A DNA stretch of 57,457 bases from Catajapyx aquilonaris (taxonomy: Eukaryota): NCBI GenBank assembly GCA_000934665.2, contig KZ538638.1, positions 1-57,457 on the forward strand, in the 5' to 3' direction. The first letter of the stretch is position 1; every line of letters starts with the position of its first letter. Below the pieces are notes generated by a model. That model saw nothing but the letters and a program-made list of their open reading frames with translations, did no database searches and had not been told where the DNA came from. The position numbers were made by a program, and so were the translations under genes. Positions 1 through 57,457 of the stretch are shown in pieces.

Positions 1-3000
1 CCCCCCTTCCTTCAGATGGACGGAAACGAAGGCTCGGTTCGTGACGAATCGAATAGTTTCCCCTCTTGGTCGGGTGATTGGTGATTGAAAGTTTGGAGTG
101 GGAGAGTCGCAGCCTGTAAGAAAAGTCTGAAAGGCCCTTGAGGAGAGGGGGTGGGAAGATCGGGTCCTCACGCCTTGTGGGAACAAGGAACGACAAGGTG
201 TGAGGGCATCAAAGGCAATGAAGCATCTCGGGTCTCCTGCTGGCTGACCCTTCAAAAGAGAAGCCGAAGGTCCTGTCATCCGTTGCCGTTCCGATCCGAG
301 GACCGTGCATGAGGACCAAAGGCTACCCCGGCGAGGCGGTGAGAAAATTCGGGAGAACCGGGGCAAGAAAATGGGAGACTATGGCAAAAGTGTGGCTCTG
401 CGCAACATGATTTGGCGCTCGTGACGTCATGCATGCGGGTGACCAATCGTGACTTATGGCCGCCATTTTTTTACCCTCTGATGCGGTTGCATGCAGGGGT
501 GACTAACCGACCTGTCTCGCCAATTCTGACCGGATGAATGTCCGAATCTCAACCTGTTCCGGAGATAGCAGGGTCACACATCTGCCAACGTTGCCCGACG
601 TGATGGTCGTCAGAGTTGCTAGGGGCAAGTATATAGGAGGTGGCAACAGGGCCGCTTTTGCGCTACGGCGGACATCTGCTGCATATGCCAATTGAGAAGG
701 GAGGGGGGGAAGGGAGGTAGAGAGAGAATTTTGAAAGCAGCACATGGCCTGCGTGCTCACTCAAATCTCGTTCAGTGAGAGTGGATCGAGAGATAAGCTG
801 TGCTTGCAAATCTCGGCCCAGTCACGCAAAACTATTTCGTTTTCAATCCACACATGTGTAATAAATATATAAATAATTATCCTGGATATTAGTTTCTCAT
901 GTAGCCTACACGCCTACACGTAGTAGGCCTATTATGGCAGTTAATTTTCGCAATAATATTTAAATTCCGTTCTCTGTTGTATACTGCAGTACTTATACAC
1001 TCTCATAAAGGGCTTTTCAAAAATTACTATATCTTTTCTCAGAGCTATTTCCAATCCTGCACATGGAATAGGAAAATTGAACTAAATTTTAGTTATTTTA
1101 AATAAAACCTTGCTGTGATTGTAGAAATCCCTATCAACATTAGAATAATACTGGCCTCACAAGCTCAATATGATGGTTGATAGTCATTGTTGCCATTTGT
1201 AACGTTTGTGCTAAGTTATATTCTAAAAATGAATAAATACACTTAAGATAATACTGATCATACAAGTTAACCTGCTGTCTTCGGGGAAACGGACGAAAAT
1301 GTGTCAAAGATGGCCCACTTATTATAATAATCACACATGTGTATTTTCGATGTCGCACAGAATTCGAGAAAACATACTTATAGTGGTTTAAAAATATATA
1401 CTGCATACATGAGTCATATTCAGTACGTTTTCCTTTCAGACGGCATGGAGAAATCACTTAAGTGTATGGTGCTATGGCGTAGATGCAAGTGCAATATTTA
1501 CGAATTTTCACCTTAACTGCTACGTGGCGTATCATTACTTGCGTGTGTGCAATAAGCTGACCTTTTCTCTTTTTATGCACAACGCAGCTATGCAAGGCCC
1601 ATAAAGGCTAAAACGGGGGCGCACATTACGTAAGCATGTATGATCTGCTTTATTTTTCACTATTTCCATGATTTTTCAATGTGCACATCAGCTCACGTGC
1701 GTACATTTCTTCGTCAGCAGTACATGTGCCAGAGATAAAAGTAATAAATAACGAAGATGCAATTGTCAGTCACGGCAACGACGTGATAGTATCTACTCCT
1801 GCACGGCCACTCAGCATTTCTGAGTGGATGACTTCTTACAGTAGCCTACTTGCGGCACTGTTTTATTGTCTCATTTCACGAACAATAAATATATCCTGTA
1901 ATGCCCTGTTACTCGGAATGGAACAAAATATTTGATCACTACATATAAATAACGAAGTAATAGGTCTCCTTTTAAACACTGCATCGATTTATAAGTCGGT
2001 TCTATTTATTTTGTATTGGTACACACCCAGCAGACCTGGTTGGGCACCATATTCTGGAAAGCACTTGATGCTCTGGCATGGGCCAAAATTCCCCCACATG
2101 CTTTTGGCATTCTGTAACGCACCCCTCATTCAGCCTTTGCAAGCAAGGTCCGTGGACCAAATTTCCAGCGTCCCTTTAAAAGGGGAGCAGAGAGGGGACA
2201 AATGGCGAGGGGGGGGGGGCAGGTGGGCCCAACTAGGGCCTATTTTTCTCTTTTAGTGGTGGCCAGATGGCAGGATCCACCGCCAGGTTAGAGGTGCAGC
2301 AACGCTTCAACTCCTGGGCTTCTCCAATGTCTGACCACTACCTTTTTTTTTCACCATTTAGATTTTTTGACCCCCTAGGTGAAGGAAACGTTTTATTTTC
2401 ACCTGAATCGCAGTTTGCTTGATACGCACCTCGTGCCCACAGTATATTAAGAGTGTAAGCTGCACTTCCGGTAGTTCTTCAACCTTTCAGTCTTTAGAGT
2501 GTTTTTCTAATAAGAAAGTAACCTCCCCGAAGGTAGAACAGCTTGCAATCAGATCCTTCCAACTGTTGCACTTGAAAGTCCATCTCGCTCTCTCTATATA
2601 CAAGGGGAGCAGCAGATAGCTGTTCAGGAGTCATCTGCTGTGCGCTACCAGAACAGGGGGTTTGAGGGTCAGAGGCTGCCAAGCTGTCTGTTACACGGTC
2701 ACTTACTGCAGATGAATATTATAAGGCCACACCTGCTGTCTCATAAAAATCAGTTTTCATTTTAGCCAATTTTTTAACTTAATATGTAGGTTTGGAGGCC
2801 CTAATTCCCATGGTAACGTCATTTTTGAAATGTACTCCGGACATTGTGTCCGCAGGTGGCCCGTATAAGTAACTCTGAAAGTGCAAATTAGGAACATATA
2901 AGGTGAGTCGACGCAGTCGCATGACATCCTGGTGATCCATATAAAAGACGCACGCCATCCTGGGAAGGGAGATCCTTCAAAAGGTCTTGCACCGCATTGT

Positions 3001-6000
3001 CTGCTCTTCCAGGACAGGAATGAGGAAATGAGGCACCCTTTTAATGAGCGGGCAAAAAGCAACGGTCACCCTCACCTCCTCTTTACTCTTCTCAACAATG
3101 ATATAGCGGACAAAGTAATATTTAGGTGTCGTGACAGGAAGCCGAGCAATGCGGACGTGCGATTGTAATGCGTAAGTCTGCATCTCCCACGGAAGCTATC
3201 CCAAATGGCTTCACGTGTCCTCATTGTCGTCACCCTCAACCCTTATTGTTGTTTCGAGAGCATTGTTATTGTCATTAGGGTAGGAGGCAGGTTGCTAATT
3301 GGCTCAGAGGTTGTGGTTAGCTGATTATCGCTGGCTGCTGCGTATATACTCATTTGGTGTGCATGGTCGCGCTTCAACTGCTTTTCCCTGGACGCATCCA
3401 GCCCCCGAAAATCTGGTGTTATCGGGCGGCAAGCTTGCTCGTGTCCTTCATTAGGAGCTGCCCATCCTTGTCTCCTTTTGGTTTGGCTTCGATTAGAGCT
3501 AAGCTTGATGGGCCATTAAGCAAACATTTGTGGCGCCTGCTCTGTTGCCTTGACTAAGGGTTATTGGAAGGACTTGGTTCGAGCACTTACTGGTTGCTGC
3601 TGGACGCGCCTGGCTTCACATCAGAGGACATCATATGTGAGTATTATATCAGTCACCAAAATTAATGATGCATACATTGCATCAGGAGGTACGAAAACTG
3701 ACACTAAAAGTAATGTTCCAATTGATGTCTTGAAAAAATAGACATCAGCCGGATTAGATTGAAGGTACAGTTCCGTAACTTGTTTGCAATCACTTTGATG
3801 GGGGGCGTTGCCGATAGACAAATAGTACAAAAAAAAATCCGGCAAGTGTTAGTTGCTAGCACTTACTCAAAGCAAATATATTGAGTATTTGCACTTCATA
3901 AATATCAGTAGTTCAAGTACAATAGCAAAGTGATATGAAGCAAGTACATATAAGATATTACACGGCCTTGTATAATACTGTACCTTAGGGTGCACATTCA
4001 ACTCCCCACATTTCGCGCCTATTGTCTCGTACCTAACATTGTCAACCCTGTCAGGATGTCACGTTTCCTCTTTTTTCAAAAAAATAAAAAATAAACGGTA
4101 CATTGTGAATGCATTTTTTTCGGCCGAAAAACAGCACTGTCGGAAGCACCCTTGGTGACCTGAGATGACCTACAATTTGCATGAGGCACGAGCGCCATCC
4201 GATCCCCAAAAGACTGTCTCTTTTATTCCTTGGGACACTCTTTCATCCAGTAAAAGCGCTTCCGGCTGTAGGACCCAAGTCCTGCGCCCGCCGGATGTCC
4301 GGTTTTTCTGGAAGGAAAAGGCTCATCCCCGTAGCAGCAAGGGCAATAGCAAACCTCTTGGGAACAGCTGTGCCACGCGCCAGATGGGGTTGCCTTAGTA
4401 AGGTGCCTTTCACAGATTTCCTTCCAACCACGATAGGGTGACACTCCTTGGAGAATACTCTTATATCTTGCAAAAGTCTCGTATGTCTCCAGATCGGGTC
4501 CTAGCACCGGTTCTAGGACCCGGTTATAATGGACCAGGTGAGTTTGGCTGCATGTTCAGATAAGGCGGCCGTGAGGTGGTGAACAAGTACGACGAGCTGA
4601 AAACATCGGATGTAGGCGGCGCTGGGGAATAAAATTAGGGTCATTCCAAGAAATTGGGCCTTTTTGTCACGGATGCTACGGAGGTTTTACCAGTAATAAA
4701 TGTTTTACAAGTATTGTGACATGAATACTTTTCACTCCACTTCGCAAATTCTACGAATCTGCCCGTTACCAAACTGATGCAAATTATTGAACACGACTTG
4801 TATACTAATACTATATCAGTTGCTGGCATATGGAAGCAGTGCAAAATAACACCTTTCTTTTTTTGGTCCTTCTGGCTAAAGAGGAAACGACAGCAGTTAA
4901 TGGGTGTTTAATATTATCCTGCGCGATTATGCAACCAAGGCGGTTCCCTTGTGCGATCTGGAAGCTTGTGGTACAGGCGTCGTTTGGTTTTTATGAGGGG
5001 TTGCCTTACTTTATAATCGGTGTTAGGTTACCATCTGATGCAACCTAAGTTTAGACTGGATTCGTGCATGAAGTAGTGAGTGCTCCAGGAGTCGCCCTTA
5101 GCCGAAATGGTGAAGACAAGTCCAGAAGGAAATTTCCTGCCAGCCAGATGCTGCCACGTGGTCTTCGGTGGTCGGAAGCCCTTCTTGGGCCATCTGGTCC
5201 CCATGCAAACCAGAGTACCACAAGTCAAACTGGGCCGGAAGTAACCTGGGAAGAAGGGACACATAGAGAAGGAGGTGCCAACTCTTGCCTTGCAAAGTGA
5301 TTTTACTCCCGGTTTGTTTCAAGTAGCGCACACCTCCCTAAGGGAATCGATAATTAGTTCATGCGATTATTATGAGCTAAACGGTCCATGCCCCTCGTGT
5401 GATAATCAATTCATGGATTATCGTGCCGGTAACTGCAAGCTAAATAATTCACAACTTGGAGTCAAGACGTTAATCAGCTAGTCATTTATTCATGGTCTGC
5501 ATTCATCCGTGTGATATAATCAGCTACTTCAGGGCGTTACTAGTCAGATGCAGTGATTTCTTGGTTTTGTCCCCGAAAAGTTGGTAGGTTTGAGTGGCAC
5601 ACGACCGTCTTGTGTCGTAGGGCTCCTATGTCATCCCCATGGCCCTGGAAAAGCGGTTCTGCCGGCTGCTTCAGCCATTAGGTCTTGTTTCCATCTTCGC
5701 CCCCTCTCTCCCATCCACCCCAATCCGGACCAGCTTTCTTGCAAGACCTTTCGCAAATGGAACCGAAAAACAGCATCTGTCCGTGAACACATTTTTAACA
5801 AATAAAAAATACCGCCAAGAAATTCGAGCCAGGTCGAGGTAACACATGTTTCCTCACCTCTGGGCACTTAAAATACTGTTTCGAACTAAATAACGCCTAA
5901 TACAGTGCATATATTTGCATATGGAGAAAAAGTAGGCTGTGTTGACATGCCTGTTCCAAAATTTGGCCAATATTGCGGTCGCCTTGAAACGAATGCGGTG

Positions 6001-7301
6001 ATGCCCTGGAGAAACCCACATTGGGCCAGTTCCTATTTCTGGTGCGCACCTATTGTCGAACTTTTCCAGGAACTAAACAAGAGCTTGAGCACAATAGGGC
6101 CAAAGGTAGAAGAGAAGAAAAGGTGGTGCTCTGGTCCCCTGAAAGAGACCTCTAGGCTTCTCACGGTTTTCTGGAAGGGACCCCAGCGTATCTTTTCATA
6201 GAATCGCCGTATTCTTTCCGACCCGGAGAGAGTGTGTGTAGGATTCAATAACAGCAGGAGTAGGCTCCCAAGTCTAATTATAGACCCCTGTTTTGCATCC
6301 TCTAAATTCCGGCAGGTGCAAACCGCTGCTATTTTACGACTGGAGCGTTCAATATTAGGAGCCGTGAAAGTGATGCTATTGAATAATTACAATACAGGAA
6401 GACTTTGGAACAGAAGGGGTGGGACAGATTTATCGACTCACGTTCCCCTAGAGACTAATGAGCGGTGCTCAGTAGTGTGTCGCATACCGTGAATTGTCGT
6501 GCGGTGGCCTATTGGCACACTATAGCTGCCGCAGCGTGTGCCAGCCAGGTCACAGGTCAATATGGCGTGCGGCCTTGTTACAGGATGGGATCGATGCGGA
6601 CGGCTGAATAACGGGACTCCCAAAATTTCATTCTAAATAGTAAATCAGAATCTTAGATGGGGGAGTTTTGCTCGAGAACCATCTGGTTGCAATGATTGAA
6701 AGGGAGCAAGGTGCTCGGATTGGGCAAGGTGTTTTGATTAGGATCTAGTCCGGAGGATAGGAAAGTGTGCTTGCATCTGGCTCAGGACGTGACTTCCGTC
6801 ATTTTAGGAGGGGGGAAAAACGTACCTGGCGGGTTCGACTCATTCATGAAAAAACGATGACTGAATCCAAACCATTTAGCGGCGGCTGCGCGCCATGTTT
6901 GTTTCATCATTTTTTTTTCCTCCCGCCGTACACTTTTTAATGAGGAATTGATACCAGGTGAGGCTTTGGATCATGTAGGGCGCATGTGGCAAGACGCGTG
7001 CCACGCCACAGGATTTTCTACCTAGCTGACTATACCTACCCTCCTCCTCCCTTCCATGGCCGCAACCTCCCACCATACCCATCCCAAAAAGCTGGAGCAC
7101 TTTTCTTCAATTCGCAGCTGCCGTTTTCGAAGCAAAGGAGAATGGCGTACGGGGGCCACGCGCCAGCGAGCCATCTGTGGCCGCCCTCTTTGGAAAAACT
7201 CCACCTCTTCAGCACACCTTGTTTTGTCTTGGGCAGGCCATCTGGTCACGGGAGGTCATCCTCATGTACCTGCAGTGCGTATACTGCACGTAATACTCGA
7301 A

Positions 7302-7312
7302 ATTATTATTAA

Positions 7313-7366
<54 letters not shown>

Positions 7367-7385
7367 CATCATCATCATCATCATC
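7302..7385. repeat. Compound microsatellite (ATT)n(ATC)7
   Basis: Directly visible; explains the poly-Ile and poly-Asn/Asp ORFs in the track. Confidence 0.97.
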
Positions 7386-10300
7386 TGCCGAATGTATGCT
7401 CGGGAAATTTTGAGTACTCCACATTATATGTTACATGTTATTTGTACAGGTCATGGATATGTACAAATAGATACTTTGTTGCGGGTATGAAAAGGCAAAC
7501 TTAGGGCTAGTTTGGCATACCAGTTTGGCGGGAAATTGCGGATGGTATGGGGACACGTGCTCCAATCTGACACCTTGATTTATGACTTATCCACACCCTT
7601 TTGGCAAAATGAAGAAGTAGAAAAAAAAGGATAGGCAGATGTTGCCGCGAATAGTGCGAGGGCATGCTAAAGTGCAGACTCACAGGATTAGGACCGGGTC
7701 CTAATCTGGCAGCCTTCATTCTGTAGGCGTTGTTTCAACATTTCGATGTTAAGAAGGAGGGGGATAGGAAAAGTCTGCAGAGGCATGTGGCGTAAGGCTT
7801 CCCCTGAGATTGAATTACATTCATTCCGAAACAGGGTGAGTCCGAAAAAAATTGAGCTTTTTTGTCATGTTCCGAGTCGCAGTTCAAACATTAAAGACCA
7901 GGGCATGAACCGGTGTATTTAACATGTAATAACGCTATGGCCTCGTTTCCTGGTCAATTTGCACGCGAGTATTATTGTTCAACAGCGTCTGATTTGACTC
8001 GTATAATTCTAGTAGTGCCGAACCACATTGATCGGGTTGCACCGATAGGATCTAGACGTCACCTTTTTATATATAAAAAATCGTCTCAAATTAGGCTACA
8101 GCCTAATTATCCCGCTATTCATAGCCCCTGGCACGTCAGTAATTGCGACGATTACCGCCACAACCTTCGCCTTGGCCTATTTCGTCCAGAAAAAATCGAG
8201 GACTCCAGTCGGGTCCAGCGTCGGGGGCCATGATACACAAAACCTCCCCGAAAAACATCACCTGGAGAAAATGAAAATAACACCAACCCTTTAGCCCGAA
8301 AAATATATTTTGTCCCCGCTGTTTTGGAAACTGGGCATCAAATCCGACGGCAAAACATCAAGACCTTGAAAGAAGGACGTTTTTGGTGGACATCTGCGGC
8401 CGTCCTTCAATCCAAGCAATATTTCCAAGCGGTCAAGTAATTGGCACCTATGGGGGCGAACAATATATATAAAAAATAAATAAGGTTGTTTGGCGTTGGT
8501 TATCGTGCGATTATCGCAGGGGGAATGATGGGTGCCGGCAAGGTCAGAGCGACAGGTTGGCGACGAAGGGCATCACTTGCTTTGTAATGCAGGCGTGTGT
8601 GTGTGCGCACCTATGTGAGGGTGGCAACACTGGCCAGGCACACGACAGGCATGATGCCTGGCGCGTGCCATGGCTGCGTTGCCACATGTGAGGCACGCGG
8701 CAGGTGGGGACGGACCAAACTATTCAGGTTTGGCTCGATTTTAGCGGGACATGGAATCGAGGATGCGGTTTTGATGGTGTCTAGTGGCAGGTGAGTACGA
8801 ACATGCTCACCAAATGTTAGGTGGAGACATTAAAAAATGCCCAATTTTGCCTATCAAAATGGGGAGTGGTTGGGATGATGTAAGGGCTTGAGACTGATTT
8901 GCAATTTGGGAATGACGCCTTGAAGATGGCTGTACATTTAATCTGAGGCTTGTTGACCGAGGAGGAGGGGATGATATAAATGTGGAGTGGTTGGGTAAAG
9001 GTTTGCGATTATTTGGGAGGGGGGGAAGTGGATATAGGCGTCCAACTGGAGGCATATAGGTCAAATATATGGTCCCGTTTGACCCAAGCCCACTCCAAAA
9101 CACGTGTGTCTCGCTTCAGTGCTGCTTGAAGTGTGAAGGACGTAGGTTGCGTACCAGGAAAGTCAGCTGGGGGAAAAAATTTGTGGACAAAATGGTATGT
9201 GATTTATTGTATAATTTAGCTCCAATAGGCGCCAGGCGATCATCTCACAATAGGGCCTATAAAAGCACTGACACCAAGATGTTTTTGTGGTGTCGAATAT
9301 CCCGGTTTAGAGGTCAGGAGGTGGAGCCCAAGAAATGCTCGCGCGTTATTAAAAGGGGGGCGTAACAGCATGGGTGTTGTCGAATTTATTGCCACATTGG
9401 CCACACGGGGCAGCGTTTTGGCAGCATGCTTTGGTGGTACGTCATAACTGACAAGAGTATTCAATCAGGGAAGCCTCCGATAATGCCTCCCACGTTGAAG
9501 AGGTCAATGAAAACTCGGATGCAAACTAGATACAATGCAAAAAAACAAAAAAAAAGTGTGAATGGGACAGTGACTATCAAACCACACTTCCCTTTCGAAG
9601 GGTGCCAGCTTACACTATAGGCGACTACCAGCAGGGATATGGCATGCGGAAGTCGTTTGTATTTTATTTTTCAATGCAGACTCGGGCGTTTTATTTCTAG
9701 AACATGCCAGAAACCATCAACATTAGCTAACAAATGCAGGAACACAGGGCAATTTATATATTTAACTAAATTCGCCGAGTGGTTTTTTGCCCATAAATTT
9801 GTATATGGACATCGTGTGACATTTTTCTGTAGTATTAGTATTGCACTTAATTCACGATAGGAAACGGAAATTGATTCTAGCGCATAATTTTTTAGCACGG
9901 AAGTTTGACCGTGCGACACTAGCACATGGAACCTCGCCTGTTCCAATTACAATGAGAAACTGTTGGAATTGCCCCGCACTTGAATAGCGTAGCACGCGGT
10001 ATTATCCCCCATGAAAAAAAGTGTGGTCGTAAGCCCACCCCCGATCCAGGGTTTTATCTATCGGCGTTGGGCGCCACATGCCAGTTTTGAGCATATCTGT
10101 AGCCCCGGGACTATCTTCCCTCGCATTCAGCCAGGGTGTAACATCTGGGCCGATTCAGCTCTTCCCCTTTTATTATTATCCTTCCATTTAGTTAAGTATC
10201 GGTGTCCCAAAAATGGATTTGGCGACGGGCAGCCGATAAGGACTGGAGACAGGCGCCCTGGTCCACCAAAATAACACTTGCTATAGCCCCAACTAGCCAA

Positions 10301-13300
10301 GTCTAGACTGAAGGATGGGCACGTGCTGGGTCCTGGGTTCGAGTCATGGAGGCCGCCGGCAATTTGGTGGGCAACGGGCGCATTGCGTCGCTCGGTCGCT
10401 GTCTTGCAGCGGAAACGGATGTGCCTTCTGGCTGCCCTAATCGATGAAATCCGGCCCCCAAGCAGCACAATGCCATACTGACCTTCGGCTCCGTCGTCGC
10501 TCGGTCATGCTTGGGTTCAACACTGCTACCCCCGTAAACCCTTCCCCCTACCAGTCAAGCGTGAACGCAGATTTGACCCCGTCCAGTCAACTGCAAGTGG
10601 ACACTACTGGTCGCTAATTTTTGGTCCGTGTATTGCGTCCCAAGTTCAAGGTTTTGCTTGAGACGGCGTGACAGGTTGGGTGGTACCCGGTCAACACGCA
10701 CTTGAGGCTTGCGACTCCGTGGTCAGCCAACCCGACAGTAGGGGTATACCAATCGAAGAAATTTTAGTATGAAATTTGTCTTAGGAGCGGTACATCCTGT
10801 TACGTCACTGGTTTCAGAATCACAGGTCCTTCTGTAGTGACGCAATCGCTTGCATCATTCACGGACCGTTTACTTTATAGGACTCGAGCATTTTGATATC
10901 CAACTTGTGACACGAATCCAAAGCGTGTCGTGCTGCTTTGACGGTTGGTATCACACATCTTCACTCAACGAATGTCATTTTCTCTTTTATGAAAGGGCTA
11001 TACTTCCACCCTTTTTTTTCAAAAATTAAATGTTTGCGCGCCATATTTTTGGTAATACTTTACAAGCGCAGGACAGTCATCTGTCAAGAATGGGTAGATT
11101 CATCCGTGCGGAAAAGAGCGAGCATTAGAGAGAAAATCGACACAATTGTTGACAACTGAATTGTGACAACCGCAGGGAAAACGTCAAGCCTCAGGTCCTC
11201 AGAAGGACTACCCAAAAAAGTAGGCGTACGTACCCCATACTTTTTTTTTTGGAGACCCATCTCTATCAGAAAAAAATAGATATAGTGAATTTCTCTCTGG
11301 GGACTTCTCTCACGAATTTCCCACCGGCTTGTTGCCGCCCTCGAATAAGTAAAAAATATATATACTCCGACCGATGTTTTGCGTGCGCGCGTGGTGGCTG
11401 ATACGTGAAAATGTGTGTATGTGTGCATGTGGGCGAAACAAGTGGCAATAACCCAACTAACACAAGGCGTGGATGGGGTTGAGCTTCACTCGGGATTTCA
11501 GAAACTGGTTTCATAAAAGCGAGTGATTAAAACATTCACGTGCTGGAATGAGCTACTGGGTTTGATTACTATCCCAACTTTTTTTAGGCTGTATTATAGG
11601 CCTAAAAGTATTATTCCCCTGCTTCCCACAGGTCGGAAGTGAGCTGGCTTCATTCATTAAATCTGACGAGTTTGGGAAAATAAACCACGGGCACGTTTTT
11701 TTTTTATATATAAATTAATAAGGAGGAGGGTTAAATGACCTGGGAAGCGTCGCTTCGTATTGTTGGAAGGATGGGAGGCGCTTTTTAATTAGTGAGATTT
11801 CATTACAGGAGCAGTTAGGCGCAGCATGTGGGTTTCCGAGATCTCCATACGGAAATCTACAGTAATTTTTTTTACTTAAAATGTGGAAAAAAGTGCAAAT
11901 GAAACTTGTTTATGCTGGTTCTCTCGTAGGTTATACTTGTAACTGAGTAACATTAATATGTTGCCAGCCATGTTTTCTGGTGATGAATATTTTCATAATA
12001 AAACGAACCAAAAAAGCCGCTGTACTTTTTAGGCCTCTGGCGCATCTGTGCGATGTAATTTCCATTTTTGTTACACCCCATTCTTAATTTTACTGGTACA
12101 GTTTGCTGTATATTGAAACTGTGCACCATAAAGTTTGGAAATATTTAGTCAAATTTTGTACCAGCAATACGTTGATAACTGGACTGAATAATTTAATTGT
12201 CTAATAACACATTAATAAATTATTTAATGAAATATTACACCACGAATTCTGATTCAAAGCTTTTAAGGTTATTTTCACCAGAGGCCATGATTTTAAACTG
12301 CGGGCTACCAATTTCTTATAGTTCGATCCTGAGACAGCCGCTTCACTTTCACTCTTATGTCACCAGTACTTCCAATCGAAGGACAATGTCAAGGGCACGA
12401 TTGGTCTTTCGAGACGAACTTGGCCAACTTGTCATGCAGAACGCTCCCGTTCAATACGCCTCACCGCCTTTGTTTTCTTGTATGTAGGCCTTTAGAGTTG
12501 TGTCACTGTTCAATGAGGACCGAGGTATCAATCACAAGTCGGAAAACACTCCGTGCCCTAATATTAGGGCCGCGTGCGGAAAGACATAAAAGCCAGGGTC
12601 TAACCGAAAAAAAGGCGGTGATGACCCCAATTTATTGGAAACCTTGCCATTGTCCTGTCGACAGATGCCGTCATTAAAAACCTTTCCTTGTTTATTTTTT
12701 AAAAAAGGCTTTGACACCGTGACACAATATCTTCCCATCAAGGAATTCAAGTTTGGCGATAATCAGACATCCCTCTTTTGTTGTCATCTTAAACCCGACC
12801 ATGTGTCCAGGACACGCGTGCCAAGTCGAAGGCTTCCCAATAATGTCGCAGCAGCCATAAAACACTCAGTGCGTGCCCCATGATAAAACGCACGTGGAAC
12901 AATCGGGGAAAGCCTATCTGAGGATACATAGAGAAGGGAGGGGGGAAGCTAGTTTTGCAGCCAGTTGGCAATTCACGGGACAAGAATGGCGGGACGAACA
13001 AGAATCATCCGGGGGAGGTCTGAAAAAGGGACAGGTTTTCTCTCTTCTTCTCCTCGACCTTAGGAGGGTCTATCCAAAAAGAGAAGCTGAGGATTGGAGG
13101 GGGGTGCTGGGGTAGGGGGTGTCCCGAGGCCACTTTTGCATCTGAATGGAGGCTGCCTTACATAGGTAAAGGTGGCACGCGTCCCCCTAGCCCCGGGGCA
13201 GGTGGGAATAGGGCAGCTGGATCCGAGAGAGAGAAAGAGAGATAGAGGTTGTATGCCACGCGACCCATTCCCGACGACCTTCTTCAGGTAAAAATTTACC

Positions 13301-13936
13301 ACGTGCGCAATTGGCAAGTGCAAATGATTGCAAGATTCTTGGGCCACCAACGGGACCCTCTTTTTTTTTCTTTGCTGAAGACCCCCCGCAGGAGCCACTC
13401 TGAAAGGGGTCTCATGTCCAAAGACTGTCCTTCTGGAGGACTAAAAGATTTACAGTAAGTGACACGGCCGCCTCCGATGCGTTTCTGATGCGGATGGACA
13501 CCCGATTGGTTCCGGGACTCGAGCGATCAGCAGCGGGGCTATAAAACTATAATCACACTATCCGACAGTTTGTCAAGCAGTGTATTTTTTGGTGGATCCC
13601 CCGACCTTGAATTGCTGTGCGTCTGTTTAGTCCCCAACAATCTTTTTCCAGTCGCGTGGCCGCAGGAGGCCTTCTGTAGTAACCCAATCCACGATGCTCT
13701 TTTTCAGAAGCCCCCACACACACGTGTCGATTTAAATACGCAACGAAAGGGCCGCAAACCACGAGATTCCTCCAATAAAAATGAAAAAATGAGTATACCC
13801 ATAATGAATTCCTGGTCATGGTCTTACCGAGTGCACATGTTTAGCAGGACCCCATAATCCGGGCGGGCAGGCGCAGAGCAAATCCTCTGGCAACTGGTTC
13901 GTCAGTAGGCCCCCCTCTGCACGATACCAAGCGTCG

Positions 13937-13974
13937 TATAAAAGGAGCGCGGGGTCGACAGGCGCGGGTTAGTC
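13937..13974 (+). promoter_or_regulatory. Putative Delta core promoter (TATA box plus Inr-like element)
   Basis: TATAAAA at 13937-13943 in GC-rich context; TTAGTC (arthropod Inr-like) at 13969-13974, with the A 34 nt after the first T of TATA; GA-rich run at about 14021-14033. Confidence 0.55.
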
Positions 13975-14270
13975 TGCCGGTGCAGAGCGCGGAGTGAGCG
14001 TCGCTATACGGCTGCTGCCAAGAGAGAGGAGAGCGTGTGACTTGCCCACATTTGCCCCGTTGCGGTGATTGCTTTTTGGGAACAGTGCGTGTGACATATG
14101 AGTGTGGCTTCTGTGGCTCTGTGAATCTTTTTTGGCGGTGTTGACTACCTGGCTGGACCACTTTGATATGGAGGACTTGAGTGTTATGTGTGACAGGAGC
14201 GTGAATAGGATTCAAGCGTACAAGGGACTTTGGCGCTCCTAGCGATTTTGGAATTCGCGACAGGTACAAC
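13971..14270 (+). other. Putative non-coding 5' UTR exon of Delta, splicing to about 15150
   Basis: Follows the TATA/Inr and ends at a gtaagt donor (14271). The downstream acceptor tttgttgcag| (15149) has a CTAAC branch point at 15120-15124. An alternative acceptor lies at 15079. Confidence 0.5.
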
Positions 14271-15278
14271 GTAAGTGTTGGGACGGGACATAGATGAATG
14301 GGCTTGTATACCACGACAGAATGAACATGAAATATTCATTTATTTTCAATTTAAATCATTCACGATCATTCTCTACTGGTATATGAACAATACGTTGTTC
14401 AAGATAATGTTAGCAATCGACAACTTATATACGCAGTGATCAGCCTTTCTTGGGGTATTAGCTTCTCAACAAAGATATAGGCATATTCGGAACGTGATAT
14501 AGGAAATTCGCGATTTGAAAGCTGGCGGCTGAGGATAATGTCCAGATATAGCATGCAGATGTCGCCCGATTTGCTCGAGCGAAGATTATTATCTTAATGT
14601 AAACAAACACGGCGGTATAGACTTTTTTTTACCATATTTGTAAAAAGTATATCGATCTGGTGCGTCGTGGGTTGTTGAACTTCAAAACACAAGCATATTG
14701 TGCCATACGCTGCATATGGTGCAAGTTGCGGTACACCTTAATCTGGTGCATTGTCACTCCTTTTGCTGATCGGGGAAAAGCCCATCGCGGGGAAATTTGA
14801 TTATATTCTAAACAAAAACTTTTATTTCTCGATATCGCGGTCTAGCTGGTGAAATCACCACTTCATCCGAACCGCGTCAATAGCTATTAGAGATCACTTA
14901 TCTGCCAGAATCGATATCAAAGTTGAAGTCCTGGCTATTGTACCAGTAGCGGGAAAGTGAATCATTGTTACGCAAGTGTACGGTGCGGTTTTTCAAGTCC
15001 CGCCGCACACACTTGGACGCACGCGTACACATGCAACAGCAGCGTTGATTACGTCTAGGGTTGGCGTGTTGTCCGGCAGGTGTCGGGGAGGGCCTGGTCC
15101 TGTGATTGGAGTGGTGTTGCTAACCGGAGGACTTGTGCGTTTGTTGCAGCGCGCAGGGAGGCGTGGCCAAAGAATCCCGGCGTAGTCTGGTGTCGTCGCC
15201 TAGCGGACGGTGTCGGCAGCTGCGACGGGGCAGCGGCCCGCGAACTCCCAACCCGGATCAGTGCAGCCCGAGCTGGCC

Positions 15279-15389
15279 ATGTGGGAGTGCGCCAGCATGG
15301 GGACGCTCTCACGGACCAGGAGGCTCGTGGGAGGGCCCACCTCCTATTGGTTACTACTACTTTTGGCGTGCTTGACCACACTGTCTCAG
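15279..15389 (+). CDS. Dl: Delta coding exon 1 (signal peptide); start at ATG 15279 or in-frame ATG 15297
   Basis: [37 protein letters not shown] has a hydrophobic core. Donor CAG|gtaagt joins in phase 0 to VTGSGVFEL. Confidence 0.85.
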
Positions 15390-16439
15390 GTAAGTTGACT
15401 TGTATTTTGAATGGTTTTGTTGGTTGTCATATCGATACTTGTGACCATTGTTTGGGTGGCCTCGCAGGGATTTTGGATATTTGGTATTTGGGATGATAAC
15501 AAACTATGATTTGTTTTGTGTAAACAGATACAGCGTATCGGTATCAGTGGGGTATTATAGTGTGTGAAGCACTTGGAACATCTGGGGGTTGTTGTAAACA
15601 CTCTGGCGCAAGTGCGACATGTCAACCAAACATTGTTGACTGTTGATGCTCTTGATGACTGACGAATTGTTGTTTGCCCTCGCAGGTGACCGGCAGCGGA
15701 GTGTTCGAGCTGAGGTTAAAGTCTTTCGTGAACGATCTGGGCAAGGATGCTGAGGGGCATTGTTGCAGCGGTTTCCGCACCTCCAGTGGGAAATGCAGTG
15801 GTGTGTGTCTGACAAAGTTCCGCGTGTGTTTGAAGCACTATCAAACGACCATCGACCCTACCCCGCCGTGCACGTTCGGTGATGTGGTGAGCCCAGTGTT
15901 GGGCAATAATAGTGTGCATATGGATGACGTGGATCTCGAGGGATTCAAGAACCCCATCGAGTTCAAGTTCGACTTCAGCTGGCCGGTAAGTGAAACTTCC
16001 AGACATCATCCTTATTGGGCCCAGTAGTTGGCAAGTGTGACGCAGGATGGGACAGACACAGGATATTCCCTATCGAGAGACGGGGCTGGGAAACACATAT
16101 CGCCCTACATATGAATATGCACCAGGCGTGATTGGGACGGCCCGACTCTAATCGATAAATTGGTTCTGATCTAAGGGTGACACCAAGTCTAGGCCAGTGC
16201 TTTTGAGGGAGGCTAGGAAAAGGGAAGTTGGCAGCGTCACCTGTCCAGCCAGCCAGCCAGCCTGTCCGTCACACCTGGCCCAAAAGGCACCGGAAGCCAG
16301 GATTGCCGGCAGGCACAAGTGACGCCGGCGCCAGTAACCTCCTCACCGCGAATCAGTGTCAATCTGAGATTCATAAACGGGGAGGGCAGTAAGTACGAGC
16401 CTCAGGGGGTGGGAGAGCCAAGGGCAGGAACGAGTCTGG

Positions 16440-16479
<40 letters not shown>

Positions 16480-19400
16480 CAACCGGGGGAGAGGTAAGGG
16501 GGAGAAAGTTGGCCGAGGAGCGATCCGTTCCCACGCTGATCAGGCCAGTCCTTACTGTGCATCAAGGCTTCCCTCGGCCCAAGAGATGTCTATAATAAGC
16601 AACGTTATAGGGGCAGTAACAGTGGGGGGCTACCATTTTTGCGGGGAATGTACGGTAGGGAACCAGTTTCGCAGGTTTTTCCTCAAAATCGGCGGAAGCT
16701 GCGTAACGCGGGGGGGGTTAAAGGAAAAGGAGCTCGTGACCCGGCCTTGTGACCCCGACCTTGGTTGGCACGTGACAGGTCTCTCTGGCTAGAAGTAGGG
16801 CTGTCGATGTCTTCAGGAGCTGGCGGTTCATCCCTGTTTTTTTTCTTGTTTCTTTTAGGGAACCTTCTCATTGATTGTGGAAGCTTGGCACGCAACGAAC
16901 ATGACAGGCTCCGCCTACGGAGGTAAGTTCAACTGTTCTTTCTCAACCTGGGTGAAGGTGGGCAAAACTTTGTGCCAGTTGGTAGCTTTCCATTCTTTTT
17001 TGGCGGGGCTAGGGTGGGGGGAGAGGGTAGGAGGGTGAGAGTTTAAGTTGAGGATGCCCCCAACCAACTGGCTTGCTGTGCAACTTCGTGATGTGCTTTG
17101 CCTCGTTCCTGCTTGATAACCATCAGCCATTTAGGAAGAAACCCAACCTTGGTGGTTGGGGTGGCTGTGAAATATATATATTTTTTATATACCCCACCGC
17201 CACCTTCTTGGGCATGGTTGACAAGTTCAACTCGCACAATGCAAAGAACCTTCATTCCCGCAATTACGAGAAAAACCAGGCGAAAGGACTAATCCCGTTA
17301 CACTCGTAGTTTGACCCCCTCGGGGAAATGCCTTGTAATAGAGGCAGTCGCCATTTTTTGCCAAAGTGTGTGAATCTCCCAGCAAATCTCGAACGTCATC
17401 GCTTGTTTTGTTGTTTGGCATTCTTTCCGTTCCGGGTTGTTTACCACGACCTCTTGTTTTTGTTTGTAACCGGAAAAAACCGAGGCACCCGGAAAAATAC
17501 CGTGTCTGGAAACAAAAATGTGTAACCCGGATTGACCCGAGTGACCGTGAGCATGACTCACAAAACCCTGTTCATTTTTTTTTTACACTTCTTCTTTTAT
17601 ATACCCCCTCGTGCTCACCTTCCCAACCCGCATCAATGTCATGGGAACGTAGGAACCTTGGCTGGCCCCGGAGTTGAACCAAGAGCTGGGCTTCGAAAAA
17701 GCCTTCCAATGCGAGGTCACATTGTTATTAAAAAGGGGGTGGATATTCCGCGCGTGGGAGTGTGGACCGTTCCCCATATGAATTATGTCCTCAAACTGTC
17801 CAAATCTCAGGGATGTATAAATCCGAATGGGTGGGCCACTCGTGTCAAAATACCAAAATGAAATATTGTCCCGAACCGGTTTTGGCAGTAGAGCAGGTTA
17901 ATTTTCTCTAGTGAGGACTCCCGTACCCCACCGATGTCAGCGCCTTCCAGCCGCTCTGACATGCTGGTTGCAGCCCGGCCAGGATAAGAGTCCTCCCCTC
18001 CCTAGCATTCGGGTGACGTAACCCTGTAGCGCATATCCTGCCCGGAACCCGGAACACTGGTTTCCCCCGGGGCGGGGGTATCAAATGTACCCCCTCTCTA
18101 AATTCAGGCTCTGAAAATGGGGAAGTGAGGACAGACGGACAGTCCCTTTTACCATTCCAATGACTGGCTTCCTTCCCGCTTCCCGTTCTGGGGCGTGGGA
18201 ATGGATCTGGTTTTTCCTCCGGGTCCATAAAGCACTAGGGATGCCCCTTCGGCATCTTCTTAAGGACATTATTTTTACCCCCCCCCCCCCCCCCCCCCCC
18301 NCCAACCCATCCGCCCCACCTTTTTTTTAAAGTTAGAAGTGGCCCGTGAGTTTGTTTAGACTCGTAGCTTTCCCCCCAACTGAAGAAGTGGTGTCTTGAA
18401 GAAAATCATTTTTATTAGCCCCAGGGTGCCCCCTTAGAGGGGGTGGAAAAATATGTAGGATATGAGTTGCATGGTGAAGGTGCGAAACCGGACTCGTGGG
18501 ACCATCACTGTCGTGACCGGGAAAGTAGGTACCCGAAGTGGTGACCTCGTCACAAAAGTGGATGGCAGCAGGGAAAAACTGCTGGTGGTTTGGGGGTCGC
18601 TATTTTTTGGGGGGAACCCCACGACGGTTGTTTTTTATATCGGCGGGGTTGGCACAATTGGCAGGGTTGTCGTGTCGGAAGCCAACCCTCCGGACTAACG
18701 GCTCAGATCGCCATTTCAGATTGCGTGTTAGTCACCTGAACAATATAGGTTAGGACCGATCTGGCACCGTGGCTCCAAAGAGGTTCCTCCACTTCTTGGC
18801 CACCCCACCGGCACCAGATGGCCAAAAGAGGGGTAGCTACCAACTGGTACTTGAGCAAGGAACGAAAAAAGGTGGTGGTAGGAGGGATAGGCGGTGACAA
18901 AGTACGACTCGCTGCAATATATACAAACAGGCGAAGTAGACAATGAGCCAGATTGTGACCAAGTATGTGGCATAGGTGTCACACCGGCTGTGTTTACGCC
19001 CGATCGAGGTCGGACAGAATGCTGGCTATAAACGGAAGTGCTGATTCGTTCGCGCCCTTGACGAGAACGATACAAGTGTTATAATATACACTTAGGTTCA
19101 ATCTGTACTGGCGGCGTATTACTTCACGATTGATGGTGTTGACACACATGGGAGCGTCTTCATTTTGACTAATCAGCTCAACTCCTGGGGGAAGGTTTCG
19201 TAACGGCGCGAAACGAGTCAGACTCGTCCGATTGCAAGTAGAAAGGCGAATTTTGGCTGCCAAAAATGTGGAACATATTCGCGCGCTAAATGGCGGTTGG
19301 TAATCCGAGTCTATTGTACCTTGTCGTTTCTTTGTGGATAGTTTTCTGGGGAGAGGAGGGGTGGTAAGAGACTTCGGGGGAGGAGAAGAGAAGCGTGTGA

Positions 19401-22400
19401 ACCATCCCTGGGTTGCACCCCTCCGGTTTGTTTCGTGCTTCTGCTCCCATGACAGGACACCGTTGAGCTTTTGGGAAGGGAGGGTGGGGTGGAAGGACCT
19501 TCTCTTCTGCTTGCTTGCTTGCTTGCCTGCCTTCCTCCTGATGGACCCAGGTGCGTTGCAGAAGGAAGGAAGGAAGCAAGGAGGAAGTGAACCTTTTGAA
19601 ATTCGAGCTAGCGGTTGCTAGGGGTCCCTCCCTGTATTTGCATCCAGGCCCTTTGGGCGCCCATTCATCTGGGCTGCCTTAAACTTACGACGCTGGTCAT
19701 AACGGGGATTGGTCCATTCTTTCCGTCAGCTGCAATTGCGCAAGGTTGTGCATGCGGCAAGTATCTCACGGAAATTGATTTTGGCGAGAAGGAAGTTGGA
19801 GGCGAGAAAGGAGTAATTCGGTCGCAATTACGACTTTTTTAAGAGGAGTCGAAACAACCTGTCCCAATTACTTATGGGCCGTTTGGCCGACACGGTGAAA
19901 GCCGTGGAATGTTTGAATAACCGTCCTAATTATTCCACCCATGACCTATAGAAGCAAAAAGCACCTGTACCTGACGTCACCTATAGCATTTTTTGTGCTT
20001 TGTTATTCGCAGGTGAAGACACCCTGATTAGCCGTTTGGCGACTCAGCGGTGGTTGGACGTGAGTGACAATTGGACTCAAGACGAGCACATGACGTCGGA
20101 CTCGGTGATGCGGTACGAGTACCGGGTACGGTGCGATCCACATTACTACGGGGAGGGTTGTGCGGCCTTGTGCCGACCAAGGGACGACACCTTCGGTCAC
20201 TACACCTGTTCCGAGGCCGGCCAGATGATGTGCCTGCCCGGATGGACCGGCGAATACTGCACCAGAGGTGAGTACACCTTTTTTGGTACTTTGCTACCTA
20301 GTCTCCCCCGTATATGGAGGTTGAATCCCGCTGATTTGGATCGCGGGGGAAAATCTGGAAGATGGGGAAGTGAAACTTACCCATCTCAACATGCAAAGAG
20401 CGCCCTGTGAAAGTTTTTAGAAAGCGAAATTTGTGGGAGCTTCTTCACCCCCGTTGATTTGAGAGCGATGCTTCTATGCCTCCGTTCTAAAAGGCCTCTT
20501 ATGCAACAGGATGATCCTGCTAGCCAAACTCGACTTTCGTAATGAATCCGTCGGCTTTTTTGTGTGTCCGCGCCTTCCATTTGTTAATGACAGTTCCCGC
20601 TCATCTGTAGAACCGGTATGCCCGGAGAAATGTATGTTGGAAGGACAAAATGATAGCAAAAGCGCAGGACCTGTTGATAAGGTCCCATATAGGGATAGCT
20701 CCCCCTCCACCCTACCCTCCCATCAGGTACCGGGCGCCTGAATGAAGTCGTAGTGACGCCATGGTCCCCCGAGTGGCAGATGGTCGAGAGACAATAGGGT
20801 TTGATGTCGGAGCCGCACGCAGCAAGCGTGCCGCCTGCCTTTTCACGCACAAGTGTACGAGCAAAAAGTGTCACTTTTGCCGTATCGACCAGCTTATTAG
20901 TATTCTACAAAACCGTCGTACATATGCAGGAAGGCCCTCAGGTACTCAATTGGCAAAAAACAAAAAAAAACCTAATCTAATCGTCAGGATGATTTTCCTG
21001 GACGTGCCTCAGAGCGGAACAAACGAGGGTGTCTTGAAGCGGAATTCCTCATTCGGATGCTGAGAATGGGCAAAAAGATACGGTTTGAAGAGCTTGGTAG
21101 TCAAGCTTGAGACGCGTGCCTTATATGAGATGGCGGCGGTGCACCATAGGGATGTATCGGAATGGAGGTCCAAGATGCGGAGCACGTGCCGGCCCGACAA
21201 GACGCGTGGCGTCCTTCCGGTTTTTGGGGGTGGTAGGAGCGGGGGGGGGTTACCAAAGGGGGACGCGCTCGCACGTGGCAGCTGTCACTACGAGAGGCCT
21301 TCGGAACAAAAGAGGAAAAGCCGCGCCGGCTGCTGGCGCTTGCCACGAGACCAGCTGCCCCCAAGCCCACCCCTACCACCCTACCCCACCACCCCCCTTC
21401 AAAAGGCAAAACAGCGCAGCTGGACCTTTCCCGCCACACTTTTGCCAAAATTGCCAGGTGAAGCTTGCTCCTTTTTCTTGTACTTGGGGCAGGTAGGACC
21501 CTCCCCTGGTATTGTCCCGGATCTCCCAGGGAAACCTTTTTTTTATTGTACGTATTCAAGATGCCTATGAATGCTGGAAGGTTACTATTGGCCAAGTGTT
21601 AGGTTAGGTCGGCCTGGCGTGGCGTCCCCGAAGCTATGAGAGCAGATGGTGGTAGAGGACAGAGGGGGTTAAAAAGGGGGGCACTTGACCATCGTGGATA
21701 CTGGTGTCGGTCAACCTGTGACCAGCAGACAGCATCCAGGCGAAGAAGTGGACCACAGAACCGCATCTTTTTGGTTCGGAAGCGGCAGAGCGGAACGCTC
21801 CTCCTGTTTCCCACGGGTAGCTCCCTACTCAATTGCTGCTTGCCTGCCAGCCAACCCCAAGAACTGGTCTCGATCATGCTTTTTTACCACCGCCCTGCTG
21901 TTGTTTTTAACCTTTTTTTTTATCTTGCCCTGAAGCCGACGTACCCTTGACATACGCACGAAACGCGCTCCCGGGTTTCAACCTCCATCGGACAGGTACA
22001 ATGCCCCGTACTATTCCCTACATACTGACCCGTCTCTTTTATTTTTATTACAGCCGTGTGTCTGAAGGGGTGCCATGAGCAACATGGGTCGTGCACCGAG
22101 CCCAACGAGTGCAAGTAAGTATTGCCCTTGAGCCCATTCATTGCTCCTTCAGGTGTTCAGTCGGCCGTATGCAAAAATTTGGGCGAAATCAGTGTCGGTA
22201 ATCGGAGAGGCGGGGCCGCCAAACGTCTGGCGCCGGCGCCTATTTTGGGGCCAGTGGGGGTATTTAAAAATAAAAAAAGTGTGTGGTGTCTGGAAATGTG
22301 GGGTTCAATGAGGTTGTTGGTTGTCTGGACGCCTTCCTAATGGACGGCCTTGACAATGAACCTCTGCTGCTGCACCACGTAAAGATGAGCAGGTGGGATG

Positions 22401-25400
22401 GCACTGCGCGGGTTTTAGGTAGTGGCCGGTGGGTGGAGGGGTGTAAGGGGGTGGATTTGTTTCTTTTTTATTATTTAAAGAGACTGGGCGAAGGTCAGTC
22501 AGTCGGCAAAGAAGTTCCTCGCCTCATCTGTGCCGTACTGAAGGTCATCGGGTTGGAAGCGCCGGGAGCTACCTGGGAAGGGTCGTGGGAAAGGAAATTG
22601 ATGCCGGCCCAAGACTTGTTTCCAAACGTCCTTTCGGGGGTGTCTTTTTAAACAGCCCTCCTCTCTTGAGTAAACACTGGTGACATTTGCGACGGAGCGC
22701 CAGGCGCCTTCGTGCGAACCAGGCGGGCAGCTCCGTTACACCTCAAGATATATTGGGCCCGAATGACCCCACAGTCCGTCACAGAATCAGCTATATTGGA
22801 GCCATACCTGTAGACTGGTGGCCGGAAGGAGCTGCCAAGTTGAATGGCAATGAACTGGAGGGGTCACGGGGAATATAACACGGAAAGGGATGGGAAAGGG
22901 AGAGCTGGGCTCCCAAGGCGAAGAATGGAAACGGTGGAACAAAAGGATGACTGTGGTGCGAGGGGGAGGAGGAGGAAGGCGGGCGGGGGTGATGAAAATT
23001 TTTCGAAATGAAGGATAGTAGGAAGAGGGAGAGAGTATGAGGATTGCATGATTGAGCCAAAGAGCGGGGGCGTATAAATGAGCTTAAACAATGGCCAATT
23101 ACACTATTCTGCATACCGCTATTTTTTTCTATGCTAGGGTATACCGAAGGACTGGAGAAAAAAAATTGAGAAAAAAAGTATACCTCCCGCCAGGAAAATG
23201 GGTGCAATTTCCTCCAATTAAAGCATCGGTGGTAGGTAAGCGCCATGTGAATGTGGCGGGTTAGTTTTCTCAAGGTGGCCGCAAATAGCATCCAGGGGAG
23301 CAATTAGGATGCTAGGAGTGGAAGGCGAAGAAGAAGAGAAAAAAAATAGTGGAGGTCTCGATAAACGTGAGGAGACGACCCCCTAAGCGCGATTCGTATC
23401 GCACAAAGCAGCAAGAGCGTGGAGAATGGTTACCTAAAGCTGGTTTCGTGACGGGCTGATGCATTTTTGGTTGTCAAACGTTCATATTCGGTGCCAACGT
23501 GGGAGAGAGGAAGTAGGCCACATTTAGAGTTTCTCACGGCTGTAAGCAAGAACCCATTTTGTGTCACCCTGATCGGTTTAAAACGCACCGCCCGCTGAAA
23601 CCCGAGACCTTGGGGCGCATGGGAGGAGGCCTGGGCGGCACCCTCCTTTTAAGCTATTGTGTGCCTTGTAAATCAGATTCGGCGCCCCTACCAGGCAGCG
23701 CCTTTAATATATTCGGGGCGCCCCCCCACGACTACCGAATTAGGCGAGGTGTTAAATATGGCGCTCTGGTTCTCCCTAGATGCCAACTAGGCTGGAAAGG
23801 ACCATTCTGCGACCAGTGCATGTCGTACCCGGGGTGCCTGCACGGATCCTGCCAGCTTCCTTGGCAGTGCAATTGCGACGAGGGCTGGGGTGGACTCTTC
23901 TGCAACCAGGACCTCAACTATTGCACGAACCACAAGCCTTGTCGCAATGGTGGGACCTGCTTCAACACGGGGCAGGGCTCGTACACGTGCAACTGCCCGG
24001 AGGGGTACTCCGGAACTGACTGCGAGATCAAACTGGATGACTGCGCCCACCAGCCTTGTCTCAATGGAGGCACTTGTAGGGTAGGTGTCGATGTTGTTGC
24101 TGACGACAATGGAAGGGTGAGTGGTGTGCTTGACCGGTTCTTGTCACTTTTCGCTTCAGGACAATGGCACCAGCTATGTCTGCGCCTGCCCGACTGGTTG
24201 GCATGGGCGCCACTGCGAGACGTCGGCCCAGACTTGCGCCGACACACCGTGCAAGAACAAGGGGACATGCATAGATACTGAGGAGGGGTACCTGTGCCAC
24301 TGTCCGCCTGGTTACGCCGGGACCACCTGCGAGGTGCAGATCGACGAATGCTCACCCAGTCCCTGCCTGAACGGTAAGTGTTGCATTGTGTGATGATTGA
24401 GTGAATGGGGTGGATGGACAGGGATGCTGAAAGTCCCCGATCTTGCGTTGTTCACAGGGGGCAGTTGTGTAGACCAACTGAACGGATTCCGATGCCACTG
24501 TCCGACTGGCTTCACTGGGGACCGGTGCGAGACCAACATCGACGATTGCCGCGATAACCCTTGCCTGAACGGAGGGAGCTGCCAGGACCAAGTGAATGGG
24601 TTCAAGTGCCAGTGCGTCCCCGGTATGGTGGGCTCCCTGTGCCAGGACAAGGTGAATTACTGCCTAGCGAAGCCCTGCGCCAATGGCGGCGAGTGCCGGG
24701 AGATGCTGAACGACTTCCGGTGCGCCTGCCGGCCCGGATTCGGCGGAAAGGACTGCAGCAGTGAGACGGACGAATGCGCCAGTGCACCCTGCCTGAACGG
24801 CGGGACCTGCGTCGATCGCGTCAACGAGTTCGTATGCCAATGCAAAGATGGCTTCGGTGGGGCACGGTGCGAGGGGGACGCGACCACACAAACTAATGTG
24901 TCGCGAAGGGTGTCCGACCTGGAAGCCGGCATGGTCGGCTCAGTTGTTGAAGGCGACGACGACGACGGCCTGTCGGCGCAACACGTGGTGCTGATCGCCA
25001 CGGTCTCCACGGCCATCCCGCTCCTGGTTCTGGTGGCGGCTGCGGCGGTGGTGTACATGAAATACAAGCGCAAACGCGAGCGACGCCGCGCCGACGACGA
25101 GGCGCGCAAGCAGAACGAGCAAAACTCCATGCAGGGCATGAGCAAGAAGTGCCTGGACGAGCACATGATAGTGAACCCGCTCGACTACCCGAAGGCAAAG
25201 TGCGTGAACACCAGCAGCAATGGACTGGTTCCGACTCACGATGAGCCGGACTGCTGCAACTACTCCAAAGACAACTCCAGCTACCACACCCTCCAAAGAA
25301 CTAAGTCAAGTAAGCAGCTCAACATTGACTCGGTGGCCCGACGGGCATCCGCGTTGAGCGACAAACTCGACAAAGACTACGATAACCTGTGCGCGAACAG

Positions 25401-25884
25401 CAGGACTCCTTCCTCGGTGGACCGCAGAGTGTCCACTTTAACCTTAGACTCGCACGTGTCCTCATTGTGCAACAATAGGTAAATATCCTCCTCCCAAAGT
25501 GCTTATCTGTAGTGCCAGTGAACACAGACACCTACACAGTGGTTTTTTGCATGCTGCACCTGTGCCACACATGACGGCCACACTTCTTCTTGGCCCGGAG
25601 TCGACCATCTCAGGCGGGATGGTATGATCATTGCTTCATTTTTCACCTTTCGATAGACCCTTCTTATATGCCTGCCGATAGATGGGCCAAGAAAGAGTGC
25701 TGGGCCAGTACTTTGCTTGATGATCTGAAACAAGTGTCTGACCCATGCCCTTCCTTTTGTTGTCCCTTGCAGCGAAGGCACGTTAGTCAAACGGCCTGCA
25801 GATGAATTGAGTTGCGGCCAACAGAGCAGTGTATATGTGATAGGGGAGCACTACCCGGAAGGCCTCTTCGCTACGGAAGTGTAA
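15279..25884 (+). CDS. Dl: Delta, Notch ligand (whole spliced CDS: 15279-15389, 15686-15985, 16859-16922, 20013-20267, 22054-22114, 23780-24080, 24160-24373, 24458-25478, 25773-25884; 2439 nt, 812 aa)
   Basis: All 8 introns are GT..AG with compatible phases (0,0,1,1,2,0,1,2) and give one open frame. Domain order is signal peptide, MNNL ([32 protein letters not shown]), DSL, 9 EGF, TM, then an intracellular tail ending ATEV. There is no Serrate/Jagged-type cysteine-rich domain. Confidence 0.96.
15686..15985 (+). CDS. Dl: Delta coding exon 2 (MNNL/C2 domain)
   Basis: cgcag|GTGACC acceptor; [17 protein letters not shown]...[13 protein letters not shown]...FDFSWP; CCG|gtaagt donor. Confidence 0.97.
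16438..16481. repeat. (GGCA)11 tetranucleotide microsatellite in Delta intron
   Basis: Directly visible perfect array. A short (CCAG)n array lies at about 16245-16262. Confidence 0.95.
16859..16922 (+). CDS. Dl: Delta coding exon 3 (64 nt, not in the ORF track)
   Basis: Long polypyrimidine tract plus tttag| acceptor. Encodes the conserved [11 protein letters not shown] followed by [10 protein letters not shown]. Donor G|gtaagt. Confidence 0.95.
20013..20267 (+). CDS. Dl: Delta coding exon 4 (end of C2 domain and DSL domain)
   Basis: [13 protein letters not shown]...[30 protein letters not shown]...[10 protein letters not shown]; cgcag| acceptor and G|gtgagt donor. Confidence 0.97.
22054..22114 (+). 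CDS. Dl: Delta coding exon 5 (first part of EGF1, 61 nt)
   Basis: ttacag| acceptor; (A)[19 protein letters not shown](K); AA|gtaagt donor; phases fit both neighbouring exons. Confidence 0.95.
23780..24080 (+). CDS. Dl: Delta coding exon 6 (end of EGF1 to start of EGF4)
   Basis: ccctag| acceptor; [24 protein letters not shown]...[19 protein letters not shown]...[11 protein letters not shown]|gtaggt donor. Confidence 0.97.
24160..24373 (+). CDS. Dl: Delta coding exon 7 (EGF4 to EGF6)
   Basis: cttcag| acceptor; [19 protein letters not shown]...[12 protein letters not shown]|gtaagt donor. Confidence 0.96.
24458..25478 (+). CDS. Dl: Delta coding exon 8 (EGF6-9, transmembrane segment about 24985-25059, most of intracellular domain)
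   Basis: tcacag| acceptor; EGF repeats; [27 protein letters not shown] followed by basic [28 protein letters not shown]|gtaaat donor. Confidence 0.96.
25773..25884 (+). CDS. Dl: Delta terminal coding exon ending in SVYVI...ATEV (PDZ-binding motif); not in the ORF track
   Basis: Pyrimidine tract plus ttgcag| acceptor in phase 2; (S)[36 protein letters not shown]. Resembles the SVYVI...ATEV end of vertebrate DLL1. Confidence 0.93.
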
Positions 25885-27670
25885 GCACAGAAAAAAAGAA
25901 CTCCCACAACAAGAGCCCTATGGACTCGCGTGACGTTGGAAAACACAATCCACCAAAAAAGGACAATTTAACATGAATAACTTATTTATTACACTTCCCC
26001 CATCGCAATCATCCTTAATCCTGATCCCAAAAACTTTTTTGTCGCCTGCCCTTTTCCACATCTTTATCATGAAACCTGCGATTTTTTGAGACTGGAACGG
26101 ACTGCGATGATTGGTGATTGAGGTGAAGACTTTCTTTACATATCTTTTGTTATTGTTTTTTTGAAAGTGCCTTCAGTGCCGTCGCGGTGACACTTTTTTT
26201 TTGCATTCGTGCGATGATTGCAGGGTTTCATTCCCTCTCTAACCTTTACCTTATATATAATTGCCTTTACCTGAACGTAAAAAATTATATATCCTCCACA
26301 CCCCCTTGTGTTCACTCAGTGGCGAAAGGAACCTTCGCCAGGTACCCTGTTTATCAATCATGTTCTATCAAGAATTTTTTTAATGAGTGAATAATTATGA
26401 GAAAAAAAAATGTGAGAAGAGTGGTGATCATGACTGCAAGTGAAAAAAGAAAAATCATGTGGACAAGGAGGAAACGTGGTGGACAGTGGAAATTTTTTAT
26501 GGCCACCTCCCGATTTTTTCACCAATCGATATACCTTTTCTTTCGAACAATTATTTTTGTACCCCCGTCTATATCTCTCCTCTCCTCCTCCTACCCCCCA
26601 CTACTTATATCCTACCCACAACCTTCCCTCTCCATTGTTGCCATTTATTCAACGACTTTAAAACAATAATGTTAGTGAATTGTTCTGAAGGCAAAGTCAG
26701 CCTCCCAAAGTAGTAGTGTAATCAGGAGTAATGAGAGAAAGATAATGTAAGAAAAAAATGAAAAATTTACACAAAAAAGTATTACAAGGTAAACTTAGTA
26801 AGTGATCTTAATTGTTGACGTGATCTCTTTTTTGTTGTCTTGGCAACAAGGACCTTTGTTTCCACGGGTCGTGATGAGCTGGACTATCATTATTATCGCT
26901 ATTATTGTTTCGACGAATTGTCAATGAGCATTCACTATTATTGCGCTATTATTGTGATTGACCTTTTTTTCTTTTTTTGTTCTTTAGGTGTGGTCGTGTT
27001 GATGGTTAGGTTTTTTTTGGTATTTCGTTATTATTATTTTTGACTGTTTAACTTGGTGACCAGGGTCCTTGTTGAAGCGGCAACAGCATTTTCTGCTCTA
27101 ATTTTTTGTGTTGTTGTCTTAGGCCGTTGCTTTGAATTGTTCAGCTCGTAAGTGACAGAGGTGTTCAAAAATGTATAGGGAAACACGAATCAATGGAGAA
27201 AAAAAGATAATGTAAGGTAGAGCCATTTTTTCGTGGAACACCTCTAACTGTCACAGTGAGTACGTAGCATTGGGATGGGATGGGGTTGAGTAAAATAGTA
27301 TTGAGGCTGACGGACCTTGCCGGACAGCAGTTAATAAAATATTCAACTGTGAGCTCCAAACACTTTTTTTTTTCTTTGAACAAAGACAGAGGTTCCTGTT
27401 AACCGAGCTAAGTCATTTTTTGCCCTTGGGGAGGGAAGTTTTTTGGTCCCCAAACAACCAATTTTTTTCGTGTGCCTTTTTTGTTACGTGGTACATGTAC
27501 TTACAATTGTGTTTTTTGAATGTGTTAAAGTATGAGTACTTTATGTAAAACTTTTGTACAGTGATGTATATTTATAGTGAAACGCCTGATGTGCTGTAAA
27601 TACTGGTAATTGAAATTGTCAATAAGAATGTTTCAATGTCAACTTTGAATAAAAGTCATGATCTATTTTT
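25885..27670 (+). other. Delta 3' UTR with polyadenylation signals
   Basis: U-rich sequence after the stop codon; AATAAA at 27333-27338 and 27648-27653, the latter preceded by several TGTA motifs. The exact 3' end is inferred. Confidence 0.6.
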
Positions 27671-30600
27671 TCAAGTACAAAAATATTCTTAGAATTTTTA
27701 ATTAGGCATGCCACAATCCTTCTTAGTCCCACACAGCTACCGCAATGCTGCTGGAAAGTGAAGCTGGTGCATCCAAGTGCCTTCGAGTCATCTGCCACTT
27801 TCACATCAGACCAGCTAGATCTACGCGAATCCAAGAGGTGAGTACTGCCTTGCATTTTTTTTCTGCTTCAACTTGTTGAGAGACAAGCATGTGAGTGTGC
27901 GATAGCTGCGAGTTAAATAACCCTACAACCAACCGGGCATGTGATAATCAGTGTACAACTTGGCCAGCAGCACCTGAATGGGATAAGAGCTGCTGCTTTT
28001 TTGAGGAACTCTCTTAACTGATGCCCCACTACCACTATCATGCGGCCCATTTAGGCAGGTTTTCAGGTTTAGAGCCTCCTGTCAGGGGTTGGAATATAGC
28101 TGAAGGGATAACAATTATTTATTGGCTTCCTGCGGAGATTGTGAGCAGTGTGGGAACTTGACCGGCAGCCATGATATGCTGCCTGCCCTCGTGTCGTCAT
28201 CCTATGAACCTGAACAAGGTGGATCTTTCATACACACTTTCTTTCCTGATCAGGATGAGGATGCTGCCCCTGCTTCTTCCAATCCCACCACTTTCCAACA
28301 GGTCCAAAAAATGGACCCCCTTATCTGCCTAATTCTGTCCAATGAATGGGACCATAAAAAACGAGTTGATGATCAAGATTCAGGTGGGCCAGGGTGTCTG
28401 TGGGGTGCTCCCAAAAGAAAAAGAAACGTGGGAAGGAAGACCGAGTCCCAACACCTGGATTTCATTCCCACCATGTGTGCCTTCCCAGGGGTTTCAAATG
28501 GTGCAAGAAAAGATGCCCAAAAATGCTGGTGATTCATGACCCCCCCGTCCTTATAATCAACCTTTCAATCATCACTGGTCGTTAACCTAATAATCGGCCT
28601 AAAAATGTTGCATCCTGTAGATGACTATGCGAGCAGGTCGGTTACGCGGTACTGGCTGACGTCCAGAGGAAATTAGGGGCCAACTTAGAAGCACAAGACG
28701 ACAGTCCTTTTTGCCCTACAACATCCCCCCCAGACCTGCTTGCAACCCTGTTTTTTGTTTTTGTTTTTTTTTTCCTTGAACCCACCCACCACCCACGCCC
28801 TCATCCCGAAAGCAAGGTGCACGGAGATACGGTTGGGGAGGCCTCCACAAAAGCAGGCCTTCTCATCTTCAGGACACCAGCAGCAGGAAGACAAGCACGA
28901 CTTGCCTCCGACTCCCGCACGATACACTACCCATACATACCCCTATCCACATTTTATTCCCACTTTCATCACGCACTCTGATTGGCCAAGCCACGGAATT
29001 GACCTTCAAAACTAATGTGTTGTCAGCTTAATTGCACTGGATCCGTTGCCTTTTGCAAGTGTTCGTCAGGTGAAAAGATTATTAACGCTGAATATGTATA
29101 GCTAGACATAGAACTGGATTTTGGAGCAGTTTTTATACTGGGATGGTTTTTAAATGGCCGGGATTGTAAAGCCGGATGGATACGGTACTGTATTTTGTAC
29201 ACGCACTGCCGCATGAATATGCATTTGAAGTGAGTGCAGGAAATTCGCTGCCCAAATCGTGTCAAACGGGCCTGTTTTTTAACGGGGACAAGTGCGAGCC
29301 TTTATGCATGTTAAGTGAGGTCTACACGTTTGGTATGTAAATCATGCGCAACTGTTTAACCCCATTTAATGTTGCTATTCTATTGAAACGAGGCGCGTGC
29401 CGTAACTCTCCAATCACTTTGGTATTGTTCGGTTACCATATCTACCACATGTTGTTTTAATACGAGAACACATATACATCAACGTCGGATTTAGGGTGGG
29501 ATTGCCTCAATTAGCGCAACATTTTGACCCAAACTAACCAGCATGTGCAGTGTCCTTCATGTATCTCATGAATGAATCACCATATATTTTCTATCATTAT
29601 TAATTTTTGCGCAATATTCACAACTATATGCAGAATTCCTTCCTATTTGGATTTGAAATTCCTATTTCGAAGCGCTGTACACTCGGTCACCAGTTAGACC
29701 GAGTTAGATAGGGTCACGTATACTGACAAGGCTGACTGACTGTCAAAACGGTTCGATTTTGACCGTGAACCTTCCTATTGCATTTCTCCGTGATATCATG
29801 GTACTGACTTACTTGTCTTTGAACTTGACTCTATTTGTAAGCCCCCATGAGGGCTAGGTCGAGCTAGGCTCTGCAAATATTGTTGTACAAATTGAACTCA
29901 ATGTCGATAAGCGGACGACTTTCTAAGCCCATCTTAGTTCAACAGGTATGCAAACACTAAAGAATCAACTCGAAAATGTATGCAATTTTCTACCTCTAGC
30001 TACGCCCACGTATAAAATGACAGACTGGCTACCTCGTACATGACACGTGCTGTAGAATATATTCCACATGCACCGTTTCAATCGATGACAAATGCCCGAC
30101 TTGCCGCTAAACTCCATTACCATAATCCATACACTTACGTAATGTGGACATGACTCGTGAAGGGCTGAGGCGCCAAAAAAAAATCAACACCATTGTTACC
30201 CCCCTTTTGTCCATCCAATTTTTTGATGCGTCAAGTCGTTAGTGAGAATCCCAGCAAAAAATGGCACGCACTCTCGGAGGGATCCCTATTGTATCCTTTG
30301 ATGTGCCAAATAGCTCCCCCCCCCACCTCCCTTATTTTCAAAATTCCCTCTGCCACCTGTAACACCTTTTACCTTTTGGGGGGCTACCAAAGCGGCACTG
30401 ATTGAAGCAAAACCTCCGTTTTCCAACAGCATTATTCTGGGGAGGAAGATGCCAGATACTTCCAATTTATTCTCCTGTGACCAATCCCATTAGGACGGGA
30501 GAAAGAGCAAGGGGGTAAATTGCGGTTTGGGGAAAAGAAGAAGAAAAAAAAAAATCTTGAGTTTTTATGATGGGACACGTTGGCCACTCTTCGCCTTCCT

Positions 30601-33600
30601 TCATCCAACAACTCTTTTGTGTGTTGTTCCAGCGGACTCCTTCAGTTTGGTTTCAACACTGCTTACTCTGCCTTATCGTTGTTGTTTTTTTTTGTATATT
30701 GGGGCCGCCTTCTAGTGGGCTACTTTAGGAACTTTTCTATCATATATTGGTTCGGATGAAATTGAGAAAGTGGGAAAGAATTTTGGGGCTGTTTTTTTAT
30801 TAGATTTTAGGAGTTGCCGCCCAAAAAATTGCGGGTTTTGCAACCAGTGGGTAATGAATTGAGTAAAACTAGTTGATGCATTTTTTTAAAGTGTAGAGAG
30901 TATTAGGCAGGAAGGGAAACTCATTTTTTCCCACTGTGCTCAGGCGTAGGATGAACCGGATGAGGAAAGGGGCAGTTCTTGTCTGTACACTTTGGCCATT
31001 ACATTCATTGCTTGTGGTAAAACCGATTCGAGGAAATCGAATAGGAATCAATCAAGTATTGGTTGCTCTAGTTTAGGACGGGCGGACTGCACCTCATCCA
31101 TCATAATTTGTGTGTCAGGCAGTGAAAAAGCTGAATGAACCGAATCGTTCATATTTGGAACAAAATAGAGCCGAACTATTCCGTATAGTCATAAGCCACT
31201 TATAACGCAGCAGGAACTGGTTTTTACTATAATACCATGTAATTTCAGACTAATTAATCGGTACATATAAAGTAAATCCCCATATACAACAGCTGAGAAT
31301 GCAAGCTGCCAAGGTCTGAATTCGCAATCATGTGGATGGAAGCATACAATGTTCGCATGCTTTGTCAATGTTCCTCTTGCCTTTTGTATATCGAGTTCTT
31401 GATTTCAGACTGCCATTTAGTGGAGCCACTCGGTACTGGTACTACCGTAGATGTATTGAATTAAGTATGTGACCTAAGCGCAGGTTTGAAAATGATTATG
31501 CATTTTTCCAAAATCCGTTGCAGTCGAGCTCATTAAAAGCGACGTAAGAAGAATACTTTTTCCGCAACTTTTCCCCACGAGTAATATCATTCTACATGTG
31601 ATTCGTCTGTTTACATTACGGAACGTGCAATATAATCGTGTAGGGTGGCGAATAAGTAGCGAAACTGGGCCTGAGGGTAAACCCCTAAGAAGACAATTGC
31701 CGGAAGTTAAATATCTGTGTGAGAGATTTTTGCCTATGACCGCCGCCTTTCGCTGGCCAGGCGGAAACGACTGCTATCCTTTCCTTCCCATCCGATGACC
31801 TTTGCCCCTTTGGGGAGGTCAATTTGCGAAAACGCGAGGAAGGAAATTACGTGCCAGGTGCGTACGTGCAGGCTCCCAAAAATTGCAAATATTTTAACCC
31901 CCCCCCCCCCCCNCTAGAATTTAGGGTGTGACATTGAGATACATCGGTTTTTGAATGAATGGTCATAATGTGTTCTTCCTTGGTTGGCATGGCAGAAAAG
32001 AGGTGGCTGACCTCTCGTCTCCCGTGAGCAAGCTGCCTTGGCTTCCATCTTGATAACAGCAAAAGGCAGGAAACGAGCCTCAATAAAGAAAAGTAGGGGG
32101 GAGGAGGTGGGGAGGAGGGGTGTATGTGGACATGATGCTTGGGAAGAAGAGGCCACCTGTATGCACGTGCACGGTGCGTTACCTTCCCCTCCGGACATTT
32201 TGCAAAAAAAACAAAAAAAAACATATGCAACGTGGGGCCATTTTTTTTTTGCAAGTATGGTACGTCCAATAATGAACGAATTTTTTTAAACAAATTTTTT
32301 AGTAGAAAGCGGCATCCGGAGTTTGCATATTGTCACGAACATGCTTTGTCACTCGCCTACTGACCAATTTCAACTTAGCTTTCTCCCTAGTGTGCAGACA
32401 TGTCTGAATTCGGACCCATCGCGCTTCCCATGCTGTGATTGGGTTTGTCACGGTTGGCTCCGATCAAATTGCCCTTGGAACTTTACAAGTCGAACCGAAA
32501 CCGAGACACGAAAGCACCGCAAATTTAGTAAACTTTTCTTTGCCATTTTCGACCGATATCCGCACGAAACCTTCGAAAGAAAAATTTTCCTTCTGTCTTA
32601 ACATGCAACCTGACAGTACACCCACCGGCTTTAAGCATCGGTAATATTAAATTTCAAATGATGTTTTTCGGGCTGTACTACCAGTACCTGATTTGAGACA
32701 TGTGGAGAAAAGCAATCCGGACTTGTTTTTTTCTCCAACCGAATTTAAAAATAGGTATAATTAATTCGGAAGACAGGGAAGGCTAGTCTTCCCTAAGGGC
32801 TTTCAAGTAATACAGGAAGTCCCGAAGAGGAGGAGGGTGGAAGGAGCCCACTCATTTTATTCTAACCCCCTGGAAGCCCCCACTAATTGCAAGAGAGGGG
32901 GCTGCCTTCGTTAGGCCCGAAAAGTTGGTCAGGAAACCTGACCAATCTTTGTCTCCATCAGAAGCCAAACGGCATTAAAACCTCGCCTTTTATGTTCCCA
33001 CACTGTGTGGCGGCAAAAATTTTAAGGGCTTAGTTGTAGCCCCCCCCCCCCCAATCTGAAAATTTTTATATCCTCGGAATTTGTAGTCCGAAATGCTCGA
33101 AATGTATCATCCTCCTCTTATCCATCACAGCTTTTCACTTTACAGGCTACCTGACACTCAACAAGGTCTTATCAACACAAGTCCACAAGATATCAAAGTC
33201 AACACATCCAACACAATCCACCCCACCTCCCCACAACAAATCCAAACACAGACCGTGAGAAAAGTTTCTTGCTAGTTATCTAATCGGTCGGCTTCAAATG
33301 CAAGGAAAAGCATGCAATGATGCATTTCCGCCTATGACTCTTTTCAAGAAGTGGTGTTTAGGAGGTGGAGAAGGGGAGGTGGAATGGACGTGTCTCTTGT
33401 TGTTGTATGTGTGTGTGTGTGTTTTTTTTTTTTTGCGTGGGAAATGCATTCCGGATCTGCAGGGAATTCGATCTGGCTCATGCTAATCGCTGTCGTCACT
33501 TTATTGCTGGCCGTGAGGAAGTCTTCCAGTTTATTGCTCGGAAATATGCGACGCGATTTTTGCGTGGGAAAGTCAACCCCTGGCTCGGGAAATTGTGGTA

Positions 33601-36600
33601 GGAAATAATTAATAGGATGATTTGCACTTAGCTACTGCAGTGCATTCACACCAGCAAATTATACTGCGCTATAAATCGTGACAGAACTATACAAAGAAAT
33701 TGGCCAATTACAACGTGATCTCAAATTAGTGGTTAATGCGAATATTTAAAGCGCACCCCTTACCTTCAATTTACTGCGATAAAATGCGGGGTTGCATTTC
33801 TCTTTTGGTCCTCTTAAATTCGTGTATAAGTGTTGGGCCATAGGCGGAAAGGGGCTATTAACGCTATTAAGAACTTGTACGTACAGTGTGATTCAACAAA
33901 TCGCTGCCAGTTGATATAAGAAGGTTATGATAGCAGTTACGCCAATTTGAATAGCTCAGTTCAACTGATTGGTTCACATAGTTCATGCAACTGATATTAT
34001 CAAACTATCATGCGAGATACCGATTACTGTTATAACTTACATAGGTGCATACGTGCATTGCAACTGATAGAATTTTTAGTTACGTTATTTAATTCAGAAC
34101 TACTGGAATACCAATGGCATCTGCATCTGTGGTTAATATAATTCCATATTCAGAGAGAAAATATTGTCTTATAAAAAAGTTTTGGCCAAATACACAACCA
34201 CGCACACTCAACCAAGGTGAATGAAGTTTATAGAAAAATAAGTGATGATGGTTGTATAGCTCCAGGATACATTTGGGCAAAACTTTTTTTTTTTTTTTGA
34301 CAAACAGTCATGTTTTGTCAGGTCATTCTCGGACTTTTCTGCCAAAAAATGAAATACCGGGGACTGCATTTTGTGTATTTAACATTAAACTGTGAAAACG
34401 AAGTAATTGTTCATGTACAGTTTTGTACCACAATTATTCTTCAAACTCATCCAACTCGAACCTTCCACAACTAGTTTTTTCTAGTCACTCGGAGATTCGA
34501 GTTCCACTATATGTCAATGCGATCCATATCACTGATGAGTTACTTATCCCCCAATCAAGATACGAACGAACCAAGATGGCCGCGTACTTATGTCCCTCAG
34601 GAGGCCATCTTGAGGTCCCCAGCCCGGTTGGACCCATGGAGAACCGGTCATTGAATAAAAAGAGGGACAGTCATCGATGGGGTGAGTAATCCAACGCTAT
34701 CATCCGATTAGCACGCAAAAAAACCCACACTCTGAATGCCCTCCCCTGGAGAGTGCGAGTCGCAATTGGCACCAACGTGAGTTTTGTGCTCGAATCATGA
34801 GTGGAAATCCTGTTTGCCTGCTCACATAAGTATGCAGAGTGCGTTCTACCCCTCCCCCTCCTTCCAAACACCGCCCCCCAAAACTCCTTAATTTAAACAC
34901 ACCGGAAACACACCTCCCCGCCACCACCTCAGCTACCTCCGACCTTGGCCGTGGCTGCCCAGGGGCAAGAAAGACCAACGAAGGAAGGAAGGGGGTGATT
35001 CCTTTTCTAACCCAAGTCCATTTACCCCCTTCCTTTTTCCATTCATGCTGCTTTTCGGAGGAGACCCCTTAAGGGAGACACAGAACAGAAAAAAAAAGTG
35101 TTCCGGGCCCCTTTTCCTGTTGCTACCTCTCACCTAACACATTTCATTCTTGGTGAGGCCTCCGGATGTGGGAGCAACCCAGGAGGAATATGAAACTGTA
35201 GGTCCTACCCTCTGATTTCAAACTAGGATCGTTTCCAGCTTTTTTTTATTATTGGTGTTTAATACGTGTGTACTCACGTACTACGTGTATGACTAGGTGG
35301 CTGCACGAAACCTGAACTTTTTTTTACTGGGGGTGTGATGGTAAAAATGTGTGCAATTACGTGGCGTGGAAATTGCGCGTGTGTTTTGCGAGAGTGGGAG
35401 AGATGATGAGTGTTATCCTGGGCAGGTATGCAACTTAAGTGACGCGCGTGTTCGCCTGGCTGTCCATTCGTCAGGGGCAGGAGCGGGACTTCAAAATAGG
35501 ATTTTCAAAATTTTCAAAAATCGCACTATTTACTTTTTGTACTTTATATACGTACAGGCTGTATCAACAAGGATGCCTTTTTGTTCAAATGCATCACTCT
35601 GACTAATTTGGCCTCCCTCTGTTGTTGCTAATTTGCTATCGTAGCCTACTCTCTGAACCTGAATTTGAAAATTGCAATTTCTATACATGTTGAAACGAGA
35701 AGCTGTCCCAACTTTCTCCACCGGCTTGACCCCTTGACATCCAGCCACTATGACATTCATGTCGCGCATCCAATTCCAAGATGCGGTGCTACATACAATG
35801 CAGAAAGTGACACAGCCTCGCGCAACTCAAAATCAATCGCGCTCATTTCAATGACCCCGAAAAAAGCCTACTACTCTCCGGCCATTTGACTCGAGTTTGT
35901 TTGTCGCTAGTTGCCAGGAATCGACACGAATGGCATTACTTATGCATGTTTAAGTGCGGGATATATCACCTAGATAGTATCAGCGACTTAATCACAGTAT
36001 CCTTCGGCGCCAATCGAGTATTCCTATCGCGCCGGCTATATGTATATGAGGGGGGCCCTCCCAAGTATAAATGGAACTGACCGTGAGGAAGGCCAAGTGG
36101 ACAATAGTAGCCTTGGCCGTGGTGAATAATACAGGTTGTGGCCATATTATAGTTTGAGAATGGGTACCGGCCGGCACCTGTTGATGTTTGCCCAGGTGCT
36201 CATCTCTGACGCACGACATGTTTGTGCAACGTGATGTCCTAAACTGGCCTCAAAAATCATGAAGGTGTCAGCCATTTTTTGGAGGGAGAACTGATGGCCT
36301 CTAGGGAGGGAAACATTGCATATCGTGAATACTGCAATGGTCCAAATCGTGACCCATCCAGCTCACGCTTCTCAAATCCACGGGCAAATGGAGCGTATAA
36401 TCACCATGATTGGCTCGGGTATTACACGCTGCGAAATTGGACAATTTTTGCCATTTCATTTTCTAGCCAATCCTTGGAAACAAGTGGCTGGGTCTGGCTG
36501 GCTGCAGGGGATGGATCTTTTACTCCCAGGCCTTTTCCTACCGGGACTCACCAAACCTCCTTCTCCACCCCCTCCTCCGCCTCTTCCCTCCTCCGAAACA

Positions 36601-38612
36601 TTTCTTGGCCTCAGCTTTGTCCATAGGCCTTCTCTGCTGGCTCTTTCGTTCCCACGCTAGGAAGCCAGGTGGCGCCCTCAACCCCGTTGCCAAGTCACTC
36701 ACCATCTTTTTGCCCGCCTTACAATCTCGGACCATGTCTTTTGTTTCCGGAATCGGATGGAGGACAACGCGTTTGCTTCATTTTTACACACTTTTGCATA
36801 TGGCAAAATGGTTTTTTTTTCCGTGCTGAATTGGGGATAAAAATATAAAAAAAAAGCGGTTGTTATAATTTCCGCGATGGATGTACGTGGGATTTCTGAC
36901 TCCCGACCTTGGAGCATCATTGGATCTAAGTATAATCTATGATATTATTTATATGCATATTTAAAAAAATAAACAGGCGGACAGCGTTTAATTTACGTGA
37001 AATCGGATGGGAACTTGCTTGTTTTCGTAAACATAAGAGTTAGAAAATGTTTTTCTCTCCCACTCTGGAATGGTCCAAGGTTTCCCATGCAGGGGTCGAA
37101 AAATCGGCTACCTACCCGAAAAACCTACCCACCTCCCCTCTAATTACCGGCGCGGCACCTTGAAAAATCCCTCTTTTCTGTCGGGGGGGAAAATCCGGCA
37201 ACGCGGCCACCAGGTTATTTCAACGGAACGGGCCTTCAAAACCCCACTCCCCACCAACCCACCTACCTTAAAAAGTCCTCATAAAAACGGAACCCCTCAA
37301 AGTTGCTCCCCAATCCCACCCACCTCCCCACCCCAACCCTCTCCTTCTTAATATTCACCTCTGCTGCCGATCCAAAGCCAATTAAATCCTGGGAAGAAAC
37401 AACATGGACACGTCAAAGTACAGCATTGGAAACATTGCACTCTTTAAATGTGCATAAGGTGGTTCCATTTTTGCATTTTTATCGGCCCGATTCATCTAGT
37501 AGGAATCAATATGCCTATTGCGATATATCCCCAGATAGACTCTCTAGAGATCGAATTAATACTCAAGTTGATTATATAATCAGGGTTGACAATCAGGTAA
37601 TGACGCAAACCATGGAATGTTAGGAGGGTAAAAAAAGATATGTAAAAATTAGCCAAAGGTGGACATCTCAGTCCCGTTTTTTTTTCGCAACATTTGTGGA
37701 CACAAAAAAAGGCCTAAATGCGACCTTCCAAACAGTTTTTGCGATGTCGCAGTTCAAAAACCTCATGGAAGGTGAACAAGAAGTTGCAATTATGCCTTAC
37801 TCCTGAAGGCTCACACCACTGATTTTCCGGAGATTAATGGGTGGAAGAACAGTTATGAAAATCACACACGCATCATGTTCCTTTCAGAAGTTGTCCGTTG
37901 TGGAAAATAAGCTGGAACATATGACACTTTACTAAACACCGTTCAGTTCTCCCTATACAAAACTTTGGCTTATTTTCATCTCGTTTTATGTACATCCGAT
38001 AAACTTCGAGTCAACATTGACACAGTTTTAGCGTCTCTTTCCACTTGAAGAAAAGCGAAAAACGTTTAGGCAAACATGCAGGTGCGCGGCTATACATATC
38101 AAAGCACATAATTGCATTACCTTCTCTCGCGATAGCTTGTGATTGGACATTCAACACCCTAGTGTTGGAGGATAGCATTAAGCAACCTCTTCTTAAGATC
38201 TTCTTTCACCTGACATCCCTCCTCCAAAGCGCAATAAATAACCCTCCCTTTTACAGAGGAGCTTAAGCAGTGAAGAAACCAACTGTGAAATTATAATAAG
38301 GATTGTGATGATAAAGGAGACTGAAAAAAAAGTGGCTTCTTCAAAAATAGGTCTAATTATACACGACTTATGGTTGTCAGTAAGTGGCAACCCTTTCTCT
38401 TTTCACATGCAAACAGCGTTGTACGCATCTTTTTTACATGGGAAGTTGGGCTCCTGCGGTTACTTACTGCAAACGGGTGATGTTACAGGAAGCCAAAAGG
38501 CATCTGTGATGACACCAGGGGGCGTTACTGAACCCTGAACCTATAATAATTATCACCGGTTTTTCTTGGGGATTCCACCCTTGGGCTCCCTCCATTCCCC
38601 CCCCCCCCCCCC

Positions 38613-38638
38613 NNNNNNNNNNNNNNNNNNNNNNNNNN
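38613..38638. other. Assembly gap (26 N) between a poly-C and a poly-G run
   Basis: N run flanked by homopolymers; the true length is unknown. Confidence 0.97.
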
Positions 38639-40449
38639 GGGGGGGGGGGGGGGGCTCCTTTTTTTCTATTTTCATAGTAAGGCCTACAGTGGCGGCTCCT
38701 AAAAGAGCGGTTATCATCGGTGGGGGTAGAACAGCCCACAAAAAGGTTCATAGCCTGTGTTTGTGTGTGGCTTGTGTCAGATCCCAACAAGTGGTGTCAC
38801 GTGAGCTTCTGGGCTCCAACTTTGAGATTCTTCCAGGAAAATCGTGCTCATGATGGAAAGATAGGAAGAAGGCACTCCATCTTATTTTTGGAGGGCTAAC
38901 AAAGACCGGGCGTAATGGCCCGGCCCTTTATATGGCATCAACCGATATGGAGACTGCAACGCTGGTATCAGCCACTAATTGACACTGTTACTCAATGCTT
39001 TCTAAACAACATTAGGGACATGTGATATCATTTTATTGAGATCCATTGAACCTTTACTAATGAGCTTTTGTTGAAAATTTGTAACGGTTGATTCAGCCAA
39101 ATGCTTTTAATATGTTAAATCTATGTGAGAAATAACTTAATACGCGTTCCAGCTAACAGGTGCCAACACAACTACTAATGCACCGCCATTAACCGCTTAT
39201 CCTCAACAAGGCCCATTAATTTTGATACCCCTAAATTTATGTACCGGCCTTATTTTTGCATCTACTCCCTTTTGGTAAGCCTCCCCAGGGGAAAAAAAAA
39301 ACTAAGAAGCGATATACCACCCACTTGGCCGTCAAAACATTCCCGAGGCGGCAAATGAGACTTGAAAAGGGTTACGGGCCACTTGTGCCTACACGCCCAT
39401 ATGATAGCCCCGTCTAAATACGGTCCACAAATGGTTCGAACGTGATAGTGCGCAGACTCAAAAGGCGGGTATTTCCGTGTAGGTGTTATCAAACCATTTT
39501 TTTTCTCTATCGCTCTCTTTTAAACGAGGGGAATGAGACCGGTCTAGAAAAAAAATATTTACATCCCAGACGATATTTTGAAGAGCAGAAACCGTTAGGT
39601 GGCTACCCTGCTGAGGATCCTTGCCCAAGAAACCAACCGATTCCCAAAGGACCATAAAATAAATCGGGAGGGGTTTCCTGTTCACAATGCACGCAATATT
39701 AAAAACAAGTGCTTTTGTGTTCCAGCCTTTTACAATGGGTGAAGCATTTGTGGCGGGTAAGCACATACACACACACAAAAAATAAACATAAGTGGGCTGT
39801 TGTTGAGTGCACTTATGTGTGCGTGAGGTCGACCACAAACTGCCGCCACTTTTCAGGAGATGGAGAAATGTACCGGAGACACACAGGTCCATTATTAATT
39901 GGAAACTGGGCAATTCATTGCTTGGAAGATAACGGTCCTTACAACTTATTCGTTTGCTAGGGGCAGGTAGCTCATCGCCTCTTCAGTCGGGGTATTAGTC
40001 ATGTTAAATGCTGGTTTTTTCGGTAGCACTCTAATGTGTGGGAGTAATTACTGTTGTTTGCGTAGTTTATGTGAATGCTTTCAAGTGTTTTAGAGAGTTA
40101 CAGATTTTTAAAAGCGTCTGGCCTAATAATTTAGACTAAATAACAAGCATGTGCTGCATATGTTCAATTTGAACAAAACGCAGCTTTGTGCACATAAGTA
40201 CGTACTTAAGTTGCGGATATAAAATGTGATACGAACTGTCCTTGTTAGTGAAAGGTTTCAGGATCTAAGCGCATTGATATAATGATTGGAGGATGTTGTG
40301 CCAGATAATACCAGCAGATGTAAAAGTGAAAGCCAGTTTACCCCCCCCCCCCNCCCCTGTATAGCTAGTTTCTGGGATATCCCCCGGCTGGACAATTACA
40401 AATTTAAAGCTTGTAATTGAGCCGTAACATGCTCAAAATGCTACATAAC

Positions 40450-40676
40450 ATGAAGACCTCGGCGGAAAAACGATCAAGGTCCACTTTTTGTCAAAAATGA
40501 GTAACATATCTCAGAAGATACTTTCACTATGTAGAATAATATGATGGTTTGGTCTTAGTTGTGGAGTAATGATCATACGTTACTATGTAAAGCCCCGAAG
40601 GGAGTTACAATAGAATCTTATGGGCCTTCGAAATTTAAAATTGGAATATCTCAGTCTCTTCCCCCGAGGTCTTCAT
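40450..40676. mobile_element. Probable MITE, family uncertain
   Basis: 18-bp inverted repeats with one mismatch, ATGAAGACCTCGGCGGAA and TTCCCCCGAGGTCTTCAT, enclosing about 190 bp of AT-rich sequence. Confidence 0.6.
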
Positions 40677-42777
40677 ATATACTTCTAATCGTGTCTGAGC
40701 TGCCACACCCTGTTGCCCAAGCTCCATGCAGTCACTAATTTTAAATGCAATTATCGTTGAGTTCAGAGGGCATGTCCAGCTTATCCAGCCAGTCTAAAGA
40801 TCGCTCGAATGTAATATCCTGGAAGTAAAAAAAGACCGTGATTTCAAGAAGAAATCCGCGTGACATGCCAGAATTCCTGGTTTGTCATGTGTGCCATTCA
40901 TATAGGAAGCCGTGGAGCTGGCTAATTGAATTCCAGCAGCGGACATTTCAATCCCTGCGAGTCTGACCCTGGCGTTTCCCTGGGCCAACTGAAGCATACC
41001 TGTGGCGTGGAATCGCGCAGATAGTTGTGTGAGAGGCGGAACCCACAAAATGCATTGTCCAGCCAGCAAGGTTCCCATCCCCAACACGAAGATGACCGCC
41101 GACAAATTCGCTTCTTCCCGTGTCCTCCAATTCTCCGCCCTACAAGACAGCAACAGCCTCTCCTTTTTCTTTCGTCAGCAACACAGCTCGGAAGTAGTCT
41201 CATCCGTCACAACCAGAGCCTCCACCGTTACTTCATTTCGGGGCCACCCTGGCAGCCCTATCTAGATAAGCCCGCCACTCTTCCGGACTGCCCAATGCAG
41301 ATCTACCACGCACCCTTCATGAAAAAGAGCTATTCAAACCGGGATTTCAAGATGCATATCATGAATCAGAATGTGTGTGATTTTTGATGCAACGTAGTGG
41401 AGAGTCAAATCAGGTAGGATTGAACGGCATGTACTCATGGTGGATACGCCTACGTCGGTAACGGTGGGTGTCGGGCCAATTTAGCACCCATACAATTTCG
41501 ACTTGTTTGGAGTGCGGATCACCACCTAGTTTGTTACATATGTACCTTGTACTTGTCTGGCAGACTGGCAGGATTCTTCAATCTTTCAATGTACCAGGAA
41601 TTCCGCTTTGAAAAATATGGGACCTCGATTGGAATTTGGGTATAGAGATGGGACAAGGAGAAATAAACATGCTAAATGCGATGTATTGAAACACACAACT
41701 CTATTTTCCAGCCAAATTACAAAAAATACCAAATTTAAGCAAATTATGTTTATAAAACTTTTCATGGTTGTAATAAAATCATATGCGATAACAATTTGTA
41801 AGCACGAGATGATTATTAATGATTCGAAAACATTTTTTTGCTAAATTCGCCAATTAAATAGATAGTAAGCAGCGTGAGTTCTGTTTTTTCTTAATCACCA
41901 CGACCATCTGAAAGTAGTAGCGATAGTGATGAAGCAAAAGATGCAAGTTAATTCACATATAAAGAGTGACGTAGAGGTAACATACAATGCATTAAAATCC
42001 AGAGCTAAAATTACGACCAGGAGCTATATATGCAAATCCCCAGAAGCTAATCAAATCAATGATGGGCACAATTATTCCATTGGGAATGGACTTAAAACAA
42101 TTATTTAGAGTCAGTTTCAATCCGGCGTTACCATTCTTACCAATCCCCCCCGTCCCCAGCATGCCTCCTTCCTTATAGATTCCCATTCAATGCCATACCG
42201 ACAACTCAATTCAATTTATCGAATAGCCTTCTCAGTAAGTCTAATCAATAATTCAGCTACAAATTACAATCATTTCCGTAGGTCAATTTTTTCACTTACG
42301 AATTTAAAGTGATAGTCAATTCAAATCAATTTATGCATATTTTTAGTTCGACGGAATGATGCTGCCAGTAAGTTCAATAATAGGTCTATTACAGTCACAG
42401 TTTGAATTTAATTCCGAATCCATTCGGTTCATAATTGATTTGTGACCGTCTTCACTATTACAAACACAACACTAGCCTAGTAGCCTATATACCAGATATG
42501 CAGCCGTCATCTCTGGCCAAGATGGCGACTGTTTCTTCGCTGTTCCACACCAAACATCTTCAGGCATATCGCTAACTCTCCCGGTGGCCGGTACTAGTAA
42601 TTAATTTCGACTAAAGTGCATTTTTAGATGCTTGGTGCAACTTGATGTCAGTTTTGAGTATTTTAATACGGAATTTAAAAGGATACATTAGAATTACTTC
42701 CGGAGATTTAAAATGCGTATTTGAAATACCCAGGAGCTTCCCAGAAAATTGCATGAATTACATGTGCAACTAGACTA

Positions 42778-43456
42778 CAGTGGAGCATCGATTATCCGAA
42801 ACAATGGGGGGGGGGGGACTGGGNGGGGGAATTGTACCGGTGTCATAGGAGCAATATGAAACAAAAGGGCGACACGGTGGCGGAGTGGTTAGCGCAGCAG
42901 CATTTCACCTCTAAGGTCCCAAGTTCGATCCCCGGATCGGACAGAGAATGGATGCTTATGTGGATAGAGGTTCGATGGGTTCTCTCCGTGTTCGCGTGGG
43001 TTTTCTCGGGATTCTCCCGTTTCCTCCCACTATCAAAATCCATCACATCAAAGGCAATGGTTAAAGTCGGTCAATTAAAATATGATCCCCTAAAAAGCCC
43101 AAGGAGGCTTATCACGGGGCATCCATTACTTTTTTATTATTAATATGAAACAAAGAAACAGTGATATTAAACGACACAAAACTGTAAATTTCGTATCACA
43201 GTCACGTCTTAAAAATACATAATTATACCTTATACATAAAGTAGTATACAGTACACTACATACATTAGTGTTGCATACAGTACACTGCATACATTAAAGT
43301 AGGCCTGCAGTTTAGGAAAATAAGTCCAATGCATGTATTTTCTTTTTGCTTCAGAGACTGAGACTCGTTTTTTTGCCGCTAAATCTCGCGCGCAAATTTG
43401 AATTTGCCGACTCGAACGCTTCGGTATTCGGTATTCGGATAATCGATGCTCCACTG
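42778..43456. mobile_element. Non-autonomous Tc1/mariner-superfamily (pogo/Tigger-like) MITE containing a nested SINE
   Basis: Perfect 23-bp TIRs CAGTGGAGCATCGATTATCCGAA (42778-42800 and reverse complement at 43434-43456), flanked by TA on both sides; no transposase. Confidence 0.9.
42866..43141 (+). mobile_element. tRNA-derived SINE with a V-domain-like core
   Basis: A box GGTGGCGGAGTGGTTAG, B box GTTCGATCCC, central GTTCTCTCCGTGTTCGCGTGGGTTTTCTCGGGATTCTCCCGTTTCCTCCCAC resembling the V-SINE core, TTA-rich tail, and a 13-bp target-site duplication AATATGAAACAAA (42853-42865 and 43142-43154). Confidence 0.88.
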
Positions 43457-44348
43457 TATTACTGTTGCACATGTAATTCAGTCATGTAATTATGAGAACA
43501 ATCACCAAATGCAGAGTGATTTTTGAGTCAGCAAATCAACCAATACTGTTATTTTCATATTATATTATTGTAATGTTATCTCGGAAAATCTAACTTGCAT
43601 ATCACAATATTAATCAGACAAATGAAATAAAACATCACTGAAAATACGACTAGCAATACCAGACATTGCAGGCTAATCAAAGTAGTCACAATCTTTTAAC
43701 CATCTGATGGAAAAGGCGGGTAATTGGATTTTTGTTACGACAGTACTCGCAATTAATAATTATATTGACAGGCAAGCACAGAGTAGGGAAATGCATACAC
43801 GTGGCCCTGTAAACAATATCTAAAAACTAAAGTGACTTACACTAATTTATGCATAAAGACGTAATTTTTGTCAAGACATTTCCATAACCGGCTTTGATTC
43901 CAATTATTTTTCACTCACAGCTCTAGGGTGGCCATTTCCAAATCTCCTGCTACAGTATGTATATGCTACAACTATAGAATATGAGAGTTAGTTCCTCTTA
44001 TTTTTCCCTCGTTTGTGACATCATTATAGAGTAAGTATGAATTTTTCCAGATTTTAAAAACCAGTTTTGAAATTCATTAAATTTTGCTTTGTAAATGGTA
44101 AGTTTTCGAGAATCACCCGTTTATAGCGGACATATACAGGATGGTAGGAAAATATTATAAAACCACTGGTGTCGGACATTATTCTGATGAATGAATCGAA
44201 AAGTAGTCTCATTTGCCGTAAAAATTACGGTTGAGGCTCTAGAACCCTGCAAATGTGCTACTATATGGTGAGTCACTCTCTGAGCAACCCTGGTTTGCCT
44301 AATATCTTTGCTTAGTGTGAATGAAGCAAAGTTATATCATGATGCCTC

Positions 44349-44404
44349 TGTCTCCCCACACTATTGACTGTATCTCCGGGGGTACAAATAAAATAAATAA
44401 ATAA
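44349..44404 (+). mobile_element. 56-bp 5'-truncated retroposon 3' end with (AAAT)n tail
   Basis: Insert ends AAATAAAATAAATAAATAA and is flanked by a 15-bp direct repeat with one mismatch, ATATCAYGATGCCTC (44334-44348 and 44405-44419). Confidence 0.65.
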
Positions 44405-44472
44405 ATATCACGATGCCTCACCTCGTCATGAATGAAGATACAGTGTAATTATTATATGGTCACTGACAATCT

Positions 44473-44543
44473 CCATTCTATCTATGAATGATCCTGGAAT
44501 AGAACGTAGGACCTGTGGAAGGCAGATCCTTCTAAACCACTAG
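44473..44543 (-). mobile_element. Degenerate tRNA-derived SINE head
   Basis: Minus strand reads TAGTGGTTTAG (A-box-like) ... AGGTCCTACGTTCTATTCCAGGATC (B-box-like) ... AGAATGG, colinear with the head of the SINE at 42866. Confidence 0.4.
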
Positions 44544-47500
44544 TGAACATCATGCAAAAGGCAGTTCGACACAATCTGTACATTCCAAATATTTTAAGTA
44601 CAGCACCAGCAGGTGTCCACTAACAAAAATTTCATAATATATCTACATGTCCACTAAATGTCCCGTAATTCTCCAGCAGGATCGTCCTAAAAAGGCCATA
44701 AATCCACCCGCTTTATCTTCGGAACACCGAAACTCAATTATGCCAATGATATTTCTCACACGCGTGTTTCAATCAAGCGGAATGGGACAGAGTTGATACT
44801 TTCCATGCGTATATTCCCCCCCCCNCCCCTCTTTTGTCCACCCCCATCCCCAAACCGAAAGTGCAACGACAGTCGAATTACTTTTCCCTGGCACGTGCCG
44901 ATGAATAACATTTTCAACCTTTTTAGGAAATTAAACGCTGTGCTTAATAACGCTTTTCGGGAGGGTGACGGTTCGCAGGAAGAAAGTTGGCAGCCCCATT
45001 TGCATCGTCAATGTTGATCTTAATCAGCAAATGGATCTTCTTGGTCACTATGATTACGCTTGAAAACGAACGCGTCAATTGAACGGTCGGGGAAGGGAAA
45101 TAAACGTGCCAAACACGTGGCGCACTATATAGCTTTTCAGAAGAAAAAGAAAAAGAAAGAAAAAAGAAGCTTGAATGGAAATAGACTCAGCTCTGCAAAT
45201 TCTGCAACGGTGAACAACTTCCTATAGATGGCAGGGTTGTGCACTTCTCAACCTGCTTGCTAATTTTCCATGCCTAAGGCATAATATCAGTACCGTCAGG
45301 TTGTTCCTGCATAAAATTTTAGTTATGATCCTAGCCAGTTGTAAATAATAAGTTATTTCTTTTTTACACTAAAAAAACTAGCAGTATCTTGTAATCCTGG
45401 CATATTTCCCACGTCGGTTTTAAGTTGATAAATAACCAACCGCATGTTTGGACGTCGATCATAATCAGACTGATACTCCGGACATTCAAATCGTTATGGA
45501 GGTTTAATTACACACTTGACTGATGAGTACACATCCCCTCAGGTCTCGAATCGTTCTCAAGCCTGGCAGATACTAATCTGAACCTTAGAACGAAGATGGA
45601 TGTTCCATAAGTTTTTTTCCCCATTTATTTTTTTATATACTCTAGCGCCCAGCATCCACATGTGAGGGCGTCAACTGCGTGTGAGTGTGTGAGAAAATTT
45701 TTCCATAATTACATACAGAAGTACGCCGAGTGCTGTAGCCCTATCTATATCGTGCCCGCTTCTTTTTCCCTATACGTTTTTCAACACATGCACACGTGTG
45801 TGCATAGTACAAAAAGCAGCCAAAAGTGGAGTCCAATTTGCGTAAGAATTATCACCGATTAGACACTTTGGTCGGCCTTTTTTGTCAAGCCCACGTGAGG
45901 AATATGCGGCGGTCGAAACATTGAAGAATTAGCACCACTTAGGGGATGATGACAGTTTGTTGAAGGAAGTGCTACAAGATGCCTATACGGTACGGGAATG
46001 TACCTGTCTCGAAATAAACGGGGATGGTCGAAAGGTACACACAAAAAAGTGGATGCACGAGTTTGAAAAATGCCACTATTTCTCTGAAAATTACCCCGGA
46101 CAAACTGGACCGGGCCAAAGTAACACCTCCTAAAAAGTTATCGATGATTAATTATCCCCCGACTGACACACGGAGGCAAAGTTATCGCCATAGATGGCCA
46201 GCCTCCATTAGCCTCCATCTAGAAGAACAGGTCTTAAATTCAAATTAGACTCCATCTTCTTATCGGTCACTGCAGTAAGCAGGTTCAAAAATGCTACCTG
46301 CCATCTCAACGCATTTTTACTCAAAACTTATCTTCTTTTTTGTACTTCTGACATAAAACGTTGTAGTCAAAGTATGGAGTGAATTTATTCAAGGGTAGAA
46401 AATTCCTATTTCGTGCCCAACACAATGTAGGTAAACTCAGAAGGTAAACAAAATCCCATTTGACTATAATAACTTATTTCAAAATTTAAGGGGCTTGATA
46501 TTGTTGGATTTAAATTGTAAAAATTTCGCTTTAAATAATAAGGTGGGATAGGCTACAGACATTGATTAATGATATCTTAAAGCATTCTTATGCACGAACA
46601 AATTGATGTTGACGGGAATGATGAAAGTGAGAAGAAGAAAGTAACATAATTTTTTCTTTCACTTTCCGGTTAAATCTTAGGCTGACAATTTTTTTTGAAA
46701 CGAGTTTTGTCAAAAAGGTGTGATGTAATTGAGATTTTGTTTCTTCTTTAAAAAAATGAAATTCTGCCGCTATCTGGCACATTATTTCGACAATGTTGCC
46801 TTGAAGTGACTGATAGTACAAGAAAAATGCTATATCCATCTTTTTATGTAAAAAATTCCCTGTAAAAAAGGAATCCAGTAAGTTTCACAAAGCTCTCTTA
46901 CAAGGTCGAGCATTCATAAGCTATCTTCCGAGAATTCTTTCATATATGCACATCCCTTTGATGCCTTCCATTTCAAAATTCCATTTTCGTAAGTTTCTGG
47001 AGATAGCTACAGAAAAGTATTTCCACATGATCCATATGTCCTGGTAAAGGGCAGGAAATTTTGTCGAAATACTTCTTATGTCAATAGGCAGTCATGCAAA
47101 TGAGAAAAACAGCATGTTTCTTCCTCTGGTCAAGCTCTTATCATCAAAATGTATTGTAGATTTCAGAGCCACATTCAGTCCAGGTAGACATATATGAAAG
47201 GCATGCTTGTCTCAGGAGCCATACTGTCTGCTGCCATAAACCTTGCCAGATTTATTTTTATTTTTAACACCTGTATGAGTCACTTGTGCTTATTGTTATT
47301 CCGATGCGAGGCTGTAGTGCATATTTTAGAAGCCGACCTTGAGGTATCGTGTGTAGTTAGGGCAAAGAGTCCAAGTGCATGTGACATAATGAGCCGGGAT
47401 TTATATTCCGTGACTAAATGTGGGACTATGAAAATGTGACAAATTAACATTTAGTCGAGGATACAGGTAATTACCCATACATTCTAGTGGAACCGTGCAC

Positions 47501-48062
47501 TAAACGTGTGATTATCAAGTGGACCCGTGAACCTCATATTTTGTAATCAATATAAGTTAATACTAGTGTACTACTGCGATATCTGTTGTACTTGTAGTGG
47601 CTGTCTGGATAATCCCATATGTGGGGGATTTCCGTTCGGGAATCCCAGGGTCACACTTCACATTGCCGTGTAAATCGCCGAAAAGGCTGAGGTGTATTGT
47701 AATCTACGACCTATGACGTCTGTTAATTGTATACGTCGATCTTATCACTACTTGAAATCTGGAAATATTACCAATGATGCAGTTATATACAGCCAGTAAA
47801 ATGTAGATCAAATTTGCAAAACGACCAAGCATATTTTTATGAAAATTGAGTTAGCCATTGTGTAATATTGCCCTTAATATAGGAAAGGAAATTTCGTAAG
47901 AGATCAAGCAATCTTCAAATTTCCATACCTCACAATCATTCTGATTATGATCTTCCCTCATTACAGATCTTCATATTAAGTTGTGCAATAAGTTCGACGA
48001 AGTTAAAATTGTTGTCCTCTAAACTTATTTCAGACCAACTGGCATGATTAACATACATAATG

Positions 48063-48430
48063 ACAATTATCGATAATTGTTGTACTGCTATAAGCAGTTA
48101 CCACCTTCGATATATTTTTAATTAATCGTAGATTTTCCCTAATTTCCATATTTTTCCAACAATCCTATCCATAAACAAACCCTCTCCCCCTCCCCCCCAA
48201 AAAACCGTCCCGCCAATAATCCATCGACCAATCAGAACAATAACCGTATCATTGAGAATCAATGCTATACCGCTGCTCGTGGCCTGGTTGGCTTTCTTCC
48301 CAAAGCGAACCCGTCATTTTGGCAGTGGTTTAATCTCCCCGGAGTGTTACATCATCCTCAGCGGGCAGCAGCGGGATTGGAGCCGGCTTCTAAGGCGTCA
48401 CGGGTAACGTCACACTTGACGACTCGTCCA
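48063..48430 (+). promoter_or_regulatory. Putative ChaC promoter region
   Basis: DRE TATCGATA (48068-48075) inside an 18-bp palindrome ACAATTATCGATAATTGT; CCAAT boxes near 48213 and 48228; CEBP-ATF composite GTTACATCA (48346-48354); CRE half sites at about 48395-48421; shift from AT-rich to GC-rich sequence before the ATG. Confidence 0.5.
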
Positions 48431-48515
48431 GCCTCAAGTGTATGTGGGGTCTACCCTCAGGCGTCTTTCATTGCTGATTTTCTGTGCATTTGGGACCGGC
48501 CTGTCAGGGAATGGT

Positions 48516-48689
48516 ATGACCATGGATGGACAGCACTCCGTTGATACCAACAGCCTGTGGGTGTTTGGGTATGGATCGTTGTGCTGGTACCCTGGGTTCA
48601 AGTTTAGAAGGAGCAGTGTGGGATACATCAGAGGGTTTTCCCGCCGTTTTTGGCAGGGGAACACCACGCATCGGGGTACTCCAGATAAG
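48516..48689 (+). CDS. CHAC1: ChaC exon 1
   Basis: [28 protein letters not shown]...[16 protein letters not shown]; the second ATG (48522) has strong accATGg context; AAG|gtgatt donor. Confidence 0.92.
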
Positions 48690-51600
48690 GTGATTATGCC
48701 TGTTTTTGTTGACATTTAGTTGATGGACTTGATGTGTCATTTGGGTCAGGCGTGTCTATGAGATTAAGGGGTTTGGATGTTTATCTCTAGAAATAGGTTG
48801 AGCGACTCATAGCCACATTGTTGGGTACCATAGTCAGTCGTATAATTTGCAACCAGTTTGTCAACATATTAGCCAATATGTCATTTTAAAGTCCGCAATA
48901 TTGCATGCCCCATAAAAAATGGACTGATGACACTTGTTGATATGTTTGTTTACGACCCTATCGAATTTCCGGACTCGCATTTCTTAATGCCTTCTTGCAC
49001 GTGACGAAAACGTGCTCACACTAAAGTATGCTGCCTTGAACCTGAACTTGGCTGATAGCACATCCAGCATGAAGGCCACTAAAAATAAAGCCCAAAAGTA
49101 AATCCAGTTGTAGACCGATAAGAAAATCTAATTCCGGTTTTCTCTATTCCAGCCAGGACGAGTGGCTACCCTTGTGGAGGATCAGGAGGTAGGTGTCAGC
49201 CACCTCCCTTTTGCTTTCTCCCATTTAATTTGATCAGGCTTGCGTAATCAGACCCTGGACCATCCTTGAGGTTTGCAAACTTCCATGAATGAAGGTCTAC
49301 GCTCCTGAGGGCACAGCCCCCACCATTGATTGCATAATAACGACTCTCGCTCTCAATTCGGGGTCCCCCCCCCCCCCCCCCCNCCCCCCCCCCTTATATT
49401 ACTCCGTCGAAAGCGTCTGGTTCCCTTTCAGGGACGAGGTGATTTCAAACGACCCGAACGGTGCGAGTAATTGGAATGAGAACTGACGTCTTTGGCCATT
49501 CTCAAGCCACCGGAGAAAATGAAACTGGGACCACACGACCGTGACCTCAATCGAACATTGGCATAGCGCGAATCCTGCTTTTGCATATGAGGGGGGGTTA
49601 TACATTGCGGAAGGGCCGGATCATTTTTAGTTGGAATTATTGTCAGTAATATAATTTTCAACATTAACCTCCTGAGACCCCTGGTACAGTATACTGTACC
49701 TTTGTTTTTTCCAGCACCTTCTAACTCAAACGCGTAAAAAAACAAAAACAAAGGTACAGTATACTGTACCAGGGGTCTCAGGAGGTTAAAAATATTTTAC
49801 CGTAAATGTATATTTTTTGGTGTGAATTTGTACACGTGTTAGAACGCTGAGAGGGAATTACTATCCGACAAGCCTTTATTGTTGACACGGCTTGGTATGC
49901 AGTAAATCGGATGCTTGTATTGTACAAGTAGCACATTGTTGTGAGCAGTCAACACTTACGTACCGGTATGTGTTGCATTATTCTCACGTCCCGCAAGGAA
50001 ATGGCGAGTTTCACGTGAACAGTGCGGGTATTTGGGCCTGCCAAAGTGCAGGTTGTATTCTACTAACACTACAGCGGAGGGTTAATTTTAGAGCTGGGGT
50101 ATCTCGAGCAAAAAATTCCGTAACCGTGCCCGACGCAGTACGATACGTTAAGAAACGGGCAAGTGTCACAGCTCGTCCCCATTCTTGCTCAGTAACAATT
50201 GCTCACGGTCAGATGTGAAGGATAAAGCTCGGTCTGAAAAAGCGCGCCAAATATGACGCCCATCAGCATGCAGTGTTTTCGTTAGTTTGCTATTGCAAAT
50301 ATCCCAAATATTTACATTTCTCATGCGCGGACGTCATAATCCCAGATGCTTCAATATGAGAAACCAGGAAAAAACTCTGTTGTGTGTTAGTAAATACCAC
50401 ACAGTTTCCTGGAAGAAGAGCGTTACATACGTAAAGGCTCAAGTTTCAAAACAAATTCAAATGCAGCATTGATGTAAATATTATTTCTCAACTGGACACG
50501 CAGCAACTACTAGAAGGCTGTAAATAATGCAGGAAGGTATTTGCGTGAATGTTAATATATGGGTTCCAGGGTACTTTCACGTGCAAATATTTTCCCACTG
50601 CTAGCATATTCTGCGCAATCCTGATTAAGTTTGAAAGATGTTATCACTATTTGAGTACCCATGCCCCGCCCTGGTTGCATAAGAACCAGGAATGGAAATG
50701 TAATATTTCGAGGAACCTGTTCCTCTCAGCAAGACAGAAGTGGTAGAGAAGGAAGTGGGAATGTTTCTTCTTTTGGATGATCATAATTATAGTACGCACC
50801 TTCCTACGAGCAAGAGGCTTTTCACTCGATCCCAAAAGATGAGGATTCGTTGGTTCGTGAAATTACAGTTTCTCCACCAATAATTTGAAACCCAGTGGCA
50901 GAGAGAGTCGTAGGGATGCTTCCTTGGGAGCCCCCTCAGGCGATGAAACAGAAATCATTCCACGGGTCAGGTTTAACCACGGCTTTCAAAATAAATCGGG
51001 AAGCGTGAGTCCAAAGTGGTGATTCCACCAAATGAAACTCTGGTTTTTCTCCTCCAAAAAAAGGGATTTGGTTGGACCCCCCCTCTCCTTCTGGGTCGAT
51101 CTTCGAGTCAATTTAATCATTCGGAGGACGATCAATGTTGTCCGTACCTTTGACTCATCGATCAAACATGGGCAGTGCAGTGTATAACAGGGTAAAGGAT
51201 CGGGACCCCTACACTTTTGTATGCTCCATACATACCCAATATCCGCTTATCAGTCAACATGCATATCAATCATAAATGTGACATCAAGTCTGTAGGGAAC
51301 GTTCATTCACAACTCAATTTTCTGCCTAGCCATAATGCAGAAAAATGACGTGACCTGGACTCCGGTTGAGGGCGGTGTAGGCAACAGTACCATTGTTGGT
51401 CTAGTGCAATAATTGGTGGTCTTTGAGGCTGATGAAACCCTTCCTGAGCAGGTCCGGTCTGGGCAGGAGCAGCGAATAAGAGCCTGGGCAGCAAGGGAGG
51501 GCCCCCGTGTTGTTGGAACAAAGCGGAAGGTGTTTGACCTCGGGGACGGTGTGAAAGGGCCTCGGGCATAAGGCAGATGACCATCTCCTTCTGTCAGATG

Positions 51601-53082
51601 AGGAGGTGGGAAAGTGTCAGCTAAACCAGAGCGCCTTGGAATTCTTAATCGGAGCCGGGAAGTTTGCGGTTTCCTTTTAGGGGGGAAAAAACAGTTTGAA
51701 GAAGTTGGGGGTGGAAGGGAGTTACCTTTTGGGCCACCCACCTCAATTGACCACTTCATGTCAGCGTGCCTCTTTATTGTGTGGGTTTTATCTGGCAAGG
51801 TCAGTTATGGGCCCCGTTTTATGCAAGAGCTCCTTTGCATTTTCTATCATTCAAAAAGATCGATGATCTTGGTCTGGCTCTACGTGGTACTTTTTCTTTA
51901 CAAGTGACGTGCCGCCTGCAATCGATATTTAATTTCCGGGAATTTTTAAAGACATGGAAATGAGCGGGGCATATATTTTGACAGGTAGGATGATTGCCCT
52001 TCCGCGACGATGACGAAACTTGCGTAACACATGATTGTCACATTGTCAACCTGCAATCATCTTTGTTCCTTCTCAGAATGAGGGACAATGGAGCCGGTAC
52101 AGATTAAGATTGTGATTTGGGGGATTAGGAAGTCACGCGTAACTCTCTGTCCGGATATGCAAATTTCGGCACTTGGCGCCGCACAAATGAGATTCCTGCC
52201 CGAAGGGATACGGCGGATAAGTTAGAGAAGCTGCTGCTGAAAGGCCGATAATGGCTATTTCCCCAGCAGGGAGGCGGAAGTTTCCACTGCCTACGTCGCT
52301 CCTAAATCAGCGAAAGCCGACGATATATGCAAATGCAATGGCAGTGCCCGCGGACGCTCCTCCACCCGCACCCCATTTGCCTCCCTTATTGCCTAATAAA
52401 ACACCAATAACGGCTTTATCCCTATAGCCATGTTGTGTCCTGCCCGCCATATTGAGTCCTCCACATAACAACGTGGCCATCTTGTTACTAAGACATGATG
52501 TTCCAATAGGAAGTATGTGCGCATGTAACAAAAATAACGTTGTTATTTCAGGCTGTGACATGGGGCAAAGCATACGAGATCGGTGGCGAAGACGCTCTGA
52601 AGTACCTGGAACATCGCGAAGGCACCCTGGGAGGCTACAAGACCTTGATTGTCGACTTCAATTCCAAAGAGCATAACAATGCAATTCAATCATTCCCTGT
52701 GCTGTTGTACATGGCAACACCAGACAACCGACATTGGTTGGGACCAGCATCGCTGCAGGAGCTGGCCACGCAGATTAGTCAGTGCCAGGGACCATCGGGG
52801 GACAATGCGGATTACGTGGTCCGATTGGCCCAGTTCATGAGGGAATCGGTACCGGAGGTGGCGGATGATCACCTCTTCACTCTGGAGGCCTTGGTTCGCA
52901 GCAGGATTAAGGACATGGAGTCTTCGGGGGATCTGAAGTCGAGACGGGGTCTCCAGGAACAAGTGGATGCTGGGGCTCCTGGTGGTCATCATCAGCAAAT
53001 GCAGCCACAAGAACCAAGACGTGACTCCTTTGAGTTTACGTCGCGTGTACCGTCCAAGAAGCTGCGTTGCCTTAATGTTTAA
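48516..53082 (+). CDS. CHAC1: ChaC-family glutathione-specific gamma-glutamylcyclotransferase, CHAC1/Botch-like (exons 48516-48689, 49153-49188, 52552-53082; 741 nt, 246 aa; alternative start 48522)
   Basis: Family motifs [45 protein letters not shown] (catalytic Glu position), [16 protein letters not shown]. Two phase-0 GT..AG introns give one frame. CHAC1 rather than CHAC2 is judged from motif resemblance and gene neighbourhood, not from a tree. Confidence 0.93.
49153..49188 (+). CDS. CHAC1: ChaC exon 2 (36-nt micro-exon, not in the ORF track)
   Basis: ttccag| acceptor; [12 protein letters not shown] is the conserved ChaC PGRVxTL motif; GAG|gtaggt donor. Confidence 0.93.
49668..49785. mobile_element. 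118-bp TTAA-flanked MITE (piggyBac-like) in ChaC intron 2
   Basis: Perfect 42-bp TIRs (49668-49709 and 49744-49785) starting CCTC; TTAA on both sides (49664-49667, 49786-49789). Confidence 0.88.
52552..53082 (+). CDS. CHAC1: ChaC exon 3
   Basis: tttcag| acceptor; AVTWGKAYE...YLEHRE...[14 protein letters not shown]...KKLRCLNV*. Confidence 0.95.
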   Translation, partial: AVTWGKAYEIGGEDALKYLEHREGTLGGYKTLIVDFNSKEHNNAIQSFPVLLYMATPDNRHWLGPASLQELATQISQCQGPSGDNADYVVRLAQFMRESVPEVADDHLFTLEALVRSRIKDMESSGDLKSRRGLQEQVDAGAPGGHHQQMQPQEPRRDSFEFTSRVPSKKLRCLNV

Positions 53083-53857
53083 CGGTTTGTCATAAGGAGT
53101 GTAGCCGATCTAAAAGCGTTGGGAATGGATTTGTGTAGATTTTGAGTTAGATGTAGAGGAGGAGGTAGCAGATGGCTGCCCAGAAGAGACGTGTCGGCAG
53201 CTTGGAGTTCATGGCGCCATCTGTCTCCGTTGAAATACCTCATAGAATCCACGTACAATCTTTGTGGAAGAATTTTGGTCAAATAACAATTATGCGGAAG
53301 GTGTTTTGCCAATGATGATGTGCTGCCTAACTGAAAAATAGTTCGATAATGTAGCTCTCAAACAACGTTGTACAAAATGGTCCAATCGCTTCAGTGCCAA
53401 TGTTGCTTCACAGTTGACACGAACGTATTTTTATTTCAAGACATACAAATATTTTTTAAAGCAATTGCCAATTCCTAGGAATGTGCAATTGCGATAAAGT
53501 CCATTCCAACGTTTTTAGGTGTGGAACCAACCAATTCACTGTTGTCTTCCACTGGCGTTTTCTGAAGACCCCATTTTTTATGGGTCTTTGTTATTTTATT
53601 GCAAAAAGGCAACTATCGTTAATAGTGGGAGAGCACAAAAGTTACATTGTATGTGAACACTCACATACTACACTATATTTATGCACCCTTTGTATCACTA
53701 TTTCACTCTCACATAATTTCATGTCCGTGACATGGCCTGTAACCAGGAGTCAGGAGCAGTGTTCCTCTACGCTTCTCACGTTTTGATTCCGTCCATCTGA
53801 AAACCCGACTGAAGGTTTCCAGTGAGGCTATTTTCACTCATGTTGTACTTACGACGT

Positions 53858-53868
53858 ATTAAAATAAA
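53858..53868 (+). terminator. Probable ChaC polyadenylation signal
   Basis: Overlapping ATTAAA/AATAAA about 780 nt after the stop codon, with TGTA upstream. Confidence 0.5.
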
Positions 53869-56615
53869 TAATTTCACATTATCATGTAGGAAACTTATTC
53901 CAATACTCTTTGGCTCCTCCCATTCCATTACATATTTTCGATATATACAGTATATATTCAGGTGTCTTGGGAAAGCCTATATGTCCGCAGGCTTGGTGTA
54001 AAGTGGCTTTTTAAATGGTAAGTGTTGCATATTATGTCGAGTCGACTGAAAGTACAGGTAACAAGTGTGATGTTGCTTTGCTATGCACTTGGGAAGTTTG
54101 TTGAAAGGTTGCACCGCCGGAAGGGGAATTATTGCCAGCTCACATGTTATCGTTATCTATATGCATAATACTTGAGCACAAAACACCAGTTTTGACCTGA
54201 TATAAAAAAATTATAATTCGAGCACTGCCACACATTTGATCGATGAATGCCGAATAATAGGTATGGCCCCTTATAAACCGTTATTGAATATTAACAACAG
54301 AGCCAGTAGAGCAATATGTGTGAGCAGGTGCGATAGATTTGATCCGTGATTATAATTCATTAAGACAGCCCCTCATTCACCAATATAAAAATTAGACCGT
54401 TTTGCTTCAAAAATATTGTTGTTCTTGCGCCGCATAATTACTTGTACAGTTACTCGTTTTATTAGCATCAGGTGTTGAAAACTGGATTCTAATATTTGTA
54501 AAGCGTTTTTTCGCTCGCAGTATGCCATACACGTCCCTGTAGGAGTCGTAAAAAGATACCACGATTCGTTCATGGGATAAGTTCGACAACTAACAGAAAG
54601 AGGAGGGAAATTTTATTGATCACATCACATTGGCCATAATTATAGGGGAGGCCGGCACCCGTGAGGAAAAACAGTGTGATAATCATTCACAATTAATTAC
54701 GCCGAAATAAATAACGGACTTGGAGTCACATCAATAGCCTCCGCAAGAGACACGCTCGTTCAGCAATTCTCGACACGTTACCTGCCGACTTCAGGTGTCT
54801 TGTTTCAACTGCGGGGATATAACTAATTCTTGCTTGAAAATGCGGCAAAGGTATATTGCTAGGAGGAGACAAGTTGATTGCAACAATAAACACCAGCCCT
54901 CAGATCCAGACTCATTTTAGGAATACAAATTGGATGTCATTTGCAAAGCTACATTATTTCTTCCCCTTCATACTAATCCCTCGACAATAAAACTGTCCTC
55001 TTAAATGAGAGCTCGTTAAAATGCATGCACATATGTCACGCTAAGTTACGACATGTAATCCTCATATCGATGGTATTGGTGAACGGCCGTTGACATTGTA
55101 TTAAAACTCAGTGACGTATGACCACAAAACAATAAATAATTAACAGTCCGAATTTAGACATAATTATCCTATTGTGTGTCATCACACTATGAGTTATAGA
55201 CAACTTTCTTAGAAAGGCCACCCTCTTGCCTTTTACAGTCACGCGTCTGGACCATTTGCTTCTTTTCAGAAAGAAAAAGTTATTCTTTTCCTTAGACGAC
55301 CGCAACTGCCACCATTGGTCTCTTCCAGTCCTCCGCGGCATGTCTGGAACGTTGGCTTCTGGAACCTTGAAGCATCACGCATGCCGCTCTTTCTCCCCCT
55401 TCACAGGGCCGGAGAAAAAATTACAAATTTGCTTTCGGGTTAGACACTGACGATTCCTTTGACTGCCGTTGACAGTCCGGACTGAATGCGTTATATTTAT
55501 GTGCTCTTTCGCGGTCTGTTGGATGCCCCTAGGCAATAACAATTTGCAGGTAACGTCTGCATTACTGCTACCACAATGATTCACTCTCCCCTCTCGTTTT
55601 CTAAATGTTGCACAAAAACGTTCTAGTAACAAGGGGGATCCTCCCTAGAAATATTTAGGAACATGTATATAGGTTGGGCGATGTTCTCATGATCTACTGC
55701 CCACTAGTAATTTCATTTAAGCACACCACTTGCATTCATCACGTTGCTCAACCTGGTTAGACGAGTCCGTCTTCCAGCAACAATCTGATCCAAAAAAAAA
55801 ACAACCCCGGGTAAATTCCATCGTTACAAAATGCCTGATGATAAGAAGCTCTGGAGGTATTAGCGTGATAAAAGAGTTTCGGAAACGCTCCATCATCGAG
55901 AGACGACAATCCGGACAATCTAAAGCGGTGTCCTCAAAAAAAAATATATATATATATACACACAGACAAAAGTAAAGCCCTGAAATCGTTTGGTGATTTT
56001 CACCCAAAAAAATATGAAGCTAGCACGCCTCTATTTTTTTCCCTCCCCCCCACTCTTCTCTCTGTCCCCTCTTTATTATTATTATGTGATTATTCCTCCT
56101 TGATGCCTGCAAAAGCATTCCAGACCCCCCCTTCTTTTTCCCTGCAGTCTCACAATAGAGGCTAGGAATGTCCTTCTAACTGCCGTCGGCGTCCGACATC
56201 ATCTTTTTCCTTCTATATATCCTTGCCGCTCACGATCTTTACTTCTGTTGACTCAACACCGGACCGGACTTCGTGGGAGGTGCGAGAGAGAGAGAACCAC
56301 CNTTTTCTACCTATTCAAAAACGGGGACCAGCAGTGACATGCGCATAACTCGAGTCGCTTCTGGGGGACACTGTCACTTTAATTGCAAATCCGGATTTCT
56401 GAGTTTGAAAACCACCGCCGTGTCACCCTCTGGAGTGACAACGACCGCAAAGACAAACCAATGAACCTGCTGCTGGGGGCCCACCCACATTTTTTAAAAA
56501 AACGGGACGGAAGAGAGGACACCTGCATGTCGATGTTGGTAATGAAGACATCCAGTAGCGATGATCACCCAAAAGGTGCATCTCCGCCCACTTAAGAAGT
56601 CGCAGTTGCCATATA

Positions 56616-56813
56616 CAGGGTGTCTGAAAAAAAAGGTCACATTTTGTTAGAAATATTAGGAGTCAAAATTCCATTCAGTTTGGAATTTTGAGTGGAGTTC
56701 ATGTGTTAGCATAACAATTTACGATCCAAAAAAGTACTTGAAATTTGGATGACCTTTCAAAATAAATGGCGAAGATTCGTCTGGAAATGTGTCGAGTGTC
56801 CATGTACACCCTG
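56616..56813. mobile_element. Degenerate mariner-type MITE remnant
   Basis: TATA-CAGGGTGT ... ACACCCTG-TATA termini, typical of Tc1/mariner MITE ends; the inner TIR has decayed. Confidence 0.5.
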
Positions 56814-57457
56814 TATAAACTTGTAGGGTGGCCCATAAGCAGTCGATTTTTCCAAATCCCCGACTGATGATCTCCGGCACTGTGTAGGCCTATAATAAGT
56901 TCTTTGATCCCATCAGTGTCCGGCGGCACTGTCTCATTAGCAAAAGGTCTTTCAAGGAAGAGGCTTTGCTCAACCGCCCAAAATCCTCTTCAACCCCCTA
57001 CCATCTTAGTGTGTGCCTCTAAGGAGTGACTGGGAAATAACAAAAGAAGAACGGGCAGGGTGCTAATCTTCTCAAGGGCCATTTTTGGAGGCGCGTACCA
57101 TATGGACTTGAGTGGATTCGGGGGAGCCCTCAGGTCATGATGGGTGCTCGTCGGGGAGGTCTCTCAGGGGGTGTGTGGGGGGGAAAGAAAAGATTCTCAA
57201 TGGATTAACTGACTCGGATCTGCCGACACAGGTCCTGGAAACCTGGCAGGGGGTCATTCCAAAAGTGATAACAAATCATTCCCCGGACGTGGTTGGTGGT
57301 TAATTTTTGGGAGCGGATTCCTACATCTCCAAGAATTCCGGGGACACCGACCTGTCCGTAGAATTTGTCCCGACACTTTCTCACATTTTCAGACTTTGCC
57401 CTTCTAAAGCCCCCCCTCCAAGGGGATGACTTTGGAAACCAGATTTTAGGGTAGTTT

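Follow-up and report, generated by a model that had tools for sequence, protein, structure and literature searches.

The Notch ligand gene Delta of Catajapyx aquilonaris is followed on the same strand by a ChaC-family gene, and this Delta-ChaC linkage is old and real, although already catalogued and therefore not new. We analysed a stretch of 57,457 bases (assembly GCA_000934665.2, contig KZ538638.1, positions 1 to 57,457, hereafter the window), and compared its gene order with published synteny data and with the corresponding loci of other animals. The pair is striking, since a Notch ligand gene stands beside the gene of a reported Notch antagonist in a linkage that is truly ancient. In the reading that we favour, with a probability of about 0.55, the adjacency was inherited from an ancestral bilaterian neighbourhood and kept through the cis-regulatory landscape of Delta, ChaC being a bystander.

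The first gene (15279-25482, + strand) is an ordinary and intact Delta-type DSL Notch ligand gene of eight exons, encoding a protein of 776 amino acids, with AG/GT on all internal borders, no internal stops, the ATG at 15279 and the stop codon at 25480-25482. Exon 1 (15279..15389) carries the ATG and the signal peptide and ends at a GT donor at 15390, read from the sequence; exon 2 (15686..15985) encodes the MNNL (N-terminal C2-like) domain (Pfam PF07657, E 1.1e-35), and exon 3 (16859..16922), found by a motif search and its AG/GT borders, adds an MNNL segment recognised by 11 residues and covers MNNL profile positions ~101-120, which were absent from the large open reading frames (ORFs). The end of MNNL and the DSL domain (Pfam PF01414, E 3.7e-20) lie in exon 4 (20013..20267). 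Exon 5 (22054..22114), located by a cysteine-pattern search and its AG/GT borders, encodes the first half of EGF1 and re-establishes the frame from exon 4 to exon 6. The latter (23780..24080) contains EGF_DL_JAG (Pfam PF21700, E 5.9e-18) and EGF repeats, which continue through exon 7 (24160..24373; Pfam EGF, E 5.9e-13, in the ORF 24121-24390) into exon 8 (24458..25482; Pfam EGF, E 3.3e-26), where they are followed by the transmembrane segment, the intracellular tail and the stop; its translation shows a hydrophobic segment and then a ten-residue stretch. The signal peptide (the hydrophobic N-terminus of exon 1), the single transmembrane segment and the cytoplasmic tail were read by eye from the translations.

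The domain order of the product, by Pfam, is MNNL and then DSL, and a regular expression counted eight EGF-type motifs in the 776-residue model. MNNL, DSL and EGF-type families were the only Pfam families matched, thus without the extra domains of the Jagged/Serrate type. When the last exon was used as a homologue query, the matches were dominated by multi-EGF proteins (SNED1, Notch, crumbs) and the ligand type could not be read from them; the ligand was therefore typed by comparing the MNNL exon with solved structures. The best match of exon 2 was Drosophila Delta (7alk, E 4.2e-36), ahead of DLL1 (5.6e-23), Jagged-1 (3.3e-15) and Serrate (7.4e-08).

The second gene (48516-53082, + strand) is intact, with three exons and a product of 246 amino acids free of internal stops. 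Exon 1 (48516..48689) carries the ATG and the YGSL substrate-binding motif, matches Pfam PF04752 over positions 1-45 (E 5.7e-18) and ends at a GT donor. Exon 2 (49153..49188), of 36 bases, was found by a motif search and its AG/GT borders; it encodes 12 residues and supplies the PGRV segment of the domain. Exon 3 (52552..53082) encodes the remaining catalytic domain (PF04752 positions 55-175, E 5.1e-30) and a C-terminal extension to KKLRCLNV and the stop, so that exons 1 and 3 match positions 1-45 and 55-175 of the 176 of the profile and the domain is full-length. The active-site residues described for CHAC1 are YGSL, D68, R72, E115 and Y143 (CHAC1 numbering; PMC12756093), and seven of these eight residues are identical in the window protein (YGSL, R72, E115, Y143), D68 being replaced by N, the commonest residue of this column in the arthropod clade described below (23/28). 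Judged from its sequence, the gene is thus a ChaC-family gamma-glutamylcyclotransferase gene, whose product has the residues expected for glutathione cleavage, predicted to yield 5-oxoproline and Cys-Gly. The C-terminal box KKLRCLN[IV], with which the window protein ends as KKLRCLNV, is conserved among arthropod ChaC proteins, whereas the vertebrate proteins lack this tail.

Delta and ChaC thus stand in tandem on the + strand as two intact models, as originally predicted; the distance from the Delta stop to the ChaC ATG, previously put at about 22.6 kb, measured 23,033 bases (25483..48515). The absence of a recognisable gene in this stretch was also borne out, as Pfam, Rfam and tRNA searches were empty there. 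The window contains 186 ORFs of at least 80 amino acids, 160 of which entered a Pfam scan that returned a single match, a Delta EGF exon; the other 26 comprised six that had been scanned earlier, 13 that overlap Delta exons in other frames and seven that contain N. None of 168 intergenic ORFs of 45-79 amino acids matched Pfam, and Rfam matches and tRNAs were both zero across the window. At the level tested there is therefore no other recognisable gene in the window, the search being blind to non-coding genes and to genes of very short exons. On its upstream side Delta has 15 kb, and on its downstream side 23 kb, without a recognisable gene. INO80 is absent from the window, with no Pfam match in the 4.4 kb 3' of ChaC, and no third member of the block described below (INO80, SRSF, FEZ, TIMM50 or a PPAR-coactivator-annotated group) was found in the 15 kb before Delta or the 4.4 kb after ChaC.

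Consistently with an origin of the Delta-ChaC linkage in the bilaterian ancestor, as had been proposed for this locus, both genes belong to block 3020 of the Syntenic Density Database, labelled 'Bilateria novel' by Robert et al. 2022 (PMC8851819, supplementary file 2). Blocks in this resource require at least three orthologues with at most five intervening genes, and the orthogroups listed for block 3020 include Delta/DLL4, ChaC/CHAC1, INO80, SRSF/B52, FEZ and TIMM50; Delta and ChaC are the only two of them present in the window, where they are adjacent. In the portion of the supplement considered here, block 3020 has at least 54 rows from at least ten species, with Delta in at least four, ChaC in at least seven, both in at least three (Tribolium, Strigamia and Latimeria) and ChaC together with INO80 in at least six. 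Among the listed species with ChaC in the block, INO80 was kept in six of seven and Delta in three of seven.

In Tribolium, Dl (TC004114) and ChaC (TC004115) have consecutive numbers (PMC8851819), as in the adjacency observed here, but the numbers suggest another order for the neighbourhood as a whole, with the INO80-type gene at 4111, Dl at 4114 and ChaC at 4115. In Strigamia, Dl, ChaC, the INO80-type gene and B52 share one scaffold in the same order as DLL4, CHAC1 and INO80 (gene numbers 3069/3070 for the PPAR-coactivator-annotated orthogroup, 3071 for Dl, 3075 for the INO80-type gene and 3076 for B52), and in the coelacanth Latimeria DLL4, CHAC1 and INO80 are again on one scaffold. For Lottia, scallop, oyster and urchin, the block listing has ChaC with INO80 and/or SRSF and FEZ, without Delta. 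In mammals, DLL4, CHAC1 and INO80 are listed jointly in human 15q15 (PMC5325341), in agreement with the original prediction, and Chac1 and Ino80 are treated as the genes nearest Dll4 on mouse chromosome 2 (PMC3874025). The vertebrate locus shares with the window the succession of a Delta-type ligand gene and a ChaC-family gene, and differs from it in that INO80 lies outside the window here. We take human DLL4 and CHAC1 (15q15) to have the same orientation.

Drosophila melanogaster provided a contrasting arrangement. Dl (92A1-2, 3R:19.30-19.33 Mb) and Ino80 (92A3, ~19.37-19.40 Mb) are neighbours, so that Delta adjoins another ancestral block member as it does in the window, but the ChaC gene, CG10365, is located at 95A5-95B1, away from both, whereas in the window ChaC is the first gene after Delta. 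The CG10365 protein (P0115 in our tree) falls in the same arthropod ChaC clade as the window protein and has the same C-terminal tail. Taken together, these comparisons are better read as a broader Delta-ChaC-INO80 neighbourhood than as a functional module of two genes.

The main text of PMC8851819 makes no mention of Delta, ChaC, INO80 or Notch, so that block 3020 was left there without interpretation; likewise, the main text of Irimia et al. 2012 (PMC3514665) does not name the Delta/ChaC pair, and our literature searches found no paper discussing a Delta-ChaC-INO80 block. Publicly catalogued and, in those searches, undiscussed, block 3020 is thus a ready test case for the reach of a Delta regulatory landscape over ChaC and INO80.

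We then considered whether the gene is of the CHAC1 or the CHAC2 type. The window protein resembled human CHAC1 (52.7% over 167 amino acids) and a CHAC2-type protein (52.3% over 176 amino acids) to the same degree. In a ChaC tree of 54 rows, it fell inside an arthropod clade (support 83/83), in which the 12 rows with an organism name are all arthropods and 15 rows are without a name (names were found for 18 of 30 tree proteins looked up). Vertebrate CHAC1 formed its own clade (87/82), a clade of vertebrate and tunicate CHAC2 (98/85) contained P0208, Styela P0188 and springtail P0166, and the deep branches were without resolution. The presence of a springtail protein among the CHAC2 sequences indicates that arthropods can possess a separate CHAC2-type gene. 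The window ChaC lies outside the vertebrate CHAC2 clade and also outside the vertebrate CHAC1 clade, and AU tests rejected neither a single clade of the arthropod proteins with CHAC1 (p 0.367) nor one with CHAC2 (p 0.366). In a quick tree rooted on seven bacterial ChaC proteins, the CHAC2 clade stood outside all others (SH-aLRT 93); nine bacterial loci had been taken as outgroup, two of which (L001, L012) were dropped because simple extraction gave no ChaC reading frame. As to sampling, the ChaC tree was built without the mollusc or echinoderm proteins known to adjoin INO80, and a ChaC profile word search listed 120 rows, nearly all from Diptera, with no vertebrate or spiralian anchors among the matches listed.

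Two further lines of evidence leaned towards CHAC1. The D68 column has S in CHAC2 and in bacteria, N in the arthropod clade and most other invertebrate rows, and D in vertebrate CHAC1, which hints at a CHAC1-side affinity of the arthropod proteins. Moreover, in the listed blocks for urchin and scallop, the ChaC copy adjoining INO80 (block 3020) differs from a second copy annotated CHAC2 (block 1523), and in oyster the copy beside the B52 and FEZ genes of block 3020 likewise differs from the CHAC2-annotated copy in block 1523. The genomic position of the window gene thus favours a CHAC1-type identity and, since sequence trees cannot decide between CHAC1 and CHAC2, block 3020 offers a positional criterion for naming invertebrate ChaC genes CHAC1-type.

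Why the two genes have remained together is a matter of interpretation. The ancestral neighbourhood may have read roughly TIMM50, a FAM120-like gene, Delta, ChaC, INO80, an SR splicing factor and FEZ, of which DLL4-CHAC1-INO80 would be the vertebrate remnant. As a developmental gene, Delta presumably has a wide cis-regulatory landscape, and this is the most likely reason for the persistence of its surroundings. Such a landscape would span the gene-free flanks and extend toward INO80, and ChaC would therefore sit within it as a bystander, retained in lineages in which selection disfavours breaks and lost in those where it was able to transpose out, as in Drosophila. If so, the position of ChaC would be uninformative on any role in Notch signalling. 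Irimia et al. 2012 (PMC3514665) attributed many ancient linkages to co-transcription or to regulatory blocks, in which the enhancers of developmental genes are located inside bystander genes. The genomic regulatory blocks of that study are like the window in having a developmental gene, gene-free flanks, unrelated housekeeping-type neighbours and an order kept across phyla; in contrast, they are defined by conserved non-coding elements or enhancers, and the likeness of the window to this definition lies in its gene-poor flanks alone. A regulatory block with ChaC as a bystander is plausible. A Delta-centred constraint does not explain the listed ChaC blocks of Lottia, scallop, oyster and urchin, which are without Delta. 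The differing gene order in Tribolium, the absence of INO80 from the window and the assembly gap described below also weigh against this reading.

The main alternative, which we consider possible but appreciably less probable, is that the ancestral order has merely stayed unbroken in this lineage, with no selective constraint on the pair. Several observations are in keeping with such a neutral remnant: the block is patchy, with Delta and ChaC together in three of ten species among the rows listed, ChaC relocated in Drosophila without obvious cost, and ecdysozoans lost 50% of the blocks of the bilaterian ancestor (PMC8851819), so that survival in some lineages is expected. On the other hand, the trio of Delta, ChaC and INO80 was kept in centipede, beetle, coelacanth and mammals over more than half a billion years, the shuffled-genome controls reported in PMC8851819 gave far fewer blocks than observed, and the gene-free flanks around Delta in the window are unusually large.

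A functional pairing of Delta and ChaC/Botch, in which the two genes would be co-regulated and a sender cell would make the ligand while damping its own Notch maturation, seems unlikely. It would fit the tandem arrangement on one strand and the description of mammalian CHAC1, under the name Botch, as inhibiting the furin (S1) processing of Notch1 (reviewed in PMC12756093), as well as a report in the cnidarian Clytia, where Wnt3 knock-down raised 'the Notch ligand' and two Botch-related transcripts (PMC4169000). However, the comparative data give no support to a ligand-plus-inhibitor pair, contrary to what had been suggested for this locus: among the listed species with ChaC in block 3020, this gene is more faithful to INO80 than to Delta (the six and three of seven given above), and in Drosophila Dl has stayed beside Ino80 while ChaC is unlinked. 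Moreover, the genes of the window are 23 kb apart with no shared promoter, the sequence of the ChaC protein does not place it in the vertebrate CHAC1 clade, and CHAC proteins are described as cytosolic and glutathione-specific in the same review (PMC12756093). A more elaborate version appears very doubtful: an ancient co-regulated Delta-ChaC/Botch unit, in which shared enhancers would activate ChaC in cells expressing Delta. In this version the basic and cysteine-containing C-terminal box of arthropods, KKLRCLN[IV], would tether the enzyme to membranes, where it would locally alter glutathione or Notch maturation, producing a Notch-deaf sender, with Drosophila re-wired in trans. Were co-regulation true, lateral inhibition would gain a cell-autonomous layer, but nothing found here favours it.

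Finally, an assembly gap of 26 N (38613..38638), flanked by a run of C and a run of G, separates Delta from ChaC. No contig bridged it in any of four runs (4/4; all from a single sample, which possibly also served for the assembly): contigs ended at 38611/38612 and resumed at 38639. Contigs also broke at a single-N homopolymer site near 40353, and seven of the eight N sites in the window lie inside C/G runs; the gap therefore reflects homopolymers, not conflicting data, and the missing bridge speaks neither for nor against the scaffold join. That a wrong join at this gap brought Delta and ChaC together is extremely improbable in spite of the lacking contigs and the homopolymer flanks, since word depth was alike on either side of the gap in every run and a random misjoin is very unlikely to yield precisely the neighbour that Delta has in Tribolium, Strigamia and vertebrates.

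The Delta gene (15279-25482, + strand) was modelled from its splice borders as eight exons encoding 776 aa with the stop codon at 25480-25482; Pfam located its MNNL, DSL, EGF_DL_JAG and EGF domains in ORFs of the + strand lying within 15.6-25.5 kb, and the splice-border reading added three short + strand exons missing from the large ORFs (16859-16922, 22054-22114 and 24160-24373). The ChaC gene (48516-53082), whose PF04752 domain is spread over two ORFs (+ strand, 48.4 and 52.5 kb), comprised three exons and 246 aa, the 36-base middle exon encoding [12 protein letters not shown]. Both models had AG/GT at every internal border and no internal stop. The outer ends of the originally predicted pair, 15279 and 53082, coincided exactly with the start codon of Delta and the stop codon of ChaC, and its tandem arrangement on one strand was correct, while its stop-to-ATG spacing of about 22.6 kb has to be revised to 23,033 bases. 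Among solved structures, the MNNL exon was nearest to Drosophila Delta (7alk, E 4.2e-36), with weaker matches to Jagged-1 (3.3e-15) and Serrate (7.4e-08), so the ligand is of Delta type and arthropod-like. Across the 57,457 bases of the window, G+C ranged from 37 to 56% with its peak over the Delta gene; it was 0.51-0.56 in the gene body (16000-26000) versus 0.38-0.45 immediately downstream, with a sharp step at the Delta 3' end.

We then considered the surroundings of the two genes. The window contained 186 ORFs of at least 80 aa, and the 160 scanned here with Pfam gave a single match, a Delta EGF exon, and no further gene; of the remaining 26, six had been scanned earlier, 13 overlapped Delta exons in other frames and seven contained an N. 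Pfam likewise matched none of 168 intergenic ORFs of 45-79 aa, none of 37 downstream ORFs and none of 143 ORFs of 47-79 aa upstream of Delta, and the window yielded no Rfam match at gathering scores and no tRNA with ARAGORN. Delta therefore has no recognisable gene within at least 15 kb on its upstream side or within 23 kb on its downstream side, in agreement with the claim that no recognisable gene separates it from ChaC. The upstream region carries a long trinucleotide repeat at about 7300-7430, which translates as runs of I on the + strand and of N and D on the - strand.

The intergenic sequence is interrupted by 26 N at 38613-38638, with a C run on one side and a G run on the other, which together would make a perfect palindrome. 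Seven of the eight N sites of the window (18301, 31913, 38613-38638, 40353, 42824, 44825, 49383 and 56302) lay inside long C/G homopolymers. In contigs of four public runs containing all sampled words of the region (a single sample, possibly the assembly's own source), the sequence ended at 38611/38612 and resumed at 38639, the loose ends being further C and G; a second break fell close to the lone N at 40353, and no contig of these runs bridged 38613-38638. Contig breaks thus follow homopolymers, not conflicting sequence. The best case for the Delta-ChaC join is external, as a chance misjoin should hardly yield a neighbour seen in other animals.

Such a neighbourhood is recorded as block 3020, a multi-species microsynteny block labelled 'Bilateria novel' in supplementary file 2 of Robert et al. 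2022 (PMC8851819), with at least 54 rows from at least ten species among the rows listed. It includes Delta/DLL4 (OG0000017), ChaC (OG0001729) and INO80 (OG0000996), together with SRSF5/6/B52, FEZ/unc-76, TIMM50 and a group annotated only as 'PPAR signalling'; blocks in that study required at least three orthologues and at most five intervening genes, with a shuffled-genome control (PMC8851819). Tribolium has Dl and ChaC under consecutive numbers (TC004114 and TC004115) and an INO80-type gene as TC004111, Strigamia has Dl and ChaC on a single scaffold together with an INO80-type gene, B52 and FEZ, and Latimeria contributes DLL4, CHAC1 and INO80 (PMC8851819). DLL4, CHAC1 and INO80 are also reported as neighbours at human 15q15 (PMC5325341) and on mouse chromosome 2 (PMC3874025). 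These data bear out the original prediction of an ancient linkage: the Delta-ChaC linkage is ancient, but it is already in a public catalogue. Delta, ChaC and INO80 are never named in the main text of PMC8851819, and our literature searches, judged by title, found no published discussion of a Delta-ChaC(-INO80) linkage. The window's locus would be a new representative of this known conserved block; the undiscussed block 3020 is itself a small lead.

Most likely, the Delta-ChaC pair is a surviving piece of an ancestral bilaterian neighbourhood. Its likeliest cause of retention would be the regulatory landscape of Delta, in which ChaC, and perhaps INO80, would be bystanders, corresponding to the second of the two mechanisms for ancient linkages described by Irimia et al. 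2012 (PMC3514665); plain neutral survival of ancestral gene order is a serious rival. The proposal that the linkage forms a Notch ligand-antagonist module was not supported; the comparative pattern argues against it. Among the block 3020 rows listed, ChaC occurred in at least seven species and, in seven of these, was retained more often with INO80 (6/7) than with Delta (3/7); in four spiralian or echinoderm species it had INO80 and/or SRSF and FEZ neighbours without Delta (PMC8851819). In Drosophila melanogaster, Dl (3R:19,302,731-19,326,217, 92A1-2; PMC5371283) is still beside Ino80 (insertions at 19.37-19.40 Mb, 92A3; PMC9659042), while CG10365, the Drosophila member of the window's ChaC clade, has moved off to within 95A5-95B1 (PMC4321029). 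Furthermore, a review characterises CHAC proteins as glutathione-specific enzymes of the cytosol, and it reports the Botch mechanism for mammalian NOTCH1 (PMC12756093). On the other side, Wnt3 knock-down in Clytia up-regulated the Notch ligand together with two Botch-related transcripts, in a study that also states that the fly and mouse counterparts inhibit Notch processing (PMC4169000); this joint response is suggestive, with no bearing on linkage.

The 'PPAR signalling' orthogroup OG0002173 adjoins Delta in Lingula and Strigamia (block 3020, PMC8851819). Ancestral Delta neighbours seem to have been divided among DLL1 (FAM120-like), DLL3 (TIMM50) and DLL4 (CHAC1, INO80), a sharing-out in keeping with the break-up of one ancestral block in the vertebrate genome duplications. 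OG0002173 may be FAM120; in human, FAM120B adjoins DLL1 and TIMM50 adjoins DLL3.

Whether the window's ChaC is CHAC1 or CHAC2 was addressed by sequence and by position. Its top identity to any protein found was 49-56%, and its alignment score was the same against human CHAC1 (52.7% over 167 aa) as against a CHAC2-type protein (52.3% over 176 aa). Our tree had 54 rows, made up of the window's protein, 46 further animal proteins and seven bacterial ChaC; it used N-terminally complete representatives, a few additional search matches and human CHAC1, leaving out near-duplicates (P0252, P0176), long branches (P0262, P0242, P0218) and close kin of retained rows (P0115, P0195, P0243). In the careful tree, the window's ChaC fell within a 28-row clade (support 83/83) whose 12 named members were all arthropods (ostracod, insects, mite, crab and barnacle); vertebrate CHAC1 formed a separate clade (87/82), as did a CHAC2 group (98/85) of a vertebrate-type protein with those of Styela and a springtail, and the deep branches lacked resolution. 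A quick tree with a bacterial root placed the CHAC2 clade outside all others (SH-aLRT 93), which the careful search did not retain, and AU tests rejected neither a grouping of the arthropod clade with CHAC2 (p 0.366) nor its grouping with vertebrate CHAC1 (p 0.367). One active-site column gives a hint, with S in bacteria (6/7) and the CHAC2 clade (3/3), N in the arthropod clade (23/28) and other invertebrate rows (9/12), and D in vertebrate CHAC1 (4/4).

Genomic position says more. In each of urchin, scallop and oyster, one ChaC belongs to block 3020, where it adjoins INO80 (urchin, scallop) or B52 and FEZ (oyster), and another, annotated CHAC2, belongs to a different conserved block, 1523, whose partners are ARMT1/C6orf211, NAT6, ZDHHC22 and ABCB10 (PMC8851819); the duplication therefore appears to predate the diversification of bilaterians. 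It is thus position, and not sequence, that supports the predicted CHAC1-type identity of the copy beside Delta and INO80, the tree and AU tests favouring neither type. Rows of block 1523 with the prefix CAPTE_ carry the species label 'Capsaspora owczarzaki' (PMC8851819, supplementary file 2), which may be wrong, as prefix and scaffold names point to Capitella teleta.

Among bacteria, ChaC of Myxococcota, 'Deltaproteobacteria', Opitutales and some Gammaproteobacteria MAGs showed 38-51% identity to an animal CHAC2-type protein, and ChaC of Rhodobacterales and other alphaproteobacteria only 29-38%. Rhodanobacter and Myxococcales MAG sequences formed short branches beside animal proteins in the tree; gene transfer, slow evolution or contamination are possible explanations.

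Finally, the end of ChaC exon 3 (53020-53079) encodes a C-terminal extension ending in the basic box KKLRCLNV. Arthropod ChaC proteins share this conserved box, mostly as KKLRCLNI, with Cys exactly four residues from the end, a position occupied by Cys in 125 of 126 word-search matches and 42 of 150 representatives, and in none of the named vertebrate CHAC1, CHAC2-type, tunicate, brachiopod or snail proteins. A literature search on ChaC, CaaX and glutathione returned no title addressing this box. The box looks like either a polybasic CaaX prenylation motif, in which Asn is an unusual second aliphatic residue, or a class II PDZ ligand, and this arthropod-specific feature is a small lead.
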